From Thermoplasmatota archaeon (GTDB taxonomy: Archaea > Thermoplasmatota > Penumbrarchaeia > Penumbrarchaeales > Penumbrarchaeaceae): a DNA stretch of 64,000 nucleotides. Both the position numbers and the translations under genes were made by a program. Positions 1-64,000 of this stretch are shown one piece after another. Within the stretch, counting starts at the first letter, position 1; the number at the start of each line of letters is the position of its first letter. The DNA is taken from NCBI GenBank assembly GCA_965234725.1, contig CBDDUX010000063.1:15281-79280 (forward strand), in the 5' to 3' direction. Below the pieces are notes generated by a model. It worked only from the letters and a program-made list of their open reading frames with translations. It ran no database searches and was not told the DNA's origin.

Positions 1-2
1 TG

Positions 3-260
3 AAGGACATCAAGAAGGAACTCCTCAAAGCTGAACCGGGCCTTGAAGAGTATGAGATAGATGTTATCTATGATGATATGAAATGGGCTGCCTCAGACCA
101 CTGGGCTTATGTAAATGATGGACATGATGCCATGGGAGGCTGGGGTTCCGGATGCATTGAATACCATACGTACAAGGATGACCTCTCCCACCTGAACGCT
201 GAATCCCTCCAGATCGGTGGAAGGATCCTTGGAAGCTATGCTTTGATGGCAGCTACCTGA
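3..260 (+). CDS. C-terminal fragment of probable M28-family peptidase (5' truncated by window edge)
   Basis: Frame open from position 3; SDH...YHTxxDxxxxL motif typical of M28 C-termini. Confidence 0.6.
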   Translation, partial: KDIKKELLKAEPGLEEYEIDVIYDDMKWAASDHWAYVNDGHDAMGGWGSGCIEYHTYKDDLSHLNAESLQIGGRILGSYALMAAT

Positions 261-296
261 ATTCCTCCTCAATATCTATAATTATAATGATTTCCA

Positions 297-1091
297 TTGT
301 TGAACGGGGGTTCTGATTTGAATAAAGATGATGATGGAATATTTAAAAAACTGAGAGTCTTCAATCTCGTCATGGCGGTCCTGCATTTTCTTCAGGGTTT
401 GTTAATGATCGTCATAAGCAACGATTTCACAATAACCGTCACCAGAGGTTTCCTTGATTTCGACCCGATCACGGAGAGGCTCTATCCCGACACCGCTGAT
501 GTGATAGATATCAGGCTAGGGCCCTTGATAGCTTCTTTTCTGTTCCTCTCCTCATTGGCCCACCTGCTCATTGGGACCGGTCTTTTCAAGAGTTATGTCA
601 AGGACCTAAAAAAGGGGATGAACAGATTCCGCTGGTACGAATACTCCCTCAGTGCTTCGTTGATGATCGTTGCTATCGCCATGCTCACAGGCATCTATGA
701 TGCAGGGACCCTGATCCTGATCTTCTTCATGAACATGATGATGATACTTTTCGGACTCAGGATGGAGGTCCACAACCAGGGAAAAAAGAAGCTCGACTGG
801 GACCCGTTCATTTACGGATGCATAGCAGGGATCGTTCCCTGGATCGCCATAGGGATCTATCTGATTGGTGCAGGGGGAGGTGATGGAGGACCTCCAGATT
901 TCGTCTATTACATATACATCTCTCTTGCGGTGTTCTTCAATTGTTTCGCCATCAACATGGTCCTTCAATACAAGAAGGTCTGGAAATGGAGGAACTATCT
1001 GTTCGGAGAAACGATCTATATCATTCTCAGCCTGGTAGCCAAATCCCTTCTTGCATGGCAGGTCTTTGCAGGAACCCTCAGGCCGGGATGA
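297..1091 (+). CDS. heR: Heliorhodopsin (start may be a few codons later)
   Basis: 7 hydrophobic segments; LHFLQG, RWYEYSLSASLM and the retinal-binding LSLVAKSLLAW motif. Confidence 0.93.
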   Translation: MLNGGSDLNKDDDGIFKKLRVFNLVMAVLHFLQGLLMIVISNDFTITVTRGFLDFDPITERLYPDTADVIDIRLGPLIASFLFLSSLAHLLIGTGLFKSYVKDLKKGMNRFRWYEYSLSASLMIVAIAMLTGIYDAGTLILIFFMNMMMILFGLRMEVHNQGKKKLDWDPFIYGCIAGIVPWIAIGIYLIGAGGGDGGPPDFVYYIYISLAVFFNCFAINMVLQYKKVWKWRNYLFGETIYIILSLVAKSLLAWQVFAGTLRPG

Positions 1092-1171
1092 TAAAAAAAC
1101 TCCAACCCAAGTAAGAAAACCATGCTTGAACTGATAGATGTTAAATATGGAGGTCATGGTTCTCATCGAAG

Positions 1172-1978
1172 ATGGCAAAGCTATCAACCTTCAAAGGCAG
1201 GAAGGTCCTCATAACCGGTGGTTCCTCAGGCATCGGTCTGGCAACAGCAAAGGCCCTTTCAGCCAAGGGAGCAGAGGTCCTGATCACCGCCAGGGATAGA
1301 ACGAAATTGAAGAGAGCGGGGAAGGATGTTTCGGGTATCATCTCCATATATGTTTCTGATGTTTCGGACCTGGAAAGTGTAAAAGAGCTTTCAAAGGAGA
1401 TCGAAAAAGATCATGGAAAGATAGACATTCTCATCAATTCAGCCGGCATCGTCCATCCTGCCAGGTTCCAGGACCAGACCTTTGAGGAGCTCTCAGCCCA
1501 GATCAATATCAACCTGATGGGAACTATTTTCGTAACGAAAGCAATTCTTCCATTGATCAGGACCCCTGGACACATCGTAAATATCTCATCAGTTGTGGGA
1601 TTCATTGGTTTATATGGATACACTGCCTATTCCGCTTCCAAGTTTGGCATCTTAGGATTTTCCGAAGCTCTTAGAATGGAACTGGAACCAGACGGGATAG
1701 GGGTTTCCGTCGTTTTCCCACCGGATACCGACACTCCACAACTGGAATTGGAGAACAGGACCAAACCACGAGAGCTCAAGTCCATTTCGAGCAGTATAAA
1801 ACCGATATCACCCGAAATGGTTGCTGACTCCATTACGAAAGGGATCATTTCAGGGGATTTCCTCATATTCCCAGATGGAGGTTCACGATCAACATACATC
1901 GCCTCACGAATGGCAGGTCCACTGGTCCGGTCATGGATGGACAGACAGGTAAGGAGATCAGGAAAAGGGAATGATTGA
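1172..1978 (+). CDS. SDR oxidoreductase, 3-ketodihydrosphingosine reductase-like subfamily
   Basis: TGGSSGIG, YSASK catalytic motif, FPPDTDTP..ENxxKP segment typical of KDSR-like SDRs. Confidence 0.8.
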   Translation: MAKLSTFKGRKVLITGGSSGIGLATAKALSAKGAEVLITARDRTKLKRAGKDVSGIISIYVSDVSDLESVKELSKEIEKDHGKIDILINSAGIVHPARFQDQTFEELSAQININLMGTIFVTKAILPLIRTPGHIVNISSVVGFIGLYGYTAYSASKFGILGFSEALRMELEPDGIGVSVVFPPDTDTPQLELENRTKPRELKSISSSIKPISPEMVADSITKGIISGDFLIFPDGGSRSTYIASRMAGPLVRSWMDRQVRRSGKGND

Positions 1979-2708
1979 TATGGAAAGACCCTTAAAACAA
2001 GTGATAATCGTGGTTGTCGTTATCCTTCTGATCACTGTCTTGACAGCAGGCATTATAGTCCAACGTAAAGCAGGGGGGGCAGGTGCCGATGTGGGTCTGA
2101 TAAACCTTACAATCGATGGTGAAAATGCGAATATATCCGCCGAGATCGACATAACACCCGCCGTGGACCAGGACGGAACCGATCTGAAACTTGACATCGG
2201 AGACCCTCCGATAAGACTCGATTACAGGGGTGATCACATCTCGGCCTCTTTGACAGAGAATGATTTCAGGGAATTGGTGGAAAGGGAGGATGTCAACATC
2301 ACAGGGAAGGTAAAGACCCGATTGATCGGCCCTCTGGACATGACCTTTCGGATCAAAGAAAAGGTGAATATATCCTTCATCCACGAGTTATCCGAATCCA
2401 TGAACGTTACCAATGTCACCGTCAAATTCTTCCCGTTCTCGGATCCTGTGATCAACTTCGATATCCAAGCAAACGTTTCATCGGATTTCCAGCTGAACAT
2501 CACCAATACCAAGGCCAAATTGACCTCACCGATCCGGGTTTTCGATGCCAATATCAGGAACCTCCATTTTCGTACAGGCGAAGGTGGACATGCTGAAATA
2601 TCCATCCCCCCCCTCAATCTTCTTGGATTGGCGCTCTACACGAGGGGGATAATGGTCGAAGCGTGGGGGATCATGATCCAGGTCGACATCCCACTTTTCA
2701 GTGGATGA
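1971..2708 (+). CDS. Hypothetical N-terminally anchored beta-rich protein
   Basis: Overlaps SDR stop; single N-terminal TM helix; 245 aa. Confidence 0.65.
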   Translation: MIDMERPLKQVIIVVVVILLITVLTAGIIVQRKAGGAGADVGLINLTIDGENANISAEIDITPAVDQDGTDLKLDIGDPPIRLDYRGDHISASLTENDFRELVEREDVNITGKVKTRLIGPLDMTFRIKEKVNISFIHELSESMNVTNVTVKFFPFSDPVINFDIQANVSSDFQLNITNTKAKLTSPIRVFDANIRNLHFRTGEGGHAEISIPPLNLLGLALYTRGIMVEAWGIMIQVDIPLFSG

Positions 2709-3438
2709 AAAGTCCTCCGTTTATATCCAGAGTGGCACCTGCGATATATGAGGAGAGGTCTGAAAGCAAGAATATCACAGGACCTGCCATCTCTTCAGGA
2801 GATCCTATCCTTCCAAGAGGGACCCCTTTTATCCTTTCCCTTCTCTTTTCGGAACTGTCCCCTGCAAGGATATCTGTGTCCACATATCCCGGTGCGATGG
2901 AGTTCACTCTTATCAAGGGTGCCAATTCAAGGGCAAGTGAACGTGATAGACCCAGCATACCTGCCTTGGAGGCCGCATAGTCGGCACCAGAGGCCGATCC
3001 CCTGAATGCGAGCTGAGACGACACCATGACTATGGACCCATGGTCCATCAAGGGAAGAGCGGACTTCACGGTATTGAAGGCTCCTTGAAGATTGATCTTC
3101 AGTGTCCTTTCCCAGCTGTAGGAATCCAGTTCAGAGAAGGATGATCTGGCATAGATACCTGCATTGACCACCAATCCATCCAGTTTCTTCAATGTGGTTT
3201 TCTCGATGAAATCCTTCATCGCGACCTTGATCTCATCCTTTTTCGATGAATCAGCTTTGAAAGAATGACAGATATCTTCTCTCCCTTCCACAATTTCTTT
3301 GGCATCGATATCAGAATTAAGATAAGTGAAACCAGTAACGGCACCTTCTCTCAGCCCTGCTTCCACAATAGCCCTTCCAATACCCCTGGAACCACCTGTA
3401 ACGAACAAACTCTTCCCATCAAGTATACCCTGTTTCAT
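2698..3438 (-). CDS. FabG-like SDR oxidoreductase
   Basis: TGGSRGIG, NAG, YAASK, IAPGYVDT, INGG motifs. Confidence 0.88.
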   Translation of the reverse strand: MKQGILDGKSLFVTGGSRGIGRAIVEAGLREGAVTGFTYLNSDIDAKEIVEGREDICHSFKADSSKKDEIKVAMKDFIEKTTLKKLDGLVVNAGIYARSSFSELDSYSWERTLKINLQGAFNTVKSALPLMDHGSIVMVSSQLAFRGSASGADYAASKAGMLGLSRSLALELAPLIRVNSIAPGYVDTDILAGDSSEKRRERIKGVPLGRIGSPEEMAGPVIFLLSDLSSYIAGATLDINGGLFIH

Positions 3439-6400
3439 TCCATCTCCTCGTTGTATGGATTCACTTCACCGCAAAAAGGGCATTCATCTCTGGTAAACGG
3501 GTATACATTGGAGCATTCCGGACATTCCACAGCATCATCCGGATCCAATTCCTCTCTGATGGACCATTCCTCCTCCACTCCATTCCCCCTCTTTGAACGG
3601 TAACCCATTACAACAAATAGAACACCCATTAAGGCAAGGAGGAAGACCAGGACCGAGATCAGAAGGACCAGCCACCAAGGAATTTCGATATCACTACCGC
3701 CTTTCCCATTATCCACCAATGGATCTGAATCCATTTGATACTCCTTTAGATTGGATCGGCCATCACCATCGGGATCCTCTTCGGCATCCGTTGGGTCCTT
3801 GGGATCAAAGCCATATTTTATCTCCCAATCATCGGGCATACCATCACCATCATCGTCATCGTCCAGATGATCGAATATCTCATCCCCGTCTGTATCCAAT
3901 GGTATCGAAGAACTTGAAAGGGGATCCGTCCCAGCTTCGATCTCCAATTCATCGGGGAAACCATCACCGTCATCATCAAGGTCGGCATTGTTCCCGATCC
4001 CGTCCCCATCCGTATCCAACCACTCCAGAGGATCCGATGGGAATACATCCACGATATTGGTATAACCATCCGAATCTGAATCCAGTTCAGGGTCCAGGAG
4101 AGAAACGATTATGATATCCTTCAGGACCTCTGTGGTTCCCAGGGGGAAGTTCAATATGTTGGTCTGGGACGAATAATTGATCCCCAGTACCTGGGAATAA
4201 TTACCATTCCAATGTGAAAGGACCCTGCTGGAACTCCCCAGAACATCACTGTTGAAAAGTGACAACTCCACAGATACCAGGATATATCTGATGTTTTCAA
4301 TATTTCCTGTCAACCTGAAAGAAAGTAATTTGACCTCGTATTGACCGCTTGGATCACCAGGAAATGTGTCGGTCAGGAGTAAGATATCGACAATCCTGTG
4401 GTAGGTGATCTTCACCTTGAGCTTCCCACCATATCCATCGATGGTCTTCTCCTTTTCAAGATCCGGAATGTAAAGATCGAAGGTTTCGGTCAGGTTACCC
4501 AGGTTTCCATCAGAACATGAAAAGGAATATAGGTGATCTCCAGGACCTGGTCTGATCTCAACGGAATATAGGATCCCGAGGACTGGATCGTGAGGAATTG
4601 GCATCATTGGGGAGAGATTGTATTCCATTCCATCAAGTAAGAGGATGATCTCTGAAGGCAGGTCTCCATCGATGTCGGTGAAAAGGACCTCGAAACGGAA
4701 GAGATCATCATCGATCCAGGTATGGTTGGGGGCAGTTAGGGTCGGAGGATCGTTCAAGGGAAGTACAGTGACGTAGATGGTCCCTGAGATCGTATTGTTC
4801 CTGGAATCCCGTAAAGTAACTGTGATCGATCCTGAACCGTTGACATCCCGCAAGGAGGAGATATTGAGTATCGTTCCGTTCTGTGAAACAGCGAATACCT
4901 GTTCTTCTGCCTGCTTTACCTCGATACTGACAGAGACAGGATCATCCTTGTCCGGATCATCGAAAAAGGGAGAGATATCCAAGATCTCAAATGTGTCCTC
5001 ATCGATCACGACCTCGGGAAGAGGACCCGTGAAAAAAGGAGGATAGAATACAGGTTCGAAAAAGACATCAACATTCTTGGTGATGTTGGTCCTTCCATCT
5101 GAAACGGTAAGATTGACGGACATCTCAGGTTGTGTACCATCTCCAAAGAGGAAGACAAATGACATGTTCCCCCTGTCGAAAGTGACATTTTGCGGATCTG
5201 TTGTGGAGACAATAAGGCTTTCATAAGGAGTATCCTCATCCTTGATATCCACCAAGAGGTCCAGAGGAACATCCTCAACCACGTAGAGAAGAGTATACGG
5301 AAGCAGGAACTTCGGAGGATCATCCCTGAACACCACTGTCACATTCATCGAGTATGACCTGGTATCATAACCGTCGGAAAGGTTGATGAAAACCCTCTCG
5401 CTTTCCAGATCCTGGTCCTCGTAAACAAAGACCAACTCTCCATGAACACCATCAAACCAGACATTTTGTGAGGTAATATTGATGTCCACACTACCAGCAT
5501 TGTTACGATCAAGTAAATTGGATTGGAGGACCATGTATTGGTCCTCATATGCAAAGAAAGACCCCGGAATATTGGTCATCTCCGGAGGCCAGGAGTACTG
5601 GACATTGGAGTTGAACTGATAATTGCCAACAACGGATATCGATCTGTTATTGTAATGGGTGAAGGGCATATCCCTCATCACGATCAAGTATCGACCCGTA
5701 GAGGGGTCCTTTCCACTTGAATTATAAGTGAATCCTCTGAGAAGTGTCATAGGGACCTGACCTGTCTCGTTGACATAATGGTTCATTTGATCCATACCAT
5801 AACCATCTCGGATGGTTACCTCCACATCTCCCCGGAGAACACCTTCTTTATCCACCACGTTCAATGAAGCATACGCAAAGGTTTCGATCTCGGAGAGACC
5901 ATCCTTTATCAGGAACGTTGTATCATCGAATGTGGTATTGGATAAGGAAAGACTGGAGCCTCCATCCAGAACTGCCGTAATATTAGTAAGGGAGAATGTG
6001 GAGTTCCTCACATAAACCTCTGAAGAAGTTGAATTAATGGTCTCTTTTGCACCGATCACAGAGGTACTTTCAAGGACTGCCTTCCCACCGTTGATCCTGA
6101 TTCCCTTCCAAATACCAATTGAAGGGGGTCCAATGGATCTCAGGGTCACCGTACCGTTTTCCGATCCCACGGACAACTCTCCTTCCACGAATAATCCCCC
6201 GCTTTGTCCGAAATCAACCTCCACACCGGATGTGATCTCAAGTTCCACCCCTTGAAACACCATTATCGTTCCATTAACGATATAGGGAGATCCCGAGGGG
6301 TCCCAAATAGTATTGGTAACGATATCCTCCTCTACATATGAACCAGGCTGGGGTCCGCTTCCCTTTGATGATGGAATGATATTCAAGAAAGGAAAGACCA

Positions 6401-6452
6401 GGAGGAAGATTATCATTATTTGGACGAAACGAAAGATATTCATGCATCGCAC
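3435..6452 (-). CDS. Cell-surface protein: beta-helix N-terminus, cadherin/Ig-like repeats, TSP3-like Ca-binding repeats, TM anchor, cytoplasmic zinc ribbon
   Basis: Signal peptide; NDPP/DxD repeats; DTDGDG repeats; TM followed by CPEC...CPFC. Confidence 0.8.
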   Translation of the reverse strand: MRCMNIFRFVQIMIIFLLVFPFLNIIPSSKGSGPQPGSYVEEDIVTNTIWDPSGSPYIVNGTIMVFQGVELEITSGVEVDFGQSGGLFVEGELSVGSENGTVTLRSIGPPSIGIWKGIRINGGKAVLESTSVIGAKETINSTSSEVYVRNSTFSLTNITAVLDGGSSLSLSNTTFDDTTFLIKDGLSEIETFAYASLNVVDKEGVLRGDVEVTIRDGYGMDQMNHYVNETGQVPMTLLRGFTYNSSGKDPSTGRYLIVMRDMPFTHYNNRSISVVGNYQFNSNVQYSWPPEMTNIPGSFFAYEDQYMVLQSNLLDRNNAGSVDINITSQNVWFDGVHGELVFVYEDQDLESERVFINLSDGYDTRSYSMNVTVVFRDDPPKFLLPYTLLYVVEDVPLDLLVDIKDEDTPYESLIVSTTDPQNVTFDRGNMSFVFLFGDGTQPEMSVNLTVSDGRTNITKNVDVFFEPVFYPPFFTGPLPEVVIDEDTFEILDISPFFDDPDKDDPVSVSIEVKQAEEQVFAVSQNGTILNISSLRDVNGSGSITVTLRDSRNNTISGTIYVTVLPLNDPPTLTAPNHTWIDDDLFRFEVLFTDIDGDLPSEIILLLDGMEYNLSPMMPIPHDPVLGILYSVEIRPGPGDHLYSFSCSDGNLGNLTETFDLYIPDLEKEKTIDGYGGKLKVKITYHRIVDILLLTDTFPGDPSGQYEVKLLSFRLTGNIENIRYILVSVELSLFNSDVLGSSSRVLSHWNGNYSQVLGINYSSQTNILNFPLGTTEVLKDIIIVSLLDPELDSDSDGYTNIVDVFPSDPLEWLDTDGDGIGNNADLDDDGDGFPDELEIEAGTDPLSSSSIPLDTDGDEIFDHLDDDDDGDGMPDDWEIKYGFDPKDPTDAEEDPDGDGRSNLKEYQMDSDPLVDNGKGGSDIEIPWWLVLLISVLVFLLALMGVLFVVMGYRSKRGNGVEEEWSIREELDPDDAVECPECSNVYPFTRDECPFCGEVNPYNEEME

Positions 6453-6708
6453 CTGAGGGATTTCAGATGGTCATGTTCGTATTTAATCCTTCCAGAAACC
6501 TAAAATTCAAGGTATAGATCTGGAATTAACATACCAGGTGGACTGTAATTGATACTGGACCATGGGAAATGCTTTTATATCTCGAAAAATCGAGGACAGA
6601 TAAAATATATAAATACCTGTGGATAGGTCAGGTGCAGTTACTACAGGGTTCGGAAGAAAGGTTATATCCCATCCTGTAACTCGGAAATCACATATCGGAG
6701 GTCGGCAT

Positions 6709-9700
6709 ATGCCATATAAGACACAGATTGCATCCTTGGCCCTTGTCATGATGATGACAGCTTTTGGACTTATCCTCCCATCTTCTAATGGTGAGGATAT
6801 AGATTATTTCATGAACGATTCGATGATCACAGAGGACACGGTTGTCCTCAAGGGAGATGGAAGCGAAATATATGACTCTCACATGTTCTTCCAGATCGAG
6901 AGAAATGTACCCATTTCCTCAGCGGGAATGAAGATAAGCTCTCAAAACACCGAAGATGGCCCCTGGATCAAGGAACCATCAATTGATATAGGGGCGGATT
7001 CGAATTTGGATTGGTCCTTCGCCGGAACCGGATACGGTGATTTCGGGAGGAACTATGCATTCTCGGATGATAGTGTACTGAAGACCAATACATATACAGG
7101 TGCTCAGAACCAGATGCTTGGAAGTATCATCTTACCTGCCGAGGCCGATGTGATATCCGGAGAGATGTCAATAAAAGGAAGGTTCGATGCCAAGATCAGC
7201 AACATGAAGACCGTGGCAAACGCTGGTCAGATCAACTATGCACCACAATGGGTTGAAATCGGTGACCTCGATGGGGATGATCTTAATGATGCATTGGTCT
7301 CAACGGGTGCCAACGGTGACCTTTATACTTACATACAAGAAATCAGTGGTCAATACATAAAGACCAAGCTTACTAACCCCTCAACCTACAATGACTATGT
7401 TATTTATGATGTTAACAAAGACGGAGCAAACGATATAGTCTTCTCTACCTCGAACGGCATCTACTGGGTGGCAAATTCCGGATCCGGTTCATTTTCCTCC
7501 ACCTCCTCTCAGATGACCTCATCTTTTACTCCAAACTTCCTGGGACTTGTGGATGTGGATGGTGATGGTGAGGATGAGATCGTCGGAGCCCTTTCATCAT
7601 GGTCCTGGCCAACGACAAAGGTCGTGATATCATACCTGAAAAGGGCATCCGGTTCCACCTTCAACCTATGGCCTTTGTTCAACACTGGAAGCGGTTCAGG
7701 ATCGGTGACACTACTCAATATCAAGTTCGGCGATTGGAACAATGATGATTATATGGATGTGTTCGCAGCTTATTCAGACAGGAACGTCTATGTGTTCGAA
7801 AATCCCGCCTATTCAGGATATTACAGCGATATTTCAAATATCACCTTCAAGTCAAAATGGGCTGCGACAAAGGTCTTTCAATCCGCCTATTCTATTCAAG
7901 GATGGGATGTTGGTGATGTGGATAATGATGGGAATGCGGATATCGCAATTGCTCCAGCCAGTGGTTACAACACGGATATCCATTACTATAACAACAAGGG
8001 AACAGGTACCTGGACCAGATACGATATCGTATCCTATTCCATATCCTACCCCAAGGATGTTACAATAGTCGATCTGAACGGGGATGGCAACCTGGATATC
8101 TTCTTCGCCGCAGGGAACTACTACTACTACAACAACATAGGATGGTGCAAGAATGGCGGGAATCCCAACAAGAGCAACTGGAATTCTTATACCCTGATGT
8201 CCGGCCATGATGATTCTGGTAGTGCAGCATTCACTGGAGATGTTGATTCCGACGGATACATTGACACGGGATATTTCTTCACCTCCAACAGACAGATAAT
8301 CGTCTGGAAGAACTCTAACCCGCACGATGGGTCCAATATCGAAGCTGGATTCATCGAGGACGGCGGTCTTGCCCAGGTGAGTGACCTGGTTAGAGTTGAT
8401 ATGGACCTGGACGGCGATGACGATTTTCTAATAACAGCCTTCAGGAGCGGGACAGTTGGATGGTACGAGAACGATGGGACCCCCTTTGCAGATGATTGGC
8501 CCTTCTACAGGATCAATGGTGTCATAGTTGCAGGAGCAAAGGAGGTGGCTTACGGTGATATCGACAACGATGGAGATCTGGACGTTGCTGTCACCGCTTA
8601 CAGTATGGGAAGGATCATGTGGTTCGAGAACCCCGGCAATCCTAAGAGCACATGGAAATACCACTATGTGGGATCCATGACCTATGCACTCGGCTGTGGA
8701 CTCGGAGATATGGACGAGGATGGCAATCTGGATATAATCGTGTCTGCAGGGTATTACTATGCCGATGGTATCAGGATGTACAGTGCATCGGATCCTTACG
8801 GCAGTTGGTCCTCCTATTCTGTCGCTAGTTCCGTTTCCTACTGTGGAGCTATAAATATAACAGATATGAACAGGGACGGACACCTTGATGTCCTTGTAAC
8901 GGTGAACGGATATTCCGGACAGGCGAATATCTACAGGAACCCCCTTCCGGGAAAGAACCCAAAATCGGGACAATGGCCATCGATCGCAGCTGTCTCAGGC
9001 CTCCAATATCCATATGAGGTTCTACCTGTAGATATAAACGATGATGGTAATCTGGATGTTGTGGTGTCTTCCAATTATGGTGGGATCAAGTGGGGTCAAT
9101 GCCCCTCGAATGCGAACTCCACAGGTGGATGGTCCTCGTACACAATGGACAGTTCAATCAGCTATCCCTGGGGTCTGGATGTAGCTGATGTCGACAATGA
9201 CGGATACGATGATGTCTTTGTAACATGCCATTATTGGTGGGCCACAGGAACCTATTCCTATGCTAGAGGTGTTTATTGGCTTGAGGAGACCGATGATCCA
9301 TATTCCCCATGGATGAAAAGGACCATCGACACCACCATGAGAGAAACATACGGCATATCTGTATGTGATATGGATGAGGACGGTTCCCTTGAGATCTACG
9401 CCCTATCCATGTTCGATGATGATTTCAAATACAACCAGCCTACACTGAACTACCCGTCCAATATCAGGGTGGATCTGGCCTCTGATAACATTGTTGACTT
9501 CCAGACCACAGGCCATCTGAGGGGTGACCTTGAAATTGACATTGGAACACAGATCCAAAACATAATTGATACAAAACCATCATCGGTCAGACAGTTCAAG
9601 GACAGTTATGGCAATCCTATGATGGAGATGGACATAAACCTTTATTCAGCCTCTCTTGGAAGACTGACAGGATACGGGTTCGATATCAGGTATAATCTTA

Positions 9701-11772
9701 CAGTTGATGTCGACAATAATGGGAAGATCAAAGATTCGATCAACAGACTTATCCCTGATTACAATGACCCCCTTGCCCAACCCCTCAGGATCTACATCAC
9801 TTTCAAGGGCAAGTCAGAAGGGTCCGCGGTGATCTCGGACCTTCACCTTGAATACAATGCTCCACCCAAACTGGCCAAACCCCTTCCAACAATTCTCAAG
9901 GTCGATGAGAACAGTGTCAAGAAATTCACCATGGACCTTTCAGAATATTTCAAGGATGATTATGACCCGCCCAATCTCCTCAATTACAGGGTAGAGACCA
10001 CCGGATTGAACAAGGAAAAGGTCAATGCTTATGTTGAGGATGGAACAAATGTCACCCTTGATTCCCGTATCGATGACGATTTCGACAGGGACACGAAAAT
10101 GAGGATCATAGTAACGGACAACGGTGGACCTGGTGGAGCCTCCTCCAGGGATTATATCTCAAAGGAGATCACGATCGATGTCATTCCGGTGGATGATCAC
10201 CCAGTAAGAGGGAATCAGACACTTCCATCAAGGTTGATAAGCTATGAGGGTGAAGAGGATGTCATGGTCCTTGACCTGAACACCCTTAACCTTTTCGAGG
10301 ACCCTGACGATCCCCTGGGAACCGGGCTGCAATACTACTTAGTGGTGGACCCGGGTGATCAGGACCCCAGGGACCTCAGTAATGTTACAGTGAACCTGAG
10401 GAGTGGAAAGATCTTTGTCACCAGTAGTGGTGACTGGACCGGAATGAACATTCCCATAAGGGTTTGGTGCTATGACAACAATCTCATACAACCTGATTTC
10501 GACCCTTACCATGATACTTTGTTGGATATAATCAACATCAACGATCCTCCCACATGGAAGGTCCTACCAGACCTATCATTGAACGAAGATGAAAGTGAGG
10601 ATGGTGCTTTCGACCTGACCCCGTTCGTTATGGATATCGATAGTGATCCAAGCAGGGACCTGGTATTCAAAATACTCTCTCAAACCAATTCCACCTATTA
10701 CCAGATCTCTCTGGACCCGTTGGATTCATCCAGGGTGAACCTTCATTCCAGGATCCCGAACTGGAATGGATGGGTAACTGCCACCATCGAGGTTTCTGAT
10801 GGCGAATATACTGCCATTACAACACTTCGGTTGGAGGTAACTCCACTAAATGATCTACCGATCCTGACGATCACCTATCCCATGGAGGATGCCTCCCTGG
10901 AAGAAGGACCGATATCGATCCAAGGCGATGCCTATGATGTGGAGGGTATAGACAGGGTGGAGGTCACATATTATGGGAAGACGACAATCCTGAAGGGGAA
11001 ACGGTCCTGGGGAGAGACCCTTGAACTTCCCGAAGACGTAGATATCACCGAGATAACCTACGATATTCCCATCGTGGTTACCCTCTATGATCTCAATAAT
11101 GCAAACGTAACCCAGACCGTTCATATTACCATGCTTCCTGCTTTGGACCAGGAGGATACTGATCCCGACAGGGATGGTTATCCGAATTCCAGGGACGACT
11201 TCCCATATGATCCATCGGAATGGAAAGACTCTGACAGGGATGGACTTGGAGACAACTCAGATGCATTCCCCATGAACCAGGAATGGCAGTATGACACAGA
11301 TAAGGATGGTATCGCTGACAAGGCCGACGATTGGCCGTTCGACCCGGCCAACGATCCAACCGATCATAAACCAAAGACACAGAAGACTGAGGAGACAAAC
11401 TGGACCGTCCCCATATTGTTCTTCATCCTTGCAATCGTTATTGCAGTACTTGCGATCCTTTCACTCATTGCCTTCATGGGAAAGAGGGCCGCATCCAAGG
11501 ACCCAAAGAAAGCAGTTGAGTTCTATAAGAAGCAGGAGAAGAGAAGGGATCTGGTCCGGAAGTATTCCGGAAGAGATAAGCTGGAAGAGGTCCTTACAAA
11601 GACCCATTTCAATACTGAAGATAGCTTTGGAAGACCAACGGCATCCCCCTCTCCAATGCCTCTTCCCCAGTCAGGTAGAATGAACCTGCCTCCACCCAAT
11701 ATGATGCAGCCATCGAGGGCTCAACTCCCACCACCTGGAAGCAGACTCCCACCCCCACCTCAAAGAAGGTAA
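6709..11772 (+). CDS. Giant FG-GAP/VCBS-repeat surface protein with cadherin-like and TSP3 repeats, TM anchor, Pro-rich tail (paralog A)
   Basis: ATG 6709 with GGAGGT at 6697-6702; many DxDxDGxxD repeats; DSDRDG repeats; C-terminal TM and PPP-rich tail. Confidence 0.85.
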   Translation: MPYKTQIASLALVMMMTAFGLILPSSNGEDIDYFMNDSMITEDTVVLKGDGSEIYDSHMFFQIERNVPISSAGMKISSQNTEDGPWIKEPSIDIGADSNLDWSFAGTGYGDFGRNYAFSDDSVLKTNTYTGAQNQMLGSIILPAEADVISGEMSIKGRFDAKISNMKTVANAGQINYAPQWVEIGDLDGDDLNDALVSTGANGDLYTYIQEISGQYIKTKLTNPSTYNDYVIYDVNKDGANDIVFSTSNGIYWVANSGSGSFSSTSSQMTSSFTPNFLGLVDVDGDGEDEIVGALSSWSWPTTKVVISYLKRASGSTFNLWPLFNTGSGSGSVTLLNIKFGDWNNDDYMDVFAAYSDRNVYVFENPAYSGYYSDISNITFKSKWAATKVFQSAYSIQGWDVGDVDNDGNADIAIAPASGYNTDIHYYNNKGTGTWTRYDIVSYSISYPKDVTIVDLNGDGNLDIFFAAGNYYYYNNIGWCKNGGNPNKSNWNSYTLMSGHDDSGSAAFTGDVDSDGYIDTGYFFTSNRQIIVWKNSNPHDGSNIEAGFIEDGGLAQVSDLVRVDMDLDGDDDFLITAFRSGTVGWYENDGTPFADDWPFYRINGVIVAGAKEVAYGDIDNDGDLDVAVTAYSMGRIMWFENPGNPKSTWKYHYVGSMTYALGCGLGDMDEDGNLDIIVSAGYYYADGIRMYSASDPYGSWSSYSVASSVSYCGAINITDMNRDGHLDVLVTVNGYSGQANIYRNPLPGKNPKSGQWPSIAAVSGLQYPYEVLPVDINDDGNLDVVVSSNYGGIKWGQCPSNANSTGGWSSYTMDSSISYPWGLDVADVDNDGYDDVFVTCHYWWATGTYSYARGVYWLEETDDPYSPWMKRTIDTTMRETYGISVCDMDEDGSLEIYALSMFDDDFKYNQPTLNYPSNIRVDLASDNIVDFQTTGHLRGDLEIDIGTQIQNIIDTKPSSVRQFKDSYGNPMMEMDINLYSASLGRLTGYGFDIRYNLTVDVDNNGKIKDSINRLIPDYNDPLAQPLRIYITFKGKSEGSAVISDLHLEYNAPPKLAKPLPTILKVDENSVKKFTMDLSEYFKDDYDPPNLLNYRVETTGLNKEKVNAYVEDGTNVTLDSRIDDDFDRDTKMRIIVTDNGGPGGASSRDYISKEITIDVIPVDDHPVRGNQTLPSRLISYEGEEDVMVLDLNTLNLFEDPDDPLGTGLQYYLVVDPGDQDPRDLSNVTVNLRSGKIFVTSSGDWTGMNIPIRVWCYDNNLIQPDFDPYHDTLLDIININDPPTWKVLPDLSLNEDESEDGAFDLTPFVMDIDSDPSRDLVFKILSQTNSTYYQISLDPLDSSRVNLHSRIPNWNGWVTATIEVSDGEYTAITTLRLEVTPLNDLPILTITYPMEDASLEEGPISIQGDAYDVEGIDRVEVTYYGKTTILKGKRSWGETLELPEDVDITEITYDIPIVVTLYDLNNANVTQTVHITMLPALDQEDTDPDRDGYPNSRDDFPYDPSEWKDSDRDGLGDNSDAFPMNQEWQYDTDKDGIADKADDWPFDPANDPTDHKPKTQKTEETNWTVPILFFILAIVIAVLAILSLIAFMGKRAASKDPKKAVEFYKKQEKRRDLVRKYSGRDKLEEVLTKTHFNTEDSFGRPTASPSPMPLPQSGRMNLPPPNMMQPSRAQLPPPGSRLPPPPQRR

Positions 11773-11789
11773 ATACCTGTTTACCCTCG

Positions 11790-11842
11790 ATCGGGTGTTG
11801 GACAATCACCAACACCCGATTCTATTTCTTATTTTATTTTTC
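11790..11842 (+). terminator. Hairpin plus T-rich tract terminator
   Basis: 12-bp stem ATCGGGTGTTGG (11790-11801)/CCAACACCCGAT (11809-11820) just after the stop, followed by a T-rich run. Confidence 0.7.
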
Positions 11843-12238
11843 GAACATATCACCTTTTTTGTATGAAAAATCATGATAGCAGGTTGTAATCCTTTTTCAT
11901 ACACCCGCAAAGCAGTGTCTCTAATTGACGATCTGTTTTGCTGGGTTTCGAAGTCACATAACTTATTTGATTGACGAGAGTGACTTACGAAAAAACCCGC
12001 TTAACATTTTCATCCTATGTTGTGAGCCTTTGGCTCATGAGGGTTTTTTTATTGAATATTACCTTAATAATTACCTATATCCAAGGTATCTCTCCATCTG
12101 GACATTGTTATCTGTACCCAAAAGCCTTAAAAGAATGGAAAAGTTGTCCCCATAGAACTTTTATATATTTTTTATCCATCTTGGTAACAATTGCGGGTTT
12201 CAGAACTTGCCAGTGTCCATTAGAACGGATGTGATGAT

Positions 12239-15200
12239 TTGCGAATGAGTAAAACTATACCGATCGCCTTGATCCTGCTATTGATGACCTTCCTGCCACT
12301 GATCGATCTTGAGATCTCAGGCGAGCAGACATCGGAGTTCTATGATAACAGTAATAATCCCCTGGCTGGAGGGCCTGTTGAATTTCCAGGAGGAGAGGGC
12401 CTCGATGTAGAATACTATTTCAAAGTAGGAAGGAACGTCCCGATCTCAGAAGCATATCTCAATATCTCTACCTATAACTCCCACCTCGGCATGGCCCCCC
12501 TTGAGCCTTACGTGGATGTGGGAGTGGATTCCAATCTGGAATGGGAGTTCAAGGGAACCGGTTACGGCAAATTCGGACAGCTGGATTCATTCTCAGATGA
12601 TAGATCACAGGTTTCCATATCTTACGGGTCAAATGGTGGATCGGATTCCTCCACCCATGTATTGATCCCAAGGGATTCAGAGGTCATCGATGGCAGTATC
12701 GATGTCAGAGGAAGGTTCCAGGACCCATCCAATATACCAATTTCCACATATACGATCGAAAAAGACCCTTCCTCTTTATCCATGGACGGCTTCGCAATGG
12801 AAAAAGGCGACATCGATGGAGATGGTGATATCGATGTTGTCGTAGCTGATACCAGGAATTCCAGGATCGTCTGGATCGAGAACCCAGGAGACAATGATGG
12901 TGATTGGAACCTGAATGTGATATATTCCGGTTCTGACACCACCAACTGCTATTCCATTGATGTTGGTGATATCGATGATGACGGGGACCTTGACGTTGCA
13001 GCCACTTCCTACTCAAGGGGGTATGTCATGTGGTTCAGGAACGACAATGACGGGTCTACATGGACGAGGTATCGGTTCAGGACAGGATTTACTTATGCTG
13101 GCAGGGTCCGTTTAGCGGATATGGACCAGGACGGGGATCAAGATATCGTGGTAGCCTCCTGGTACAATTATCTCTATTACAGGGATCCATTCCTCTACTG
13201 GTTCGAGGCTCCTGAGAATCCTAGTACAACATCAGGATGGACCGCTCATACCATTTCCGCCTCTCCCTATTATTATATGTACACCTATTCTAGTATGGAT
13301 ATTGGATATCTAAACGACGACGATTATCCTGACATAGTGCTCTCGACATATCCAAGATACTCATACTACGGCAACAACTTTCTCCATACCTATATCAATC
13401 CCACAACCACAAGTGGAACATGGAAAAAGACGATCATCGACTCCAACGCCCAGCAGATCTATTCCGTTGATATTGCAGACATCGATGAGGATGGTGACGA
13501 TGATATTGTGGCTGCTTGCTATGGTGGTAATTCAATAAAATTGTACGATAATGTCAACAACGCAAGCTCATGGACTGAGAATACTCTTGTGTCCTTCACC
13601 AGACCTACATATGTTCTGGTAGAGGACATGAACGATGATGGTAAGCTTGATATACTAGCTGGAGGGGGGTCCGGAGTCTATGATCTTGCTGTCCTTCATC
13701 AGGGAACTTCATCCACAAGTTTCACAAAATATTCCATAACCACCAGCCTGATAGATCCAAGAGCCTTCACCCCTTTCGATATGGATGATGATGGCGACCT
13801 GGATATGATGGCTGCCGGAAGATCAGGCTCTCAACTGGTCCTAATAAATACTACCGACAAATCAACTCCAAGCCACGAGATAATCTGGCTGGCCGATGGC
13901 GGAGTGAAGGACATCAGGGGAATGGATTATCTTGACATGGATGGCGACGGAGATCTGGATGTGTTATTCTGCGGTTATGGTACCGGTTATGTTGGTTGGC
14001 TGGAAAATGACGGGACACCATTCAGCGGGGCCGGAGCGATCCATAAGATAGGAAGTATAGGCAACCCCATAGAGACCATGGCAGCCGATGCAGATGGGGA
14101 TGATGATATGGATGTTTTCGTCCTTAGCTCCGGTGGAGTGGTCCTCTGGTTTGAGAATACAGGGGCAATATACTCTACATGGCCCAGTTCAATAATAGGT
14201 ACGGGGATCCCTAGCGCATATTCAATGTATGCCGGTGATTTCACCGGAGATGGCAAAGCTGATGTCGTTACAAGTTCTGCGACAGGATACAGCAACGGGC
14301 AGATCAGACTTTATAAGAGCCCTTCCGATCCGAAAACGACATGGCCCCGGAATTACATTGCAAGTTCCCTTTCATATCTCAAACGGATCTGGGCAGATGA
14401 TATGGACCTCGATGGTGACCTGGATGTACTTGCTGTCATGGGAGCTTACGGTTCCGGGACTGTTGTCTATTACAAGAATCTGGTGGAGATCAAGGACCCG
14501 ATGAGCGGAACCTGGGGTGCTATTCAAGTTGGAGGAGGGCTTTACTATCCTGAAGATGTGAAGACCATAGATATCACTGATGATGGCTACCCGGATGTAG
14601 TAGTTACAGGATCATATTATTATTCAAAGGTCATGTGGTTCCAGAACCCGCTGGGAAAACAGGTATCCTCTTGGACCTCCTACGTCCTATATTCTAGTGC
14701 TTACACATGGAGAATAGGTGTCGGTGATATCGGGAATGATGGATATGCGGATATCATTTTCAATATAGGTTCTACTTCCTCTCCAAGTTCAATATACTGG
14801 TTGGAAGAAGGAGTGGATTACAGACAGAATTGGAATCTCAGGGCTTTGGGCGGATATTCAGGGACTTGGGCACTTGGAATAGTTGACCTTGAAGGAGATG
14901 AAGTACCGGAAATACTGTCAACCTCCAGGTCCCTTGATGAGATCAGGGCCTACAGATTGAACGCAGTCTTCCCTAGCGGTATCGGACTGGATGTGGGATC
15001 CGATTCATCTGTATCCGATTGGGAGAATTCTGGCTCACTGAAAGGGGCCAAAACCGTGAATATCAAGGATTATCTCCAATCCACTGTTGATAGTGAACCT
15101 AACTCCGTATCTATCAAAAAAGATACATGGGGGACCAATATGCTGGACATCCCCATTGAACTATCTTCCACATCCTCTGGCAGGGTCCAGATGGAGGATA

Positions 15201-17320
15201 TCCATATCAGATACAATGCCACTGTCAGGATAGATCAGGATGGTCAGAGGAATCCACTTAAGGATGCGATCAACCGCCTGATACCAGATTATGTAGATGA
15301 TGAGGATACAAAATTGAGAATTTATGTGGGTGTAGGGGCCAGATCGGAGGGCATGGCATATATTAGCGACCTTCATGTGGAATACAACGCCATCCCCAAA
15401 CCGGCCAAGCCAATGGAGGAGCTAAGACTCAAAGAAGATGAGAAGAAGAAATTTGATTTCGACCTCAGGGATTACTTCAAGGACGATTATACCGCACCTC
15501 AGGACCTGGAGGTAGATATCAAACTTACCGGGTCAAAGGCTGATATGGTGGATGTGGAGATAGTGAATGGTAAACTGTCCATTGATGCCAGCATCTCCCC
15601 GAATTTCTACACCAGGATGTCGGAACCATACGATATCTATGCCATATTTTCGGTTACAGATGACGGTGGACCGAACGATGTTCCCTCAAGGACATATGTT
15701 ACGAAACCCTTCCCCATAATCGTAGAGCCTGTCAACGATGATCCTGTTGCCACAGGTCAGAAACTACCAGATCTTTACGCCTGGGAGGGTGAGACCACGA
15801 TCGTCGTTGATCTGGCAGACTACGAGCTGTTCATGGATGTCGATAATGATCCGATCCTCTACGATATTTTCATACCTCCCCCAGAGGAGATCCCCGGATA
15901 CAATGAAACAGCTGATCTTGATGTCAAACTCAGGGGTACTGAAATTGAGGTGTACCTGAATGAACTTTCTGATTGGACTGGAATAATCCCACTCAAGATC
16001 TACGGAACAGACGACCACCAGTTCAACATCTATCAGACACCAAATGTCAAAACGAATATAATCATCAACAACACAAATGACCCACCCCATTGGACAGAGA
16101 TCCCCTCTATAACATTGGAGGAGGACAGGCCAATGAATAGGATCATGGAGCTCACCCAGTATATCTGGGATATAGATTCAGGTCCATCTGACCTTCTGGT
16201 TACCATCGATGATTATACTCAAAAATCATTTGTAACCTTTACACTGGAGCACCTGATGAGCGGTCAAACCTACATCAACTTCAAGCCAAGGGTCCAGAAC
16301 TGGTACGGATCATCCACAATTACGGTGAGTGTCAGTGATGGTGACTTCATAGATGCGATCTCCTTTGACGCAACAATTATGCCCGTGAACGACCCTCCAT
16401 CTATCACAATACTCGAACCATCAGAGAATCAGAGAGTAGAACCTGGTCCCTTCTCCATAGTAGGGGAAACTAAGGATGTAGAGGGAATTAAATGGGTGGA
16501 GATCCTCTTCGAGGACGAATGGGTCAAGGCTATTGGAAAAACCTCATGGGGTCTGACCCTGATGGCTCCTCAATACAATCAGATGAAAGAGGGCATCCCC
16601 ATTCAGGTGAGGGTCTTTGACGGTGAGGATTACGCCTATGGATATGTGAACATCACCATCCTGAAATACATACCCACAGAGTTGTTCGATACTGACAATG
16701 ATGGATATGATGACATCCTTGATGATTTCCCGTTCGATCCCTCTGAATGGAAAGATAGTGACAGGGATGGAATAGGTGACAATTCCGATCCTTTCCCCGA
16801 AAATCCTGCATGGAAAACCGATTCAGACAAGGATGGTTTTGCAGATGCAGCGGATACAAATATCTTCGATCCAGAACTCTGGAATGACAACGATGGGGAT
16901 GGAAGGAACGACCAGGACGGACCCATAAAGAACAGGAACGCTAGTCCGAAAGAAGAGGATGCCACCTGGTTCTGGCCGATATTCCTGTTCGTACTCGCGA
17001 TCTTGTTCGCCATTCTATCGATCCTTTCCCTTGTTGCATTCATGATCAAGAGATCGGCCTCCAAGGATCCGAAGAAGATGGCAAGGTTCTACAAGTTCGA
17101 ACAGAAATGGAGAGATGCCCAGAACGTCCTGATCGAGAAGGGACCTTTCGCTAATATGAGTGGAAAGGTTTCTGATACCGTGTCGCAAACAGGCCCAACA
17201 CCATCTCCAACACTTTCCGGACCTTCTCCTGTAAGGTCTCCATCACAGGTCGGATCCGGAATATCCAGGCCCGGTCTTCCTCCGGGTAACATGAGACCTC
17301 CGATCAACAATAGACCTTGA
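12239..17320 (+). CDS. Giant FG-GAP/VCBS-repeat surface protein (paralog B)
   Basis: Same domain order as paralog A; shared motifs (GTGYGxFG, WxENDGTPF, YFKDDY, DPSEWKDSDRDG, ASKDPKK). Confidence 0.85.
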   Translation: MRMSKTIPIALILLLMTFLPLIDLEISGEQTSEFYDNSNNPLAGGPVEFPGGEGLDVEYYFKVGRNVPISEAYLNISTYNSHLGMAPLEPYVDVGVDSNLEWEFKGTGYGKFGQLDSFSDDRSQVSISYGSNGGSDSSTHVLIPRDSEVIDGSIDVRGRFQDPSNIPISTYTIEKDPSSLSMDGFAMEKGDIDGDGDIDVVVADTRNSRIVWIENPGDNDGDWNLNVIYSGSDTTNCYSIDVGDIDDDGDLDVAATSYSRGYVMWFRNDNDGSTWTRYRFRTGFTYAGRVRLADMDQDGDQDIVVASWYNYLYYRDPFLYWFEAPENPSTTSGWTAHTISASPYYYMYTYSSMDIGYLNDDDYPDIVLSTYPRYSYYGNNFLHTYINPTTTSGTWKKTIIDSNAQQIYSVDIADIDEDGDDDIVAACYGGNSIKLYDNVNNASSWTENTLVSFTRPTYVLVEDMNDDGKLDILAGGGSGVYDLAVLHQGTSSTSFTKYSITTSLIDPRAFTPFDMDDDGDLDMMAAGRSGSQLVLINTTDKSTPSHEIIWLADGGVKDIRGMDYLDMDGDGDLDVLFCGYGTGYVGWLENDGTPFSGAGAIHKIGSIGNPIETMAADADGDDDMDVFVLSSGGVVLWFENTGAIYSTWPSSIIGTGIPSAYSMYAGDFTGDGKADVVTSSATGYSNGQIRLYKSPSDPKTTWPRNYIASSLSYLKRIWADDMDLDGDLDVLAVMGAYGSGTVVYYKNLVEIKDPMSGTWGAIQVGGGLYYPEDVKTIDITDDGYPDVVVTGSYYYSKVMWFQNPLGKQVSSWTSYVLYSSAYTWRIGVGDIGNDGYADIIFNIGSTSSPSSIYWLEEGVDYRQNWNLRALGGYSGTWALGIVDLEGDEVPEILSTSRSLDEIRAYRLNAVFPSGIGLDVGSDSSVSDWENSGSLKGAKTVNIKDYLQSTVDSEPNSVSIKKDTWGTNMLDIPIELSSTSSGRVQMEDIHIRYNATVRIDQDGQRNPLKDAINRLIPDYVDDEDTKLRIYVGVGARSEGMAYISDLHVEYNAIPKPAKPMEELRLKEDEKKKFDFDLRDYFKDDYTAPQDLEVDIKLTGSKADMVDVEIVNGKLSIDASISPNFYTRMSEPYDIYAIFSVTDDGGPNDVPSRTYVTKPFPIIVEPVNDDPVATGQKLPDLYAWEGETTIVVDLADYELFMDVDNDPILYDIFIPPPEEIPGYNETADLDVKLRGTEIEVYLNELSDWTGIIPLKIYGTDDHQFNIYQTPNVKTNIIINNTNDPPHWTEIPSITLEEDRPMNRIMELTQYIWDIDSGPSDLLVTIDDYTQKSFVTFTLEHLMSGQTYINFKPRVQNWYGSSTITVSVSDGDFIDAISFDATIMPVNDPPSITILEPSENQRVEPGPFSIVGETKDVEGIKWVEILFEDEWVKAIGKTSWGLTLMAPQYNQMKEGIPIQVRVFDGEDYAYGYVNITILKYIPTELFDTDNDGYDDILDDFPFDPSEWKDSDRDGIGDNSDPFPENPAWKTDSDKDGFADAADTNIFDPELWNDNDGDGRNDQDGPIKNRNASPKEEDATWFWPIFLFVLAILFAILSILSLVAFMIKRSASKDPKKMARFYKFEQKWRDAQNVLIEKGPFANMSGKVSDTVSQTGPTPSPTLSGPSPVRSPSQVGSGISRPGLPPGNMRPPINNRP

Positions 17321-17417
17321 GAGGTCCATTTCGAGAAGCATCAAAATCCTAAATAGGAGAAAGGGTCTTACCAGATTCACCGTGGGTTGTCCGCCACGCC
17401 TGGGGGTGTCTGTTCTG

Positions 17418-17942
17418 TTGCTCGATGAACTTGTGGAATGTGGAGCTTTGAGATTCGGGGATTTTACCCTTACATCAGGAAAGAAGAGCAGATATTATGT
17501 TGATATAAAGAAAGCCTCATCCAGACCAGAAGTTCTCAGCAAGATAACAGAGGGCTTCCACGGATTCCATATCGAATGTGACCGTGTTGCAGGTGTTGAA
17601 CTGGGAGCAGTCCCTTTGATCGTTGCCTTCTCTTTGAAAACAGGTGTTCCCTTTGTAATAGTACGGAAAACCGGAAGGGAGCATGGTACAAAAAGGAGTC
17701 TGGAAGGAGAGATCAAGAAAGGGGATAGGGTCTTGCTTCTCGAGGATGTGGTCACAAGCGGTGGTTCTGTTGTTCAGGCCATCGATAGAATAGAGGAGGA
17801 GGGAGGACAGGTCGTATCCGTTATAACTGTTGTTGACAGAGAGGAAGGAGGAACTGAAAAGGTTGCGTTGAGAGCTCCTTTCAACGCCCTGGTCAAAGCT
17901 AGAGACCTCCTTGCTGAAGCAGATAAACTAGAGGTTGGTTAA
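17418..17942 (+). CDS. pyrE: Orotate phosphoribosyltransferase (start codon uncertain)
   Basis: FGDFTLTSGKKSRYYVD; LLEDVVTSGGS PRPP-binding motif. Confidence 0.93.
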   Translation: MLDELVECGALRFGDFTLTSGKKSRYYVDIKKASSRPEVLSKITEGFHGFHIECDRVAGVELGAVPLIVAFSLKTGVPFVIVRKTGREHGTKRSLEGEIKKGDRVLLLEDVVTSGGSVVQAIDRIEEEGGQVVSVITVVDREEGGTEKVALRAPFNALVKARDLLAEADKLEVG

Positions 17943-17960
17943 CCTCTGGAAGGGGATCAT

Positions 17961-19244
17961 ATGAAGGTTCTGATAATAGGAGGGGGCGGAAGAGAACATG
18001 CATTGGCCTGGAAGATCAGAAAATCCAGATGGGTCAACAAGGTCTATTGCGCCCCGGGAAATGCAGGGATCTCAAAGGTAGCCAGGTGCAAGGACATTGC
18101 TGCTACGGATATTGAGGGGCTACTTGCCTTTGCAAAGGAAGAGAACATCGACCTAATCATCGTCGGACCTGAACAACCCCTATCGATGGGTATAGTTGAC
18201 CGATTCCAGGAGGAAGGGCTGAAGATCTTCGGCCCCACCAAGGCAGCTGCACAATTGGAATCCTCCAAGACATTTGCAAAAGAGCTAATGGAAAAATATG
18301 GTGTACCAACTGCCATGTCCAGGACATTTAATGACCTTGACCTGGCCAGGAGATATATCAAAGATACTGGGGGCCCCCTTGTTGTCAAGGTTGACGGATT
18401 GGCAGCAGGTAAGGGAGCCTTTCCATGTGATGATGAACTCGAGGCCCTGGATGTCATCGATGAGATAGAGAAAGGTCTTTTCGAGAAGACCGGGTCGAAG
18501 GTCTTGATAGAGGAATATCTCTATGGTGAGGAAGCATCCATCCTAGCATTCTCTGACGGAAAGCATATTATCCCCCTTGAATCCGCTCAGGACCATAAAA
18601 GGGCTTTCGACAATGATGAAGGACCCAACACGGGTGGAATGGGTGCTTATTCTCCCGCTCCAGTTGTCACAGAGGACATCGCATCAAGGGTCTATGATGA
18701 GATCCTTGTCCCAGTTGTGAAAGGTATGGCCTCGGAGGGTACTCCTTACAAGGGCATCCTCTATGCAGGCCTGATGATCACCGAGGATGGGCCTAAGGTC
18801 ATAGAGTTCAACTGCCGATTCGGCGACCCGGAGGCACAGGCGGTAATTCCCCGCATGGCCACGGACCTGATCAAACCGATCATGGCTTGTTGTGATGGAA
18901 CACTTGACAAGGTCAAGTTCCGCTGGTCAAAGAACAAATGCGTATGTGTTGTCCTTGCATCGGGTGGTTATCCAGGAATCTACAGCAAGGGTTTTACAAT
19001 AAAAGGTCTTGAAAAATTGGACGTGATGGAGAATATTATTGCTTTCCATGCAGGCACAGGTTTCGATGGAGAGCTTAATACCATTACAAGTGGTGGCAGG
19101 GTCCTTGGTGTATGTGGTTTGGGTCCCACGATCAAGGATACCATCAATATCACTTACAAAGCTGTGAAGAAGGTAGAGTTCGAAAACTGCTTCTTCAGGA
19201 AGGATATTGGCAAGAAAGCCACATACCATCTTGATGGAATGTAG
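17961..19244 (+). CDS. purD: Phosphoribosylamine-glycine ligase
   Basis: GGGGREHAL, QDHKR, GPNTGGMGAYSP, EFNCRFGDPE. Confidence 0.97.
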   Translation: MKVLIIGGGGREHALAWKIRKSRWVNKVYCAPGNAGISKVARCKDIAATDIEGLLAFAKEENIDLIIVGPEQPLSMGIVDRFQEEGLKIFGPTKAAAQLESSKTFAKELMEKYGVPTAMSRTFNDLDLARRYIKDTGGPLVVKVDGLAAGKGAFPCDDELEALDVIDEIEKGLFEKTGSKVLIEEYLYGEEASILAFSDGKHIIPLESAQDHKRAFDNDEGPNTGGMGAYSPAPVVTEDIASRVYDEILVPVVKGMASEGTPYKGILYAGLMITEDGPKVIEFNCRFGDPEAQAVIPRMATDLIKPIMACCDGTLDKVKFRWSKNKCVCVVLASGGYPGIYSKGFTIKGLEKLDVMENIIAFHAGTGFDGELNTITSGGRVLGVCGLGPTIKDTINITYKAVKKVEFENCFFRKDIGKKATYHLDGM

Positions 19245-19251
19245 ACCTTAC

Positions 19252-21876
19252 CTACTCTTCATCATCCGTTCCGGATGTAGTTAACTCATCTCTCTTCTTC
19301 CTTGAAATGGCCATTATGACGATCATGACAATTATCACCACCAACACAATGCTGGCTATTGCAACGAAGATAAGAATATTATCATCACCGTCGTCGTTAT
19401 CGTCATCATCACCAACATGACCAATGAGAACGGATATCTCTGCTGTCTCTTCATCCGATCCCAGCAATATTTCCCCATCCTTCTCTATCCAGGCATTGTA
19501 AGTCAGATGAGTGTAGGTTTTAAGGTCTACCTCGGATGCGTCCGCCCTGTATTTTCCTATCTCGTACATATCCAGGACCAGAGGGAACGGCAGCCCGCAT
19601 GCGGCGTTCTCTCCATAGTCACATGGCAGGATCCTTGCTTTGACAATAGCACCAGGTGGAACATTTGAGGCCTCCACAAAGATATACAGGATCTCTCCAT
19701 CCATTTCCATATAGACATTATCGATGGATGGATCTTCAGAGGTGTCAGGTAACTCTTTCGGAGTTGCTATGACCACAACACTCCATCTAAAGAAGTGACC
19801 CGATGAATTGATATCTATATGGAAGGAGTAGGTACCATTCGCTGTATCAGGAACCTCAACGGTCAGGGAGACATTGTCCCAGAACCTTACCCTTGTACTA
19901 TCAAGCGATCCGTTCTCAGCAACATCTCCTGAAAATGTAACATCATATTCCAGGTCACCCAATTTAACATCTCCCAGGGTGAGATTCCATCCCTCAGGGA
20001 GGTCCGGTGTGGAGATAGTGTAGATGATATCATCGAATGGAGAATCATCGAATTGGAACCTTTCAATAGTAAGGTTGACCAGTTCCTCACCAGGGGAACC
20101 TATCCTGAGAAGGTCGCTGCCCTCCTTTATATAGACCTCAGGTTCTGCTCCAGGCAGGTAAGATGTAGACTGGAGGACCTTCCCCATATCATCGTATAGA
20201 ACAGCAACAATACCTTCACCTTCATTAGGTAAGGGGATCGAAAAGTGGACAGCATTTCCAGGAGATAGATCAGAAATGGGTCTTGTCGAGATCGTCTCCA
20301 GGAACCGATGAGCGATCGGGATGCCCTCCATATTCCTCATATTGGAGTGGGTCTCCACACGCTGGACCTGAAGGATCCCTGAGATGTCCTCCGTATATAC
20401 CGATCCCAGACCAAGGGAGATATTCAACGATTCGGTCTCGGTTGTGATCATTATGTCTACGGGTGGAGTGTCCCTTGCAGAGGCATTCTCGATCATGGAA
20501 ATTAAATCAGTACGCATACTGCCATCCAAGAAAGATTGTTCATCTCCGCCTTTCATCCTATCGTAAGTGTGATCAACGAACATGTCCGGAGTGGACGTAA
20601 CACCAAGTTCGGTCGCTTTTGCCTGGGATGGAACATCGTCATAGACATACATTATGAAATCGAAATCGAGGATATTCTCATTATACAGCCTCTCAAGGGC
20701 CTCCTCCACATAAACGCAGGGACCGCATGTCGTCTGGGTGAACATCTCGACAAGGACCCTGTGATCCTCCCAGGTCGGAGGATCCCTGATGGTTATGTTT
20801 ATCACAACAGGGTCGTAGGGTTGTCTGTAGATCTCGGGGGCTTCCTGGTCGTATTCCACAGTGATCGTAACTGTATAATCATCTGGAACAGATGTGTTGA
20901 AGAGAACTGAGCTTCCGAATCCGGCATGGGGAGCAAGGTCCACCTCTGATTGAACTTTCTGATCCTCCCTACCGGTTATATTCACGATGACGGTTACATT
21001 GAAGGCTGTTCCGGTACCTCTGTTATTAACGGAGAAATCAATGGTGAGATTTGCTCCTGTGTAGAATTCATATGGATCAGCAATTGGTATATCCTCACCA
21101 TCATTCCCGAGATCAGCGGTAAGCTCCATATCCGGAATGGGCCACGAATTGACGGTAACTTCCCATTCTTCATATGCCATCATACCATCCTTATCCACTG
21201 TAAGGTTCAGAGTATAGGATCCATCGGAGGGAATGGAAACAGAAAGACTGAATTCTCCCGCGATATCGGTCGTTGTTGTATTTTCTATAGCTTCCCCGTC
21301 AACGGTCAGGTTGACTTTTGCTCCTGTGACATTCTCATCAAGATCATCTTTTACCTTCCCTGATACAGTGATCGTTTCGTTAGGGTATACTGTCGTACTG
21401 TCAGCATCAGCATCTACAGTAATCATCGTTGCCTTTCTGACAACTGTGACATTAAGTTCATGGGAATCCAGATCAGCAGGGTATATGAACGATCCGCTCG
21501 ATCCATAATCAACAAAGAAATGAAAAGAATAGAGAAGAGCAGGTTCCGTAGTTCCGTACCCACCACTGGGAATGAAAGCGTAGAATGTCCCTCCGTCCCC
21601 TGAATCGGTCATGGTGATCGGCGCCTCGCATAAACCTCCGGTTCCATCCATATTGTTATGGCATACCTGCATATCGATCCCAGTGATCGCTTCATCTGCA
21701 ACTAAAAAGGTTGCAGATACGTTGATTTCATCTTCAAAGGATGGATCCTCCGGATCAAATGCCACCGAAGAGAAAACCGGAGGAGCAGCCTCTGAATCTC
21801 CAGTTATCAATATTCCACCTGCCATTGACAGGATCAAGATCGAAAGGACAAGAAATGCATCACCCTTGCGTAACAT
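19252..21876 (-). CDS. Multi-domain surface protein with Ig/CARDB-like domains and Omp28-like thioredoxin CxxC domain, C-terminal TM
   Basis: ATG 21876 then signal peptide; VLVEMFTQTTCGPC; C-terminal TM followed by RKKR. Confidence 0.7.
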   Translation of the reverse strand: MLRKGDAFLVLSILILSMAGGILITGDSEAAPPVFSSVAFDPEDPSFEDEINVSATFLVADEAITGIDMQVCHNNMDGTGGLCEAPITMTDSGDGGTFYAFIPSGGYGTTEPALLYSFHFFVDYGSSGSFIYPADLDSHELNVTVVRKATMITVDADADSTTVYPNETITVSGKVKDDLDENVTGAKVNLTVDGEAIENTTTTDIAGEFSLSVSIPSDGSYTLNLTVDKDGMMAYEEWEVTVNSWPIPDMELTADLGNDGEDIPIADPYEFYTGANLTIDFSVNNRGTGTAFNVTVIVNITGREDQKVQSEVDLAPHAGFGSSVLFNTSVPDDYTVTITVEYDQEAPEIYRQPYDPVVINITIRDPPTWEDHRVLVEMFTQTTCGPCVYVEEALERLYNENILDFDFIMYVYDDVPSQAKATELGVTSTPDMFVDHTYDRMKGGDEQSFLDGSMRTDLISMIENASARDTPPVDIMITTETESLNISLGLGSVYTEDISGILQVQRVETHSNMRNMEGIPIAHRFLETISTRPISDLSPGNAVHFSIPLPNEGEGIVAVLYDDMGKVLQSTSYLPGAEPEVYIKEGSDLLRIGSPGEELVNLTIERFQFDDSPFDDIIYTISTPDLPEGWNLTLGDVKLGDLEYDVTFSGDVAENGSLDSTRVRFWDNVSLTVEVPDTANGTYSFHIDINSSGHFFRWSVVVIATPKELPDTSEDPSIDNVYMEMDGEILYIFVEASNVPPGAIVKARILPCDYGENAACGLPFPLVLDMYEIGKYRADASEVDLKTYTHLTYNAWIEKDGEILLGSDEETAEISVLIGHVGDDDDNDDGDDNILIFVAIASIVLVVIIVMIVIMAISRKKRDELTTSGTDDEE

Positions 21877-21934
21877 GAAAGCTGATTGTGATTGCTTCAA
21901 GATAAGTTTAACGTGAAATACAGTACCAATAATA

Positions 21935-21972
21935 TAAAAAATAAAAAAAAAGCCCACCCCGGAGGGTGGGCT
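21935..21972 (-). terminator. Intrinsic-type terminator (9-bp GC stem, UCCG loop, long U tract)
   Basis: Minus strand AGCCCACCC-TCCG-GGGTGGGCT-TTTTTTTTATTTTTT, 30 nt after the stop at 22002. Confidence 0.8.
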
Positions 21973-22001
21973 GGAGTATGGGAGGCTTATCGTTCTTTCA
22001 A

Positions 22002-23105
22002 TCAGAGACCATCGTTGTCTGAATCCTCGACATGGCCGTCGGTGGAGTCACCGCCGCCGGTCTCGACACCATCGATAAGCATGTCATTGTCGGTATCCCA
22101 GTCATTGGGATCAAGACCAAGGGCCAACTCGGCGTTGTCCCAGAGACCATCACCATCGGTGTCAGGGTTGTTGAAGTCGGTTCCCATGGCCATCTCGTCG
22201 GTGTCGGTTATCCCGTCACCGTCGTCGTCCACATTACCGTCACCATCACCATCACCGTTACCTCCCTGTGCCGGACCACTGCCAGCTCCGCCGGAATCTC
22301 CGCCGCCATTACCGCCGCTGCCAGTCCCGTCATTGTCGGAATCGGTGAGATGTCCATCGGTGGAGTCACCGCCGCCGGTCTCGACACCATCGATAAGCAT
22401 GTCATTGTCGGTATCCCAGTCATTGGGATCAAGACCAAGGGCCAACTCGGCGTTGTCCCAGAGACCATCACCATCGGTGTCAGGGTTGTTGAAGTCGGTT
22501 CCCATGGCCATCTCGTCGGTGTCGGTTATTCCGTCACCATCGTCGTCCACATTACCGTCACCATCACCGTCGCCGTTGCCTCCCTGAGCAGGGCCATTAC
22601 CTTCTCCACCGGAATCTGCTCCACCATTGCCGCCGCCGCCAGTTCCGTCATTGGAGAAATCCCAGGGCCAGGAATCATCAGGATCAAGCATTCCGTCACC
22701 ATCGGTGTCGGGGTTGTTGGGATCAGTGGGTCGATAAACGTTCTCACCGGTCTCACTGTCTACACCAGCAAGTCTGAAATATTCATCATAGTTCAGATAG
22801 GGGACCTCGACCTGAGTTCCGGTGGCGAACTCTTCACCACTGAAATAATCAAAATCATCATCTGCATCTGCGGGATCCGTGGGGTCAAGTGAATTGTCAA
22901 CTTCCCATCCATCGGGAAGACCATCGCCATCAGTGTCCCAGTTGTTGGGATCGGAACCTGCCACAAACTCATCGAGATTGTTCAACCCGTCCATATCCGG
23001 ATCGAAATCCCAGTCATTCCCCTTCAGGGGATTCAATGCTACAGCCATACCCATGATAGCTGTAAGTCCAAGCATGATTGCCAGACCAATTACTAGTTTC
23101 TTCAT
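22002..23105 (-). CDS. Secreted Asp/Gly-rich protein with TSP3-like Ca-binding repeats
   Basis: Signal peptide, GGAGG RBS, repeated DTDGDG motifs, 106-aa tandem duplication. Confidence 0.85.
   Translation of the reverse strand: MKKLVIGLAIMLGLTAIMGMAVALNPLKGNDWDFDPDMDGLNNLDEFVAGSDPNNWDTDGDGLPDGWEVDNSLDPTDPADADDDFDYFSGEEFATGTQVEVPYLNYDEYFRLAGVDSETGENVYRPTDPNNPDTDGDGMLDPDDSWPWDFSNDGTGGGGNGGADSGGEGNGPAQGGNGDGDGDGNVDDDGDGITDTDEMAMGTDFNNPDTDGDGLWDNAELALGLDPNDWDTDNDMLIDGVETGGGDSTDGHLTDSDNDGTGSGGNGGGDSGGAGSGPAQGGNGDGDGDGNVDDDGDGITDTDEMAMGTDFNNPDTDGDGLWDNAELALGLDPNDWDTDNDMLIDGVETGGGDSTDGHVEDSDNDGL
22012..22651. repeat. 318-bp intragenic tandem duplication
   Basis: 22039-22211 identical to 22357-22529; offset 318 bp = 106 codons; outer boundaries approximate. 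Confidence 0.9.
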
Positions 23106-23367
23106 TTCAAAGCCTCCATTTACTATCTACAAGATACCATTCGCTGTTTATGATATATATAGCTTTTGAAACGAACGCTGAACAGAATCCTGAAAAATGA
23201 GATCGAGGACATGAGAGAAAAAATGAAATAATCACATTTTTAATATATAAGAAATAATCTTATATTATAATCTTAAATAATATTTAAATGAAATAAAATA
23301 ATTGGGGAAAAAAGATCCGGAGTTTATTCCCGGACCTTGATCCCAATCGAAAATAGATCCTTCCGAT

Positions 23368-23706
23368 CTAACTTGAAAGAAGTGGATTCCAGCTGAGTTT
23401 CACAGGAGCATCTGTCCTGTCCATCTCAAGTGTTACCCTTAGTTCATTGTTGTAGAATTCTACGTAGAAACCCCTTACAAGCGATGTATACCTGGTTACC
23501 CTCTTACCGTAAGAGGTCAGCTTCCTATCGAGAGGAGCGATCAACCCGGAGATCTCAAGCTCCTTGATCTTCTTGTAGGTACCTGCAAGCGGTGTTCCCA
23601 GATCTATCGAGAGCTCCTGCGCGGTGCAGGGTCTCTTCTGAGTAGCGGCTATTATCTTGAGTGCATTCCCGTCGGACAATATCTTGGATGTCTCGAGTAT
23701 CTTCAT
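23368..23706 (-). CDS. Winged helix-turn-helix (ArsR-like) regulator
   Basis: TAQELSIDLGTPLAGTYKKIKELEISGLI HTH with GKR wing. Confidence 0.8.
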   Translation of the reverse strand: MKILETSKILSDGNALKIIAATQKRPCTAQELSIDLGTPLAGTYKKIKELEISGLIAPLDRKLTSYGKRVTRYTSLVRGFYVEFYNNELRVTLEMDRTDAPVKLSWNPLLSS

Positions 23707-23847
23707 GGTTATTTTCCCCCGTATGTGCATACATATACATACTTGCATATATATGTTTCGTCATATGCATGAATATTCATAGATGTTGATATATGCTATA
23801 TGGAATTTTCGCGGGTTTTTTACCCTCATATACCCCTTCAAGGGTCA

Positions 23848-24345
23848 ATGAAGGCCGGATCGAAGGGGAAAAACGGGTTTGTTGTCGATGAAATGCTTTG
23901 GAAACTGGGGAGGTTCCTCAGGATAGCTGGCTTCGATACATTGATGCCTCGACCGACCACTGATGAGGAGCTTGCAAAGATCTCCATGGATGAAGGTAGG
24001 GTCCTGCTCACCAGGGACAAGGACCTTTCGAACAGGAATGATGTGATCTCATTCAGGATCAGGGAAGAACACCTTGTTGATCAGTTAAAGGAACTTAAAG
24101 ATGGACTCGATCTAGGGTTATTCAAGAGAAATGGATCAAGATGTCCTTCCTGCGGGTACATTCTTCGATCCAAGATGAAAGAGGAATTTGGACAGGACAT
24201 ACCTTCCGGCATACCTCCAAAGGTTTTCGATAGGATCGATATGTACTATGTATGTACAAAATGTGGGAAGTCATACTGGAGGGGAAAGCACTGGGATGGG
24301 ATATCCAACGTTCTAGATAAGTTCGACCTTCTTCCGGACCAATGA
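23848..24345 (+). CDS. Mut7-C RNase (PIN-like) domain protein
   Basis: FVVDEMLWKLGRFLRIAGFD, LLTRD, RCPSC...CTKCGKSYWRGKH. Confidence 0.88.
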   Translation: MKAGSKGKNGFVVDEMLWKLGRFLRIAGFDTLMPRPTTDEELAKISMDEGRVLLTRDKDLSNRNDVISFRIREEHLVDQLKELKDGLDLGLFKRNGSRCPSCGYILRSKMKEEFGQDIPSGIPPKVFDRIDMYYVCTKCGKSYWRGKHWDGISNVLDKFDLLPDQ

Positions 24346-24384
24346 CTAGACCCAAAGATTATTCTATATCGTACCATTAGCAAG

Positions 24385-25182
24385 TTGGAAAATGGATCGG
24401 AGCAGATGATCGTCGACGAGATGACCTACAGAGAGATCTACAACGATCTCAGACATTACGAGGACATTGACAGACTCTATAAGAGATATAAGAGGTCAAA
24501 GAAGTACAGCTGGGAATTCTTTCTGGTAGTATATACCCAGAGGGCCATCAGGGATGTGACAGCTAACTTCCAGAGGGTCAAGTCCAAGTCAAGGGCCCTT
24601 CAGAATAAATGGAAGAAGGGAATATCCCTCTTGGAGATATCACAGGAGCTCGATTTCTCACCTGTGATGACAGCGTTCATTATACTGACAAGCCAGGAAT
24701 ACGGTAGGACCGGATTCAGGAAAATGATCAATGATCCAGGTTCCGTGGAGGACAAACGACTCTCAAGAGAGCTCAGGGAGATAAGGGAAAAGGATCCTAT
24801 CTATTCACCTGAGGGCAACGAGGTCCAGAGGAAGAGGGGTGTGAAAGGGGAAGCAATCCTGAAGACATGGCTTGACAGGCAAGATGTGAAATACAAGCGA
24901 GAGGAGGACCTGAGAGAACAGGGGGGCAAGACACCTGATTTCCTGCTTGAGAAAAATATATACTTCAGGGGGGAAGAGGTGAACTGGATAGAGTCAAAGG
25001 GATCCTTCGGCGATCTCCGAGAGATCAATAAGAACCTGAAGAAACAGCTAAGGTCCTACAGAGAGCTATTCGGTCCTGGAATGGTGGTGTATTGGTTCGG
25101 TGTGGTCGATGATGCACCAGTGGAAGAGGGGATCGTCATCGAGACCAGAGAGGTGCTTGACGATCATTGGGATTTCGATTGA
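24385..25182 (+). CDS. C15orf41/CDIN1-family PD-(D/E)XK nuclease
   Basis: KTPDFLL...WIESKGSFGD...KQLxSYxELFGPGMVVYWFG. Confidence 0.85.
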   Translation: MENGSEQMIVDEMTYREIYNDLRHYEDIDRLYKRYKRSKKYSWEFFLVVYTQRAIRDVTANFQRVKSKSRALQNKWKKGISLLEISQELDFSPVMTAFIILTSQEYGRTGFRKMINDPGSVEDKRLSRELREIREKDPIYSPEGNEVQRKRGVKGEAILKTWLDRQDVKYKREEDLREQGGKTPDFLLEKNIYFRGEEVNWIESKGSFGDLREINKNLKKQLRSYRELFGPGMVVYWFGVVDDAPVEEGIVIETREVLDDHWDFD

Positions 25183-25766
25183 TCATTTTCTAATTTGTAT
25201 CTGATGATACTATTCTTGAGTTCATCCATGGTCCTTCCCTCGATTATCTCATAATCATGGAACTCCACCCTATCCTTATCCTTTAAAAGGGATGCAAGGT
25301 CAAGCATCATTCTGATCCTACCCTCCCGATCCATGGGGAGAGACTTGTTGGGATCCACTTCCCCTCCTTGGAGTGGTATGAAAAGGAGTAGGTGTATATC
25401 TGGTAGCGCTTTCAGGACATACCAGGCCATCTCGGTCACCAGGTCAGCATCTACATCACCGGAGACAATGAAGGTCCCTCTGGAAGGATCGAACTCAATT
25501 ACCCTGAGAACAGATGAAGGTGGTATCTCCTTCTCGGTCAAGACCTTGAACTGGATGAAACCATCGATAGACCTCATGCAGATGGAAGATGCGGATGGGA
25601 TCACGACTCCTTTTTCCTTTATGCTTTCCATAAGTTCGGACATCCTGTCCATTACCGGAATGTCCGGAGGTCTAACTGCCACCTTCATGGTGGAGTTGTT
25701 GAGAGATAAAGGTCCGGGAGGTGCAAGTCCCTGTCCGGGATCCAACTTCATGATATCTCTTTTCAT
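25164..25766 (-). CDS. Hypothetical protein downstream of nrdJ
   Basis: ATG 8 nt after nrdJ stop; about 200 aa; no recognised motif. Confidence 0.6.
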   Translation of the reverse strand: MKRDIMKLDPGQGLAPPGPLSLNNSTMKVAVRPPDIPVMDRMSELMESIKEKGVVIPSASSICMRSIDGFIQFKVLTEKEIPPSSVLRVIEFDPSRGTFIVSGDVDADLVTEMAWYVLKALPDIHLLLFIPLQGGEVDPNKSLPMDREGRIRMMLDLASLLKDKDRVEFHDYEIIEGRTMDELKNSIIRYKLENDQSKSQ

Positions 25767-25774
25767 TTCAACAC

Positions 25775-28063
25775 TCAGGAACATTTTGAATAATAGCAGG
25801 AATGACAGATAGAGCATCCATCCTGATATACAAGGGAGTTACCGCATTCCGGACAGACACCCACAATTATCCCATCATCATCTGAATGAATATCATCACC
25901 ATTGTCCTGATCAGAATAGAATTCAAGGGTGGGTGCAGTTGTCCTCTCCTCTTCTATGGAGGGGGGTTGACCCATAAGATACTTCTCCATTGCCCTTGCC
26001 ATCCCATCCGGGCATGAAAGGACCGCTTCTTCCGCCATACCCAGGGGAGCGTTCTTGGGGTTTGGACACCTGATACCTTTCAATTGTTTTACGATCTGCC
26101 ACGGATCGACCCCGGACCTCATTGCCAGAGAGGCCTGCCTTGCAAGGGCCTCTATCTGTGCAGCTGCACAGCCTCCGCCCTTCCCCAGGTTGGCGAACAT
26201 TTCGAACGGACCGAACCTGTCAGCATTGATCGTCACATAGAGAGCACCGCAACCAGTATCCACCCTCCCGGTTACACCCTGGATGATCTTTGGTCTTTCC
26301 CTGGGTTTCAGGACACCCGTGTCCATACCTGTCTTCTTCTTCTTTATGGTGGACAGGACCTGTTCCTCTCTAGAACCGTCCCGGTATATTGTAACTCCTT
26401 TACAGCCAAGTTCATATGCAAGCATATAGACCTTCTTCACATCTTCCTTCGTGGCCTCATGGGGAAAGTTCACTGTCTTGGAAACCGCATTGTCAGTGTA
26501 CCTCTGGAAGGCCGCTTGCATCTTGGTGTGCCATTCAGGAGTTATATCATGAGCGGTCGCGAAGATTGTCTGGTACTTCTCAGGGACTGATTGGATCCCT
26601 CGGACGGTTCCCTTATCGGAAATCTTTTGCATAAGATCCTCACTGAAGAAACCCTCTCTTATCGCCACTTCTTTGAAGTAGGAATGGGCCTCCACCATCT
26701 GTGTCCTGTCCATTACGGTCCTTTTGAACACAAGGGCAAAGAGAGGTTCAACACCGGATGAGGCTCCTGCAATGATTGATATAGTACCTGTTGGTGCAAT
26801 TGTGGTTGTGGTGGCGTTCCTTATGGGTTCCGCCCCTTTTTTATCGAAAATGGAACCCTTGAAGTTGGGAAAAGGACCCCTGACCTTGGCCAGTTCCATT
26901 GACATCTTTGTGGATTCCTCCTTGATGAAGGACATGACCTCATTTGCCATCTCCACAGCTTTCTCGGAATCGTAGGGAACTCCAAGTTTGAACAAGAGAT
27001 CGGCCCACCCCATTAAACCAAGCCCTATCTTTCGGTTTCCCTTGGTATTCTCCTCTATTTCAGGAAGAGGAAAATTGTTCATATCGATCACATTGTCAAG
27101 AAAATGAACGGAATTTCTTGTCACTTCCCTGAGTTGGTCCCAATCCAATTTCCCGTCCTTGACCATGACAGATAGATTGACAGAACCCAGATTGCACGAT
27201 TCATAAGGCAGAAGGGGTTGTTCTCCGCAGGGATTGGTGGACTCTATCTCCCCCACATGAGGGGTTGGATTGTCTCTGTTGATCCGGTCTATGAACACTA
27301 TCCCGGGTTCTCCGTTCTTGTGAGCCTGATTGACAATTAGTTCGAAGATCTCCGGAGCGGATTCTTTACCAACATTCCTTCTATCCCTGGGATTGACAAG
27401 ATCGTATTCTCCTCCATTCTTCAGGGCATCCATGAATTTATCGGTCAATGCAACGGAGATGTTGAAATTGTTCAGTTTCTTGTTATCATCCTTTGCAGTG
27501 ATGAAATCCCTGATATCCGGGTGGTCCACTCTGAGAATTGCCATATTAGCTCCTCTTCGGGTCCCACCTTGTTTGATCACATCAGTTGCAGAATCGAAGA
27601 CCTGCATGAAGGATATGGGACCTGAAGAGACGCCCTTGGTGGATTTCACAAGATCGTTCTTCGGTCTTATCCTGGAGAAAGAGAAACCAGTCCCACCTCC
27701 GGATTTATGGATCATTGCTGTATGTTTTACCGTCTCGAAGATACCGGGGAGGGAATCTTCTATGGGGAGAACGAAACAGGCCGATAACTGCTGGAGTTCC
27801 CTTCCTGCATTCATAAGTGTCGGGGAGTTTGGTAGGAATTCCCTGTTGATCATCATATTATAGAAAACCTCAGCGGTAGCGTCCAAATTCGCCTTCTTGT
27901 CATAAATGGTGTCCGCTTTTGCTATATTCTCTGCTACCCGGAAGTACAACTCCTTCGGTGTTTCCACAACTTTCCCGGTGTCGTCCTTCCTCAAGTACCT
28001 TCTCTTCAATACTGTTAGTGAGTTCTCGGTGAGATTGGGTTCCCTGAGCCGTTCGATATTCAT
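25775..28063 (-). CDS. nrdJ: Class II (adenosylcobalamin-dependent) ribonucleotide reductase with C-terminal TSCPD/Zn ribbon
   Basis: PNSPTLMNAG, LSACFV, TNPCGEQPL, IAPTGT, LSCPD, terminal CPEC...CHSC...C. Confidence 0.95.
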   Translation of the reverse strand: MNIERLREPNLTENSLTVLKRRYLRKDDTGKVVETPKELYFRVAENIAKADTIYDKKANLDATAEVFYNMMINREFLPNSPTLMNAGRELQQLSACFVLPIEDSLPGIFETVKHTAMIHKSGGGTGFSFSRIRPKNDLVKSTKGVSSGPISFMQVFDSATDVIKQGGTRRGANMAILRVDHPDIRDFITAKDDNKKLNNFNISVALTDKFMDALKNGGEYDLVNPRDRRNVGKESAPEIFELIVNQAHKNGEPGIVFIDRINRDNPTPHVGEIESTNPCGEQPLLPYESCNLGSVNLSVMVKDGKLDWDQLREVTRNSVHFLDNVIDMNNFPLPEIEENTKGNRKIGLGLMGWADLLFKLGVPYDSEKAVEMANEVMSFIKEESTKMSMELAKVRGPFPNFKGSIFDKKGAEPIRNATTTTIAPTGTISIIAGASSGVEPLFALVFKRTVMDRTQMVEAHSYFKEVAIREGFFSEDLMQKISDKGTVRGIQSVPEKYQTIFATAHDITPEWHTKMQAAFQRYTDNAVSKTVNFPHEATKEDVKKVYMLAYELGCKGVTIYRDGSREEQVLSTIKKKKTGMDTGVLKPRERPKIIQGVTGRVDTGCGALYVTINADRFGPFEMFANLGKGGGCAAAQIEALARQASLAMRSGVDPWQIVKQLKGIRCPNPKNAPLGMAEEAVLSCPDGMARAMEKYLMGQPPSIEEERTTAPTLEFYSDQDNGDDIHSDDDGIIVGVCPECGNSLVYQDGCSICHSCYYSKCS

Positions 28064-28382
28064 TTCCTGCCACCATCCTTCCTGAAAGTGTACCCTAAGA
28101 GGTCTATAAACCCGGAGCGCGGACCGCCCCCATCTCCCCGACAGATAGGAGCTGCCCAAAAAGTAGCCGTTCCAATACCCAGGCACACCTTCCGGAACCG
28201 GTAAATTCTACGATGGAAGGAGCGATTATAAGGATGATTGACAGTGGACCAAAAGTATTTTGCGAACACAATGAATCAATTGATGATTGGGGTGTTTTGT
28301 GGGGATTTTTCCACATTTTCGGAATGGGGTAGAAAAGAATATATTATTAGTTGGACAAGTAGTGAGTACCTGGTGAGAAGGG

Positions 28383-30824
28383 ATGATCGCATCCAACGAA
28401 CGAAGAAGGGCCAAGTATATCGGCAGGAAAGATGAGCTTGACCTTCTGAACCAAATCCTAGACGAGGTCCGATCCGGTAAAGGAAGGCTTGTCCTTGTTG
28501 CTGGTGAGGCTGGGATAGGAAAGACCAGACTCATCCAGGAAATGAAGGAACAACCTAATTTCTCCGGATTCAACTTCCTTATAGGTAGATGTCTTTATTT
28601 CAAGGATACGGACATATATCTTCCTTTCAAGGAGATGTTCACCCAGTATTCGAATATCATGAAGGACATGAATGCAGAATCCCCATTCTCCCCAAGGATG
28701 GGAGACCAGCGTTATGACATGCTGACATCTCCTGATGGAGATTTCTTACCCATGTCACTAATCCCGGCTGAGATAGACCAGCCAGCACCAGAAGAGGATG
28801 AGATGCGGGTGGAGGGGTTGCTTGAGTTCGATAAACTATCCGATTTCATTTTCAAATTTTCAAAGAGAGGACCTCTTTGTCTTTTCATTGACGATCTTCA
28901 TTGGGCCGATCCTCCATCAATAAAATTCCTCCAGTATCTGGCCCAGAATATTCTGGACCAAACTATTCTAATAATCTGTACATACAGACCTGAAGACCTT
29001 TTCTGCGGTGAGGATGCACCTCATCCTCTTGCGGAACCCTTGAAGAGGCTATCAAGGGACAAACTGTATGTTCCGGTAGAGCTCAAACAGCTCTCAAGGG
29101 AAGAAACGGATAAACTACTGCGGAACATACTCGAGATAGAGAAGGTTCCTCCTACTTTCAGTGAACTGATATTCTCAAGGACCTCTGGTAACCCCTTCTT
29201 CGTAGAGGAGGTCCTGTATTCTCTGCTTGAACGGAATATAATCGATCCACTGACCCCTGATTGGCATAAGAACATAGATCCAGATACGATTTCTCTTCCA
29301 ACGACGCTCAGGGATATCATTCTCAGGAGGATGCATTGGCTCCAGGCCAATTCCATCGCCGTCATCAGATTATCCTCGGTCTCATCCGGGACAAGGATCA
29401 CTTTTGAAGTGATCAAGGATGCATTGAAGATGACGGACGAGGAAGTGCTGGAGGCTATTGAGGAGCTTGTTCAGGCAAAATTCCTCAAAGAGGTCAAGGA
29501 GGATGAAAGCTATGAGTTCGAGAACCCTGTTATTCAAGAGGTCATCTACTCGGAACTCAATCACAGCAGAAGGAAGTTCCTCCATACAAAGATGGCAAAT
29601 GTCCTAGAGGCTAGATTCGCCCAGAATCCCTCTCACTGGGGAAATATCGGCATTCATTTCTACAAAGGAAAGGAATACGAAAAAGCCCTCCATTATCTGA
29701 TCAATGCATCCACCTATTTCCAGAAGGTATCACCACACAAAGCCCTGGAATATCTGCATATGGTACTTTTCTGCATTGAGAAGCTCCCTCAATCGGATTC
29801 GGTCAAGGACCAGAACCTGAAGGTACTTCTGGAGATCTCCAACCTATGCCTTAAGATCTGGGATTGGGACCGTTCAAAGGAATTCGCTGAAAAAGCATTG
29901 AACCTTGCTACAGTGATCCGGAGACCAGTTGAAAGGTTCAAGGCCAAGGTCAATATAGGTGAGATCCTCAGGTTCAAGGGAGAATTCGATAAGGCCCTTG
30001 CCATATACCAGGATATCATCTCATCCACAGGTGATGAGGACTCGGAATCATTCGCAAAGGCTTACATGGGGATCGGCTATGTGAAATGGAAGAGGGGAGA
30101 GTTCCCCAGGGCTCTTGAGATGTTCTCCAAATCCCTGCAATATGCGAAATTGGAAAACAATCTCAACACCATTGGTACCCTATACATAGACATTGGGAAC
30201 GTCTTCAATCATAGAGGTGACATGAAAAAAGCCATCGATTACTACACCAGGGGCATCAGACATCTGGAATCATACGGCAATATCATAGAAGCATCCAGAG
30301 GATACAGTAACATGGGTGGAGTTCACCTTCAACTTGGGGAGATGGAAGAGGCCGAGAAGAACCTGGATATGGCCATCAAGAAGGCAAAGGAGCAGGGTAG
30401 GCAGGAACCATGGTGGCCCATGATACTCAAGATCAAGCTGAGAGCCCTGCAGAACAGATTCAAGGAAGCTGATGATGCATTCGAGAGGGTATCCGAGGAC
30501 CTGAAGGGAAAGGACGATCAGGTCGGTCTTGCATCTTCTTTGATGTATGTCGGTCTATCAAAGACAAGGGAAGGTAAGTATGAAGAGGGAGAGACATTCC
30601 TTGTCAGGGCAATATCCATTTTTGAATCTCTCACAGTTCCGTTCGATCTTGCCCGAACCAAGGATCTATTAGGTGACCTCTATATGAAGAACTCGAAGTT
30701 CGATGAGGCAAAGACCTTTTACAGTGAATCCTACCAGGCATTCAAGGAGATAGGGGCAAAAAGATATGCAGAAGAGGTCCGTGGAAAGCTCCTTGAATTA
30801 AGGGGTGGAGACGGATATATTTAA
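28383..30824 (+). CDS. STAND-type AAA ATPase with C-terminal TPR repeats
   Basis: IGR..E, Walker A GEAGIGKT, Walker B FIDDLHWAD, GNPFFVEE, TPR array. Confidence 0.88.
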   Translation: MIASNERRRAKYIGRKDELDLLNQILDEVRSGKGRLVLVAGEAGIGKTRLIQEMKEQPNFSGFNFLIGRCLYFKDTDIYLPFKEMFTQYSNIMKDMNAESPFSPRMGDQRYDMLTSPDGDFLPMSLIPAEIDQPAPEEDEMRVEGLLEFDKLSDFIFKFSKRGPLCLFIDDLHWADPPSIKFLQYLAQNILDQTILIICTYRPEDLFCGEDAPHPLAEPLKRLSRDKLYVPVELKQLSREETDKLLRNILEIEKVPPTFSELIFSRTSGNPFFVEEVLYSLLERNIIDPLTPDWHKNIDPDTISLPTTLRDIILRRMHWLQANSIAVIRLSSVSSGTRITFEVIKDALKMTDEEVLEAIEELVQAKFLKEVKEDESYEFENPVIQEVIYSELNHSRRKFLHTKMANVLEARFAQNPSHWGNIGIHFYKGKEYEKALHYLINASTYFQKVSPHKALEYLHMVLFCIEKLPQSDSVKDQNLKVLLEISNLCLKIWDWDRSKEFAEKALNLATVIRRPVERFKAKVNIGEILRFKGEFDKALAIYQDIISSTGDEDSESFAKAYMGIGYVKWKRGEFPRALEMFSKSLQYAKLENNLNTIGTLYIDIGNVFNHRGDMKKAIDYYTRGIRHLESYGNIIEASRGYSNMGGVHLQLGEMEEAEKNLDMAIKKAKEQGRQEPWWPMILKIKLRALQNRFKEADDAFERVSEDLKGKDDQVGLASSLMYVGLSKTREGKYEEGETFLVRAISIFESLTVPFDLARTKDLLGDLYMKNSKFDEAKTFYSESYQAFKEIGAKRYAEEVRGKLLELRGGDGYI

Positions 30825-30906
30825 TAAATTCTAACAACAAGTTCAAATCCGGCTCCACCCAGAATACTATCATTAAATGAGATGTAGTTACATCGATAGT
30901 ATAATA

Positions 30907-30922
30907 GGCGCCGGGAGCCGGA
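30907..30922 (-). repeat. Direct copy of tRNA-Ser 3' end (16 bp)
   Basis: GGCGCCGGGAGCCGGA identical to 31020-31035. Confidence 0.9.
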
Positions 30923-31018
30923 CATTCGTAAAAAAGTAAACCCAAGTGATTCTGATCACTTTTTTACTTGCCAGTGATTAATTATTGATTACACGGCTCC
31001 CTTTGATTAGAAAATAAA

Positions 31019-31103
31019 TGGCGCCGGGAGCCGGATTTGAACCGACAAGGGTTGCCCCAGCGGTTTTCGAGACCGCCGCCGTACCAGGTTGAGCCATCCC
31101 GGC
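31019..31103 (-). tRNA. tRNA-Ser(CGA), CCA encoded
   Basis: GCCGGGA/TCCCGGC acceptor stem, anticodon arm GCGGT-CTCGAAA-ACCGC, long variable arm, GGTTCAAATCC T arm; 85 nt. Confidence 0.96.
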
Positions 31104-31522
31104 GTTTAGATTTGCGAATGCACCAGAAACGGCTCAACCTGGTTGACCCGAAGGGTCATTATACCAGGTCGGAGTGTCGAAGGCACTCCCATCCGTGAAC
31201 GGAATTCCCGAAGGGAATTGGGTTCTGAGCTATCCCGGCGTTTAGATTTGCGAATGCACCAGAAACGGCTCAACCTGGTTGACCCGAAGGGTCATTATAC
31301 CAGGTCGGAGTGTCGAAGGCACTCCCATCCGTGAACGGAATTCCCGAAGGGAATTGGGTTCTGAGCTATCCCGGCGTTTAGAATTGCGAATGCACCAGAA
31401 ATAGCTCAACCTGGTTGACCCGTAGGGTCATTTTACCAGGTCGGAGTGTCGAAGACACTCCCATCCGTGAACGGAATTCCCGAAGGGAATTGGGTTCTGA
31501 GCCATCCCGGCGTTTAGAATTG
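31090..31522. repeat. Tandem array of 136-bp hairpin-rich units, each containing the tRNA-Ser 5' 14 nt
   Basis: Units start at 31090, 31226, 31362 plus a 25-bp partial at 31498; 1 difference between units 1 and 2, 6 between units 2 and 3. Confidence 0.97.
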
Positions 31523-31563
31523 AATGAAATTTGCTACGGCGGGTAAGGGGATGAAGTTAAAGG

Positions 31564-31580
31564 GTTTAAAAAGGGTTTTG
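31564..31580 (-). promoter_or_regulatory. Candidate TATA/BRE for the tRNA-Ser locus, upstream of the whole array
   Basis: Minus strand CAAAACCCTTTTTAAAC, about 55 nt upstream of the outermost tRNA 5' fragment; no TATA-like run seen inside the units. Confidence 0.45.
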
Positions 31581-31709
31581 GTCAGGTTCGGCCCTACCTC
31601 CATTAATATTCTGGACCTCCCGAGGATAAAACAATACTATGCTCAATATATTTCTGTCCTTAGTAAACAATATTAACATGGATCAAGTTCCCATCACTGG
31701 GTGTGAACA

Positions 31710-31922
31710 ATGAAAGGTGGATACGTCATCATGGGGATATTCCTCATGGCAACCTCATTTTAATTTCCACTTGGATATCTGATACTTGATCTACTATCAT
31801 TGGGTATTCTTACCGTATTGACACTAGGATTGGATTGGGTTTGCTGCTGTGGATTGAATTCACTTCTCTTCATTATCGGCATGGTTCTCTTTATCGTCGG
31901 TCTTGTAAAAGGTAAGGATTGA
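31710..31922 (+). pseudogene. Small membrane protein interrupted by an in-frame TAA
   Basis: ATG 31710, TAA at 31761-31763, hydrophobic frame continues to TGA 31920-31922. Confidence 0.55.
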
Positions 31923-31950
31923 GGATCAAAATACAGACGTTCTCTTCACT

Positions 31951-32286
31951 TTATGCATACATCATTTCATCGTCATGTTCATCCTTCATCAGGATCTCTT
32001 TCTTCTTCTTACGATCCCTATCCTTGGATTTGTGCTTTACAGCCTTCCTCTGGGTCTCGTCACGACCAAGGAACGTGAAATCGAACCTGTTCATCCTGAT
32101 GAACATCTTGTCAGGGAGCCTTTCTAACTTTATCCATCCCCTTGCCTCCATGCTTTTCAATGTCCTTGCCACATCCCTCGGAGACAAACCAGTCCTTTCG
32201 ATCACTTCTCTGTCATCGATAGGATATCTCTCAAGGATCACCCTCAGGATCTTTGCCTCTATGGACTTGGAATTCACCTGGACCAT
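31951..32286 (-). CDS. Small winged-helix DNA-binding protein
   Basis: GAGGGTGA RBS; EVIERTGLSPRDVARTLKSMEARGWI HTH; basic/acidic tail. Confidence 0.75.
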   Translation of the reverse strand: MVQVNSKSIEAKILRVILERYPIDDREVIERTGLSPRDVARTLKSMEARGWIKLERLPDKMFIRMNRFDFTFLGRDETQRKAVKHKSKDRDRKKKKEILMKDEHDDEMMYA

Positions 32287-32290
32287 ACTG

Positions 32291-33478
32291 TCACCCTCCC
32301 TCAATTGAGAAAGGACCTTTGATAACATCAAGGGGAGCATTGGTCTTGATAATGGTGGGTGAGAACCTGCTTCTTGACCATTTGTGTCCAAACCTCTCGA
32401 TGAATTTTGTTATGGTCTCTATTGATGGGGGAGAGGTCTTGTAATAGCTGGCAGTCTCGTTGATGTCGAAACCTCCAGGAGGAAGGGTCTCTTCGGTGAT
32501 AGCATACCTGAGAATCCTATCTATTGACCTCTTGCTTGCTATCCAATCACCCAGACGATCCTCAAGAACTGACCTGCATTCTTCACAGAATTCTATGTCT
32601 GCAAGGGAGCCGGTCCAGACAGGTCCCATCAATTCCCCTCCGATGATATTCCTGAGAAGCTCATGTGGACTTGCAATAACCTTCGGAGGACCTGGAGGAT
32701 CGTTAATGAGCCATCCTACCGAATCAAGGCTCAGATCAGCCTTTTTCGCACCTCTATCAACTCGAAGATATCCTCTTAAGAAATGATCTGATGAATAAAA
32801 CAGCAGAGGATGGATGGAGATCTCGAAGGATGCCGCCAAACGGGCAATATACCCGAGAAGGACCCGGCAGCCCATTTCCTGCATGAAATCGGTCCTTCCG
32901 ACTTCCACTCCATATCTTCTCCTGGCCACCCGAGACACAGATCCGGTCAGGGCGGCAGTATCAGTAGCAGTTACAGCAAGTATGCCACCCTTTCTAAGGG
33001 AAAGGAGTGAATTCTGCAAGAATGGGACCGGACTGCCATATGGGTCCACATCGATGTAATGGAATCTGCGAGTCCCGCAAAATCCATTCAGGTCTCCCCA
33101 ATGGAAAGCAACTCCCACACCGTTCTTTGTAGCTAGGTTCCTTGCACTTTCTATCGAATCACCTTTCAGATCCACTCCGGTTATTGAAAGGTCAAGATCT
33201 TTGACACCGAGCTCCATAGCGAACCTTACGGCCCTTATTCCAGAGCCAGTGAGGCCGTCCAGGATATCGATGATACCACTATCCCCGAATCTTCCGGTGT
33301 CAATGAGGGTCTGCATGACAACAACAGAGAGATCTCGGTTTTGGACCATTGCAGGATTGTAGAATACTGGCGCTTTCGAACCAGGACCTTTGCTTCCTCC
33401 TGTAGGTGGAGCAATCAGTTCCACCAAACCCTCTTTCCGAGAATCTGCAGTACCGTTCGATCCGGATACATCTGCCAT
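32291..33478 (-). CDS. trm1: tRNA (guanine-26-N2)-dimethyltransferase
   Basis: VFYNPAMVQNRD, GSGIRAVR, DVDPYGSP, TATD. Confidence 0.92.
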   Translation of the reverse strand: MADVSGSNGTADSRKEGLVELIAPPTGGSKGPGSKAPVFYNPAMVQNRDLSVVVMQTLIDTGRFGDSGIIDILDGLTGSGIRAVRFAMELGVKDLDLSITGVDLKGDSIESARNLATKNGVGVAFHWGDLNGFCGTRRFHYIDVDPYGSPVPFLQNSLLSLRKGGILAVTATDTAALTGSVSRVARRRYGVEVGRTDFMQEMGCRVLLGYIARLAASFEISIHPLLFYSSDHFLRGYLRVDRGAKKADLSLDSVGWLINDPPGPPKVIASPHELLRNIIGGELMGPVWTGSLADIEFCEECRSVLEDRLGDWIASKRSIDRILRYAITEETLPPGGFDINETASYYKTSPPSIETITKFIERFGHKWSRSRFSPTIIKTNAPLDVIKGPFSIEGG

Positions 33479-33566
33479 GTGGTGTTATCGAATGTATGGT
33501 TGATAACCTTTACATCGAAACATTGAATATGTATGATCAAATGGCATCTGTGCAGAAGGAATCCAC

Positions 33567-34379
33567 ATGAGCAATATGACATCGAATGGGTCTTCCGGGA
33601 CCGAAGAGGGACCAAAGGGAAAGATAGGCCACACAATAGCGGTAATGAGCGGAAAGGGAGGGGTGGGAAAATCCACCATCGCAACGAACTTGGCAGTCTC
33701 ATTATCAAGGAAGGGAAAGAAGATTGGAATAATCGATGCAGACCTGCATGGGCCGGATATTCCGAAAATGCTCGGACTTGAGGGAGCATTTCCAACAGCG
33801 GATGAAGATGGGAAGATGAATCCAATAATCGTAAACCCCACGCTTTCAGCGATATCTATGGGATTTCTTCTGGAATCGGATGACCAGCCGGTCATCTGGA
33901 GAGGACCTCTTAAGATGGGAGCAATAAAGCAGTTCATTAATGATGTGAACTGGGGCGACCTCGATTTCCTAATAATAGATCTACCTCCGGGGACAGGTGA
34001 TGAAGCGCTTTCCGTCGCTCAGTTGATCCCTGAGAACTCCAACGCGATCATCGTTACCACCCCCCAAGAAGTAGCACTCCTCGATTCAAGGAAAGCTATC
34101 AACTTCGCAAAGAAGCTGGATATGAAAGTATTGGGTGTGGTTGAGAATATGTCAGGAATGGTCTGTCCTCACTGCGGGGAAAGTATCGACCTCTTCGGAA
34201 GGGGTGGAGGAAAGAGAGCCGCGAAAGAACTGGATGTGCCATTTTTGGGTGATGTACCCATCATTCCATCCATGGTCGAGTCAGGAGATAGAGGGAAACC
34301 AGCTGTCTTGGACCAAGGTATTGCATCCACCTCATTGGAGAGGATCGCCGTAGCCGTCCTTGAGAACATAGAGAATTGA
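33567..34379 (+). CDS. Mrp/NBP35 Fe-S cluster carrier ATPase
   Basis: [29 protein letters not shown]. Confidence 0.94.
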
Positions 34380-34380
34380 T

Positions 34381-34692
34381 CTAAGCGTACTCTCTCCATG
34401 TGTTCTTACACTTGGTGCAACGATAAAACCTGGTGGTTGCCTCATCAGCTGACCTTGTCTGCCTTAGATGCCAGTAAGCCCCTATGTTACCACATTTGGG
34501 ACACATGACACTATCATCTATAGGCATGGTATCCAGGTCCTCGAATACGGGTACATCACTGAGATCCTCTTCAAGCTGGGTCCTTACCGGGACCTCAACC
34601 GAACCGTCTATTGGTTTATCGAACCCGCATCGAGGGCATAACAATCTCTCTCCTTCCGGTCTCAGAAGTGATTTGCAGCTTGGACAGAACAT
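34381..34692 (-). CDS. tfs: Transcription factor S (RNAP cleavage factor)
   Basis: MFCPSC...CPRC; CPKC...QTRSADEATTRFYRCTKC. Confidence 0.93.
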   Translation of the reverse strand: MFCPSCKSLLRPEGERLLCPRCGFDKPIDGSVEVPVRTQLEEDLSDVPVFEDLDTMPIDDSVMCPKCGNIGAYWHLRQTRSADEATTRFYRCTKCKNTWREYA

Positions 34693-34827
34693 GGGTGACA
34701 CTCCGATTGTATGCTTAAGTCCGATGGATGTTTTGGATAAATACTTTTTCCAACCAAGGAATACTGGTTCCAATACGATAAAATATCAGTATACTGATGA
34801 ATGTGACCACACAACGGGGATCGGATC

Positions 34828-35025
34828 ATGACAGATTCTAGCGGGTATGTTACCTGTCCAATTTGCGGGAAGGGAATGCTTCTTCCGGTCATGATTGGAG
34901 CGGGAGAGGACAGGGATGTCAAATACAGATGCACGGAACCATCCTGCGGGATAAGGTTCGATAGACACGGATATGAACGGTTCGACGAATCCGTCCAGGA
35001 ATGGAAAAGAGAGGAGGCGGGATAG
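34828..35025 (+). CDS. Small zinc-ribbon protein
   Basis: CPICG...CTEPSC; 65 aa; plausible RBS. Confidence 0.65.
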   Translation: MTDSSGYVTCPICGKGMLLPVMIGAGEDRDVKYRCTEPSCGIRFDRHGYERFDESVQEWKREEAG

Positions 35026-35026
35026 A

Positions 35027-35260
35027 CTGTTCTTCCAAGATCCAGTATTGGAAACCCATGTCCTATCGGATCAGAAACCGATCCTGAAGAGGACAGGGAT
35101 ACTCTGCTCCCACTGCCATAAGGAGATCAGAGGGAAACTCCACAATCTGGGGAACCGGTTCTATGACGATTACTGCTGGTCTCTGAGGTATATCCTCGAA
35201 GCACAGGAATCCGAGATGGAGAGATACCAGGAAATGCGGAAGAAGATGGACAAAGGATAG
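35027..35260 (+). CDS. Small putative zinc-binding protein (start uncertain: CTG 35027 or TTG 35048)
   Basis: CSHC...DDYC motif, coiled C-terminus; AGGAGG at 35012-35017. Confidence 0.5.
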   Translation: MFFQDPVLETHVLSDQKPILKRTGILCSHCHKEIRGKLHNLGNRFYDDYCWSLRYILEAQESEMERYQEMRKKMDKG

Positions 35261-35347
35261 AACTGACATGTTCCTCATGGCCAATTGTTTTATATCTCCC
35301 TTCCATTGTTTCAGAAATATGGTCGGGATCGAAGGTAAGGTGCTGAC

Positions 35348-35875
35348 ATGAAGGTTGTAATAGAGAATATGATCGCTTCATGTGCCGTGGAGGGTGACCT
35401 CAATATTGCCGAGGTTGGAGCGGATCTCCCGGGGGCCAGATATCAACCTGAGGTTTTCAGAGGGGTTACCGTCATAAGAGAGGATCCCGGATACAAATCC
35501 TTCATAATGGAAGATGGGACCATCAAGTTCCATGGACTGACATCGGAGGAGGGCTTGAACGATGCGCTCAAGGACCTCCTATCGGAACCTAGCTTGAAGG
35601 GAGTTCGGTTAAAAGACCCTTTAAGCATTCAGGAGATAATAGCATCAGTTGACCTAGGTGGACCAGTGGATGCTAAATTGATATACGAAGAGTTCAAGGA
35701 TGACGGTGTGATCTACGATCCGTCTGAACTCCCGGGATTCATCCTCAGTGTCGGGAATTCAGGGATCGAGGTACTCATTTTCCCGGAGGGGAAGATCATT
35801 ACAAGAGGGGCCAAGGACATTATGAACGCCGTATCCTCCCTCCAGATGGTACATGGAAGGATATCAGAGAGGTGA
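35348..35875 (+). CDS. Divergent TATA-binding-protein-fold protein
   Basis: Two TBP repeats: ENMIAS..YQPEVFRG..GTI and QEIIAS..YDPSELPG..LIFPEGKIITRGAK. Confidence 0.82.
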   Translation: MKVVIENMIASCAVEGDLNIAEVGADLPGARYQPEVFRGVTVIREDPGYKSFIMEDGTIKFHGLTSEEGLNDALKDLLSEPSLKGVRLKDPLSIQEIIASVDLGGPVDAKLIYEEFKDDGVIYDPSELPGFILSVGNSGIEVLIFPEGKIITRGAKDIMNAVSSLQMVHGRISER

Positions 35876-35882
35876 TCACCCC

Positions 35883-36740
35883 GTGATCAAGGGTCTTCCG
35901 GTGCTAGATGCCCATATCCACCTGGACCCAAAGGGAACTCCTGTTGAGGCTGTTACCAGGTTCAAAGAGGCAGGAGGATCACATCTTATTGTTGTTCATA
36001 AACCATACCATCACCTCAGTGAGACGACATCAGAAGAATATGAAAGGTCCTTCCAGACGACTATCGAGATGTGTGATCTTGCCAGGAGGAATGATGTCTT
36101 AGCCTGGTGTGTCGTCGGTCCATACCCCGGAAGTCTGCCCTATCTTGCAAAAAAAGTAGGTCTGGAGGAAGCGGAAAGTATCCAGATGACTGCCCTTGAA
36201 ACAGCCTTCGATCTTGTGGATGAAGGAACTGTGTTGGGGATCGGTGAAGTGGGAAGGGTACATTTCATGGTGGATGATGAGACTCAAAACGCTTGTGACA
36301 GGGTCCTTAAAAAGGCGATGAAAGGAGCATCTGTAAGGAGCTGCCCGGTGATCCTTCATACTGAATCACCCGGAGATAATCCGGACCTATACCGGCATAT
36401 TGCGGAACTTGCCGATCTTGCCGGTCTCCCTAGACACAGGGTCGTTAAACACTACTCCGGTTGGGAGGGAGCGGTACCTGAGATTGGGCTGGGCATATCG
36501 ATCTCGATGCAGGCCAGGAAGAAGAACATTGAGGTCGCATTGGAAAAGGGGCTTGACTTTCTCCTTGAGACCGATTATATAGATGAAAAGGAGAGACCGG
36601 ATGTTGTGATGCCACCCGATACCGTTCCGAAAAAGATATCCTGGGCTTACAGAAAAGGAATTATCGACCTAGAAATTCACCGAAGATTGATGGTGGACAT
36701 CCCCAGGGAAGTCCTTGGTATAGAAACAAAGGAGGATTGA
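35883..36740 (+). CDS. TatD-family metallohydrolase
   Basis: DAHIH, GIGEVGR, LHTE, VKHY, LETD; GAGGTGA RBS before GTG. Confidence 0.88.
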   Translation: MIKGLPVLDAHIHLDPKGTPVEAVTRFKEAGGSHLIVVHKPYHHLSETTSEEYERSFQTTIEMCDLARRNDVLAWCVVGPYPGSLPYLAKKVGLEEAESIQMTALETAFDLVDEGTVLGIGEVGRVHFMVDDETQNACDRVLKKAMKGASVRSCPVILHTESPGDNPDLYRHIAELADLAGLPRHRVVKHYSGWEGAVPEIGLGISISMQARKKNIEVALEKGLDFLLETDYIDEKERPDVVMPPDTVPKKISWAYRKGIIDLEIHRRLMVDIPREVLGIETKED

Positions 36741-36884
36741 GCGGTTCTCCCAAGCAGATATACTTTTCCTGAAAAGCCAATCAATTTTTGTCTGGCCATA
36801 AGCAAATAATAAATACCATTCGAACGTTTTGAATTTAGAGTCTTCATCTTGCAGGTGAAGTGATTAATAAACAGGGGGCCAGAC

Positions 36885-39800
36885 ATGGTAAACGAATCGT
36901 CTTCTCACAAATGGAGAACGAGTCTTTTCGGAAAAATGATGATCATAGGGGTATGTGGCATCCTAATGGGTGCAATACCCATGACAGCAGCCGTCAGAGA
37001 GGACCTGCAGCAGGTCTATGACCGGAAGATAACCACTTCCGGTGCATTAACGGGGTGGAACCTGACCAAGATAGGTGATATCAACGGAGATGGTTCAGTG
37101 GATTACGGAATGGGGTCTCCGGGTGAGAACAAGGCCTACGTATTCTTCGGTCCCCTTGCCAATAACTTCAATCCCGCATCCACAACCACCGGATGGGTGA
37201 TTTCAGGACCATCGAATTCCGATTTTGGATGGGATATCCAGGGTATTGGAAACTATGATGGAGATCAGTATGACGATCTCATTGTTGGTGCACCAGGTGT
37301 AGACAAGGCCTATATCTGGAAAGGCAGGTCAAGTGGAGTTTCGACATCATATACTTCCGCCAACCTTCAGATAAACGGGACGGACGGAGAGATGTTCGGC
37401 CATTCTGTTTGCGGGCTGAACTATGATGGAGATGAGGGGTGGTTCGCGGCTGTCGGTGCACCCATGAACATCCATTTCCTGGAGGATGTGGGAGACTATC
37501 AGTCCGGTGCCGTTTTCATGTTCAACCTTACGGCATTTTCAACATTCCCCTCCAAATATATGGAATCCTCCAATGCCAATTTCACTTACACAGGAGACGT
37601 TTACAGCGGGAGGTTCGGGCATATCGTCAGGAACGTTGGAGACCTCAACTATGATTCCATCGATGATCTTGGAATGGGTGATCCGTTCTATTCACCCTCC
37701 GGATATACTGACAAGGGAGCTTTCTACTTCCAATTCGGTAAGAATGTCCTTGCGGAACCTCCTCAGAAGTCCACATCAGATCTCGATGGGATAATATCTG
37801 GTAGAAATCAGTCCAAATTCGGTTGGTCCGCAAAGGGACTGGAGGATGTAGGTGGATCATTTGAGGACGATATCATGATTGGAGCTCCTTATGAGGGAGA
37901 AGGAAAAGCCTTTTTATTCTTCGGAGTGAACGGATCTTTCCCAAGTAAGGACCTTGCAGGAACGGATACACCGGATAATGAATTCAACGGGACCAATCCC
38001 GGAGATCTGTTCGGTTGGTCATTCGATAGGACCATGATCGCCGGGACCACTTTTGCTCTCTCGATATCAGCTCCAGGTTATGATAATGGGACGAAAGTGG
38101 ATGCAGGTGCGATTTACAGCTTCTGGTCCTGGTCAGGCCAGGAATCAGCTGATAATGCAAAGAGTGCATTCATCGGAGAAACTGCCGATGAAATGCTGGG
38201 ATATTCACTCTGCGAGGTGAACTACACTCTAAGCAATACAGGTCCCGTAAGGGTGATAGGGATACTGGCTTCCTCACCTTTCTACGGATCTACCAATGGG
38301 GGAAGGATCCAGATTTTTAAAAGGAACCAACTGCCCGAGCTCAGCCCTGTGAACATCAACTTTAAACATGGTAACCCATCAACGATATTCACGATCACTG
38401 TGGAATATTCCGACCCGGATAATGATGCTCCGGCCTATGTCAAGGTCGACTTCTTCTATGACCAATCCGGTGACAACCTCGCCAAGACGGTTACACTCAA
38501 CAGGGTTTTCTCGGACACAGATCCCTTTTCTGTTGGTGTTACCTATGAGTCAATGACAACACTTCCAAATTCCATAAGAAGGGATTCTCCGAATGCAAAC
38601 CTGTATCTCATAGGCTATACCCGGGCAGTCCGTGGCTCGATCTCAATGGTCTTCTCAGGAGTCATTGTGCCTGGTCCCGAGGTAGATGGGATCATCCCAT
38701 CAGCAGCTGACAACCTCAATGTCATTGGATGGGACACACTCCCCGAAGAGGATCTCATTGAAGGAAGCTTCAAGATATCCTGGGAATGGCCCGAGGACGA
38801 TGATGGAACTCTTTCTTCTGAATACAGTAGAAAGGTGAGCAAGCTGGAGATAAGGTATTTCCAGGGAAATGTGACAATGACCAATAGCAATTGGGATAAT
38901 GCGGTGAGTTACATTACATTCTCCAGTTCCACGGAGTTAAAGAACCCCTTTGCAAACCAGCAACTATTGATCGGAGCAGAGGATGAGACCATCAAACCGT
39001 TCCTCTACTACTCAGTGGCCATGAGGGCTTATGACGAGGAAGATAATGAAGGCAATGTATCCGCAACCCTCACCACTCAGGCATACTGGAGAAGACCAGA
39101 AATACCCGGACCTTGTGAGAGTGTGGATATATTCGATTACAAAGGTCCGGACAACATGGGTGATGATGGAGGCAAGCTTTTGGTCCAATTCACACCTCCG
39201 AACCTTGCGGTTCCCATGGATATCTCATATTATGAGGTGTTCGTTACCGAGGCAGAGGGATTCGATCTGGACAATCTTTCTGACTACAACAAGATCGATT
39301 GGGAACCGGACATGATAATTACCAAAGTAAATGAGGAGGCTTTCTACAACACGACATTTATCCTGGATTCCTATCATGGCGGGGACCTCCTTGACGGTGG
39401 TTATTATTATGTTGCCATCGTCCCTGTCAATTGGCTGGACCAGCATTCCAGGATCGTCACCTGGTCTGACCCGGAGATAGAGGTCAAGATCATCAACGAC
39501 AACCTTTCAGCTATAGCAAGGATCAAGGGCGTTTCGGGAACATCCATCAACGGGGAGGCAAAGATCAGGGTTACATGGACCCCAACAACCGATACCAAGT
39601 TCACAAGATATGAGATCTATGGCCAATCCTTCTCCTATACCAATATCGATGATGCGGTTAAACTTGCAACGATCACAGAAAGGGGCCTTACGGAGTTCAT
39701 CGTAGGGGATATATCAGGAACTCCAATTTCCCAGGCACATCTCTATTTCTTCACGGTACTTGTTATGGACCACAACGACCATATTGATACGGCCATAGAT

Positions 39801-41591
39801 GATGACAATACCGTAAGAAGTGTGAAATACATCAACCCAGACTCCAACATCGCTGAACAGATAAAGGGAGTCTCCATGATGGATGTTCCAAACGACGGTG
39901 GCGGTGTCCTCACACTATCATGGTTCAGGACATTCGCACAGAACTTCTGGCAGTACAACGTCTATTTCAGCGATGAGCCGATCATGGACATCAGCACCCT
40001 TGATCCAATATCAATGATCACAAACAAGCAGAAGACCGACCTGTTGATAGAGGAATACGATGGTGATCCACTTGTTGACGGAACTGATTATTACGCAGCT
40101 GTAACCATAGTCGACTGGGACCTCGAGGAGAACCTCTTCGTGGACGATAATAATTCGGCATCGGCCCAATCGATCAACCAGTCCGATTTCGAGGCTCCCG
40201 GGACCTATCCTGGTAACGTGAAGCAATCAGGGGATCTGACAAATACCGAATTCACCGTCTCCTGGGACCCCATTTCCATCGATCAGATACCAGATTTCAG
40301 CCATTACCTGGTCACGGTATCAGGACCCAAGGGTACTGATAAGTTTATTGTCGAGGGAGGAATTGGAACATCTTCTTTATTGGTAGACAGGTTGACCAGG
40401 GGAACAAAGTACTATGTCAACGTCTCCATAGTTGACGATAACGGAAACTTCGGACCCGGATCACCATCTATCGAGATCACAACCGCTGGAGCCGACCAAC
40501 CTCCAATGGTTGTTAAGATAACGGTCACCATTGGGGAAGATCTCTACAATCTCAACAATACGGAGGAGGTCGATGTCGACCTGAATGATTATTCAGTGAT
40601 CTATTTCACCGGAGAGGGTAGTGATGATTATACTGTCAGTTCCAGACTTCTCTATTCCTGGAATTTAACACTGCCCTCCGGAGAGTCTGTGGAGAAGACA
40701 TCATACGCATTCGATCTGGACCTCTCTGAAACAGGAACATATTCCATCAAGTTGGTCGTCACTGACCAGGCTGGGATGGAATCCGAGGATTTCATTATCA
40801 CAATAAAGGCAGAAAAACCCGGTGAGACCACGACCACACCCATATTCCTTATCATAATCATTGTAATCGTGGCAATCATCCTTGCTATTGTGGTCGTTCT
40901 GTTCGTTCTATTCTCTGGAAGCAGGTCCCAGAGGAGTCAGAAGCTTGAAGAATACAAGGATAGAAGACAGAACATCGAGTCTATGGAACCCATCTATGCC
41001 AACCTTCCCACCTGGACATGTGACTGCGGGACGACCTCTGTCACACTCATCGAGAACGCCTACTGTAATTCCTGTTATCAATCCCACGAGGCCGTTCCGA
41101 TAGATGGTATCGATACATACCTCATGGAACACGATCTGGTCCTTGCGGAGATGAAGATCGTCGTTACACCTGGCTGGCAGGGACAGGATGTTGCAAAGAC
41201 CGATGCGGCAATGGACCTGGATAGGAGGAAGAAGAGGGCCATGGATGCTCTTAACGAGGAGTATGCCCCATGGCTTCAGGGTACAGAATACGAGAAGGAA
41301 CTCGAGAACCTGCCAAAGGAAGGCATGGAAGAACCAGAAGGGCCCAAAGTGGATAAACTCCATCACGATGGAGCTATCATTCCAGGTCAGATGCCTCCAT
41401 CCGGACCCATCCAGCCCCAGGTAGGAGGACCTATACAGCCTCAGGTGGGAGGAGGACCTATAAGACCAATGGTGGGTGGTCAACCAGGACCTGTTAGACC
41501 TCCAATGGTTCAGCAGCAAGGAGCTCCAGGACCCAGACCTCCGATGCCTCAGGTTGGTCTCAATCAACAAAAGCCACCCCAAAATCCCTGA
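36885..41591 (+). CDS. Integrin-alpha-like FG-GAP propeller + FN3 + PKD surface protein with TM, cytoplasmic Cys motif and Pro/Gln tail
   Basis: FGW...GDxNGDG.DDLIVGAP repeats; FN3-like W/Y patterns; TM; CDC...CNSC; GGPIQPQV repeats. Confidence 0.82.
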   Translation: MVNESSSHKWRTSLFGKMMIIGVCGILMGAIPMTAAVREDLQQVYDRKITTSGALTGWNLTKIGDINGDGSVDYGMGSPGENKAYVFFGPLANNFNPASTTTGWVISGPSNSDFGWDIQGIGNYDGDQYDDLIVGAPGVDKAYIWKGRSSGVSTSYTSANLQINGTDGEMFGHSVCGLNYDGDEGWFAAVGAPMNIHFLEDVGDYQSGAVFMFNLTAFSTFPSKYMESSNANFTYTGDVYSGRFGHIVRNVGDLNYDSIDDLGMGDPFYSPSGYTDKGAFYFQFGKNVLAEPPQKSTSDLDGIISGRNQSKFGWSAKGLEDVGGSFEDDIMIGAPYEGEGKAFLFFGVNGSFPSKDLAGTDTPDNEFNGTNPGDLFGWSFDRTMIAGTTFALSISAPGYDNGTKVDAGAIYSFWSWSGQESADNAKSAFIGETADEMLGYSLCEVNYTLSNTGPVRVIGILASSPFYGSTNGGRIQIFKRNQLPELSPVNINFKHGNPSTIFTITVEYSDPDNDAPAYVKVDFFYDQSGDNLAKTVTLNRVFSDTDPFSVGVTYESMTTLPNSIRRDSPNANLYLIGYTRAVRGSISMVFSGVIVPGPEVDGIIPSAADNLNVIGWDTLPEEDLIEGSFKISWEWPEDDDGTLSSEYSRKVSKLEIRYFQGNVTMTNSNWDNAVSYITFSSSTELKNPFANQQLLIGAEDETIKPFLYYSVAMRAYDEEDNEGNVSATLTTQAYWRRPEIPGPCESVDIFDYKGPDNMGDDGGKLLVQFTPPNLAVPMDISYYEVFVTEAEGFDLDNLSDYNKIDWEPDMIITKVNEEAFYNTTFILDSYHGGDLLDGGYYYVAIVPVNWLDQHSRIVTWSDPEIEVKIINDNLSAIARIKGVSGTSINGEAKIRVTWTPTTDTKFTRYEIYGQSFSYTNIDDAVKLATITERGLTEFIVGDISGTPISQAHLYFFTVLVMDHNDHIDTAIDDDNTVRSVKYINPDSNIAEQIKGVSMMDVPNDGGGVLTLSWFRTFAQNFWQYNVYFSDEPIMDISTLDPISMITNKQKTDLLIEEYDGDPLVDGTDYYAAVTIVDWDLEENLFVDDNNSASAQSINQSDFEAPGTYPGNVKQSGDLTNTEFTVSWDPISIDQIPDFSHYLVTVSGPKGTDKFIVEGGIGTSSLLVDRLTRGTKYYVNVSIVDDNGNFGPGSPSIEITTAGADQPPMVVKITVTIGEDLYNLNNTEEVDVDLNDYSVIYFTGEGSDDYTVSSRLLYSWNLTLPSGESVEKTSYAFDLDLSETGTYSIKLVVTDQAGMESEDFIITIKAEKPGETTTTPIFLIIIIVIVAIILAIVVVLFVLFSGSRSQRSQKLEEYKDRRQNIESMEPIYANLPTWTCDCGTTSVTLIENAYCNSCYQSHEAVPIDGIDTYLMEHDLVLAEMKIVVTPGWQGQDVAKTDAAMDLDRRKKRAMDALNEEYAPWLQGTEYEKELENLPKEGMEEPEGPKVDKLHHDGAIIPGQMPPSGPIQPQVGGPIQPQVGGGPIRPMVGGQPGPVRPPMVQQQGAPGPRPPMPQVGLNQQKPPQNP

Positions 41592-41608
41592 AAACTATCT
41601 AAATTGCT

Positions 41609-41640
41609 GCGGGGAGTTACCCCTCCCCGCCATTTTTCTC
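41609..41640 (+). terminator. Hairpin terminator
   Basis: GCGGGGAG/CTCCCCGC stem followed by CATTTTTCTC, 18 nt after the stop. Confidence 0.65.
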
Positions 41641-41688
41641 TTAACTTATCTATATTAGAAGGCAATCCTAGAGCGAGGAATGTCCTAA

Positions 41689-42792
41689 ATGGCCACCATT
41701 GAAGAGCAGATCAAAGAGGTCGAAGACGAGATCTTCAATACTCAAAAGAACAAGGCCACAGAGCATCATATAGGCAAATTGAAGGCAAAGATGGCAAAAC
41801 TAAGGGCACAGCTGGAACTGCACCGGACAAAATCCTCCGGAGGTGGAAAGGGTTTCTACATCAAGAAGGCAGGAGATGCCACGGTTGCCCTTGTAGGTTG
41901 GCCATCGGTTGGGAAATCATCCCTCCTCAATAAGTTCACAGGATCCAAGAGTGAGATCGCTGCATATCAGTTCACCACTTTAGAGGTCATTCCAGGCATC
42001 ATGGAATACAAAGGGGCAAAGATCCAGATACTGGATATGCCTGGTATCATCAAAGGGGCTTCGAAGGGGAAGGGTAAAGGCAAGGAGGTCATCGCGGCTG
42101 CCAGGAATTCGAATATCATCCTACTTATGGGGGATGTCTTCAATTACAGGACCGATATCCTTGAGAGGGAACTCTACGATGCTGGCATACGACTTGACCA
42201 GAAGAAGCCCAATATAACCTTCACACATTCCGACAGGGGAGGAATGGTGGTCAGGTCCACTGTGGAAATTACAAAGATGACAGAGGACCAGATCATTGAG
42301 ATCGTCAGGGCCTATGGTCTGATATCCGGAACGATCGTATTCCGTGAAGATGTGGAACCGGACAGACTTGTTGATTTTCTGGCAGGGAATCGAGTTTACA
42401 TACCTTCCATTGTGGTTATCAACAAGTTCGACCAGGCATATACCAATGTAAAAGAGAATATCCGCAAATACTGCAAACGTGACTGGCTGGAACTATCTGT
42501 GGAAAGCGGACAGGGGATGGAGGAGTTGAAGGAGATGTTATTCCAGTTTCTGAATTTCATCAGGGTATATCTGAAACCCCATGGCAGGGCCGCTGATATG
42601 GAGGAACCCCTGGTGATAATGGGAGGTTCCACGGTTCAGACGGTTTGTGAGCACCTTCATAGGGATTTCGTTGAGAACTTCAGGTTCGGGAATGTATGGG
42701 GTCCTTCGGCGAAGTATCCCGGACAGGCGGTAGGTCTAACTCATAAGATGAAGGATGGTGACGTTCTTTCGATAATAGTGAGAAAGAAGTGA
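41689..42792 (+). CDS. DRG/Obg-family GTPase with TGS domain
   Basis: TQKNKATEHH, GWPSVGKS, FTTL, DMPG, NKFD. Confidence 0.95.
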   Translation: MATIEEQIKEVEDEIFNTQKNKATEHHIGKLKAKMAKLRAQLELHRTKSSGGGKGFYIKKAGDATVALVGWPSVGKSSLLNKFTGSKSEIAAYQFTTLEVIPGIMEYKGAKIQILDMPGIIKGASKGKGKGKEVIAAARNSNIILLMGDVFNYRTDILERELYDAGIRLDQKKPNITFTHSDRGGMVVRSTVEITKMTEDQIIEIVRAYGLISGTIVFREDVEPDRLVDFLAGNRVYIPSIVVINKFDQAYTNVKENIRKYCKRDWLELSVESGQGMEELKEMLFQFLNFIRVYLKPHGRAADMEEPLVIMGGSTVQTVCEHLHRDFVENFRFGNVWGPSAKYPGQAVGLTHKMKDGDVLSIIVRKK

Positions 42793-42859
42793 AATTGAAC
42801 CTTTCAACCATAAAGATTATCATATCTTCTTCAGTAGTTCCATTGAAGGAAGGGGACAC

Positions 42860-43810
42860 ATGGAAGAAGACGACAGGATCTATGATGTGATCGTCATTGG
42901 AGGAGGACCAGCCGGTACCTCCGCTGCTATTTATACCTCGAGAGGAAAGTTGGATACGATCGTTATCGATAAGGACATCGGACAGGGAGCCATGGGTGGA
43001 GACCACCTTGTTGCCAACTATCCTGGATTCCCTGAGCCAATGAAGGCCGAGGAGATCCTCAAGAAGATGAGAGAGCAAGCTGAGAACCTGGGAACGGAGT
43101 TCTTACAGGACAAGATCATCTATACGGATTTCAGGAAGGAAATGAAGGAGATCTCCACGCCATCCAGGAAGATCAAGGGAAGGACCATCGTACTTGCTAC
43201 GGGTTCAATGGGAAGGGAACCTTCTATTGAAGGAGAAGGGATGTTCATTGGAAGAGGGGTTGCATACTGTGCAATCTGTGACGGAGCTTATTTCGAGGGG
43301 AAAAGCGTAGCTGTGATAGGTCAGGTGGACAGGGTCCTGGAAGAGCTGGAAATGATCGAGAAATATGCCAGTAAGATATATTTCCTGTCTCCAACGGGAA
43401 AGATATCCGATAAGGACCTCCATAAGCTATCAGGTATCAAGGGTCTTTCAACACTTCCGGGACATAAGATCAAAAAGATACTCGGATCAATGAAGTTCGA
43501 GGGCCTTTTACTTCAGGGTCCTGACGGGGAAGAGAGACTGGAGGTGGATGGGGTCTTCGTATATCTTCAGGGGAATAATCCGGTTACCGATTACCTTGTA
43601 GATACTGTCGAAAAAGGTGACAATGGCTGCCTCAAGGTTGATGAGATATCGATGGAGACCTCCATACCCGGGATCTATGCTGTAGGAGATATCAGATGCA
43701 AACCGCATAGACAGATATCCATCGCTGTCTCAGATGGATGCAGGGCTGCCCTTTCTGCTGACAGATTCATAAAAGGAAAGGAAAAAGCAGGTTCCCAGTG
43801 GGGGACCTGA
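42860..43810 (+). CDS. trxB: Thioredoxin reductase-like flavoprotein
   Basis: GGGPAG, NYPG, CAICDG, TSIPGIYAVGD; second dinucleotide motif atypical (GQVDRVLEE). Confidence 0.85.
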   Translation: MEEDDRIYDVIVIGGGPAGTSAAIYTSRGKLDTIVIDKDIGQGAMGGDHLVANYPGFPEPMKAEEILKKMREQAENLGTEFLQDKIIYTDFRKEMKEISTPSRKIKGRTIVLATGSMGREPSIEGEGMFIGRGVAYCAICDGAYFEGKSVAVIGQVDRVLEELEMIEKYASKIYFLSPTGKISDKDLHKLSGIKGLSTLPGHKIKKILGSMKFEGLLLQGPDGEERLEVDGVFVYLQGNNPVTDYLVDTVEKGDNGCLKVDEISMETSIPGIYAVGDIRCKPHRQISIAVSDGCRAALSADRFIKGKEKAGSQWGT

Positions 43811-43900
43811 TATCGATAAAGAGCCCACATAACTGTACTTGCACCAATAACAATTAAAAAGGGAAAGGACCCTGATTGATAATAGCGGGGGTAATTCCTA

Positions 43901-46900
43901 TTGAGAGGAATAGTTGTAATGGTCCTTGTGTTCTTACTCTCATTTCCAATCAATATTGTATCCGGAGAAGATGAAGGCCGGGAGAGGGTCATTCAAGAAT
44001 TTTCAGAAAGTCCTCCGATAGGATCCTTTCCGCCAACCACTATTGACGGTGATGATCAACTTGCCACCTTCATAAGCAATAATAATTTCACAGGGAATGG
44101 GACGGAGGAGGACCCTTTCATTATTGGTGATCGAACCTTTGATGTCACTAATTCCAGCTTTGGCCTTTACATCTCAAACATTACTACCTTCTGTTTTAGA
44201 ATTATTGATTGTTCATTTGAAAATAATGATCCAAACAATCTATCGATTTTACCAACAGGACTGATAATCAAAAAATGCAAGAACATCAATATCAACAATT
44301 GTTCTTTCAGGGGAAATGAGAATGGGTTATTAGAAGACATGAACTCAAATATAAAGATAATAAACTCCACATTCGAAGATCTATCTGGACATGGTATCTT
44401 GGGTTTTTCTGGAACCAAAGGTATTGATTTCGATGGTTGTTCATTTACCAACTGCCTAAATGGGATCAATATGACCGTATCCAAGTTCAATATCAGAAAC
44501 TCCACTTTTAGGAATAACAGGGAATACGGAATATTTTCCAGATCGATCCTTAGAGATTCAACGGTATTTGATTCTATTTTCCTGGAAAATGAAATTGGGA
44601 TCGAGATCATTGATCATACATACTTTGAAGCAAAATGCAGAATTAGTAACAATTTATTCGCCTTTAATAACGGATACGGAATTTATTCCATAGAAGATTC
44701 AAGGATTTTCAATAACACGTTCATCGAAAACAATAACCAGTCCGGACAGCTAATGAATGGATCTTCACAAGCATTGGGATTCTATGATTCCCCTTATTGG
44801 GAATTCAAAGGAAGAGGCAACTTCTGGTCCGATCATAACCTAACCGATTCGAATTACGATGGTGAAACGGATAATCGCTACCGTCTTGATGATATCTATT
44901 CAACGAGTTACGATGAACATCCTCTCTCATATGTCCCTCAAATAGGTATCCCGGATTTCAGGATATTTACTGGTAACTCTGAGGTAGAGATCGAGATAAT
45001 AAATTGGACTGAATTCAATTTCTTTGATCATATAGGATTCAGAATTTACAGGTCAGAGGACCTCATCAACTGGACACATGTAACTGACCTCCCCCTCCCC
45101 ATTACAGAATACACGGACAAGACCGTTTGGAACGATCACACCTACTATTACAAAGTGACATGCCTCGGGAAGCTTCAAGGTTACGACTGGGTCGGGGAGG
45201 GGTTCAGAGGTCCTATCCTGAACGAGACGCCGAATGGGAAAGCATCCGAGATCACATTCCTTTTCCCGGTCCATGGGATGGTATACGGTGTGGAAGATAT
45301 TCTGGTCACATGGACGGTCGTGGATGACCAGGACCGCCTTGAAAGCGTAGAGATCAGTGTCAATGGATTAGATTGGCAGCCCTATTACAATAATTCTTTT
45401 CTTATGAAAGGCCTTACGAACGGGACCTATTCTTTTGGAATAAAGGCCCGGGATGAAGCAGGCAATACCGCAGAGAAATTCATTTCTTTCACCATTGATA
45501 TGGATGATCCCATAGTGGAGATCCTCAATCCGCTTCCCGGGTCCTACATCACCGAGACACCCTTCAAGATCGAATGGAGGATCTTTGACCCCACTACAGA
45601 GATCATGGGGATGAGCCTTATCGTTGACGGATCAAGCGTATCCGTTGATCTCGGAGATGAAAGCCTGACATTGGACTTGAAAGACGGCAGCCATAGAATA
45701 AATCTTGAAGCATGGGATATTAACTTAAGGAGAAGTGGGGCATATTCGAATTTCATCGTTGATACCGTTCCACCGATGATCAATATCATCTCCCCGAAAT
45801 GGAATGAAGTTGCAGGACCAGGATCCCTTGATCTGGAATACGAGGTATCTGATATTACATCAGGTGTGGATTATGTGCTTTACAGGATCGATAATGGGAA
45901 CTGGCACCAGGCAAAGAGCGAGACCGAGATCGATACTTCCAAATTGAACCATGGAGAGCACAAACTGGAGCTCCTTGCGGAGGATATTGCAGGGAACATC
46001 GGATATGACCACATCAGATTCATGATCGACAGGAGATCGCCTTCAATCACAATATACCATCCAGTTAATGGTTCCAGGATTAACAGATTGATAGATATCA
46101 GAATGGATTGGGAAGCCGAAGATAAGGAGAGTGGATTGGACCTTTTAAGGATCGATTTCGATAATACCAGCAACCACATGATCATCGAGGACCCCGAAAT
46201 AGGTCATTGCTTCCTCTATTTCTCCGAAGCAGGCCCTCATACTATCAAGGTGACCCTCTTTGACCTTGCAGGTAACAGTGATACCGAGTTGATCGATATC
46301 TTCATCGATATTACAGCACCATTCATCAGAAGTGTCAATCCCCATGGAAATGATGTTCCCACATCATCATACTTCACCATCCTGTTCAGTGAATTGATGG
46401 ATGAGACCAGGACTGTAATCTCGATCTCCGGTGTCAACAGCCATGGTTACTTCACAGGACCTATGTACAATTTGTTTCCAGATGGTGACCTTGAAACGGA
46501 CACAAGATACACTCTGCTTGTCAGGGGATACGACCTTGCAGGGAATGAATTGACCCTGCAGGAGGTCTCCTTCACCACATGGAAAAAAGGTACTGTTCAC
46601 GGAACTGTCAGAGAAAAGGATGGTGATCCGATACCCCATGTTTTTGTGAATGTGACCGGGGAGGAGCTGGAGATGGAAACCGATCTTGGGGGTAATTTCC
46701 AATTCGATCTGGTTCCAGGATCATATGAGATCAGGTTCTTCCTGACGGATTACAAGTCATACAAGATAGAAGTGAACGTTGAACCAGATGGGGATACTAT
46801 CATGGGGGATATCCTGCTGGAAAGGATAGGTTCATCAGATGAAAATACGAAAGGATCGGATGGTAGATGGATAGTCCTGTTCCTCCTTCTGGTGATCGGA

Positions 46901-47071
46901 GGTCTTCTGTCAACTGGCACTTTCTTGTTCTTCTACATCAACAAGGGAAAGGATGAATCAGTTGAATTGGAGAGCAAAGAAGATGATTACCTCGTTCAAA
47001 GAGGAGATGATCCGGATGAATACATCAAGCACGAGGGTAATATCGAAGAGGCTAAAAGGGACCTATGGTGA
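43901..47071 (+). CDS. Surface protein: right-handed beta-helix (NosD-like), FN3, Ig-like repeats, carboxypeptidase-regulatory-like domain, TM
   Basis: NNxF repeats, GNFWSD, DxAGN and IDxxxP Ig repeats, C-terminal TM. Confidence 0.82.
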   Translation: MRGIVVMVLVFLLSFPINIVSGEDEGRERVIQEFSESPPIGSFPPTTIDGDDQLATFISNNNFTGNGTEEDPFIIGDRTFDVTNSSFGLYISNITTFCFRIIDCSFENNDPNNLSILPTGLIIKKCKNININNCSFRGNENGLLEDMNSNIKIINSTFEDLSGHGILGFSGTKGIDFDGCSFTNCLNGINMTVSKFNIRNSTFRNNREYGIFSRSILRDSTVFDSIFLENEIGIEIIDHTYFEAKCRISNNLFAFNNGYGIYSIEDSRIFNNTFIENNNQSGQLMNGSSQALGFYDSPYWEFKGRGNFWSDHNLTDSNYDGETDNRYRLDDIYSTSYDEHPLSYVPQIGIPDFRIFTGNSEVEIEIINWTEFNFFDHIGFRIYRSEDLINWTHVTDLPLPITEYTDKTVWNDHTYYYKVTCLGKLQGYDWVGEGFRGPILNETPNGKASEITFLFPVHGMVYGVEDILVTWTVVDDQDRLESVEISVNGLDWQPYYNNSFLMKGLTNGTYSFGIKARDEAGNTAEKFISFTIDMDDPIVEILNPLPGSYITETPFKIEWRIFDPTTEIMGMSLIVDGSSVSVDLGDESLTLDLKDGSHRINLEAWDINLRRSGAYSNFIVDTVPPMINIISPKWNEVAGPGSLDLEYEVSDITSGVDYVLYRIDNGNWHQAKSETEIDTSKLNHGEHKLELLAEDIAGNIGYDHIRFMIDRRSPSITIYHPVNGSRINRLIDIRMDWEAEDKESGLDLLRIDFDNTSNHMIIEDPEIGHCFLYFSEAGPHTIKVTLFDLAGNSDTELIDIFIDITAPFIRSVNPHGNDVPTSSYFTILFSELMDETRTVISISGVNSHGYFTGPMYNLFPDGDLETDTRYTLLVRGYDLAGNELTLQEVSFTTWKKGTVHGTVREKDGDPIPHVFVNVTGEELEMETDLGGNFQFDLVPGSYEIRFFLTDYKSYKIEVNVEPDGDTIMGDILLERIGSSDENTKGSDGRWIVLFLLLVIGGLLSTGTFLFFYINKGKDESVELESKEDDYLVQRGDDPDEYIKHEGNIEEAKRDLW

Positions 47072-47073
47072 GA

Positions 47074-47748
47074 TCACTCGTATTCCACATACATATCAGT
47101 AATGAGGACCGTATTGACGGGCCTGTCATTTGAATCTGTCTGGGTCTCAGCGATCCTGTCTACTACATCCATTCCACTTACAACCATTCCGAATACGGTA
47201 TGTTCACCATCGAGATGGTGTGGTTCATTCTGACCCTCACCCTGGACAATGAAGAACTGGGACCCTGACATCCTGGTCTCTCCACCTCTCTTTGCCATGG
47301 AAATCGCTCCCCTGACATGGGTCAGACCGTTATCGGTCTCAGGTTCAATGGTGTAACCTGGTCCGCCTGTTCCATCACCGTTTGGGTCACCGCCCTGTAA
47401 CATGAAATCCGGGATGACCCTGTGGAATGTGAGTCCATCATAGAAACCCTGCTTACAGAGTTTCTCCATATTGGCACATGTGATTGGGGCCTTGTCCTCG
47501 TTCAGCGCTATTTTGATGGTACCATATCCGCTGACCTTGATATAGAGGAAGGGATCACCCTGGTCTACGATCTGTTCATCCAGGAACCTTCCGTTATCAT
47601 CCGGGAGGTCCTCTGTAGTGAAGATGAAGAAATTGGCGAATACAAGACCCAATACAAGGATCAGTATCGCTCCTCCAAGGATCATCAGTGGTATCAGATC
47701 GTTGCCACCTTGTCGGTCCTTCAAGATCATTCTCTTCATTATAATCAC
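47074..47748 (-). CDS. Membrane-anchored cyclophilin-type PPIase
   Basis: [37 protein letters not shown]-terminal TM. Confidence 0.92.
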
Positions 47749-48650
47749 CTCACGATAGAGTTCATTATCACCTTGAATACCAAGGTTCTTCCAGAGACCT
47801 CGCGGTTGAAATCAATTGTTATGATCCCTCCCACGTTTGTGACGATCCCTGTTGGTGGTTCCTGTCCCTGATTGGCCTCAGTAGCCTTCTTGGCCCATAC
47901 CGGGTCAAGGAACATGATATCCGGGAATAATACCGGTTGGGTAGTATCTATCCCATTGATATCGTGTGAAAGTGTTATCACATTCCTGGAACTGGATATA
48001 TCAGAAACGGTCACATTCCAGTTGAACTTCCCATAGACACCCTCATAAGCAGGCTGGTTAAGGATAGTAACGGTATCAGGGTCCTGCTCGATTATCTTGA
48101 CTTCCCAGTCCCAGAAGGGATGCATGAAGGATTCCTGAGAAGCAGGATCGATATTTGGGAAGCGAACCTTGAATTCATCTGCAGGGATATCCTCTCTTAA
48201 GGGAATAGAGGTCTTTGAAGATATGTTGATTTTGAGCTCAGGAAGAACATCACCGTATCCTTCTTTGGGTGGAACTGTTATGTATTTGATGGATCCCACT
48301 GTCATCCCGAGGACACCTTCATCAAATCCCTTGATCATCTGGCCGGAACCGATCGTGAATGTGAGATCATCATATGTGTCCCTGACCGTGAAAGCAGAAG
48401 CCTTGGGAATGGACTCGTTACGGGCATCTTCTGGTATTGTTGTATCGAACAATGCCCCTAACTCTCCCCCGGAACCTAGGAAACGACCGGTATAATCAAC
48501 GGATACCTCATCGCCTTCCTTGGCCAAAAGTATCTCATCTTCCTTCTTGTCGTTTGATTCGCGCTCATCCCACCAGGTAAGGAAGGCAAGCCCACCAACC
48601 ATGAATAGAGCAACGACAACGGCCCCGATGCAGAGAGTTTCATCTTTCAT
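47745..48650 (-). CDS. Membrane-anchored FKBP-type (SlyD-like) PPIase with long insert
   Basis: [42 protein letters not shown]. Confidence 0.88.
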
Positions 48651-48677
48651 TTTCAAACACCTTGAATTGAGCGAGGT

Positions 48678-49133
48678 TCAGGGATATAACCATACCTCGT
48701 CTATCTTCTCCATGTCCATTATCTCATCTTCATTGAAGAATATCGAGATCTCACGGTCAGCGCTATCTTTGGAATCAGAGCCGTGAACGACATTCCTTGA
48801 AAGATCTATTGCAAGATCTCCCCTGATCGTTCCGGGAGGACTTTCCCTGGGATCGGTCTTTCCCATCATCTTTCTCATTCCTTCGATGACATTGTCCCCT
48901 TCGATCACCATGGCGACCACAGGTCCCGAAGTGATGAATGAAACTAGGTCATTGAAAAAGGGTTTGCCTACATGCTCTTCGTAATGCTTTGAGGCGGTCC
49001 CCTCATCCACCCTCAACATTTTGAGGGCGGAGACCTTGTATCCTTTGTCCTCGATCCTATCTATGATATTACCCACAAGCGATCTCTGGACGCCGTCGGG
49101 TTTGATCATGAAATAGGTCCTCTCCCGTGCCAA
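48678..49133 (-). CDS. ndk: Nucleoside diphosphate kinase
   Basis: ERTYFMIKPDG, PGTIRGD, NVVHGSD; TTG start with AGGAGTGA RBS. Confidence 0.96.
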   Translation of the reverse strand: MARERTYFMIKPDGVQRSLVGNIIDRIEDKGYKVSALKMLRVDEGTASKHYEEHVGKPFFNDLVSFITSGPVVAMVIEGDNVIEGMRKMMGKTDPRESPPGTIRGDLAIDLSRNVVHGSDSKDSADREISIFFNEDEIMDMEKIDEVWLYP

Positions 49134-49137
49134 ATAA

Positions 49138-49320
49138 TCACTCCTTGACATGGTATTTGGACCATCTGGTCCTTCTGGGTACCCTTTTGAGCTGGATCTG
49201 GTTCTTGTAGCATTTGGTCGAGCAGAAGAAGAATACCTTTGCATCCTTCTTCACATACATCCTTCCCGTACCGGGTTCTATCTTTGCTCCACAAAAGGAG
49301 CAGGTTCTTGCCTCTACCAT
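49138..49320 (-). CDS. rpl24e: 50S ribosomal protein L24e
   Basis: CSFCG..IEPGTG.MYV...FCSTKC. Confidence 0.96.
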
Positions 49321-49324
49321 TTGC

Positions 49325-49534
49325 TCACCTCACGCTGAGCTTCCTAGCTTCCCTTGCGGATTCCCTGAGCAGGAGTATATCTCCGATCCTGATAGGGCCC
49401 ATGGCATTCCTGGCGATTATCCTTCCCTTGTCCTTGCCGTCGAGTATCCTGACCTTGACCTGTGTGGCCTCTCCGGCCATCCCGGTCTTTCCGATCAATT
49501 CAACGACCTCGGCGGGAATTCCATCAACTGGCAA
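49325..49534 (-). CDS. rps28e: 30S ribosomal protein S28e
   Basis: [34 protein letters not shown]. Confidence 0.96.
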
Positions 49535-49546
49535 TTGGGTCCCTCC

Positions 49547-49921
49547 TCACTCCTTCTTGTTCAATTCTTGAAGCCTTTTGGAGATGGTCTCCACAAGGAC
49601 CTTTCCCTTTCCGGGTTGAATGATCGCCACTGCCGTTGTGGGGACCTTCAACGAGGCTGTGTTGCCGAGCTCCTGCCTGCTTGGCACATAAGCAAAGGGA
49701 ATATTCTTCTCGTTACACAGGTACGGGACATGCATGAGGATCTCTGGAGGGGTCGTGTCCTCGGCCAGGATCACCAGCCGGGCCTTGCCCCTTTCCACAA
49801 CTTTGGTCACCTCATTGGCACCTTTCCTGATCTTACCTGTGTCCCTGGCAAGCTCAACGGCCTCGTATACAGATTCGACAAGGTCCTTGGGCATCTCGAA
49901 CTTCACGAAACTTGCTGGCAT
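49547..49921 (-). CDS. rpl7ae: 50S ribosomal protein L7Ae
   Basis: [37 protein letters not shown]. Confidence 0.96.
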
Positions 49922-50122
49922 GTGATTACCTCCTTCGGGCCTATGGAATATTTCTCCATGGCCTTCATCATTCATTGGCTCTCGGTCAGAGCAATCTCAG
50001 TATAAAAGCCTCCTATAAATACGTTTCCGGTTCTGGACAAGGAGTCCTTCTAGTATGGTCAGAGTATCAATGGAGAGGAAAAACGACTATATTTTTATTA
50101 CCTTGTAAAGGAAATCCCATCC

Positions 50123-50734
50123 ATGGCCGGTGAAGGTTTGAATGAGGATGAGAAGCTTCTCAAGGAAAGAGAGCTGACCCTTCGCAATGATAAAAGACGG
50201 CAGGCCGAGTGGTATGAATCACTCAACCTCTATGCCGAGGCAATGAAGGTCTTTGAATCGATCCAGGACCAGGAAAATATTGTTCGGCTAAGGGAAAAGA
50301 TGAGGAAGGATTATGGAAAGAATGCCAGATCTCTTGAGGACAAGGGAAGGTTCCAGGATGCGGCAAATCTATACTACCTCATCGGGGACAATTCAGGTGT
50401 CAGAAGGATGAAGGAATTGAAGCCGGACCTCGTAATACTCTATGATTCCGAAAACGGAGGGCTGGCAAAGCTCGCAAGCACTCTGGATGAGATTGGACCG
50501 GATGATGATGGTGAAGATCTCTTCTCCAAACCCAATGTCGAGGAAGATGGAGATGAGGTGGAAGAAAAACCGAAGAAAAGGGATATTCCCATCAAGAAAC
50601 CCGCCAAGAAGAAGGAGATCCTGGTACCAACCCCCAGTGAAAAAAGGATCAGATTCTGCCCATACTGCGGTGAAGAACTGACAACCAAGAAAGAACCAAG
50701 GTTCTGCCCCTTCTGTGGCGAGGACATATCTTGA
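50123..50734 (+). CDS. Hypothetical protein with helical repeats and C-terminal zinc ribbon
   Basis: FCPYCG...FCPFCG. Confidence 0.75.
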   Translation: MAGEGLNEDEKLLKERELTLRNDKRRQAEWYESLNLYAEAMKVFESIQDQENIVRLREKMRKDYGKNARSLEDKGRFQDAANLYYLIGDNSGVRRMKELKPDLVILYDSENGGLAKLASTLDEIGPDDDGEDLFSKPNVEEDGDEVEEKPKKRDIPIKKPAKKKEILVPTPSEKRIRFCPYCGEELTTKKEPRFCPFCGEDIS

Positions 50735-51769
50735 TCAATCCCGCTTCCTTAGAGATGGGAGACCAGGAAGCTTCCTCTCTCCCGGTCTTAGCATCTCTGG
50801 CAGATTCTCCCGGCGCATCCTATCGATCATTTCCAGCAGAGTGTGTGTGTGTGAGAATCCATCATATGAGAATATCATCAGGATCACCGCTATGAAAGCG
50901 ATTATTGAACCTACCAGGAACCCAAATGAGAATACAGATAGGAAAGCGGATAGAAGTGCAAGTGAGAAGAATTCCTTCCTGTAAACAAAGAAGGCTGAAA
51001 TCAGGGCCATGATCGAGGCAAGGAACATCAGTGAAGCTGCGACATTGGTAATGAACCCGGAATATGTCTTGGTCTTGAATTGATGAACGAGAATGGGAAG
51101 TTCATCATCTTCAGATCCCTTTTCCATGGGAACATCGATCACATTGGGAGATCCTTTCCTGATTGTAATTCCGCTCTTTACGGTCTTATATCCATCCTTG
51201 TATATGGTCAGGTCCATTTCTCCGGCAACAATATTCTCTATCACAACAAGGCCCTGATCATTGGACATGCCTGAGAAATTCCCTGAACCACTGGACAGTG
51301 AGACATTCACATTATCCAATGCTCTTCCAGAATCAGCATCTATGACCCAGACCGATAGCGTTACCAGACTGGTGGGGCTCTTCTCCTCCAGATCATAGAT
51401 TGAGAAGGTGCCAATGATGGTCGAGAATGAGGAGACCATCCCCAGGATACCGACCATTAAAAGAAGAACGAATATCAATCTCATTCTCCTTTTATGAGGC
51501 AGGTCTAGGACAGTTGACACTTCGGAAGCAATAACAACCTTCTTTTCCGGTTCGATCATAAATGAGGTCGCTTTTTTCGGATGGAAATGTCTGCCATTTA
51601 TCTTGATCGACTCGGACCCACTGTTCCTTTTCTTGATCTCTATATCGAGCTCTTTCTGACATGCGGGGCAGTCAAGTGAGAATGTCCCCTCATCAACGTT
51701 TGGGGGGAGCCTCATCAAGATCTCCTCACCGCATTCGAAACATTCAGCCTCAAGGGTCCTACGGGGCAG
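50735..51769 (-). CDS. Membrane protein: N-terminal Zn ribbon, carboxypeptidase-regulatory-like domain, several TMs; probable CTG start
   Basis: In-frame extension adds CFEC pairing with CPAC; AGGAGG 7 nt upstream of CTG 51769. Confidence 0.72.
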   Translation of the reverse strand: MPRRTLEAECFECGEEILMRLPPNVDEGTFSLDCPACQKELDIEIKKRNSGSESIKINGRHFHPKKATSFMIEPEKKVVIASEVSTVLDLPHKRRMRLIFVLLLMVGILGMVSSFSTIIGTFSIYDLEEKSPTSLVTLSVWVIDADSGRALDNVNVSLSSGSGNFSGMSNDQGLVVIENIVAGEMDLTIYKDGYKTVKSGITIRKGSPNVIDVPMEKGSEDDELPILVHQFKTKTYSGFITNVAASLMFLASIMALISAFFVYRKEFFSLALLSAFLSVFSFGFLVGSIIAFIAVILMIFSYDGFSHTHTLLEMIDRMRRENLPEMLRPGERKLPGLPSLRKRD

Positions 51770-51892
51770 CTACTTTCCTCCTGTTATCTAAAAATGTGGG
51801 CTTGGTTAATTAAACCATGTGGTGTTTTCACCTATTTATTAGGACCTGTCCATTGGAAATGTTGAAATCCATTGATATAGTTGTTGAAATAG

Positions 51893-52597
51893 ATGAGAGA
51901 GGTGGAAAACGGTAACATTGAGGGGTTACAAACACCCCGGCTGTCCAGAGGTCAGCATCTCTTCAGGAGGATGATCCACCTGATCTCTGGATCAGTGGTT
52001 GTCTATTACCTGTTTCCGGACAGCGTCCTCTTTCTACCAAAGGAGATCGTACTGATCCTTGTCATCGGTCTGCTACCTCTTATCATAGAATATATCAGAT
52101 TGTCCAGAGGTGCTATCATTTTCGGTCAGAGGCCACATGAATATGAAGCTGTCGGGTCATATGCATGGTCCCTCTGGGCATCCCTATTCATAATCCTGAT
52201 ATTCCCTCAATCAATAGCGGTTCCTGTCATCTTGATATATTCCTTTGCTGACCCCGTCATGTCCGAACTCAGGGTATGGAAAAAATGGTCGGCTTTCAGC
52301 TTCGGTTTCCTGTTCATATGGATCATGTTCATGGTTTTCGGATTCAATATTGTCCTTGCTGCCTATGGGGCCCTCTTCATGATCATAGGAGAATCCACAG
52401 AACTGAAGGGTATATTGAGGGTCCGGCCTGAGCTGGCCAAATTGTATGAGGTCGAAAATGATATCAAGAAATGGATATTCAAGTTCAAGACGGATGATGA
52501 TGGAACGACCCAGGTTATCCCGGCCCTCTTTCTGGGACTTGCCTATCTATTCTCTCCCTCTTCATTTCCAGGACCGTGGTTGTTCCCACTTTTCTAG
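51893..52597 (+). CDS. Dolichol/phytol kinase-like membrane protein
   Basis: RRMIHL, RPHE...GSY, ADPxxSELR and DDD motifs, multiple TMs. Confidence 0.65.
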   Translation: MREVENGNIEGLQTPRLSRGQHLFRRMIHLISGSVVVYYLFPDSVLFLPKEIVLILVIGLLPLIIEYIRLSRGAIIFGQRPHEYEAVGSYAWSLWASLFIILIFPQSIAVPVILIYSFADPVMSELRVWKKWSAFSFGFLFIWIMFMVFGFNIVLAAYGALFMIIGESTELKGILRVRPELAKLYEVENDIKKWIFKFKTDDDGTTQVIPALFLGLAYLFSPSSFPGPWLFPLF

Positions 52598-52632
52598 TAT
52601 TAACATCAGGATATGGGGATCCCAACACAAAA

Positions 52633-52905
52633 CACCATTTCATGAAATGAGTTGAAATTTTTAAAAATGGTGCAGGCGCCGGGACATGTGAATAATCTAA
52701 GATTATTCACGTGTGTGGAAAATGTTCCATTTTCCAAACATTTGATTCCGCAAAATCAAAGATTTTGCTCAGGTTGAGCATTATCTATCGGCGCTTTAGT
52801 AAAACCAATGCTCAACCACCCAAGGGTTCAAATCCCTCACGTCGATTCCAGAGCACCATTTCATGAAATGAGTTGAAATTTTTAAAAATGGTGCAGGCGC
52901 CGGGA
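52633..52905. repeat. 52-bp perfect direct repeat (tRNA-Gly 3' 17 nt plus 35 nt trailer) enclosing a hairpin-rich insert
   Basis: 52633-52684 identical to 52854-52905; period 221 bp. Confidence 0.95.
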
Positions 52906-52964
52906 TTTGAACCCGGGTTAAAGGCTTGGAAGGCCCTTGTCATAGCCAACTAGACTACGCCTGC
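52889..52964 (-). tRNA. tRNA-Gly(TCC), CCA encoded
   Basis: GCAGGCG/CGCCTGC acceptor stem, loop CTTCCAA, GGGTTCAAATCCC T arm; 76 nt. Confidence 0.96.
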
Positions 52965-52995
52965 GGACTTTTTGAGGAGTAAGGTGATGTTGTTT

Positions 52996-53277
52996 TTAAT
53001 CCTTACTATCATTTTGTTTTTCCATTTTTCCCAACCACTCGACCCATCGGTCCTTCCTGATTCCAACAAGTTTTACTGATTCCAGTCTATCGATCTCATT
53101 CCCACCATCATCGTATGCGATCACAGTGGGAACAAAATTCAACCTGAGTTCAACCCATCCAGGGTCCTGGTGACCATCTAGCATAACCTCCTCCCCATCG
53201 GGATGATCACGGTAAAAGATCCTTCTGAAATGTTTACAGAATGGGCAACTTTCCATCTGATAAAGGACGAATTTCAT
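52996..53277 (-). CDS. Small thioredoxin/glutaredoxin-like protein
   Basis: CPFC plus cis-Pro motif FVPT. Confidence 0.8.
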   Translation of the reverse strand: MKFVLYQMESCPFCKHFRRIFYRDHPDGEEVMLDGHQDPGWVELRLNFVPTVIAYDDGGNEIDRLESVKLVGIRKDRWVEWLGKMEKQNDSKD

Positions 53278-53414
53278 GCAAGGTCCATCACAGGACCCCA
53301 TTTAAGAGTGTTGTCCCCGAAATGTTGATCTTGGATCGTTTCGACCGAAGCTTTTTTATATATGTCTAAATCCCGTTCCAGTCTTACTTAATAAAGAACC
53401 TATCAATCATATCA

Positions 53415-55865
53415 ATGGTGTGCAGGATGAAAACAAACTTCATTGTTATCCTCATGGTGTCTTTGTTGGCCGGTTCAATCTCCATAATATCATTGAGTTC
53501 AGGCCAGGATAGTAACACCATAGATGGGCTTCAGCATATTTCCTTGGTCATCAATTCTGAGGTCCGTAATCATTATGCAGTTACAGAGTTCACTGCCATT
53601 CTAAGCAATCCGTCAGACAAGGACCAGGAAGATATATTCACATTGGAGGTCCCGGATGATGCGATGCTTTCGAACCTCACACTTGAGATCGAAGGTAAGC
53701 AATACTACGCATCCGTTGCCTCGACGGAAGAAGCAAAAGAGAGATACGATAATGCAAAGGAGAACAATGATACAGCTTCACAGGTCACATCCTCTGTACC
53801 GGGCGAATTCCAATTCTATATCAACATAGCTCCTCAGCAGGACCTTAACATCACGATAAGGTATGAACAGGTGATCTCAAAAGTGCTGGGAATGTACAAT
53901 TTCGATCTTGCATTGGATTCAATTGAAGGCTATTCATCCTATGAAGAAGTGGAAACCAGAGTGTCGATCACTGGAATGGGAGATCTCAAACCCTTCGATA
54001 TTTCCGGATCGACCATTGACCTGGAGCAGGCCTGGGATGGCAACAGGACCGTTATCTTGGACCATTCCACTTCAAATCCCAAAGAAAATGATAGAGTGGC
54101 AATCTCCTTCGGAGAGATCTCACCTCCGGCCGAAGGAAGACTTCAGACCTATATAGATGGTGATAGGGGTTACTTCATGCATGTCTTCTCTCCCCAACTT
54201 AAGGATGTGGGTTCCTACCTCCCAAAGGATATTATCTTCATTCTGGACAGATCAGGATCAATGGAGGGACAGAAGATCTCGCAGATGAAGGAAGCCTTCA
54301 ACGAGGTTGTGGACCAGCTTCATGAAGAGGACCGTTTCGATCTGATCACATTCTCTTCCGAGGTCGATACCTGGAAGGGGGAGATAGTGGATGCTACCGA
54401 TGGCAACAAGGAATCGGCCAAGTCGTTCATCAGTCTGATCTCTGCGGGTGGTTCCACCAATATCATCGATGCATTGACCGGTGGACTTAACCAGATGGAG
54501 CTGGACCAAAATAGGGTTCCCGTTATTGTATTCCTAACAGATGGACAACCTACGTCAGGATCCATTCAGAACCCGATGGATATCAGGGAAAGGATCCTGG
54601 ATGAGAACAAGGGAGAAGTGACCATCTATTCTCTTGGATTCGGTGATGACCTGGACTTCGAATTCATCAAAGCACTTTCCCTTGAGAACAACGGCTTTGC
54701 AATAGCCATTCCGGAAGGTGGGGATGCATCTTCTTTGATGACAGGTTTCTACGATACAATTTCAACACCACTTGTGAAGGACCTTCGTTTTGATTATTCC
54801 GGGATGGCATTCGATATCATCCCCACCAGACTTCCATCCCTGTATCAGGGATCAGAAGCTGTGATAGTCGGAAGGTTCGATCCTGATTCCGGATCAATAA
54901 CCTCCAATGTTTCGGGATTTACATCAACTGGAATGAGGTACTGGGAAAGATCCTTCGATGTTGTTGAAAATGAGAACAATGAGTTCATTGAAAGGCTCTG
55001 GGCCCATAGAACCATACTTCGGATCCTTGATGATATCACTGTTGAAGGAGAGACCGATGCTTTGGTGGAAAGAGTAACTTCTCTGGCCCTGAACTACTCC
55101 TTCGTCACACCCTATACCTCCTTCATTCTGGTTATTGAATCAAATGATGATGGGAGTGAACTCTCGGACGATGACAGTATAGGGGATGATCAGACTACCG
55201 ATGGTGACGAAACAAATGACGGGAAAGGTTCATTCCCCGGCATTTATGACCGTACCTCCGGAGATGATGATGACGGAGCAAGTGAATCCAATTCACCTTT
55301 AGATGGAGGAGGAAGCTGGGATGATCTGGATCCGTTGAAATCCCAGGATATCGATGATATGGACAATTTCTTGTTCATCTTAATTCCCATCGGAGTCGTC
55401 CTTCTGATAATCCTTATAATCGGTGCTGTAATTTATACACGGCTAAGAGATGATGAACTGCTCAAACAGGAGAACAGGAAGAAAATCTACGAGTACATAA
55501 TGAACAATCCAGGGGACCATTTCAGGGCCATCCAGAGAGCTGTAGACCTCGAGGTTGGAACCATTTCCCACCACATGAACATCCTGGAAAAGGAACAGCT
55601 GATAGTATCCGAACAGGACGGTAACAATAGGTGTTTCTGGGTGGCTGGTGTAAAAAGGGATACAGGTAAGATCAGGCTTTCGAGGATACAGGAGAACATA
55701 CTGAAGGAGATCCATGATGAGCCTGGAATTACCCAGGTCCAGATAGCTAAAAGGGTCGGAGTTTCAAGGAAGGTGGTCTTCTACCATGTGAAATTCCTGA
55801 CAAATGCGGAAATGGTCCTGGAGGAGAAGATCAAAAGGAGAGCACACTATTATCCCACTGATTGA
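53415..55865 (+). CDS. VIT + vWA extracellular domains, TM, cytoplasmic tandem winged-HTH
   Basis: Signal peptide; VIT-like FTLEVPDDAMLS; MIDAS LDRSGSM..GGSTN..LTDG; FVTPYTS; TM; NRKKIYEYIMNNPG.HF and PGITQVQIAKRVG. Confidence 0.85.
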   Translation: MVCRMKTNFIVILMVSLLAGSISIISLSSGQDSNTIDGLQHISLVINSEVRNHYAVTEFTAILSNPSDKDQEDIFTLEVPDDAMLSNLTLEIEGKQYYASVASTEEAKERYDNAKENNDTASQVTSSVPGEFQFYINIAPQQDLNITIRYEQVISKVLGMYNFDLALDSIEGYSSYEEVETRVSITGMGDLKPFDISGSTIDLEQAWDGNRTVILDHSTSNPKENDRVAISFGEISPPAEGRLQTYIDGDRGYFMHVFSPQLKDVGSYLPKDIIFILDRSGSMEGQKISQMKEAFNEVVDQLHEEDRFDLITFSSEVDTWKGEIVDATDGNKESAKSFISLISAGGSTNIIDALTGGLNQMELDQNRVPVIVFLTDGQPTSGSIQNPMDIRERILDENKGEVTIYSLGFGDDLDFEFIKALSLENNGFAIAIPEGGDASSLMTGFYDTISTPLVKDLRFDYSGMAFDIIPTRLPSLYQGSEAVIVGRFDPDSGSITSNVSGFTSTGMRYWERSFDVVENENNEFIERLWAHRTILRILDDITVEGETDALVERVTSLALNYSFVTPYTSFILVIESNDDGSELSDDDSIGDDQTTDGDETNDGKGSFPGIYDRTSGDDDDGASESNSPLDGGGSWDDLDPLKSQDIDDMDNFLFILIPIGVVLLIILIIGAVIYTRLRDDELLKQENRKKIYEYIMNNPGDHFRAIQRAVDLEVGTISHHMNILEKEQLIVSEQDGNNRCFWVAGVKRDTGKIRLSRIQENILKEIHDEPGITQVQIAKRVGVSRKVVFYHVKFLTNAEMVLEEKIKRRAHYYPTD

Positions 55866-55916
55866 TAATCTGGAATCGGAATATGTAATTAACAAAAAAG
55901 ACGATTGTGTGAACCG

Positions 55917-56408
55917 ATGAAGATTATCCTCGATGCGTCAGCATTCCTTTCCGGCAGGATCACATCACTACCAGGTTCACCTGGGGATGTATTCGTTACA
56001 CCGGAAGTGGTGAGGGAGATCGCACACGGTAGACCTAAAAGAACAATCGATAACCTCCTCTTATCAGGTCTGCAGATGAAGAGCCCAAATGATCTTAAAG
56101 ATGCAAAGAAGGCCGCAGAAAGGACAGGTGATTTGGGACTTCTATCACCTGCAGATCTTTCCGTCATTGCCCTTGCTATGGAAATAAATGGATCTGTTGT
56201 CATGACAGATGATTTCAGGATTCAGAATGTCCTTCTATCACTGGATATGAAATTCATCACTGCCGGTGAGATCGGAGATCGGACCATCAAAGAGGTCTGG
56301 GATTGGACCTATAGATGCAGAGGATGTAAAAAAATCTTCCAAGATCCTCCAGGAATCGATTGTCCCATATGTGGTTCGGAGATCAGGAAGGTCAGGAAAA
56401 TGTCCTAA
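55917..56408 (+). CDS. nob1: Nob1-family PIN endonuclease with Zn ribbon
   Basis: ILDASAF, TGD...LS.AD.SVIALA, TDDF.IQNV, CRGC...CPICG. Confidence 0.9.
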   Translation: MKIILDASAFLSGRITSLPGSPGDVFVTPEVVREIAHGRPKRTIDNLLLSGLQMKSPNDLKDAKKAAERTGDLGLLSPADLSVIALAMEINGSVVMTDDFRIQNVLLSLDMKFITAGEIGDRTIKEVWDWTYRCRGCKKIFQDPPGIDCPICGSEIRKVRKMS

Positions 56409-57799
56409 GTCAATGGGATCAGATCAAGATTGGGGAATCCGTGGTCCTCACTTGGAAGGATCGCAAAGATCGTTGTCTCCGGTTTCACACCAAAGAAGCA
56501 AGGTATCGAATTGATCCTTATCATTCTGAGATATACATCTGACATGTTCCTTATCCCTTGACCGATCTTGAGCCCGGGTTTTGCTATTCCTATGCCAAGT
56601 GTCTTCGTAACCTTGGTCTTTGAAACCCCGGTCAATAGATGTCTCAATGTCAGGGATTCTCCGATCAGATATTCCATTGTGTCAAGTCCGACGAAATCAA
56701 GATAGGGCTTCTTCTCCCTTCCACTAAGTTTCTGATAGACTTCCATACCCTTCTGCTGTATACCATCCTTACGTGATGCACCCATGGGTATGATGTATTC
56801 CTTTGCTGATGATGAGGCAAAATAATCAAGGAAATATAGTTTCTCTGAAAGCCTATCCAGATCCACATAGTTCATCAGGTCTCCCCTGATCGATTCTGGA
56901 TGTTCACCCGCCGGAGTGACCATTAGAACCCCTTGATCGTGTTGAAGGAAATTCAAAAGGACGGGTCTGAGAAGAAGCAGGTATTCAGAAGAAAGGATGT
57001 TATCATCCACATCAAGGATATTATACGAACCTCTTTTGAACCCACCAGCGAGAATTCGATCCAGATCATCTGTTCCCGTTGAGAAATAGGTCTCAGTATC
57101 ATCGATAGGTATCCATTTTCCTTTCGGTGTGGTGTCAACGGACCAGGGTTTGAAGGATCTGAAACGTCCATTATGGAGTGTGAAAAGGTAATTCGAGTTC
57201 CTGACCTCGACTCCCCTCATCTTCTCGAATGTCAGTGCCCTGAACCTCCTCCCCTCCTTTTCATCGAAATATAATCTCACAACCCCTCCCGCCAGATGGT
57301 CCAGGTAAGTTGTCCCTTCCTTTTCTTGAACGATGATCGCAGAGACATTTGATCCCTGAACGAGGGATACAACTTCTTTCATCTTCCTCTCTGGGTTCTC
57401 ATATTGCTCTGTGATCGCATTAATGGGATCGAAGAGCATGTAACCAATACCATCGGCGTTCTTCTGGTTCAAGAAATCGAATTCCCTTTTGAACCAGTTA
57501 GGATCCGCCATCTTGGTGTTACCATGAAAAGCAAGAAGATTGAATTTCTCAGGACCATCGACAAGCCATTCGTATTCGGATCTCAGCTGGTCCGAATCCA
57601 TCCTGGGAAATATAGTGATACCTATCTTCTTCTGGCAGAGGGCCTTCATACATTCTAGCGAGAACATTGTCTTGCCTGATCCTGGAGGACCTTTAACGAG
57701 AAGGATCTCTCCAACGTTCTCTCTGAAAAAACTAATAACCTCTGCGGGAATATGGTCCACCGGGTCCGGGCTCATTCCTTTAATATCCTGACCTGGCAT
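56405..57799 (-). CDS. KaiC/GvpD-like RecA-superfamily ATPase (start 57799 or 57775)
   Basis: GPPGSGKT, EKMRG; second domain STG..DLD.ILAGG without a Walker A. Confidence 0.8.
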   Translation of the reverse strand: MPGQDIKGMSPDPVDHIPAEVISFFRENVGEILLVKGPPGSGKTMFSLECMKALCQKKIGITIFPRMDSDQLRSEYEWLVDGPEKFNLLAFHGNTKMADPNWFKREFDFLNQKNADGIGYMLFDPINAITEQYENPERKMKEVVSLVQGSNVSAIIVQEKEGTTYLDHLAGGVVRLYFDEKEGRRFRALTFEKMRGVEVRNSNYLFTLHNGRFRSFKPWSVDTTPKGKWIPIDDTETYFSTGTDDLDRILAGGFKRGSYNILDVDDNILSSEYLLLLRPVLLNFLQHDQGVLMVTPAGEHPESIRGDLMNYVDLDRLSEKLYFLDYFASSSAKEYIIPMGASRKDGIQQKGMEVYQKLSGREKKPYLDFVGLDTMEYLIGESLTLRHLLTGVSKTKVTKTLGIGIAKPGLKIGQGIRNMSDVYLRMIRINSIPCFFGVKPETTIFAILPSEDHGFPNLDLIPLT

Positions 57800-57839
57800 A
57801 ATAAAGATGTCGCTGTTTTTAGGGTCGTGGGGAAAACAG

Positions 57840-58124
57840 ATGTCTGAAAAAGAGAAACCAGAGAAGATCGAAGTGAAATACAAACCGGGATCTTCGGATA
57901 AGACAAGGACCGTGGCTTTGAAGCTCCAGGAGATCTTCAACGGTCCCGTATTCGAAAAAATGGTCAGAAATGCGGTGGAGGAGATGATACTCGAGGGAAA
58001 GCTGACATATGATATTGTGACAGACACCATTGATGTCCCGGAAGATATTGTGAGGAACTGGGCTGCTGATCAGGAAAAAAGGATATGGTCCAAGAAAAAG
58101 GGTTCATCCCCCTCCAAAAAGTGA
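57840..58124 (+). CDS. Hypothetical small protein
   Basis: Fills the gap between opposed genes; charged 94-aa ORF. Confidence 0.55.
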   Translation: MSEKEKPEKIEVKYKPGSSDKTRTVALKLQEIFNGPVFEKMVRNAVEEMILEGKLTYDIVTDTIDVPEDIVRNWAADQEKRIWSKKKGSSPSKK

Positions 58125-60269
58125 TGGGAGTACTATCCACAGAGCAACAATAGTACCAAGGACAGCTTCCCCGACCATGAGGCCAGTGGCCATCATGTAG
58201 GTCCCCATGATCTTAAAGGTCTTCATATCCTCTGCCCAGTTTTCCTTCTTTGCGGTGGGTTCAAGATATTTCTTCTCCCAGAGGTCCCTTGCGGCACCTC
58301 CGGCCAGCATTGGGATCTGAATACCCAATGGAAGGTACATTCCGAGCCCGAATGCGGTTCCCATTCCTATAAGGAGCTCCAGGAGTACACCTATGAAGAT
58401 ACCCGCAAAGAAGATCCTGAGTTGTATGGCACCTTCCACGATCGCTTTTACGAATACGGAAAAAGCATGTGCCTGCGGGGCAGGGAGGTTCAATTCACCT
58501 GTTCCCAGGCCGTAGGAGAATATCACAGCGAATATTCCAGATATGATCGCTCCTGGTATTATGCCCATGGTCAATCCCTTCACTAGATCATGGGGCCTGT
58601 TACCGCAGTAAAGGCCTATCTTGAAGTTCATGACCAGGTCCCCTGACATGGAGATGGCCGCACCAAAAACGGTTGTGCCTACAAGGGACATCACGATCAT
58701 CTCGCTCTGTGACATCCTCACACCAAAGATAGGAAGAACCACCGTGAATACGAACATCAAGATGAGGAGTACAAGGAAAGAGGTGGCTGAAACGGGTTCT
58801 GTTCCGGTCTCTCCCATCACCTTTACGGCAATGGCACCAAGGAGGAAGGTCAAAACCACAAGAAGAATGGAGAAGACAATGGATGAGATCGGATGGAATC
58901 CTCCTATTATGAAGAAGATGGATACAAGAATGATCGTGGTGAAGAACACGATCCAAATATGAATGGCTGGCCATTCATACCATCCCCTTCTTGGCATGAA
59001 GAAGGCCTTGTTCTCATCCTCTATCTCCCCACCCTTCACAGATATCATCACATCCTTGAAGACGGTCTTGAAGACGGGGAGCATCTTTACCAACGCGGTG
59101 ATACCACCACCAAGGATGCACCCTATGGCCATGACCCGAGCCATGGAGTAAGCTGCATTTGCAGGTGAAGCGGGTATGCCTTCATATACAGTGCCAATGA
59201 GGTCGACCCCGAAGAACAGGTGCATCAATGATACATCGAAGAACTCTCCTGAATTTGCCCAGAAGTAGGGAGCATGTGTCCACACCGCCACCGGGACCAC
59301 AACGAACCATGTGAAAGCTGTCCCTAAGAATATTAAAAAGGCCGTCTTGAACTTCATGAACCAGCCAAGGCCGAATTGTATAGGTATGAGCGTGATCGAG
59401 AGAAAGGTAACCTTTGCCGGTTCCGGGGTGAATATGATATCACCGGCTTGATAATATTTATCCAATCCAAAACCAATTGCCATCCTGTCCATTATTGAAA
59501 CCTCTCCACCAAACAGAGAGAAAGGACCTGTGTCCTTGAACAATGGAAAATCCCTTATGAACGTGAAAAGGGCAGTTGCTCCGATCCATCCCATAGCTTG
59601 TCTGAAAGAGGATTTCGCTTGAGCTGTGGCTTCTGCAGAAGCAGCCCGGGAAAGGTCAAGGAGCTTGACCATTGCTTCGAAACCTGGAGTGGGGAGAGGG
59701 TCCTCAACAAGCCATATCCTTCTGAAGATGATGAAATACATAACCCCAAGAACCCCTGAGATCATGACGGATATTATCGCAATGGGCAGGAGCGGTGCAA
59801 GGGCAGATTCATTGATAAGGAACTCTCCACCCACCTTTTCTGCAGGATCCAGTGCCAGTATATATATGGCAGGAAAAGTGAAAACGAACCCGACGCAGAT
59901 CATTGCCGCTCCATTGGATGCGGTTGCGGCTATGTTCAGTGTCGCTGGTTTCAACCTGGCCGCCATACCCAGGAGGTATACCATATACCAGGACCCCGCG
60001 ACAACCATACCCACTTTAAGACCCACGTACTGGTTCACCATGGCGAACAATGCACCGATGGCAATGGAGATAAGGACCCATTTCCAAGACCAGGCCTTAG
60101 TCTCGAAACCTGTCTTTCTGTTGGTCTCATCAAGATATTGTTCCATTGCACCGGTATTGAAATTGATGAACATCTCGGGATCGAACCATTTAAGGGTCCC
60201 CTTCTCGATACCCTCGATACCCTTAGGTGTGATCGGTTGTCTATAGGTGGACTTCCTGACCCTGCCCAT
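58104..60269 (-). CDS. OPT-family oligopeptide transporter
   Basis: YVGLKVG, FTFPAI, LPAPQA, AFGLGMYLP, GLMVGE; many TMs. Confidence 0.9.
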   Translation of the reverse strand: MGRVRKSTYRQPITPKGIEGIEKGTLKWFDPEMFINFNTGAMEQYLDETNRKTGFETKAWSWKWVLISIAIGALFAMVNQYVGLKVGMVVAGSWYMVYLLGMAARLKPATLNIAATASNGAAMICVGFVFTFPAIYILALDPAEKVGGEFLINESALAPLLPIAIISVMISGVLGVMYFIIFRRIWLVEDPLPTPGFEAMVKLLDLSRAASAEATAQAKSSFRQAMGWIGATALFTFIRDFPLFKDTGPFSLFGGEVSIMDRMAIGFGLDKYYQAGDIIFTPEPAKVTFLSITLIPIQFGLGWFMKFKTAFLIFLGTAFTWFVVVPVAVWTHAPYFWANSGEFFDVSLMHLFFGVDLIGTVYEGIPASPANAAYSMARVMAIGCILGGGITALVKMLPVFKTVFKDVMISVKGGEIEDENKAFFMPRRGWYEWPAIHIWIVFFTTIILVSIFFIIGGFHPISSIVFSILLVVLTFLLGAIAVKVMGETGTEPVSATSFLVLLILMFVFTVVLPIFGVRMSQSEMIVMSLVGTTVFGAAISMSGDLVMNFKIGLYCGNRPHDLVKGLTMGIIPGAIISGIFAVIFSYGLGTGELNLPAPQAHAFSVFVKAIVEGAIQLRIFFAGIFIGVLLELLIGMGTAFGLGMYLPLGIQIPMLAGGAARDLWEKKYLEPTAKKENWAEDMKTFKIMGTYMMATGLMVGEAVLGTIVALWIVLPSLFGGG

Positions 60270-60463
60270 CTAACCACCCAGATTTTTCCGTTCAATGGAA
60301 CCGGACGATTCTGACAAACAGGAAATGGGTATTTAATGTTTGGTCAAATACAAAATCGATAACTTACCATTACTCTTGACAACTTCTTGATTAAGGTTAT
60401 ATCCGAAATCGGCATACCCTAAATACGTGAGGGGTTACCCGTTCACATAATGGAAGTGAACCT

Positions 60464-60706
60464 ATGTTCAACATTGAGGTCAAGGTGGGTCTGAAGAAGG
60501 GAGTGAGCGATCCCGAGGGTGCAAACACCCGTAAGTCGCTGGAGCTACTTGGTTTCAACCAGGTCAAGCAGGTGAAATACCTCAAAGTATACAGGATACA
60601 GGTGGATGCAGGATCCGAGGATGAAGCAAGAGCTATAGTTGAGGACATGTGCCAGAAATTGCTGACAAATCCTGTGATACATACTCACGATATAGTCTTC
60701 CTATGA
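60464..60706 (+). CDS. purS: FGAM synthase subunit PurS
   Basis: LKKGVSDPEG, LLTNPVIH. Confidence 0.95.
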   Translation: MFNIEVKVGLKKGVSDPEGANTRKSLELLGFNQVKQVKYLKVYRIQVDAGSEDEARAIVEDMCQKLLTNPVIHTHDIVFL

Positions 60707-60715
60707 GGGTCAAAG

Positions 60716-63103
60716 ATGGACATATCCAAATTTTTCAGAGATCTTGACCTTGAAGTCCCTGTAAGAGAGGTCCTGCTTTCGAAGGCATCTGAAGAGGAAC
60801 TCAAGCTCATATCAGATATCATGGCTATCGGTCTCTCTACCGAGGAAATAGCCCGGGTCAGGGACCATTTCGAACAGGTTGGGAGAGATCCCACAGATAT
60901 CGAACTGGAGGCTCTAGGTCAAGCATGGTCCGAACACTGCTGCTACAAATCTTCCAGATATTTCATGAAGAGATCATTCATCGGCATATCGGCCCCCCAG
61001 ACAATGGTGGAGGGAGAGGACGCAGGAGTTGTTGAGTTCGATGATGAGCATGTTTACGTTGTCGGACTGGAATCACACAATCATCCTTCTGCCATAGGTC
61101 CCTACGGCGGATCCGCAACAGGTGTTGGAGGCATCATCAGAGATGTTGTGTGTATGGGAGCACAACCAATAGCTGTGATCGATCCTCTTTTCTTTGGGCC
61201 TCTGAACACACCCAATAACGAGGTTCCTGAAGGGACAAATCACCCCAGGTTCATTTTTTCCGGTGTGGTTGCGGGCATTAGGGATTACGGAAACAGGATC
61301 GGGATACCGACCGTTGCAGGTATGGTCAGCTTTCATCCAGGATATACAGGGAATCCGCTTGTAAATGTTGGATGTGTAGGTATTGGAAGGAAAGAGCATG
61401 TAATTCATTCACGGGTAGGCGGTCCGGGAGAGATATACATACTTGCAGGTGGAAGGACTGGAAGGGATGGCATCCATGGAGTCACTTTCGCTTCCGCGGA
61501 CCTGTCAGCTGATTCCGAAGAAAAGGATAGAGGTTCAGTACAACTTGGAGACCCCATTACCAAAGAACCTCTCATACACTCATGCCTCGAACTGAATGAA
61601 AAAGGTCTGCTAAAGGGCATGAAGGACCTTGGAGGCGGAGGCCTTTCCTGTGTCAGCGGAGAGATGGCATTGGATGGTGGGGCCGGAGCTATAATCCATC
61701 TTGATCGGTTGCCACTAAAAGAGGATGGATTGGCGCCATGGGAGATATGGGTCTCAGAATCTCAGGAGAGAATGATGGTATCGGTCCTACCAGAGAATGT
61801 TGAAGAGGTCCTCCATATTTTCAAGAAATGGGATGTGGAGGCGGTTGTTGCAGGTGAAGTCGTTGAGGGAAAGAGAGTAAAGGCCATGTGGAAGGACCAG
61901 GTCATCCTTGACCTGGACCTCGAATTCTTCACAGCAGGCCCTCAATATTGCAGGGTCTATGAATCGAAGGTCATTGACAGAAGCCTTCCTGATACTGATT
62001 ACGGGAAAATGGATAGGTCCTCTTTCGAAGAATCTATACTATCACTTCTGGGTTCACCGAATATCTGCTCCAAGGAGGATATCTTCAGGACCTATGACCA
62101 TGAGGTCCGGGGAAGGACGATCATCAAACCTTCTGTTGGGATGCCCTTCAATCCAGGACCCTCTGATGCAGCTGTGATCAAGCCCCTGGAAGGATCCGAC
62201 AGAGGGATTGCCATAACTGCTGATGTGAATCCATACTTCTGCGAGATCGACCCTTACCTGGGATCTTTATCTGCCATGGAAGAATCATTGAGGAACCTTG
62301 TATCGATAGGAGCAAGACCTCATTCAGTCACCGATTGTCTGAACTTTGGGAATCCCGAAAAGCCAGACAGACTTGGGGATTTCGAGCAAGCTTGCGAGGC
62401 CATAGGGAAATTCGCAAGGAGATTCACGATCCCGGTAATTTCAGGGAATGTATCCCTTTACAATGAATCGGAGATCGGAAAGGTCCCTCCAACTCCTACG
62501 ATCATGATGATAGGGATCATAGAAGACATCAACAAGGCCACAACTTCCGACCTTAAGGAGGAAGGGAGCATTATCTATCTGACTGGAACAACCAAGAACG
62601 AAATGGGCGGGACCGCTTTCTACAGACATCTTGACCTCTCCTGCTCCTGTGTCCCGGAGGTGGATATGGACCTTTCGGAGAGGTCCATGGAGGCAATACT
62701 TGAGATGAATTCCGAAAGGCATCTTCTCTCTGTTCATGATCTTTCTGACGGCGGCCTGGCAGTTGCGATATCCGAGATGTGTATCGGTGGAGGGAAAGGG
62801 GCCGACATCAATATCGGAAGGATCATTTCCGCTGCGGAAGAGATCGGCAGACCATTGAAAAGGGAGGAGAAGATGTTCTCTGAATCCAATTCCAGATATC
62901 TGTTGGAAGTACCAACTGGATTCGCTTACAAGGTGGAGGACTGCCTTTCAAGGTACGATGTACCATATACCAAGCTTGGAACCGTTTTGAACAGTAATCT
63001 CAGGATCACAGATGGTGAAGAGATAATTTCAGACATCCCGGTGGAGGTCCTCGACCATGAATGGAGAAATGGATTGAGATCTCTTGTGGAGGGATCAGAA
63101 TGA
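60716..63103 (+). CDS. purL: FGAM synthase subunit PurL
   Basis: WSEHCCYKSS, ESHNHPS, DLGGGGL, SESQERM, NFGNPE. Confidence 0.97.
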   Translation: MDISKFFRDLDLEVPVREVLLSKASEEELKLISDIMAIGLSTEEIARVRDHFEQVGRDPTDIELEALGQAWSEHCCYKSSRYFMKRSFIGISAPQTMVEGEDAGVVEFDDEHVYVVGLESHNHPSAIGPYGGSATGVGGIIRDVVCMGAQPIAVIDPLFFGPLNTPNNEVPEGTNHPRFIFSGVVAGIRDYGNRIGIPTVAGMVSFHPGYTGNPLVNVGCVGIGRKEHVIHSRVGGPGEIYILAGGRTGRDGIHGVTFASADLSADSEEKDRGSVQLGDPITKEPLIHSCLELNEKGLLKGMKDLGGGGLSCVSGEMALDGGAGAIIHLDRLPLKEDGLAPWEIWVSESQERMMVSVLPENVEEVLHIFKKWDVEAVVAGEVVEGKRVKAMWKDQVILDLDLEFFTAGPQYCRVYESKVIDRSLPDTDYGKMDRSSFEESILSLLGSPNICSKEDIFRTYDHEVRGRTIIKPSVGMPFNPGPSDAAVIKPLEGSDRGIAITADVNPYFCEIDPYLGSLSAMEESLRNLVSIGARPHSVTDCLNFGNPEKPDRLGDFEQACEAIGKFARRFTIPVISGNVSLYNESEIGKVPPTPTIMMIGIIEDINKATTSDLKEEGSIIYLTGTTKNEMGGTAFYRHLDLSCSCVPEVDMDLSERSMEAILEMNSERHLLSVHDLSDGGLAVAISEMCIGGGKGADINIGRIISAAEEIGRPLKREEKMFSESNSRYLLEVPTGFAYKVEDCLSRYDVPYTKLGTVLNSNLRITDGEEIISDIPVEVLDHEWRNGLRSLVEGSE

Positions 63104-63972
63104 AGGCAGAGGAGGTCCGGGTCTGTGTTCTGAGAATGGAAGGTACAAACTGTGAGCAGGAGACCTTCGATGCCTTCAAGAGGATCGGAGCTTCTCCCGA
63201 GTTCGTTCACATCAAACAGCTCGAGGGAAGAGATACCAATGTTGGAGAGAAGAGATCTCTCGATGAATATCATATCCTGATGTTCCCTGGAGGGTTTTCC
63301 GCTGGGGATTATATCAGGGCGGGTGCGATCTTCGCTGCCAGATTGAAAGCATCGATCCCGAATGACCTTATCAGGTTCATAGAGGATGGAAAGGCGGTAG
63401 GTGGATTCTGTAATGGATTCCAGATAATGGTGGAACTGGGGATACTCCCCGCATTCGATTCCACGATGGCCGATCACCCCGAAGCCGTCCTTCACGCAAA
63501 TGATTCTGGTAAGTTTGAATGTAGACCTTCGGTCCTGAAACATGTCAACAAGGGAAAATGTATCTGGACATCTAAATTGAAGGAGGGAGATCTACGCTTG
63601 ATCCCCTGTGCCCATGCCGAAGGGAAATTCATGCTCCCTGGTACGGACCAGAAGAAGGAGGATGCACTTTATGACCGGCTCTTCGAGGAGGACAGGATAG
63701 TATTCAGGTATTCTGATCTCCAGGGGGATACGGATGCAAGCTACCCCTTCAATCCTAACGGTTCCAGGTTTAACATTGCAGGGATCACGAACGATCAGGG
63801 CAATGTTTTCGGAATGATGCCCCATCCGGAGAGGGTTTTCTTCAGGAATACGCATCCGGACTGGTATCGCAGGAGAGTAGGGCCCGAGGAAGGAGATGGA
63901 AGGAAGGTTTTCGAATCGGTACTGGATCATATCATAAACAAATTCGGCTCATCTCCAATTTTAGGTAAATGA
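63100..63972 (+). CDS. purQ: FGAM synthase glutaminase subunit PurQ
   Basis: GTNCE, PGGFSAGD, CNGFQ, AHAEG, MMPHPER. Confidence 0.97.
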   Translation: MKAEEVRVCVLRMEGTNCEQETFDAFKRIGASPEFVHIKQLEGRDTNVGEKRSLDEYHILMFPGGFSAGDYIRAGAIFAARLKASIPNDLIRFIEDGKAVGGFCNGFQIMVELGILPAFDSTMADHPEAVLHANDSGKFECRPSVLKHVNKGKCIWTSKLKEGDLRLIPCAHAEGKFMLPGTDQKKEDALYDRLFEEDRIVFRYSDLQGDTDASYPFNPNGSRFNIAGITNDQGNVFGMMPHPERVFFRNTHPDWYRRRVGPEEGDGRKVFESVLDHIINKFGSSPILGK

Positions 63973-64000
63973 ATGTACCGCCTACGTATTCGTTGAATTG

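Follow-up and report, generated by a model that had tools for sequence, protein, structure and literature searches.

Archaeal tRNA-linked repeats that resemble those of Escherichia coli and carry guide-like inverted junction copies

The tRNA-linked repeats (TLRs) of E. coli have been described since 1978, and the published account used here gives them no known function or origin (PMC8144298). At its 3' end, a TLR has the same 18-19 bp that end the tRNA directly upstream (PMC8144298). Pairing between DNA and DNA is described for IS200/IS605 and REP elements, where a guide located 5' of a hairpin sets the cleavage sites (PMC8266576, PMC6006769).

The stretch of archaeal DNA analyzed here (the window; 64,000 nucleotides) contains repeat units at two tRNA genes (Table 1). 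Their layout matches that of the E. coli repeats, and judged from sequence they appear to be a variant of that known kind. The tyrT-tyrV 178-bp repeats (RtT RNA, Rfam RF00391) are also gene-less hairpin units with a copy of the tRNA 3' end, present once to several times per locus. At tyrT, tyrV, proK, and lysQ we find a cognate inverted junction copy with 3-5 mismatches in 18 (0-4 of 500 shuffles were as good); five of the nine E. coli loci tested, namely four short Lys units and rrfB, are without a full guide. With the same layout at these four repeats, the candidate "new system" of an earlier note on this DNA is not supported as new. The Rfam RtT model, which matches the E. coli control, has no match among 37 genomes of the class or in the window, where the only Rfam matches are tRNAs.

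Table 1. Positions of the target tRNA genes and of the repeat units and their parts in the window
Feature	Position	Strand	Remarks
tRNA-Ser(CGA)	31019..31103	minus	target on both sides
tRNA-Gly(TCC)	52889..52964	minus	
Ser 5' mirror array	31090..31522	+	class S units, antisense to the tRNA
Class S unit starts	31090, 31226, 31362, 31498	+	tRNA positions 14 to 1 copied, plus ~10 nt of upstream DNA
Inverted copy of the intact D-loop junction (Ser 5' array)	31131..31143	+	6 nt of the duplicated side and 7 nt of the target-left side
Internal direct copy of 7 target-left bases (class S)	31163..31169	+	could pair with the guide's extension
Terminal hairpin, class S	31197..31225	+	GAAC/GTTC closes at the junction
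Decayed distal 5' unit at tRNA-Ser	31523..31545	+	11-nt inverted tRNA match at 31532-31542
Class C unit behind tRNA-Ser, 113 bp	30923..31035	minus	joined between T-loop positions 59 and 60
Older truncated class A unit, Ser 3'	30831..30922	minus	tRNA-end copy 30901-30922; scaffold and right end lost
Class A unit, Gly	52741..52905	minus	tRNA end and left hairpin 52849-52905; guide 52824-52836
Second two-hairpin module, Gly	52685..52740	minus	separates TCAAA from TCCC in the tRNA copy
Distal tRNA-Gly end copy and left hairpin of a decayed unit	52628..52684	minus	

A class A unit begins with the tRNA end, read outward from the junction, followed by an AT-rich hairpin and then the first bases of that end in inverted form. 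Next come about three bases complementary to the target directly left of the junction, a short motif (TTGG, GTAG, or GAAG), two hairpins, and the junction, at which the last stem closes. One design serves both sides of the tRNA gene, in sense behind T-loops and in antisense upstream of D-loops. The duplicated tRNA ends measure 14 nt in classes B, C, and S and 18-24 nt in class A, and the 3' units end in tRNA copies of 14-24 nt.

The array upstream of tRNA-Ser is a tandem repeat of 3.2 copies of 136 bp. The earlier note had placed a junction copy on the opposite strand of its units, and such copies are found in the first unit, again at 31267-31279, and as a 12-nt copy from 31404. In other class S units the counterpart of the internal direct copy tracks the cognate tRNA, and a sister class closes its terminal hairpin with CAAC/GTTG instead. 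A remnant resembling the decayed distal unit is seen in another genome (G003, locus L106). Behind tRNA-Ser, 22-nt direct repeats lie at a spacing of 113 bp, with an inverted 16-mer at 30841-30856. The class C unit here has a right-end hairpin (30923-30972) and a partial inverted copy of its duplicated end (30994-31001), and no inverted copy that spans the junction.

At the Gly locus, 57-nt direct repeats lie 221 bp apart. Within the class A unit, hairpin 1 (52772-52817) and hairpin 2 (52748-52771) are followed by a tail that ends with a TCAAA remnant of the tRNA copy (52741-52745), after which the copy in the window is broken by the second module of 56 nt. The scaffold of this unit recurs at tRNA-Glu and tRNA-Gly(CCC). 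The second module is also found behind Gly tRNAs of genome G004, where tRNA-Gly(TCC) is followed by a related composite unit.

Every sequence quoted in the earlier note is in its place, and CAT does follow on the + strand in both 3' inserts (30923, 52685). The single rule proposed for all three junctions fails at the Ser 3' insert, which belongs to a different class without a junction-spanning copy. The 16-mer that had been paired with this insert is the left end of the older truncated unit, in which it forms an inverted T-arm copy beside an AT-rich hairpin (30861-30902); a complete form of that unit, from another genus (L303, L296), joins between GGTT and CAAATCC. The pairing proposed at tRNA-Gly must also be moved, as the inverted 13-mer serves a junction 5 nt further upstream, that of the unit type joining between GGGT and TC. 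The distances of 70 and 72 nt from inverted copy to tRNA-end copy were not reproduced exactly; measured arm to arm, they are 57 and 65 nt.

Copies of tRNA ends flank 17 of the 44 tRNA loci in this genome, and all 23 other genomes of the family, which are related and not independent samples, show the inverted T-loop pattern; the expectation that other tRNAs and relatives would share the pattern was borne out. Mosaics of several scaffold classes are found at as many as two thirds of the tRNA loci. Scaffolds are common to different tRNAs and genera and have class-specific junctions, and the same tRNA bears different units in related genomes. Some pattern matches elsewhere in the phylum are convergent tRNA pairs (L283, L284), and many in viral contigs are chance matches within tRNA clusters.

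Could the pattern arise from misassembly or chance? Arrays break many contigs, and conserved T-loops let some 3' guides fit other tRNAs just as well (0 to 7 of 34). A contig assembled separately from run X1, which may be the window's own sample, covers 30300-31105 with zero differences, and no single piece among the contigs listed spans the whole Ser 5' array. A second study (run X2) contains a related unit that corresponds to 31232-31396 with 10 differences. This support comes from the Ser locus, and the Gly locus is backed by the related unit in G004. Inverted matches of at least 12 nt within 400 nt are present in 8 of the 35 flanks on the 3' side and 4 of the 44 on the 5' side of tRNAs in this genome, far more often than in random windows (~0.1% in the 3' comparison and 0% in the 5' comparison). 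Folding z-scores range from -3.05 to -8.1 in 10 of 10 folds. The assembly comparison, the random windows, and the recurrence throughout the family refute artefact and chance, to which we assign practically no probability; the window sequences are real and the pattern is far above chance.

The inverted copy, where present, tracks its own tRNA and behaves like a guide. Base 57 of the T-loop has a Watson-Crick match to the guide in 40 of 41 rows; the exception is a G.T pair, and A.C never occurs. At least three target-left bases are complemented by the inverted copy in 44 of 48 units (exactly three in 26), a count restricted beforehand to units with an exact 6-nt inverted seed; comparison of the guide with the tail of its own unit involves some circularity. 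This register holds though the junction slides over tRNA positions 53-56, and it holds on the antisense 5' side.

The stems covary, with both sides changed in 14 of 24 pairs, and 94% of cells are paired compared with 26-48% when slid. The pair that closes at the junction is T-A in 19 of 24 cases and C-G in the other 5. Mismatches within stems are G.G (17), G.A (11), G.T (7), and T.C (3), with no C.C or A.C. In DNA folding the outward strand is the better of the two in 30 of 32 units, and RNA folding favors it as well (24 of 32). Triloops on the 5' side include eight GNA and no TNC, and on the 3' side there is no GNA excess (7 GNA, 8 TNC). Chance test, covariation, and register all agree with the earlier proposal of a non-autonomous, tRNA-targeted family with a guide-like copy spanning its junction.

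The inverted copy of the insertion site, combined with the E. coli-like layout, suggests that the target is found by base pairing. Our main reading, to which we give a probability of about one half, is that tRNA-linked repeats of the RtT/TLR kind are non-autonomous mobile units inserted as folded single-stranded DNA by guide pairing. The strand pointing outward, away from the tRNA, would leave as a folded single-stranded circle, and its guide would pair across the junction of an intact tRNA gene, on the same strand. Strands could be swapped there by a trans-acting nick-and-join enzyme with HUH-like chemistry of the IS200/IS605 or REP type; the tRNA would then be restored, and older units would be pushed outward, where they decay. 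Classes B and C, which have no long guide, may use a shorter guide or another enzyme. The model is drawn from the way in which the inverted copy follows the cognate tRNA while the junction slides, from the covarying stems and the better folding of the outward strand as DNA, and from the different units at the same tRNA in related genomes. It also draws on the choice of cleavage sites by DNA-DNA guide pairing in IS200/IS605 and REP and on the layout shared with four of nine E. coli loci. Neither circle junctions nor empty and filled pairs within a population were seen in the material searched, which consisted of contigs only.

No enzyme is visible within the window, as had been noted, and no recombinase or transposase reading frame lies between tRNA-end copies in 117 tRNA loci judged by eye. 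The co-occurrence search for a driving enzyme (Y1, IS110, reverse transcriptase, integrase) linked none of them to the units. Y1 transposases were found in 0 of 24 family genomes, whose assemblies drop multi-copy elements; a profile built from class members matched none of the open reading frames of this genome, and the flanks of Y1 genes in other families contain no units. Genome G004, which has fresh arrays and is 83% complete, yielded neither Y1 nor Y2. The Y2 (IS91) elements of the family are self-contained, with their own ends and T-tract targets, and were rejected. A Y2/IS91 gene does adjoin module-like hairpins in G001, and this link was discarded since a close copy in G015 also stops at that T-tract and is followed there by unrelated-looking, different sequence. 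The closest 20 of 62 Y2/IS91 metagenome loci are ordinary self-contained elements, and no IS91-like ori motif was seen by eye in the units. Cas1 of any type is present in only 4 of 23 other family genomes and has no link to the units. Viral contigs contained no autonomous element, and plasmid and phage searches with bacterial units returned mostly chromosome-like fragments or weak matches.

Three other readings place the activity elsewhere. A tyrosine recombinase might act on a folded single-stranded site, in the style of integron attC or phage CTX: the left hairpin would rebuild a double-stranded arm, one strand would be exchanged, the three matching bases would pair with the incoming target strand, and replication would resolve the junction. 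That model involves short homology beside the crossover and extrahelical bases in stems, both of which fit the units, and a mobile integron-integrase-like gene stands beside an attC-like site in 8 of 23 family genomes; some tRNA-end arrays also carry cargo genes. However, an IntI-like integrase was not found in this genome (G000) or in 15 other family genomes, and where present it has no link to the units and a site of its own that is unlike the modules. T-loop and antisense D-loop junctions have no arm sequence in common, and the three-base match would require a folded inward strand when it is the outward strand that is favored. We consider this reading unlikely. Also distinctly unlikely in our view is insertion guided or templated by a unit-derived RNA, with an IS110-type recombinase or reverse transcriptase acting in trans. 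The guide is one contiguous reverse complement, lacking the split left and right geometry of a bridge RNA, and for upstream units the folding strand is antisense to the tRNA transcript. A Gln-CTG unit has an inverted copy that can extend into the genomic flank beyond the tRNA, so this copy was not made from mature tRNA. IS110 genes do occur in 5 of 5 genomes of the genus and 10 of 24 of the family, and IS110-type ends border related hairpin strings, one of them inside a tRNA-linked unit, but by eye IS110 flanks do not look like tRNA-linked scaffolds; a group II intron reverse transcriptase is present and likewise without a link to the units. The transcription and processing reported for E. coli TLRs (PMC8144298) also favor an RNA; for the archaeal window, the one RNA run compared (X13) covers only a neighboring stretch.

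The remaining reading dispenses with a dedicated enzyme. Units would form by fold-back template switching, spread by recombination between tRNA-end copies, and be kept for RNA-level roles such as termination and processing. The lack of any consistently co-occurring enzyme speaks for it, identical tandem units fit unequal crossing-over, and the number of RtT places per E. coli genome ranges from 1 to 14. Yet scaffolds extend across tRNAs and genera with class-specific junctions, a fixed register, and a stem that closes exactly at the junction, and the antisense mirror units would not fold in this way in pre-tRNA. Fold-back synthesis at each site, as the earlier note allowed, leaves the scaffolds shared between different tRNAs unexplained. 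We hold this reading to be improbable to at least the same degree as the one based on RNA.

Guide pairing by folded single-stranded DNA might extend further. A tentative and rather doubtful generalization is that the tRNA-linked repeats of archaea and bacteria, including E. coli RtT, form one ancient class of minimal mobile DNA, in which a junction-spanning DNA guide sets the site on either strand of the tRNA gene and the nick-and-join enzyme lies outside the Y1, Y2, IS110, IntI, and Cas1 families searched. If true, this would be a natural insertion system programmed by base pairing, and an enzyme that reads such guides would make it compact and programmable. As many as two thirds of tRNA loci have flanks reshaped by the units, which also sit at island borders. 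This lineage offers dozens of diverged, recently active versions from which the rules of guide register, strand, and last-stem closure can be read, and the old puzzle of the E. coli TLRs becomes testable by asking whether three changed bases move the junction.

Several mobile elements share some features with the units. Integrative elements at tRNA genes (tyrosine-integrase att) also restore the tRNA end and stack displaced copies outward, whereas the units are 110-220 bp long without an integrase, have a covarying inverted copy and sliding junctions, and target the 5' end as well. Casposons have terminal inverted repeats within a fixed 14-15-bp duplication. The 14-nt duplicated tRNA ends of classes B, C, and S are similar, and a casposase-like gene lies ~1.5 kb from a tRNA-Leu in this genome, but the window's units have no terminal inverted repeats and their duplication length varies by class. 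IS91 has an oriIS at one end and a linked Y2 transposase, neither of which was seen with the units (the ori motif judged by eye). The bridge RNA of IS110, which has a linked DEDD recombinase, contains a split target-binding loop with a direct left guide and an inverted right guide; the archaeal guide is contiguous and inverted. Integron attC cassettes have a fixed crossover between G and TT, whereas the archaeal junction varies, in a genome where an IntI-like gene was not found.

The ends of IS200/IS605 and the REP/BIME sequences with TnpA-REP (Y1 HUH) also have strand-biased hairpins, insertion beside a site complementary to the guide, and mosaic arrays. Their short guide 5' of a hairpin may have an analogue in class A, one that is longer and linear and not of the tetranucleotide form. 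The archaeal guide differs in its length of 9-20 nt and in spanning the junction, the unit contains a copy of the target end, and there is no constant GTAG tag. The layout matches that of the E. coli TLRs, whose hallmark, a 3' end that copies the end of the upstream tRNA, is present in the archaeal 3' units. These units also fit the TLR placement downstream in tRNA or rRNA operons at one to five per locus, and the 5' mirror array lies upstream on the other strand. Junctions occur at positions 53-56 and 60 in the archaeal units and at 58-59 in E. coli TLRs, and only the archaeal units come in several scaffold classes assembled as mosaics. What this lineage appears to add to the known repeats is the upstream antisense mirror units, the fixed guide register, and the strand-biased folding.

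Hairpin units that contain no genes and flank tRNA genes can be assigned to classes labelled A, B, C and S in this analysis. A class A unit comprises, in order, a tRNA end, an AT-rich hairpin, an inverted copy, a short motif, two hairpins and a junction, which falls within T-loop positions 53-56. In classes B and C the junction is at 59|60 and no long inverted copy spans it. Class S and its sister class occur on the upstream side of tRNAs in antisense reading, with junctions at position 14|15 or about 23. A single class A right end serves both 3' sense and 5' antisense units. In the 24 class A units compared, the last stem closes on the junction base, and the closing pair of the last hairpin in class S and its sister class is GAAC/GTTC (6 units), CAAC/GTTG (2) or CAAC/GCTG (1). 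Distal units are frequently truncated after the guide, the inverted copy of a unit's own insertion junction.

The guide is in register with its target. In 40/41 rows (38 of the 41 tRNA-proximal), with one G.T, the inverted copy matches base 57 in the T-loop of whichever tRNA-end sequence lies closest upstream. An unbiased scan, which includes one bacterial unit and is confined to units with a direct copy of 12 nt no more than 260 nt away and an exact 6-nt inverted seed (those excluded being uncounted), finds at least three bases just left of the junction in the intact tRNA complemented in 44/48 units and exactly three in 26. This three-base extension varies with the target (ACC/GGT, ATC/GAT, AAC/GTT, CCC/GGG, AAA/TTT), and longer complementary runs mostly come from eroded copies. 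Covariation in class A, where named stem pairs are altered on both sides in 14/24, refers to 24 of 26 selected units and to a structure derived from those same, mutually related sequences. The strand pointing away from the tRNA folds better in 30/32 units as DNA and in 24/32 as RNA. GNA triloops, which are stable in DNA, show an excess over TNC among 5' units (8 versus 0) and none among 3' units (7 versus 8).

All sequences quoted in the earlier note are present in the window, where the Ser 5' array of tRNA-Ser(CGA) contains 3.2 copies of 136 bp and the repeats are spaced by 113 bp at Ser 3' and by 221 bp at Gly 3', beside tRNA-Gly(TCC). Chance does not account for the inverted matches, since those of at least 12 nt within 400 nt occur in 8/35 3' flanks and 4/44 5' flanks of the tRNAs of G000, the genome containing the window, versus about 0.1% (3') and 0% (5') of random windows. 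An assembly artefact, also considered in that note, is contradicted by a contig from a separate assembly that is identical over 30300-31105. A second study's data contain a unit related to the Ser 5' array, and no contig among those listed spans the whole array. Direct tRNA-end copies of at least 12 nt flank 17/44 tRNA loci in G000 (114 contigs, 3.5 Mb, completeness 97.65%; 9 of the 44 loci have less than 200 nt of 3' flank), 21/31 in G004 and 26/39 in G003, both of the same family. Other tRNAs and relatives share the pattern: a T-loop followed 40-70 nt further by an inverted T-loop occurs in 23/23 other family genomes, 2/2 genomes of the sister family and 52/401 of a phylum sample, in which some outer matches are convergent tRNA pairs. 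A class-specific 20-mer has 49 loci among 185,579 species genomes, 46/49 labelled as Thermoplasmatota-type archaea; 36 of these were inspected, with 34 behind a tRNA and two behind a tRNA-end copy.

The window's three junctions had been read as following one rule. The Ser 5' inverted copy does cross its junction (6 + 7 nt) and is a true case. The Ser 3' insert belongs to class C; the inverted 16-mer taken for its guide is instead part of an older truncated class A unit, whose complete counterpart (loci L303 and L296) has an identical guide context and the junction GGTT|CAAATCC. The Gly guide had been paired with the break seen there, but its unit type joins at GGGT|TC, as also at tRNA-Gly(CCC) of G000 and tRNA-Glu of G003. 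The Gly tRNA copy is interrupted after TCAAA by a 56-nt module, reflecting either insertion of that module or internal deletion of a second unit. The 59|60 break common to Ser 3' and Gly 3' is thus real, but it is not set by the two inverted copies because both belong to units with other junctions.

Turnover of units between genomes, like their anatomy, covariation, guide register and strand bias, is a matter of observation. Insertion may involve a unit that leaves as a single-stranded circle, a guide that would pair with the target, and an HUH-like strand transfer by an enzyme supplied in trans; we assign this route a probability of about 0.5. PMC8266576 and PMC6006769 offer precedent for guide-selected cleavage, and PMC3733652 describes REP families without a dedicated transposase.

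None of the candidate enzymes (Y1, IS91-type, IntI-like, IS110, Cas1) is tied to the units. A Y1 transposase was found in 0/24 family genomes, IS110 in 10/24 and Cas1 in 5/24; an IntI-like gene occurs in 8/23 family relatives and was not found in G000. Two elements of IS91 type are missing from the G000 assembly through collapse, and the ends of one of them lie at 15 (ori-type) and 13 (ter-type) contig ends, so multi-copy enzymes can be invisible there. The element with these ends inserts at T-tracts and has an ori-like end upstream of its gene; such elements were rejected as the source of the units on account of their T-tract targets and own ends. Separately, the end of a hairpin string at window 11860-12046 matches the left end of relatives' IS110-family elements at 36/38 nt, and by this sequence likeness the string may be a miniature IS110/IS1111 derivative. 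Details of attC/CTX, bridge RNA, IS91 and casposons used for comparison are general knowledge.

Coordinates of individual features (C, contig; L, single locus; G004 and G007, other family genomes)
Location	Feature	Remark
Window 11860-12046	Row of hairpins with long loops (motif ATTGACG) between genes, no tRNA	Akin to tRNA-linked modules; similar strings in about ten further places in G000
Window 22032-22653	318-bp unit in two copies	Within coding region
G000:C103:10420-10700	Module string immediately 3' of 16S rRNA gene	Reminiscent of E. coli TLRs behind rRNA genes
G000:C38:73486-77663; C28, C12, C85, C75	Cargo genes bordered by tRNA-Ala/tRNA-Met end copies and class B or A modules	Away from tRNA, like stacked cassettes
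G000:C59:27-2456 (L117)	407-aa casposase-like Cas1; tRNA-Leu(CAG) lies about 1.5 kb upstream of it	Possible terminal repeat common to C55
G000:C42 (L001); L363	IS110 transposase gene start	Apparently invaded by group II intron-like element
L050 (G004), 5' side of tRNA-Thr(GGT)	Antisense copy of most of the tRNA	Split near anticodon arm by hairpin modules
L177:1205-2594 (G007)	Whole copy of collapsed IS91-family element, 1389 bp	413-aa Y2 transposase
L249:900-2010; L245, L247, L253	IntI-like gene, about 270 aa, mobile, attC-like site before it	Possibly archaeal integron
L244 (end of G004:C9)	AT-rich integron integrase region	Bacterial-looking; contamination or misjoin possible

The closest known counterparts are the tRNA-linked repeats of E. 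coli (TLR/RtT; Rfam RF00391). In Stenum et al. 2021 (PMC8144298), 22 are placed at ten loci and their function is called unknown; a 2024 preprint (10.1101/2024.07.17.603846) reports higher mobilome coverage at tyrT-rttR and terms the mode of action unknown. RtT occurs in 4741/5426 E. coli genomes, at 1-14 places each. The tyrT repeats consist of a copy of the tRNA end (19 nt), an inverted copy of the T-arm (20 nt, 3 mismatches), hairpins and then the junction, and the proK and lysQ repeats are arranged in the same way. A full cognate inverted copy is present in 4/9 E. coli loci tested; in four short Lys units it is reduced to the half on the duplicated side, and a cognate match is absent at rrfB. 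Bacterial prophage borders at four loci (L326, L342, L345, L346) have the same layout. Full-text literature (main texts, few subscription journals, the 1978 and 1999 papers outside) yielded no description of a junction-spanning guide in TLRs, of 5' mirror units (upstream and antisense) or of archaeal TLRs. Because the Rfam RtT model finds no match among the archaeal units, their homology to RtT rests on layout and not on sequence. The archaeal units fall within this known but unexplained TLR/RtT kind, of which they are a new form.

Follow-up and report, generated by a model that had tools for sequence, protein, structure and literature searches.

Two tRNA genes in the stretch of Thermoplasmatota DNA analysed here (64 kb, referred to throughout as the 'window') have short copies of their own ends beside them, some direct and some inverted, and these copies fold into hairpins. 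The genes encode tRNA-Ser(CGA) and tRNA-Gly(UCC). The features around tRNA-Ser are as follows:

30803-30816, + strand: arm of a 14-nt hairpin, overlapping the last codons of a TPR-ATPase gene
30841-30856, + strand: tRNA-Ser positions 62-77 in inverted orientation, forming the 'anti-T-arm' of module B; a 16-mer matching 31027-31042
30864-30902, no strand: hairpin B1 (arms 30864-30871 and 30895-30902), with the inverted copy on one side and the distal copy of the tRNA end on the other
30907-30922, - strand: direct copy of tRNA-Ser positions 69-84 (the last 16 nt before the final A), a 16-mer matching 31020-31035
30923-31018, no strand: module A, 96 nt that separate tRNA-Ser from the distal copy
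31019-31103, - strand: tRNA-Ser(CGA), intact, with encoded CCA (ARAGORN and Rfam)
31104-31522, - strand: array of three tandem 136-nt units and a terminal 25-nt partial unit, on the upstream side of tRNA-Ser

Downstream of the gene, the segment copied in inverted form (positions 62-77) comprises the T-loop, the 3' strand of the T-stem and the start of the 3' acceptor strand, and this copy lies 50 nt, edge to edge, from the distal direct copy. In module A, an A-run/T-run hairpin (arms 30928-30937 and 30958-30967) has the appearance of a two-way terminator, and tRNA positions 71-78 recur as an inverted 8-mer (30994-31001). Thirteen of the 14 bases of the outermost arm, 30803-30816, are complementary to 30847-30860; reverse-complemented, the arm is a third, degenerate copy of the tRNA-Ser 3' end.

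Upstream, the sequence repeats with a period of 136 nt (3.2 copies over 31090-31522). Each unit contains 11 nt of leader, tRNA positions 1-14, a 56-nt block of two hairpins, tRNA positions 15-22, a hairpin, and an inverted copy of positions 9-21. The 5' pseudo-copy picks up again, that is, with positions 15-22 (ACCTGGTA) after a 56-nt interruption. Positions 1-14 recur at 31226-31239, 31362-31375 and 31498-31511; the inverted copies are exact 13-mers at 31131-31143 and 31267-31279, and match at 12 of 13 positions in the third unit (31404-31415). The units are 94-99% identical to each other, differ at several positions, and fold with z = -4.3. UUCG and UACG loops closed by C-G are stable, and the hairpin that precedes the inverted copy has one or the other; in the window and in one relative (L067, below) these loops are closed by C-G only when the module is read on the tRNA strand. 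It is probably as RNA of that strand that the 5' module acts.

The tRNA-Gly locus has features on its downstream side:

52628-52684, - strand: distal copy of the tRNA-Gly 3' end with its downstream flank, a 52-57 nt direct repeat of 52849-52905
52685-52848, no strand: hairpin-rich spacer X downstream of tRNA-Gly (folding z down to -8.5)
52824-52836, + strand: inverted copy of tRNA-Gly positions 51-63, a 13-mer matching 52902-52914
52849-52888, - strand: proximal trailer of tRNA-Gly, which pairs with the tRNA 3' end
52889-52964, - strand: tRNA-Gly(UCC), intact, with encoded CCA (ARAGORN and Rfam)

The distal copy comprises 17 nt of tRNA end (52668-52684) and 35-40 nt of trailing flank, the latter with a palindromic T5/A5 run at 52657-52668. 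Spacer X contains the hairpins 52684-52698/52700-52714, 52716-52724/52728-52736, 52750-52757/52761-52768 and 52772-52782/52807-52817. The inverted copy is itself a self-contained hairpin, T-arm-like when read on the + strand, and lies 52 nt, edge to edge, from the tRNA-Gly 3' end. Closer to the gene, GCACCATTT (52853-52861) pairs with AAATGGTGC (52886-52894), which overlaps that end. At both genes, Ser and Gly, the 3' copy runs directly into CAT on the + strand.

A preliminary description of this DNA had reported this CAT continuation together with three direct and three inverted copies, and all are present where it placed them. Its spacings of 70 and 72 nt are not reproduced; the distances are the 50 and 52 nt given above. 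The hairpins it saw in the inserts are likewise there, but are not peculiar to them: among the 15 intergenic regions of the window, 11773-12238 is hairpin-rich too (z ~ -5). None of the modules matches a known RNA family in Rfam.

We compared the copies with 2000 dinucleotide shuffles of each 400-nt flank, counting the shuffles that reached the observed match. One shuffle did so for the upstream inverted 13-mer of tRNA-Ser and one for the downstream inverted 13-mer of tRNA-Gly; none did for the downstream inverted 16-mer of Ser, its downstream direct 16-mer, or the downstream direct 17-mer of Gly. Each match therefore exceeds its shuffled flanks. A direct and an inverted copy together downstream were found at none of 103 other tRNAs sampled in the fetched loci. 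The pattern does recur in relatives, in three independent Thermoplasmatota assemblies: at tRNA-Ser in L067 and L113, and at tRNA-Gly in L073. In this comparison set, of three Ser and two Gly loci only, the design is evident by exact matches at four (both window loci, L067 and L113) and in diverged form at the fifth (L073).

The relatives differ in detail. L067 has two direct tRNA-Ser end copies, a 15-nt anti-T-arm copy, and the arm equivalent to 30803-30816 with weaker pairing; upstream of its tRNA-Ser is a module of hairpin plus inverted copy (the 'anti-D' copy), without the copy of positions 1-14. L113 has one direct end copy; immediately behind its intact tRNA are a hairpin and an anti-T copy of 18 nt. 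An insert is therefore not needed for an inverted copy. L113 also has a junction of its own, at tRNA positions 22|23, and here too an inverted copy extends across it (positions 16-34, 17 of 19 matching), in keeping with the earlier claim that inverted copies span junctions. The modules are ordered tRNA-A-copy-B in the window and L067, and tRNA-B-copy-A in L113, where the tRNA is inverted relative to an HTH gene; cassette copy number varies among the genomes. In L073, the elements occur in the same order as in spacer X, with a diverged hairpin at the relative position of 52824-52836, and the trailer pairing persists behind the tRNA and likewise behind its copy, although the sequence is not the same. 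The Gly architecture accompanies the tRNA into a genome without shared gene order.

Between the window and L067 the TPR protein is 83% identical, and 154 four-fold sites of its gene are 27.3% identical, a level that indicates saturation. Module A is nonetheless 68-70% identical to the two L067 copies (95 nt, 1-2 gap columns), and module B 65% identical over 78 nt; the two L067 copies of A are 96% alike. The cassettes occur in the same order at orthologous positions in both genomes. Against saturated neutral sites, this argues for long vertical retention under constraint rather than recent insertion. Compensatory change is seen in the hairpin stems: both sides have changed in 9 of 35 consensus pairs at Gly (window and L073), in 3 of 21 in Ser module B (window, L067 and L113), and in 3 of 15 in the Ser 5' module. 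The copies also track the resident tRNA. tRNA-Ser of the window and of L067 differ at one of 85 positions, position 16, and the change is mirrored in the upstream inverted copy and in its partner 7-mer; the inverted copy of L113 has, at positions 7 and 28, the variants proper to that genome. A covariance model built on Ser module B gives further hits to the tRNA-plus-module-A hairpins and to the stretch from tRNA-Gly to its inverted copy (20.7 bits, E = 0.008).

No recombinase, transposase, reverse transcriptase (RT) or Cas1 domain was detected in the 41 window ORFs of at least 100 aa or in six ORFs of L073. Genes for HUH, IS110, integrase, RT or Cas1 proteins are absent from the 64-kb window, in which the preliminary description likewise saw no enzyme, and from the 4 kb around the relatives' loci.

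The arrangement resembles a conserved border structure and does not amount to a demonstrated new mobile element. Our leading, though tentative, explanation is that these are long-lived structures at the borders of tRNA genes, with the inverted copies as the primary, maintained feature and the direct copies and arrays as secondary products. Upstream of tRNA-Ser is a hairpin module in which the complement of tRNA positions 7/9-21 forms the 3' arm (an anti-D-arm). Downstream of both tRNAs are one to three cassettes, each comprising small hairpins together with a copy of the final 16-22 nt of the tRNA and an anti-T-arm of 8-18 nt complementary to T-loop, T-stem and acceptor strand. The anti-arm would pair with the neighbouring tRNA end, or with its copy, to form a long stem capped by the small hairpins. 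We infer that the inverted copies came first and may be kept by selection for pairing, aided by correction between arms, while the direct copies and tandem arrays may have arisen repeatedly by slippage or unequal crossover at hairpin-prone short repeats. Such events would place junctions within stretches that have a complement nearby, and so yield the 'rule' of the preliminary description without any guide. In the duplications, both the leader (11 nt) and the trailer (35-40 nt) equal flanks of the locus itself, which points to a local origin, as does the likeness of the L067 A copies.

Some observations fit this explanation less well. In L067 the anti-D copy is separated from the tRNA by the best TATA-like box, and tRNA-Gly runs straight into a T5 stretch; under the usual promoter and terminator rules, some modules may lie outside the tRNA transcript. 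The 5' module is upstream of the promoter in L067 but within the array in the window. Neither folding energies nor G-U counts have a consistent strand bias over 10 regions. Module placement, the exchange of A and B in L113, and the inversion of its tRNA each call for several extra rearrangements if these are border structures, but are simple for a mobile cassette. Compensatory change, moreover, can be mimicked by template-switch correction without function (PMC5941160).

Mobility is somewhat unlikely. Miniature, non-autonomous integrative cassettes might insert into the T-loop or D-loop, carrying a replacement tRNA end, by means of a recombinase encoded elsewhere; the inverted copy might pair with the direct one, so that single-stranded DNA would fold into a duplex imitating the target, or it might act as a base-pairing guide. 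This is close to the guide-carrying element first proposed, and its layout resembles a folded single-strand att site. Direct copies begin in the T-loop (68|69 in the window and L067, 64|65 in L113, 55|56 in L073 Gly), and 5' copies stop in or near the D-loop (14|15 or 22|23). Both tRNAs have copies in two or three layers, each of the different junctions has a matching inverted copy, every cassette runs from an end copy through a short loop of 17-53 nt to an inverted copy, and the cassettes are far more alike than neutral DNA. The differing order (A-copy-B versus B-copy-A) and copy number are what mobility would predict. Against this, no enzyme lies near any of the loci, no second copy of an insert or cassette occurs in the 64 kb, and order and position are common to the window and L067 despite saturated divergence. 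One target per genome leaves little element-level selection to account for the constraint, inverted copies adjoin intact tRNA ends without an insert, and the inserts share only tRNA-derived bases and no other core. Circles of 113-221 bp are, to our knowledge, too small for double-stranded recombination. The mobile interpretation is thus partly supported: the pattern is recurrent and not due to chance, but inverted copies without inserts, and leader and trailer matching the local locus, speak against it.

IS200/IS605 elements and their miniature derivatives are also small, hairpin-rich DNAs that choose targets by base pairing next to a hairpin foot and insert 3' of a short motif without target duplication. 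The 'insert' here, in contrast, starts with a tRNA-end copy; there is no TnpA or TnpB, no further copy in the window, and no Rfam match. Other systems offer partial parallels. CTX attP1/attP2 (PMC3442271) and, reportedly, integron attC (PMC4792948) have two closely spaced target-like sites in inverted orientation, whose folding can produce a duplex that imitates the target, and the integrated CTX prophage is flanked by an inverted pair of target-like sites, direct copies then flanking the element with one inverted copy just inside (PMC3442271). At our loci, in contrast, no Xer- or IntI-type recombinase, replicon or cassette ORF is seen, the target is a tRNA loop, and mobility is only a candidate property. 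Casposons reportedly share with these loci a lineage within Thermoplasmatota and a short duplication at tRNA 3' ends (PMC6614799, PMC4779613), but by reading there are no terminal inverted repeats at the insert ends here and no Cas1 or polymerase gene, and the Gly repeat is 52-57 nt long.

It is unlikely that the copies are a functionless by-product of mutation. Under that explanation tRNA genes stall replication, template switching and slippage make partial copies, and hairpin-templated correction matches the arms. Fold-back template switching gives the layout direct copy, inverted copy, original, and the folds lack strand bias; amplification is recent and lineage-specific (94-99% among the window units, 96% between the L067 A copies). 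Template switching can also preserve perfect inverted repeats, short arms staying matched over evolutionary time (PMC5941160). Here, however, one arm lies within a tRNA gene and is accompanied by direct tRNA-end copies, and the unpaired spacers are conserved. Modules A and B keep 65-70% identity outside their repeats as well, against 27% at four-fold sites. Element order behind tRNA-Gly is retained between genomes without common gene order, the spacers are not tRNA-derived, contrary to what simple fold-back copying predicts, and the pattern is missing from the 103 other tRNAs.

Decayed scars of viruses or plasmids, attL/attR repeats of tyrosine integrases left by interior deletion, are improbable. 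In tRNA genes, archaeal integrases use the T stem-loop or the 3' end as target, and those of pTN3 type the 5' half (PMC8371274), so that a view of integrase duplications as 3' direct repeats only is too narrow. They rebuild the tRNA, can integrate in tandem, and leave a direct tRNA-end repeat beside the intact gene, bounded in a tRNA loop, with several layers at one tRNA and both 3' and 5' versions (PMC8371274). In Caldiarchaeum, a 1.9-kb insertion carrying positions 1-27 of tRNA-Thr supplied a new 5' part and left the 5' fragment upstream of the intact gene (PMC3293823); that insert has an ORF, six genomic places and foreign composition, whereas our 136-nt units are local and ORF-less, and their inverted D-arm copy occurs also in a relative without the duplication. 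The inserts here are 95-168 nt long, without genes, gene remnants or a nearby integrase, and have no similarity to a phage and archaeal-virus collection. Their conservation while neutral sites are saturated argues strongly against scars, and hairpins with compensatory change also count against them; the inverted copies, one to each insert, would be left unexplained. Chance, or the mis-assembly to which tandem repeats are open, is very improbable, since at most one shuffle in 2000 reaches any match, array units differ at several positions, and the same design occurs in three independent assemblies.

If they are border structures, these arrangements would belong to the tRNA genes of one Thermoplasmatota lineage rather than being fresh insertions. 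Their likely role would be as leader and trailer structure, and as two-way terminators that separate a single-copy tRNA gene from its neighbours.

Both tRNA genes of the window, tRNA-Ser(CGA) and tRNA-Gly(UCC), are flanked by direct and inverted copies of parts of themselves, as the preliminary description reported. They are the only two tRNA genes present; neither is interrupted, and their scores against the Rfam tRNA model are 47.7 and 67.6 bits. The features on which the discussion turns are these:

30841-30856: inverted copy of tRNA-Ser positions 62-77, 50 nt beyond the direct copy
30907-30922: direct copy of the last 16 nt of tRNA-Ser, 96 nt downstream of the tRNA
31019-31103, minus strand: tRNA-Ser(CGA), intact, CCA encoded
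31090-31522: Ser 5' array, 136-nt unit, 3.2 copies
32291-33478 and 31951-32391, tRNA-Ser strand: Trm1 (tRNA G26 dimethyltransferase) and small winged-helix genes, directly upstream of tRNA-Ser here and in the related locus L067 (4229-5900)
52889-52964, minus strand: tRNA-Gly(UCC), intact, CCA encoded

Read on the tRNA strand, the Ser 5' array runs A-B-A-B-A-B-A and then continues into the remainder of the tRNA. Segment A (25 nt) consists of 11 nt of leader and tRNA positions 1-14. Segment B (111 nt) starts with a 56-nt two-hairpin block, then tRNA positions 15-22, and ends in a hairpin whose loop is UUCG or UACG, followed by the complement of tRNA-Ser positions 9-21. On the 3' side, module A (30923-31018) separates the tRNA from the direct copy of its end, and the inverted copy lies in a distal cassette, module B, where inverted target-like sites can pair across a short loop over 9-18 bp. 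A 14-nt hairpin (13/14 paired; 30803-30860) has one arm in the final codons of the TPR-ATPase gene and the other just past the inverted T-arm copy; on the opposite strand, the gene-side arm reads as a third, degenerate copy of the 3' end of tRNA-Ser. The array is separated from the HTH gene by ~430 nt (31523-31950) that have no counterpart in L067, where the tRNA-to-HTH spacer is ~145 nt in total, and that contain short plus-strand ORFs of 17 and ~41 codons, the longer one hydrophobic.

On the 3' side of tRNA-Gly, 17 nt of the tRNA end and 35-40 nt of trailer are duplicated 221 nt away, and an inverted copy of positions 51-63 sits 52 nt from the tRNA end. Pairing at this inverted site is weaker than in Ser module B. 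The spacings of 70 and 72 nt between inverted copies and tRNA-end copies, as originally described, were not reproduced. A covariance model of Ser module B also matches the tRNA-plus-module-A hairpins and the stretch from tRNA-Gly to its inverted copy, and we therefore regard the flanks as having one common design. Within the 64 kb, the T-loop motif GTTCRAAWCC is confined to four sites, one in each tRNA and one in each of the two inverted copies. The matches stood up to shuffled controls: each was reached 0 or 1 times in 2000 dinucleotide shuffles per flank. A direct repeat of the tRNA end (16-57 nt) bounds the insert, with the intact tRNA rebuilt, and each inverted copy is one unbroken run of 13-18 nt rather than a split guide. 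As regards subterminal hairpins and insertion 3' of a fixed short motif without target duplication, traits of IS200/IS605 elements, hairpins are present and both 3' junctions in the window fall after TTCAAA, but the junctions in the related loci L113 and L073 differ. No further cassette copies occur elsewhere in the 64 kb.

The setting is archaeal (TBP, TFS and Trm1 genes; G+C ~47%), and the nearest relatives among the matches listed are metagenome-assembled Thermoplasmatota genomes. The 41 ORFs of at least 100 aa comprise, by Pfam, housekeeping and surface-protein genes, with no integrase, transposase, reverse transcriptase or Cas1 among them. Six ORFs of L073 likewise contain no recombinase by Pfam. 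Other genes include a heliorhodopsin (297-1091; Pfam E = 2e-102); the ORF at 56405-58030 has KaiC-like ATPase and GvpD domains and adjoins a PIN-domain ORF (55905-56408). A 318-nt tandem repeat (22032-22653; 2 copies, 93% matches) lies within an ORF bearing TSP3-type repeats, and shorter repeats of 24-27 nt (41403-41476) lie at the end of a 1568-aa ORF.

Relatives were collected by a contig scan with a degenerate pattern for the 3' ends of the two tRNAs, which returned at least 121 loci, mostly from Thermoproteota; the window's own genome is absent from the loci listed. Three Ser and two Gly loci were compared, among them L067 and L113 (tRNA-Ser) and L073 (tRNA-Gly), all from related Thermoplasmatota genomes. 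L067 has the gene order of the window: TPR gene, tRNA-Ser, HTH gene, Trm1. Its inverted T-arm copy directly follows the TPR stop codon, and its tRNA-end copy and module A form two tandem units, 96% alike. L067 is without a 5' tRNA fragment, and its upstream hairpin module carries a 15-nt complement of tRNA positions 7-21. This anti-D-arm hairpin, so called for its inverted D-arm copy, lies ~30 nt past the HTH stop codon and therefore could belong to the 3' end of that mRNA. In L113, a locus of only 625 nt, there is a 5' copy of tRNA positions 1-22, and a degenerate inverted copy of positions 1-34 (17/19 matching over 16-34) spans its different junction. Downstream follow the hairpin B1 (30864-30902 in the window's module B), an 18-nt inverted copy, a hairpin, the tRNA-end copy and module A, and the HTH gene converges on the tRNA; L113 therefore has the same parts in another order and orientation.

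L073 comes from a G+C-rich genome with no gene order in common, and its Gly architecture corresponds, one element after another, to that of the window. A trailer hairpin pairs with the tRNA-Gly 3' end; next come a hairpin resembling an inverted T-arm and the motif GGGTGG, then a long and a short hairpin, and after these a tRNA-end copy (20/22 matching) and at least one more degenerate layer. Behind its tRNA-Gly, at 3640-3860, we observed at least two further degenerate tRNA-end copies, two occurrences of a junction motif, GCATCATCACAG then TCA.ATCCC, and a hairpin formed by T-loop-like sequence and its own complement.

ARAGORN supplied a control set of 108 tRNAs from the 121 loci listed and the window, with flanks of only ~300 nt at 41 loci. 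Direct and inverted copies of at least 11 nt occur together downstream of 4 of the 5 tRNAs of this group, and of 0 of the 103 others among the loci listed. The few 13-nt inverted matches among the 103 are neighbouring tRNA genes, and the marine group III tRNA-Gly loci listed lack the pattern. Upstream of one such tRNA-Gly (locus L020, ~3620-3780), a 10-mer equal to tRNA positions 42-51 recurs every 36 nt, five times in all; it is probably part of repetitive coding sequence and not of the tRNA-flank pattern.

The modules are old. Between the window and L067 the TPR protein is 83% identical, its third codon positions 45.7%, and its four-fold sites (n = 154) 27.3%; neutral sites are therefore saturated. 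Module A is nevertheless 68-70% identical over 95 nt with 1-2 gap columns, and module B 65% identical over 78 nt. Neutral scars of such age would no longer be alignable, whereas these modules still are. Two-sided, pair-keeping stem changes affect 9/35 pairs at Gly, 3/21 in Ser module B and 3/15 in the 5' module, the hairpin and anti-D-arm upstream of tRNA-Ser. The tRNA-Ser itself differs at 1/85 positions (position 16), and the same substitution is seen in the inverted copy upstream and in the 7-mer that partners it. The L113 inverted copy, similarly, has that locus's own bases at positions 7 and 28. The inverted copies thus track the resident tRNA, and complementarity is upheld by selection, conversion or re-copying.

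On the grounds that follow, we tentatively favour the reading that the cassettes are maintained border structures of the tRNA genes; it is possible, short of probable. Inverted copies adjoin intact tRNA ends without duplication upstream in L067 and downstream in L113, and in each module they form the conserved core. The direct tRNA-end copy forms one hairpin arm and the inverted copy the other. Short repeats within such hairpins would be good substrates for slippage and unequal crossover, which could explain the lineage-specific, near-identical tandem units (the window's 5' array, the 3' units of L067) and why the duplicated leader and trailer are of local origin; duplication plus deletion would give cyclic re-ordering of cassettes. 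The same processes would explain why the junctions fall within the complemented stretch, so that the junction rule of the preliminary description would arise without a guide. The module A hairpin, which we take by general terminator rules to be a two-way terminator, has the A-run/T-run style of hairpins at 11773-12238. This intergenic stretch, between two giant FG-GAP surface-protein genes, has a folding z of ~-5, like the tRNA flanks, and contains an A6CCC...GGGT7 hairpin as well as a perfect 12-bp hairpin with T-runs after it; the two resemble two-way terminators in the style of the module A hairpin. C-G-closed UUCG loops, which are stable, occur in the 5' module on the tRNA strand only, and this restriction suggests that the module may act as RNA. 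Against border structures count the lack of a consistent strand bias in folding energy or G-U counts (10 regions), the possibility that some modules lie outside the tRNA transcript, the differing position of the module relative to the promoter in L067 and the window, and the several steps required to reach the L113 arrangement.

Mobile miniature cassettes would handle those last two points easily, and they resemble the CTX prophage, whose inverted target-like sites, according to PMC3442271, fold in single-stranded DNA, imitate the target and end beside the integrated copy. Such mobility is nonetheless doubtful: an enzyme nearby and other copies in the 64 kb are both absent, order and position are identical in the window and L067 at saturated divergence, and the cassettes have no common core beyond tRNA-derived bases. 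Two more specific ideas are, taken jointly, unlikely. In one, a lineage-specific recombination system would let miniature, gene-less cassettes enter the tRNA D-loop or T-loop with the tRNA rebuilt; the cassette's inverted copy of the intact target and the adjacent tRNA-end copy would fold into a target-imitating hairpin, or else the inverted copy would be a base-pairing guide and the cassette itself would specify its target. The resemblance to a folded single-strand att site of the CTX/integron type lies in the two inverted target-like sites pairing across a short loop. In the other, anti-D-arm and anti-T-arm segments in the precursor would act as antisense clamps that time folding and processing of a single-copy tRNA. 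We also hold a purely mutational origin unlikely.

Plain integrase scars are very improbable. The direct tRNA-end repeat with a rebuilt tRNA is like the att repeats of tyrosine integrases, and the literature describes archaeal integrases using T-loop, 3'-end and 5'-half sites, with tandem integration possible (PMC8371274), and an insertion-derived 5' tRNA fragment (PMC3293823). No integrase gene, however, is found among the 41 window ORFs or six ORFs of L073, and L067 does not differ from the window in gene order; a foreign, variable insert does not fit modules that share 65-70% identity with their orthologously placed L067 counterparts, against 27% at four-fold sites. An artefact is a negligible prospect.

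Other known systems were considered in turn. IS200/IS605 elements or miniature derivatives would bring a Y1 HUH transposase, TnpB or dispersed copies, none of which occurs in the 64 kb; for IS110 with its bridge RNA there is no DEDD transposase gene, and the inverted copies are continuous, unlike the split guide of a two-loop RNA. A casposon is contradicted by the absence of Cas1 and of terminal inverted repeats at the insert ends, and by repeats of 16-57 nt where a target duplication of 14-15 bp would be expected. Two continuous tRNAs with no bulge-helix-bulge in the inspected folds do not fit an intron, a split tRNA or a permuted tRNA. C/D box guide RNAs gave no snoRNA-type match above chance and no boxes conserved across the window, L067 and L113; the defining motifs of H/ACA guides are absent from the inspected sequences and folds; and a TnpB-type guide RNA (scaffold plus 17-nt 3' guide) has neither TnpB nor an Rfam match. 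On the plus strand the distal copies look like primer-binding sites, which made tRNA-primed reverse transcription a candidate; it was dropped, as there is no reverse transcriptase and the copies contain non-tRNA flank. For L113, a single inversion of an invertible segment cannot reproduce the arrangement. Only the two tRNAs pass the gathering score in Rfam 15, relaxed searches giving chance-level matches, and a distant-mode search of both 3' regions against a phage and archaeal-virus collection gave short chance matches. Full-text searches of the literature outside subscription journals gave no account of conserved inverted copies of tRNA arms bordering the tRNA genes themselves.

Direct repeats of tRNA ends are usually read as scars of integrated viruses or plasmids. 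Here the apparent scars are tiny and gene-less, and each comes with an inverted copy of an arm of the neighbouring tRNA; constraint has preserved them between genomes whose neutral sites are saturated. Should they prove mobile, they would constitute a new class of self-targeting miniature cassettes. Functional borders would instead mean that this uncultured archaeal lineage packages single-copy tRNA genes in an undescribed way, and would caution against reading every tRNA fragment as an att site.

What the first reader, a model, noticed from the sequence alone, without database searches (positions are those of the whole stretch)
31090..31522. 136-bp x 3.2 tandem array fused to the 5' end of tRNA-Ser(CGA)
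Seen: each unit comprises tRNA nt 1-14, the leader and about 110 nt of nested hairpins. These are ACCTGGT[TGACCC-GAA-GGGTCA]TTAT-ACCAGGT (31137-31169), GGAGTGTC-GAA-GGCACTCC (31171-31189), TCCG-TGAA-CGGA and AATTCCC-GAA-GGGAATT (31203-31219). There are no spacers, so it is not CRISPR. Established: tRNA-linked repeats such as the E. coli tyrT units duplicate the 3' end. A 5'-end array breaking in the D arm is unusual. Inference: repeated insertion at, or rolling amplification of, one site. Unit 3 (distal) is the most diverged, consistent with polarised growth next to the tRNA.
Basis: partly seen in the sequence, partly recalled or inferred. Interest (0 to 1): 0.85.

Follow-up and report, generated by a model that had tools for sequence, protein, structure and literature searches.

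The report
Tandem leader repeats upstream of tRNA-Ser
An archaeal serine tRNA gene is preceded by three head-to-tail copies of a hairpin-rich 136-base block that each repeat the first 14 bases of the tRNA, most likely a recombination scar that was then amplified locally rather than a new kind of genetic system.

Summary
Confirmed: 31090-31522 holds 3.2 head-to-tail copies of a 136-nt unit (97% matches). It abuts tRNA-Ser(CGA) at 31019-31103 on the minus strand. Each unit carries leader sequence, tRNA nt 1-14, an inverted copy of tRNA nt 9-21 and several perfect-stem hairpins.

It is not CRISPR, matches no Rfam family and shows no coding signal. No other copy was found in the window, in two related loci, in plasmid or phage sets, or in a 23-mer scan of species genomes.

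Two related Thermoplasmatota MAG contigs carry the same tRNA in the same neighbourhood. One has no 5' repeat. The other has one 30-nt leader+tRNA(1-22) duplication 162 nt upstream, around a different hairpin-rich filler. A conserved promoter-like block lies upstream of the distal fragment. Similar end duplications flank the 3' sides of tRNA-Ser and tRNA-Gly.

Best reading: a recombination scar at a rearrangement-prone tRNA gene, amplified by unequal crossing-over and transcribed as a long structured pre-tRNA leader. Wobble-only divergence hints at RNA-level constraint on a leader:tRNA helix. Copy number could not be checked because the array contains a 151-nt exact repeat. New variant of a known kind; moderate interest.

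The parts
31019..31103 (-). Intact tRNA-Ser(CGA). Its first 14 nt (31090-31103) are also the proximal end of the array.
   Evidence: ARAGORN; Rfam RF00005 at 47.7 bits, full model 1-71. The sequence is identical in L002 and differs at 1 nt in L001.
31090..31225 (-). Unit U1: 122-nt body (31104-31225) plus the real tRNA nt 1-14.
31226..31361 (-). Unit U2. Body identical to U1. Its tRNA fragment carries G9->A.
   Evidence: 1 difference from U1.
31362..31497 (-). Unit U3, the most diverged. It differs from U1 at 7 positions and from U2 at 6. Of the 7, 2 fall in hairpin loop regions, 1 restores a pair in hairpin H3, 3 lie in helix H5 (including one compensatory C:G to U:A pair) and 1 lies in the H5 loop (leader).
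31498..31522 (-). Distal partial unit: 11 nt of leader plus tRNA nt 1-14, with G9 as in the real tRNA. Weaker similarity to the unit leader continues about 8 nt further with a 2-nt indel.
   Evidence: printed boundary comparison.
31083..31143 (-). Helix H5: an inverted copy of tRNA nt -1..21 (31121-31143), a 16-nt leader loop, and tRNA nt 1-21. Predicted at 22 bp and -35.5 kcal/mol on the sense strand. Shorter versions occur in U2 and U3.
   Evidence: I3. One search shows the four G.U pairs of H5.
31137..31219 (-). Hairpin block of U1, repeated in U2 and U3. It comprises ACCTGGT...ACCAGGT with a nested GACCC/GGGTC hairpin, GGAGTG.../...CACTCC, CCG/CGG, and AATTCCC/GGGAATT. On the tRNA-sense strand two loops read C(UUCG)G.
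31569..31584 (-). Conserved 16-nt block TGACCAAAACCCTTTT followed by TAAA. It is promoter-like (BRE/TATA-like, my inference) and lies 53 nt upstream of the distal tRNA fragment.
   Evidence: It aligns with blocks upstream of the distal fragment in L001 and of the single tRNA in L002. It occurs only once in the window.
30901..30922 (-). Direct copy of the tRNA 3' end (nt 69-84 plus a few trailer nt). It lies 113 nt downstream of its counterpart in the tRNA, start to start, with a 91-nt filler (30923-31013) between the two copies.
   Evidence: D3. The same layout is present in L002.
30841..30856 (+). Inverted copy of tRNA nt 62-77 (T arm and start of the acceptor 3' strand).
   Evidence: I1. Also present in L001 and L002.

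Best explanation
The array is a locally amplified, non-coding minisatellite in the 5' leader of a functional tRNA-Ser(CGA) gene. It is not a mobile or defence system.

Step 1 (inferred): a rearrangement at the 5' end of the gene left a second, promoter-proximal copy of leader + tRNA nt 1-14. It also left an inverted copy of tRNA nt -1..21 and about 80 nt of perfect-stem hairpin filler. The result was R-X-R, with the intact tRNA at the proximal R. This is the 5' counterpart of the att-like end duplications seen at four other tRNA ends in this lineage. I cannot tell whether a tyrosine recombinase (a scar of an integrated element whose cargo is gone) or replication template switching made the seed. 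I rate the two about equal.

Step 2 (best supported): unequal crossing-over or slippage between the R copies (25 nt or more) expanded R-X-R to R-(X-R)3.

Step 3 (inferred): transcription starts at the conserved promoter-like block distal to the array. The whole array is then a roughly 450-nt, highly structured pre-tRNA leader that RNase P removes. Within it, the inverted copy can pair with the 5' part of the tRNA or of each fragment. The pattern of substitutions suggests this helix is maintained on the tRNA-sense strand.
For: Anatomy:
- The anatomy is R-(X-R)n, with a distal partial R followed by unrelated sequence.
- The distal flank aligns with the promoter/leader of the single-copy orthologue in L002 and of L001. 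That includes a 16-nt block found only once in the window.
- The intact tRNA is the proximal member.

Amplification:
- U1 and U2 bodies are identical. U2 is a recombinant of a U1-type body with a U3-type A9 fragment.

Not a dispersed family:
- 0 other copies of the unit in the window.
- 0 in L001 and L002.
- 0 hits in plasmids and phages.
- 0 loci for the 23-mer in genome contigs.

Recurrence in the lineage:
- L001 has a perfect 30-nt duplication (8 nt of leader + tRNA 1-22) 162 nt upstream, around a different filler.
- tRNA-Ser has direct 3'-end copies and inverted T-arm copies in all 3 loci.
- tRNA-Gly has a 57-nt direct repeat at 96% identity (52 nt exact, as I read it), made of the tRNA 3' end plus trailer. 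It encloses about 169 nt of hairpin-rich filler and an inverted T-arm copy.
- The whole tRNA-Ser module is inverted in L002.

RNA-level hint:
- The inverted copy differs from a perfect complement of tRNA -1..9 by 4 substitutions, all giving G.U on the sense strand, plus one inserted U. The chance probability is 0.001-0.07, depending on transition bias.
- U3 has one compensatory pair.
- Overall there are 5 G.U pairs on the sense strand and 1 on the other strand.
Against: - No integrase, phage or plasmid gene appears among the 41 ORFs scanned across the window. Open frames through the repeats give no Pfam or PHROGs signal. The recombinase version of step 1 therefore rests on analogy.
- Neither seed mechanism explains where the hairpin filler came from.
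- L001's filler shares only a 12-nt hairpin motif with the window unit (7 of 1000 shuffles score as high). Common ancestry and independent events cannot be separated.
- The promoter is inferred from conservation only. Each unit also has a weak TATAAT-like element 54 nt upstream of its tRNA fragment.
- In silico, the leader:tRNA hairpin is 10-19 kcal/mol better than leader plus cloverleaf, and the acceptor stem of the true 5' end has probability 0.0. That would hinder simple RNase P maturation and suggests either a function or a cost.
- The covariation count over 3 units has no power (325 of 500 shuffles score as high).
Confidence: 0.55

Rival explanations
1. Tandem accretion of a miniature, attP-only integrative element. 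Each 136-nt unit would be a separate site-specific integration into the 5' part of the tRNA, catalysed in trans by a tyrosine integrase encoded elsewhere. Each integration regenerates the target, so units stack up.
For: - R-(X-R)n is what serial integration at a regenerated att site gives.
- Repeat boundaries are sharp and enclose unique DNA at five tRNA ends in this lineage.
- Direct plus inverted att-like copies occur, and the module is inverted in L002.
- pTN3-like integrases use the tRNA 5' half as attB and carry out integration, excision and inversion (PMC8371274 and PMC5495485, passages read).
Against: - No integrase in the 64-kb window.
- No other copy of the unit anywhere searched.
- A 136-bp circle is shorter than the DNA persistence length (my knowledge).
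- The unit's leader is homologous to the native leader for about 20 nt. That fits duplication of host sequence better than a foreign attP.
- The U2 hybrid is explained more simply by unequal crossing-over.
Confidence: 0.13
2. A functional structured leader RNA. The repeats would be selected because the inverted copy sequesters the tRNA 5' end, and the upstream fragments act as decoys or alternative acceptor strands. This would make tRNA-Ser(CGA) maturation conditional. Alternatively, each unit yields a stable small RNA.
For: - Very stable folds: z = -5.8 for one unit and -8.0 for the whole leader.
- C(UUCG)G/C(UACG)G loops on the sense strand.
- Wobble-only divergence and one compensatory pair in H5.
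- The predicted minimum-energy fold uses the upstream fragment as the acceptor strand while the true 5' end is locked in H5.
Against: - The structure is not conserved. L002 has no such leader, and L001's filler has no strong inverted copy; its fold is within 1.2 kcal/mol of leader plus cloverleaf.
- No Rfam family matches.
- Three near-identical units give no statistical covariation.
- Palindrome arms can be kept complementary by DNA-level conversion.
- G.T pairs are also tolerated in single-stranded DNA hairpins.
Confidence: 0.17
3. Assembly artefact in copy number. The locus really holds one or two units, and the assembler traversed a repeat loop an extra time.
For: - The array contains a 151-nt exact repeat. 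That is longer than typical short reads and longer than the k = 127/141 in the contig names of the related MAG assemblies.
- U1 and U2 differ at one base only.
Against: - At least two distinct unit types exist. U3 differs from U1 at 7 sites, and those differences are structurally coherent.
- The distal partial copy has its own combination of variants.
- An independent assembly, L001, also shows a 5' duplication of this tRNA.
- The window is a 64-kb contiguous stretch through the array.
Confidence: 0.1
4. A disrupted-tRNA arrangement. The distal fragment would be exon 1, and the following unit or units an intron removed at a bulge-helix-bulge motif; or the fragments would be 5' pieces for trans-splicing.
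For: The predicted minimum-energy fold pairs an upstream fragment with the tRNA 3' acceptor strand. Disrupted tRNA genes are known in Archaea (PMC3218864, abstract seen).
Against: A contiguous, full-scoring tRNA gene sits at the proximal end. No bulge-helix-bulge arrangement appears at the junctions in the predicted folds. L002 has the same tRNA with a plain leader.
Confidence: 0.02

Closest known systems
attL/attR direct repeats left by elements integrated in archaeal tRNA genes, especially pTN3-like integrases whose attB is the 5' half of a tRNA gene (PMC8371274 and PMC5495485, passages read; PMC9897764, section 12 read)
   Same: A partial tRNA copy in direct orientation next to a reconstituted intact tRNA. 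The 5' part is duplicated. The original promoter stays with the partial copy. Inverted copies and inversions occur at the same loci.
   Different: Only 111-132 nt lie between the repeats, against 9-23 kb of element DNA in the cited cases. There is no integrase and no cargo. The repeat is 25-34 nt and reaches into the leader, whereas the 41 bp shared by attP and attB in pTN3 lies inside the tRNA. The unit is amplified in tandem.
E. coli tyrT-distal 178-bp tandem repeats carrying the 3' end of tRNA-Tyr (recalled from memory; my search returned no paper on it)
   Same: About three tandem copies of a unit of 100-200 nt, each containing a terminal piece of the adjacent tRNA.
   Different: There the repeats lie at the 3' end, downstream of the tRNA, in a bacterium. 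Here they lie at the 5' end, upstream, in an archaeon, with an added inverted tRNA copy and hairpin block.
Prokaryotic intergenic minisatellites/VNTRs such as mycobacterial MIRUs (recalled)
   Same: Non-coding tandem units of tens to hundreds of nt in an intergenic region, with copy number set by unequal recombination or slippage.
   Different: MIRU-type units are dispersed families. This unit was found only at one locus and is built partly from the neighbouring gene.
CRISPR arrays
   Same: Regular spacing of a short repeat of about 25 nt, in an R-(X-R)n layout.
   Different: The 'spacers' are the same 111-nt sequence each time. The repeat is a tRNA/leader fragment. No Cas domains appear in the 41 ORFs scanned. 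No CRISPR-DR family was hit in the array.
Cis-mobilizable elements and tandem accretion at att sites in bacteria (concept recalled; one search gave only a listing of reviews)
   Same: Integrase-less DNA bounded by att sites that can stack in tandem at one tRNA or tmRNA target.
   Different: Those elements are kilobases long and were shown to be mobilised. Here the units are 136 nt and nothing shows mobility.

Membership tests
CRISPR array | Repeats separated by unique, variable spacers | tested here: not met
   The inter-repeat bodies are identical (U1 = U2) or 95% identical (U3).
CRISPR array | Known repeat family or cas genes nearby | tested here: not met
   No CRISPR-DR hit in 30000-32500 at E up to 10. 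No Cas domain in the 41 ORFs scanned across the window.
Integrated element bounded by tRNA-derived att repeats (pTN3-like, 5' half) | Direct repeat containing the tRNA 5' part, with an intact tRNA reconstituted at one end | tested here: met
   The 25-nt R at 31498-31522 recurs in each unit, and the intact tRNA is at 31019-31103. L001 has a 30-nt perfect repeat.
Integrated element bounded by tRNA-derived att repeats (pTN3-like, 5' half) | Element DNA with an integrase gene (whole or split) between the repeats | tested here: not met
   Only 111 nt lie between repeats. Open frames through the repeats give no Pfam hit below E = 0.03 and no integrase in PHROGs. No integrase in the window.
Dispersed repeat / MITE family | Multiple copies at unrelated sites | tested here: not met
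   blastn of the unit against the window found only the array. None in L001 or L002. 0 loci for a 23-mer in genome contigs. 0 hits in plasmids and phages.
Described RNA family (Rfam 15) | Covariance-model match | tested here: not met
   Within 30000-32500 only the tRNA passes. Nothing overlaps the unit bodies at E up to 10.
tyrT-type tRNA-linked tandem repeat | Tandem unit that includes a terminal segment of the adjacent tRNA | tested here: met
   Each unit ends with tRNA nt 1-14.
tyrT-type tRNA-linked tandem repeat | Duplicated segment is the tRNA 3' end, with repeats downstream of the gene | tested here: not met
   Here the duplicated segment is the 5' end and the repeats lie upstream. The definition of the tyrT case is recalled, not read.
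Intron-containing or split tRNA | tRNA body interrupted, with a bulge-helix-bulge at the junctions | tested here: not met
   The tRNA is contiguous and scores over the full model. No such motif appears at fragment/body junctions in the predicted folds. That part rests on prediction only.

The most novel reading that the evidence does not exclude
In this Thermoplasmatota lineage a single process repeatedly installs 90-170-nt, perfect-hairpin-rich inserts at both ends of tRNA genes. Each insert is bounded by a direct copy of the tRNA end plus flank and is often accompanied by an inverted copy. That would point to a class of miniature, integrase-less att-bounded elements, or a recombinase footprint, that can stack in tandem and flip tRNA modules. 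At tRNA-Ser(CGA) the insert has additionally been co-opted as an RNA switch, in which leader, decoy fragment and true 5' end compete for pairing.
Probability: 0.15. Interest if true: 0.7.

Novelty: new variant of a known kind. Interest (0 to 1): 0.4.

Why it matters
Partial tRNA copies are the standard footprints used to find integrated elements and to clean up tRNA gene sets. This locus shows footprints with almost no element between them. They occur at the less usual 5' end and are amplified into an array. Annotation pipelines would either miss this or call it a CRISPR-like or pseudo-tRNA feature.

The same pattern holds at both tRNA genes in the window and at the two related loci (three of these four loci are orthologous tRNA-Ser genes). 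If it is general, it marks tRNA genes of this uncultured lineage as hot spots of small-scale rearrangement: duplication, inverted duplication and module inversion.

If the leader:tRNA helix is really selected, it would be an example of a pre-tRNA whose own leader competes with cloverleaf folding. That can be tested with RNase P assays.

Tried and rejected
- Rfam at E up to 10 on 30000-32500, on L001 and L002, and on the tRNA-Gly region. Only tRNAs pass; the remaining hits are sub-threshold noise.
- blastn 'distant' of two units against plasmids and phages: no match.
- Exact 23-mer from the invariant part of the unit against genome contigs: 0 loci. The later tRNA scan shows that the source genome is not in that collection. 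This speaks only for other species' representatives and for one 23-mer.
- Coding remnant of an integrase. Seven stop-free frames through the repeats (window and L001) were run against Pfam and PHROGs; nothing credible came back.
- Homology of the window unit to L001's filler: only a 12-nt exact match, CCTTCGGGTCAA (7 of 1000 shuffles as good; MAFFT alignment). Too weak to decide between common descent and independent events.
- Cross-homology among all fillers (Ser 5', Ser 3', Gly 3'): none beyond tRNA-derived pieces. They are not one repeat family.
- Covariation statistics on the three units: no power.
- RNAalifold on the downstream two-hairpin element of L001 and L002. MAFFT misaligned the hairpins, so the output is uninformative.
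- CRISPR, intron/split tRNA and dispersed-MITE readings were rejected for the reasons given in Membership tests.
- Literature. Searches found no description of a 5'-end tRNA-linked tandem array in archaea. The library lacks most older subscription papers, including the tyrT work.

Full report
**Observation**

Tandem Repeats Finder reports 31090-31522 as 3.2 copies of a 136-nt unit with 97% matches and no indels. The repeat finder places three copies in register. ARAGORN and Rfam call an intact tRNA-Ser(CGA) at 31019-31103 on the minus strand.

Read on the tRNA-sense strand, the array is upstream of the gene. Each unit ends with leader sequence followed by tRNA nt 1-14, and the proximal 14 nt are the start of the real tRNA. 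U1 and U2 differ at one base: G9 to A in the tRNA fragment. U3 differs from U1 at 7 positions. A distal 25-nt partial unit (31498-31522) has G9 like the real tRNA and the leader variant of U3. One unit folds with z = -5.8 on the sense strand and -4.5 on the other.

- Each unit contains an inverted copy of tRNA nt 9-21, 13 nt perfect in U1 and U2 and 12 nt in U3. With wobble pairs it extends to nt -1.
- Together with the following tRNA fragment it forms a helix, H5. For the real tRNA this helix is 22 bp and -35.5 kcal/mol, the same energy as the whole cloverleaf.
- Downstream of the tRNA there is a direct copy of its 3' end (30901-30922) after a 91-nt filler, and an inverted copy of nt 62-77 (30841-30856).
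- In shuffled versions of this intergenic region, tRNA matches of 9 nt or more average 0.4 per region.

**What it is not**

- Not CRISPR: the 'spacers' are the same sequence, and no Cas domains occur among the 41 ORFs scanned.
- Not a known RNA family: nothing in Rfam matches the unit at E up to 10.
- Not coding: the period is not a multiple of three, and stop-free frames give nothing in Pfam or PHROGs.
- Not a dispersed repeat as far as I could look. There are no further copies in the window, in the two related loci, or in plasmids or phages. A 23-mer from the invariant part hit 0 loci in one genome per species. The source genome itself is not in that collection, because the later tRNA scan did not return it.

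**Relatives**

A scan with tRNA nt 1-22 found two MAG contigs: L001 (Thermoplasmatota archaeon) and L002 (Thermoplasmatales archaeon). Both share the neighbourhood of ribonucleotide reductase, a STAND/TPR ATPase, the tRNA, a winged-helix gene and Trm1. Protein identity to the window is 49-80%.

- L002 has a plain leader and no 5' duplication.
- L001 has a perfect 30-nt duplication (8 nt of leader + tRNA nt 1-22) 162 nt upstream of the tRNA. It encloses a filler that is also hairpin-rich but shares only a 12-nt hairpin motif with the window unit.
- In all three loci a conserved 16-nt block, followed by A/T-rich sequence, lies upstream of the distal fragment or, in L002, of the single tRNA. In the window it is unique (31569-31584).

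I read this block as the promoter. That is an inference from conservation and its BRE/TATA-like look, not a test. It means the distal fragment sits at the ancestral 5' end of the gene, and everything between it and the intact tRNA is inserted or duplicated material.

**A lineage-wide pattern**

- The 3' side of tRNA-Ser carries direct and inverted end fragments in all three loci.
- The window's only other tRNA, tRNA-Gly(TCC) at 52889-52964, is followed by a 57-nt direct repeat at 96% identity. I read 52 nt of it as exact. It consists of tRNA nt 60-76 plus trailer and recurs 221 nt downstream. It encloses about 169 nt with four perfect hairpins and an inverted T-arm copy. The fold z-score is -6.6.
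- The fillers are unrelated to each other.
- The whole tRNA-Ser module is inverted in L002 relative to its flanks, and the inverted segment is bounded by a 12-nt inverted repeat.
- Perfect hairpins are enriched in the window (51 against 18.75 in shuffles) and cluster at the two tRNA flanks.

**Mechanism**

The layout R-(X-R)n with a distal R argues against a simple tandem duplication of X-R. It argues for an R-X-R seed that was later amplified.

Amplification by unequal crossing-over within R is supported by two facts. The U1 and U2 bodies are identical, and U2 combines a U1-type body with the A9 fragment of U3.

The origin of the seed is open.
- For a recombinase scar: the boundaries are sharp, the enclosed DNA is unique, direct and inverted copies and an inversion occur, and integrases that use the 5' half of a tRNA gene are documented (PMC8371274, PMC5495485; passages read).
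- Against it: there is no integrase and no cargo, and the unit's leader is homologous to the native leader over about 20 nt. That looks like duplicated host sequence.
- For template switching: it would explain the direct-inverted-direct copies and the clean junction between the inverted copy and the native leader.
- Against it: it does not explain the filler.

**Possible RNA-level role**

The inverted copy differs from the perfect complement of tRNA -1..9 by four substitutions. All of them give G.U on the sense strand and would be C.A on the other strand. There is also one inserted U. By simulation this has probability 0.001-0.07, depending on transition bias. U3 carries a compensatory C:G to U:A change, while U2 has the mismatched intermediate.

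In silico, the leader:tRNA hairpin beats leader plus cloverleaf by 10-19 kcal/mol, and an upstream fragment takes over the acceptor pairing. These results are suggestive only. With three near-identical units the covariation test has no power (325 of 500 shuffles as high). DNA-level conversion between palindrome arms is an alternative explanation. The feature is absent in L002 and weak in L001.

**Caveats**

- Copy number cannot be verified. The array contains a 151-nt exact repeat.
- Only two related loci were available.
- The tyrT comparison, the CIME concept and MIRU are recalled, not read.

**Verdict**

The array is a real, non-coding repeat that is most likely a locally amplified rearrangement or integration scar in a pre-tRNA leader. 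It is a new variant of known tRNA-linked partial duplications and tandem repeats. The recurrence at several tRNA ends, and the hint of a selected leader:tRNA helix, keep a more interesting reading alive at low probability.

Noticed in passing
window 52628-52905 (tRNA-Gly(TCC) at 52889-52964, minus strand): A 57-nt direct repeat at 96% identity; I read 52 nt as exact. It consists of tRNA-Gly nt 60-76 plus trailer and recurs 221 nt downstream. It encloses about 169 nt with four perfect hairpins and an inverted T-arm copy (52824-52836). Fold z = -6.6. The layout matches the tRNA-Ser flanks.
   Followed up: partly
L002 7876-8415 compared with window 30825-31600 and L001 3462-3958: The whole tRNA-Ser module (promoter block, tRNA, 3' fragments) is inverted in L002 relative to the conserved flanking genes. 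The inverted segment is bounded by a 12-nt inverted repeat (7905-7916 and 8404-8415) that includes the last codons of the winged-helix gene.
   Followed up: partly
L002 8195-8322; L001 3490-3612; truncated remnant at window 30826-30865: Downstream of tRNA-Ser lies a segment of about 120 nt bounded by inverted and direct copies of tRNA nt 62/65-77. It holds two hairpins whose stems differ between L001 and L002 yet stay complementary, by eye. The automatic alignment misaligned them. There is no Rfam hit.
   Followed up: partly
window 31600-31950: About 350 nt between the winged-helix gene stop and the tRNA promoter block have no counterpart in L001 (62 nt there) or L002. The segment contains a 40-aa hydrophobic ORF (31800-31922, + strand).
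   Followed up: no
window, whole: Perfect hairpins (stem of 7 or more, loop 3-8): 51 observed against a mean of 18.75 in shuffles (maximum 27). Some follow gene ends, for example 11790-11820, 21951-21972 and 41609-41630, and look like terminators.
   Followed up: no
window 297-1091 and 56405-58030: A heliorhodopsin gene (Pfam E = 2e-102) and a GvpD-like gas-vesicle regulator ATPase. These suggest a light-exposed aquatic Thermoplasmatota host.
   Followed up: no
window 31159-31164 in U1 (and the matching position in U2 and U3): Each unit has a TATAAT-like element (TAAAAT in U3) 54 nt upstream of its tRNA fragment. This is about the same spacing as the TTTTTAAA of the conserved block from the distal fragment. 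It could be a weak internal promoter or coincidence.
   Followed up: no

Follow-up and report, generated by a model that had tools for sequence, protein, structure and literature searches.

What kind of sequence is inserted at the tRNA-Gly(UCC) gene's 3' end in this Thermoplasmatota archaeon, and how it came to lie there, is the question raised by the locus. The stretch of DNA analysed, here called the window, is 64,000 nt long, and all coordinates are positions in it. The tRNA gene (52889-52964, minus strand; Rfam RF00005, 67.6 bits, and ARAGORN) is intact, encodes the CCA end and is the anchor of an array. An initial sequence-only reading had reported a 52-bp duplication at its 3' end, which is borne out: a direct repeat of 57 nt (52628-52684 and 52849-52905, 96% identity, spacing 221) contains an exact portion of 52 nt (52633-52684), present in the sequencing run as a single 52-nt unitig of approximately double depth. 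The repeat comprises about 40 nt of trailer and, in reverse complement, the final 17 nt of tRNA-Gly with its CCA (52668-52684). In copy 1, read on the plus strand, the trailer forms a hairpin with an 8-bp stem (52633-52640 paired with 52665-52672) and is joined to the tRNA-derived 17 nt. Copy 2, on the same strand, consists of a tail end, a trailer hairpin (52853-52861 paired with 52886-52894), a T-run that comes after CCA when read on the tRNA strand, and the true tRNA-Gly 3' end. A segment located after the upstream ORF's stop codon (52597) and before copy 1 (52614-52632, plus strand) may be the remnant of an older unit, with the 3' half of a T-arm copy and a shortened tail; this reading of the sequence is uncertain. 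The segment is similar to positions 52834-52853 of the tail region, and the related genome G004 has a homologous remnant at the same place.

The 164-169 nt between the repeat copies contain five hairpins, all described here on the plus strand. The first two, H1 (52685-52713) and H2 (52716-52736), have stems of 13 and 9 bp, respectively, and loops of 3 nt. They are followed by a 115-nt module, core A (52737-52851), which is matched by the covariance model R1 with 121.4 bits and an E-value of 3.3e-26, and which consists, in this order, of a half T-loop at the 5' end, the helices P1, P2 and P3, and the tail. P1 (52750-52768) has an 8-bp stem and a 3-nt loop, and P2 (52772-52817) an 11-12-bp stem whose loop, about 24 nt long, bears a conserved short motif; both are supported by covariation. 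P3 (52823-52837) is an inverted, sense-oriented copy of the tRNA-Gly T arm, its segment 52824-52836 being 100% complementary to positions 52902-52914 of the tRNA gene over 13 nt. UUCG tetraloops had been considered for P1 and were dropped, since a hand check in register gives 3-nt loops. Of the elements noticed at the outset from the letters alone, those recovered are the three hairpins 52685-52713, 52716-52736 and 52750-52768, the inverted pair of 11 bp (52772-52782/52807-52817) and the T arm in inverted orientation. A further hairpin proposed at 52766-52780 lacks support: it overlaps two covariation-backed helices and is absent from every predicted fold. The 10-nt identity with tRNA-Ser (31085-31094), noted from the start as perhaps fortuitous, is present in the sequence and was treated as incidental because the helix arms differ in other subfamilies.

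The insert is unusually structured. Folded as DNA, its 169 nt reach -34.8 kcal/mol compared with -13.4 +/- 2.6 for shuffled sequences (z -8.2), and none of 200 shuffles folded as well; folded as RNA, the z-scores are -7.7 for the plus strand and -5.4 for the minus strand. In an alignment of 50 R1 matches (49 distinct), 93.9% of the pair cells are paired versus 70.7% in shuffles, a level reached by none of 500 shuffles, and for each of the 24 modelled base pairs some family member has both positions changed; slid controls give 34-60%. The pairs were counted on a model-fitted alignment, which favours the structure. The figures hold for the individual helices, with eight of eight pairs changed on both sides and 95.1% of cells paired in P1, and 12 of 12 and 94.9% in P2. 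Compensatory changes in H1 are seen in four other copies from three genomes, and H1 and H2 covary over five copies. The helices are therefore preserved through compensatory changes despite sequence drift. The pair cells of the R1 matches hold 1041 Watson-Crick pairs versus only 16 G-T/T-G and 30 A-C/C-A combinations, and 3-nt loops close three of the five hairpins (H1, H2 and P1); loops this short, together with the rarity of wobble pairs, hint that the structure acts at the DNA level.

No ORF of at least 60 aa was found in the unit apart from chance frames. Neither ARAGORN nor the Rfam tRNA model detected a cloverleaf in 52685-52853, the true tRNA-Gly being the only one reported, and in an Rfam scan of 52550-53000 at E <= 10 the tRNA alone was a significant match. 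An acceptor stem that could close core A into a cloverleaf was sought by eye, and none was found.

The unit is not single-copy, as had been supposed. Core A recurs within this genome at 72-85% identity, model R1 detects it at nine places there at E <= 0.01, and it is present in 26 of 41 related Thermoplasmatota genomes, including 21 of 23 in the same family and both of those in the sister family. With few exceptions it sits immediately behind a tRNA gene. A tRNA gene was present at 16 of 20 further loci examined, and R1-confirmed units lie behind at least 17 anticodon types, always in the orientation opposite to the tRNA. The units, of about 140-220 nt, are arranged in tandem and each starts with a copy of the 3' end of its local tRNA. 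In agreement with this layout, the 12-nt T-stem/acceptor core recurs as a direct copy within 3 kb downstream of 15 of the 42 tRNA genes of this genome and upstream of none of the 42. The tail copy at the boundary of every unit starts in the T stem or T loop and reaches the discriminator or CCA. It measures 15 nt without an encoded CCA, 17 nt with one and 22 nt when half of the T loop is included; at the present locus the repeat is 57 nt. A T-rich run follows each tail copy on the tRNA strand, so that the tRNA gene stays intact regardless of the number of stacked units. The tail is local and the core is not: a single core subtype is found behind Gly-tcc, Gly-ccc and Glu-ttc and in the tRNA(CAU) array with differing local tails, and in G004 the composite of H hairpins and core A stands behind both Gly-tcc and Gly-gcc, each time with the tail of that tRNA. 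Recent amplification is evident from four near-identical 143-nt units downstream of tRNA-Arg(gcg) in this genome, which are A-like by eye and are not matched by R1, and from two identical 168-nt units in G004. Related type B modules, which occur in the opposite orientation, were recognised by eye in the array sequences. The insert at tRNA-Gly belongs, intact and gene-free, to a widespread family of hairpin units associated with tRNA tails, no description of which was found in the literature searched.

The array at tRNA-Ser (31104-31520), with which the insert had been classed initially, is a unit of another kind, being located 5' of its tRNA and copying the tRNA 5' end, and R1 does not match it at E <= 1; at most, it is a mirror-image relative of the A units, outside their family. 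A pattern search of genome contigs returned six loci, all in bins of uncultured Thermoplasmatales or Thermoplasmatota. Pattern matches in viral sequences (0 and 5 loci) and in metagenomes (118 loci, with a short pattern) were set aside as chance because none of 84 tested loci fitted the covariance model, a result that concerns these matches and says nothing on absence. All of the genomes are metagenome bins, in which the arrays often lie at contig ends. The arrays break assemblies, 12 of the 42 tRNA genes of this genome having less than 700 nt of contig downstream, and they yield partial tRNA copies that annotation pipelines can miscall.

Inspection of the orthologous tRNA-Gly(UCC) gene in relatives, suggested together with the initial observation, showed that the site may hold different small units, have a unit more or be empty. 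G004 carries the same unit of H hairpins and core A, to which a further unit and a further tail copy are added; other subtypes are present in G003 and G001, one B unit and another A subtype in G009, and four B-type units in G008, a unit-poor genome of the same family that has B units only. The site is empty in G006. The differences between relatives at one tRNA gene start and stop at the repeated tail. The unit composed of H hairpins and core A occupies the same place in this genome (G000) and in G004, and units at Gly-ccc, judged by reading and not from a computed figure, look similar in conservation to the coding DNA alongside (88-89%); stable inheritance or a host function fits these data as well as mobility does. 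No joint expected from excision or circularisation was found in the assembled contigs of the sequencing runs. In the same contig-level data the unitig of the insert has a depth of 1514 versus 1917 and 1874 for its flanks, a weak hint that some cells are without the insert.

The same boundaries also enclose genes. Behind the intron-bearing tRNA(CAU), at least 16 tail copies are distributed over six contigs and flank AbiEii/AbiEi (toxin-antitoxin) pairs, surface-protein genes and regulators, which lie in either orientation. The only part common to these cassettes is the boundary modules of about 150-200 nt, and the joints of the accessory-gene cassettes are of the same kind as those of the gene-less unit. 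No recombinase domain was found in the genes flanking the tRNA(CAU) anchor.

On balance, and with the scales only slightly tipped, we regard the insert as a gene-less unit of the form H1-H2-P1-P2-P3-tail-trailer, one of the small hairpin cassettes that stack behind tRNA genes in an uncultured Thermoplasmatota lineage and are moved by an enzyme acting in trans. Units would be gained and lost by recombination inside the repeated tRNA tail, beside or within the T loop, and the enzyme supplied in trans would recognise the T arm, the sole feature that all targets share. The chain of hairpins, with the inverted T-arm copy as part of it, may serve as the structure-specific recognition and synapsis module of the unit, and would more likely be used as folded DNA than as RNA, in the manner of the attC sites of integron cassettes. 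The repeat is 57 nt here instead of the usual 15-22 nt presumably because the tRNA-side trailer was homogenised with the outer one in this lineage. An enzyme that reads the T loop has a precedent in the casposase of Aciduliprofundum boonei, which is reported to need a TCAAATC motif in tRNA-Pro for 3'-end insertion (PMC6614799). Among the observations that count against the proposed cassettes, the agreement of a unit's tail copy with its own P3 has only a modest advantage (mean match 9.0 versus 7.5 between units, with 12 of 40 above the 90th percentile), and of 61 tail copies only 11 have a perfect trailer hairpin extending into them.

Searches for the enzyme turned up no candidate linked to the units. 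This genome has seven matches to tyrosine recombinases (PF00589), and no such gene lies beside tRNA-Gly or any other A locus of this genome; in several relatives rich in units such recombinases are scarce, and the counts of unit matches and tyrosine recombinases are 13 and one in G007, 8 and a fragment only in G001, and 4 and none in G010. This genome also encodes one serine recombinase, adjoining tRNA-Cys, and one reverse transcriptase; no Y1 transposase and no convincing match to the TnpB zinc ribbon were found in it. Its single GIY-YIG match (PF01541) is a 615-aa frame on another contig, outside the arrays, and the units contain no small GIY-YIG gene, which does not fit a homing-endonuclease cassette splitting tRNA genes. 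A 388-aa integrase at a contig end of G004 was likewise rejected as a linked enzyme, having no tRNA or tail copy beside it. Candidates for an enzyme supplied in trans are the XerA-like recombinase, the 320-aa integrases on C102 and C44, and the casposase-like Cas1 on C59.

If the units are instead structured non-coding RNA genes with a tRNA-like 3' domain (T arm and tRNA-like tail), transcribed from the upstream A/T-rich trailer and simply carried along in the repeats at tRNA genes, the arrays would be families of genes with a host function. The strong covariation in every helix, the RNA fold (z -7.7), the occurrence of the canonical T-loop sequence of P3 on the plus strand only, and the retention of the unit in place between G000 and G004 with a conservation resembling that of neighbouring coding DNA (again by reading, with no computed figure) all accord with this, as does an A/T-rich stretch about 27-40 nt before P1 in most units. 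This stretch could equally be a tRNA terminator read in reverse, however, and Rfam matches nothing beyond the tRNA. Other features fit an RNA poorly: the 3-nt loops in three of five hairpins, the very rare wobble pairs, and an excess of A-C/C-A over G-T/T-G combinations (30 versus 16) on the proposed RNA strand. The related type B modules have the opposite orientation, as judged by eye, and boundaries of the same kind enclose protein-coding cassettes. In the one RNA sequencing run, coverage was confined to conserved neighbours, and stretches lacking coverage do not count as evidence. We hold an RNA gene to be rather unlikely, though the foremost alternative to cassettes moved in trans.

Non-autonomous relatives of casposons are a doubtful alternative. 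Here, a Cas1-type integrase would read the T loop and cut on both sides of the tail, and the tail would be a target-site duplication, which would always match the local tRNA without being carried by the unit. The tail copies of 15 nt (without CCA) and 17 nt (with CCA), always matching the local tRNA, agree with this proposal. The casposase of A. boonei, itself a member of the Thermoplasmatota, is reported to insert at the 3' end of tRNA-Pro by way of a T-loop motif, to generate duplications of 14-15 bp and to accept single-stranded ends (PMC6614799). This genome has two Cas1 genes, one a Cas4-Cas1 fusion and the other a casposase-like gene (408-aa frame) that abuts the 3' end of tRNA-Leu(cag). 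However, Cas1 is found in only four of the 23 family genomes versus 21 of 23 for core A, and casposase-sized copies occur only in G000 and G012, with a partial copy in G001. The repeat seems to follow tRNA landmarks, from the T stem to the mature end, more than a fixed length, and the junction falls within the T-loop motif and not 8 bp beyond it. Moreover, the casposon end beside tRNA-Leu has neither an A nor a B module, and no tRNA gene was found in the Cas1 region of G012.

It is equally improbable that no dedicated machinery is involved, the arrays having arisen after rare founding events by unequal crossing-over, slippage and gene conversion between tail repeats or palindromes. Identical tandem units and the exact one-unit difference between G000 and G004 require only homologous recombination between repeats of 17-22 nt, the 57-nt repeat resembles the outcome of gene conversion between trailers, and the enzyme searches were fruitless. 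Such processes nevertheless leave unexplained the presence of one core subtype at many tRNA genes, each with its own tail, the compensatory maintenance of the structure over a family or order of genomes, and the bracketing of unrelated cargo genes by modules of the same kind. Least probable is that a large integrase-bearing island or provirus once sat in tRNA-Gly and that the insert is what a deletion left of it. Although integrase-mediated insertion classically leaves a partial tRNA copy as a scar next to a tRNA gene (PMC9897764) and conventional integrase genes adjoin tRNA-Thr genes in this genome, no hairpin modules lie beside either of these two genes, five covarying hairpins are still intact, units of 140-220 nt stand behind at least 17 tRNA types, and at tRNA-Gly(UCC) G004 has the same small unit and five more relatives other small units or an empty site, none of them an integrase-bearing island, which upholds the early judgement that the insert is too small and too structured (z about -8) for an ordinary decayed island.

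Stacked units occupy approximately one-third of the tRNA genes of this archaeon and are present in most genomes of its family. If they are mobile, as cassettes moved in trans would be, they would mark a major route by which a large group of uncultured archaea gains and loses genes, one that operates with no linked integrase, and the hairpin module would provide a handle for the discovery of the enzyme. If the modules are RNAs, they would represent a new and abundant family of tRNA-linked RNAs.

Several known systems share some of these features. The distal repeats of E. coli tyrT, which give rise to RtT RNA, consist of units repeated in tandem behind a tRNA gene, and every one of these ends with a copy of the tRNA 3' end; in contrast, the archaeal units are antisense-oriented hairpin chains that are found behind many types of tRNA and enclose genes as well, and Rfam recognised only the tRNA at E <= 10. 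REP and BIME sequences, palindromic elements derived from IS200/IS605, and MITEs are likewise small, gene-less, multi-copy and built from hairpins. The units described here resemble them in these respects and have a 9-13-nt inverted repeat at their ends, formed by the half T loop and T stem at the 5' end and by P3. They differ in being tied strictly to tRNA tails, with no short direct duplication at their flanks besides the tRNA tail and no short target duplication of fixed length, and neither a Y1 transposase nor TnpB was found in this genome.

Cis-mobilizable elements of streptococci are integrase-less derivatives that target tRNA genes and stack in tandem. The tycheposons of Prochlorococcus are flanked by partial tRNA copies, and newcomers displace older elements outward, and remnants and extra partial tRNAs lie along the island (bioRxiv 10.1101/2020.12.28.424599). 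As in tRNA-integrating elements, tRNA copies flank the unit: a direct repeat of the 3' part of the tRNA, from the T-loop region to the tRNA end, lies on both sides. Unlike such elements, the units are gene-less, only 140-220 nt long and built from covarying hairpins, one of which is an inverted T-arm copy; no integrase family is seen to follow their distribution, and about one-third of the tRNA genes of a single genome are occupied. Family 2 casposons of A. boonei belong to the same phylum and share the tRNA 3'-end target, its recognition through a T-loop motif and a short duplication, but the units here contain no Cas1 or polymerase, Cas1 is rare in their genomes, and both the junction position and the rule governing repeat length differ (PMC6614799).

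The general organisation of the arrays has a further parallel in integrons, although in the archaeal arrays no integron integrase lies beside the anchor, the anchor is a tRNA 3' end that is copied at each joint and found at many tRNA genes per genome, and the cargo genes lie in either orientation. Integrons hold arrays of cassettes, some of them gene-less, at one anchored site, with joints that are imperfect palindromes conserved in structure and variable in sequence, and their cargo consists of accessory genes including toxin-antitoxin pairs. Arrays at an anchored site, palindromic joints in which the structure is kept and the sequence is free, and accessory cargo are likewise the features of the archaeal arrays. 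By analogy, and only as a tentative proposal, these may be a tRNA-anchored archaeal counterpart of the integron and a platform for gene capture, in which the tRNA tail would correspond to attI and the hairpin chains, with their inverted T-arm copy, to attC as recombination sites of folded DNA, an enzyme acting in trans would read the T arm and shuttle cassettes into and out of the array, and the unit at tRNA-Gly in the window would be an empty cassette.

The tRNA-Gly(UCC) gene is located on the minus strand at window positions 52889-52964 (Rfam tRNA, 67.6 bits), and on the tRNA strand a five-T run directly follows its CCA. The 3' end of the gene is part of a 57-nt direct repeat (52628-52684 and 52849-52905; 96% identical, 52 nt exact, spacing 221), which consists of the reverse complement of the last 17 nt of the tRNA, including CCA, and about 40 nt of trailer, the stretch beyond the tRNA 3' end. 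Between the repeats lie the hairpins H1 (52685-52713), H2 (52716-52736), P1 (52750-52768), P2 (52772-52817) and P3 (52823-52837). P3 repeats the tRNA-Gly T arm in inverted orientation, with 100% complementarity to 52902-52914 over 13 nt. For the stretch between the repeats, z-scores of folding are -8.2 when it is treated as DNA, and -7.7 and -5.4 for plus- and minus-strand RNA, respectively. The hairpin insert framed by a duplication, as described in a sequence-only reading of the locus, is therefore real with its five hairpins; an extra hairpin placed by that reading at 52766-52780 is unsupported. No recombinase is encoded among the neighbouring genes, which comprise ORFs of 234 aa and 101 aa, both without a Pfam match. 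Three further neighbours encode a PIN/NOB1-like protein, a KaiC/GvpD-like ATPase and, at 53415-55865, an 816-aa protein in which VIT and von Willebrand A (VWA) domains are joined by two C-terminal winged-helix DNA-binding domains.

When 52628-52905 was searched against the organism's assembly, which is 97.65% complete in 114 contigs, 52740-52846 was found to recur on contigs C109 (twice), C75, C26 and C85 with 72-85% identity, and nhmmer added C2 and weaker places. The RNAalifold consensus of seven copies of this core, termed A (P1, P2, P3 and a tail), comprises three helices with 24 pairs, 12 of them with compensatory change. The covariance model R1, built from the same seven copies, matches nine places in the genome at E <= 0.01 and 16 at E <= 1, so that the insert cannot be called single-copy, as had been supposed. 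Matches at E <= 0.01 occur in 26 of 41 genomes, the window's own included, and number up to 16 per genome. By family, R1 matches are present in 21 of the 23 genomes of the same family and in 2/2 of the sister family of the order, with one weak match apiece in two further families and none in all remaining families searched. In 50 R1 matches (43 sources, 49 distinct), aligned by fitting to R1, which favours the structure, standard pairs occupy 93.9% of pair cells, whereas shuffles give 70.7% and none of 500 comes as high, both-sided changes are present at all 24 model pairs, and covariation scores 0.521 versus 0.140; controls with one strand slid by 1-3 columns, in which pairing falls to 34-60%, and an earlier MAFFT-based count agree. 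H1 and H2 form a further conserved module, H, which precedes the core, with compensatory changes, at tRNA-Gly(UCC) and tRNA-Gly(GCC) of the related genome G004 and at tRNA-Gly loci of two others (G023 and G016). The two modules are separable, because the core (from 52740 on) follows other DNA in a contig of sequencing run X2.

The core copies on C109 and C26 adjoin tRNA-Gly(CCC) and tRNA-Glu(UUC), and a tRNA gene is present at 16 of 20 additional loci fetched around R1 matches; of the remainder, two loci are contig ends and two are arrays whose anchor gene is recognised by neither ARAGORN nor Rfam. R1-confirmed units stand behind at least 17 anticodon types. Read with the tRNA set on the minus strand, the loci consist of tandem units of about 140-220 nt, each starting with the reverse complement of the local tRNA 3' end (CCA/discriminator, acceptor, T stem and T loop), followed by the core, the tail and a trailer, which usually has its own hairpin and an A-rich end, corresponding to a T run on the tRNA strand. 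In many arrays A alternates with a second unit type, B, in which three hairpins, the first of them long and the third extending into the next tail copy, follow a tail copy that runs only as far as the T stem (15 nt; 17 with CCA). Judged by eye, B seems to be a related module placed in the reverse orientation, since a short motif of the P2 loop and tail of A lies on the opposite strand in B in the printed arrays. Both A and B are present in the arrays L065 (G004 C6) and L069 (G006 C102), whose anchor gene, for which ARAGORN and Rfam gave no call, appears tRNA-like at its 3' end. Across the window's genome, G000, the 12-nt T-stem/acceptor core recurs in direct orientation within 3 kb downstream of 15 of 42 tRNA genes, a lower bound because 12 of the 42 have less than 700 nt of contig downstream, and upstream of none (0/42). 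The 5' end of the core, made of half the T loop and the T stem of the tail copy, forms an inverted repeat of 9-13 nt with the 3' half of P3, which in several subfamilies tracks the T stem of the local tRNA; own pairs match modestly better than mismatched pairs (mean 9.0 versus 7.5; the 90th percentile is exceeded in 12 of 40 units). A perfect stem of at least 7 bp between the trailer and the start of the tail copy was found at 11 of 61 tail copies, versus 2.2% of shuffles.

Three tandem units (31104-31520; spacing 136 nt, 95-100% alike) are located on the 5' side of tRNA-Ser(cga). In each unit three hairpins with short loops are accompanied by the D arm in inverted copy, and the end is formed by a copy of the first 13-14 nt of the tRNA plus the stretch just upstream of the gene. 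Such 5'-end copies, 136-187 nt upstream, accompany 5 of 40 tRNA genes of G000. The Ser array, in which R1 finds no match, mirrors the 3' arrays, and its assignment to the same class as the tRNA-Gly insert fails in the form proposed. The 3' side of tRNA-Ser(cga) (30838-31036) has the same layout as tRNA-Gly with a different unit: a tail copy (30908-30923) about 110 nt from the gene, hairpin-rich filler and, farther out, a trailer hairpin as well as a T-arm-like stretch in inverted orientation (30840-30862).

Among relatives, the orthologous tRNA-Gly(UCC) locus is empty in G006 and holds other or extra units elsewhere. G004, of the same genus and with flanks 88-89% identical, shares the H+A unit, in which P2 is damaged there; its trailer beside the tRNA differs, and it additionally holds one B unit and one more tail copy. 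In G003 the locus, which holds another A subtype, is inverted with respect to the neighbouring gene. G001 carries yet another subtype at the end of a contig, G009 a B unit together with another A subtype, and G008, a genome without any R1 match, four B units. Since the outer trailer of G004 matches both trailers in the window, the unusually long 57-nt repeat is best read as an inner trailer that would have been made alike with the outer one. One core subtype is present in G000 behind Gly-tcc, Gly-ccc and Glu-ttc and within the tRNA(CAU) array, each time with the local tail. Four near-identical 143-nt tandem units, A-like by eye and without an R1 match, stand behind tRNA-Arg(gcg), preceded by a B-type unit (C20:24862-25434, L089), and in G004 tRNA-Ser(gga) is followed by two identical 168-nt units; both sets represent very recent amplification. 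In the source run the insert unitig has a depth of 1514, whereas the flanks reach 1917 and 1874 and the repeat unitig 3200; as contig depths, these values are a weak hint and would fit about one-fifth of cells being without the unit. The contigs of that run showed no joints.

An intron-bearing tRNA(CAU) is encoded on C75 (Rfam, 54.1 bits), and at least 16 copies of its tail are spread over C53, C72, C75, C85, C90 and C106 (loci L074-L078, L010 and L011), several of them at contig ends; the repeats of this array break the assembly. The cargo between the tail copies, with genes in either orientation, includes two AbiEii/AbiEi pairs, large surface proteins and a five-gene set (DUF998, a hydrolase fragment, DUF4386, FMN reductase and MarR). 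These cassettes have in common only about 150-200 nt around the tail copies, where boundary modules, following the tail copy, open with P1- and P2-like hairpins. As the same joints bracket gene cassettes, the window unit looks like their minimal, cargo-less form. We somewhat favour, as the most probable reading, a family of cassettes anchored on tRNA tails, in which recombination at the repeated tail would move the units, a putative enzyme would act on them in trans and the hairpins may serve as the recognition module.

H1, H2 and P1 have 3-nt loops, and wobble pairs are rare (16 G-T/T-G and 30 A-C/C-A versus 1041 Watson-Crick cells). Because of these features, and of related modules in both orientations, we lean towards the hairpins being used as folded DNA. 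The canonical plus-strand T loop and the same-place conservation between G000 and G004, which by reading, rather than by a computed figure, is about that of coding DNA, would instead fit an RNA role of the units; a structured RNA gene is nonetheless an unlikely identity for the unit.

Searches of recombinase, Cas1, transposase and nuclease families identified no enzyme moving the units. None of the seven tyrosine recombinases of G000 is encoded beside a unit, and in several relatives rich in units at most one such recombinase is present. A paralogous pair of 320-aa tyrosine recombinase genes (G000 C102:6400-8345 and C44:19900-21807) follows tRNA-Thr genes at a distance of about 1 kb, in both cases with a single gene intervening; they lack hairpin modules beside them and belong to conventional integrated elements. 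G000 also encodes one reverse transcriptase, one serine recombinase, beside tRNA-Cys, and one GIY-YIG domain, within a 615-aa frame; no Y1 transposase and no convincing match to TnpB were found in it. Cas1 is present in 4 of 23 genomes of the family. One G000 copy is a Cas4-Cas1 fusion and the other a casposase-like 408-aa frame cut by the contig start (C59:1-2460, L086), followed by a 315-aa ORF without a Pfam match that ends about 200 nt from the tRNA-Leu(cag) 3' end; this site has neither an A nor a B module and probably represents an end of a casposon. According to PMC6614799, the A. boonei casposase requires the T-loop motif TCAAATC and produces a 14-15-bp duplication at the tRNA-Pro 3' end, so T-loop reading is within the capacity of an integrase from this phylum. 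Insertion of the unit by a casposase is still quite improbable, given the rarity of Cas1 and the misfit in junction position and repeat length rule. Equally little credence is given to the units arising by recombination without dedicated machinery. The sequence-only rejection of a decayed island is upheld, an island remnant being scarcely credible.

In the literature searched, no description of such units was found, and the tRNA fragments in PMC9897764 are of the ordinary att type. Two known kinds come closest to cargo-less cassettes anchored on tRNA tails. One comprises tRNA-integrating elements that stand in tandem and bear partial tRNA repeats, among them the tycheposons, as outlined in bioRxiv 10.1101/2020.12.28.424599, and integrase-less derivatives. 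The other comprises integron cassettes, which carry structure-conserved attC sites, the likeness lying in that conservation of structure. In contrast to both kinds, the units here have no linked integrase, are gene-less and only 140-220 nt long, stand at about one-third of tRNA genes, and consist of hairpins that covary and include the T arm in inverted copy.
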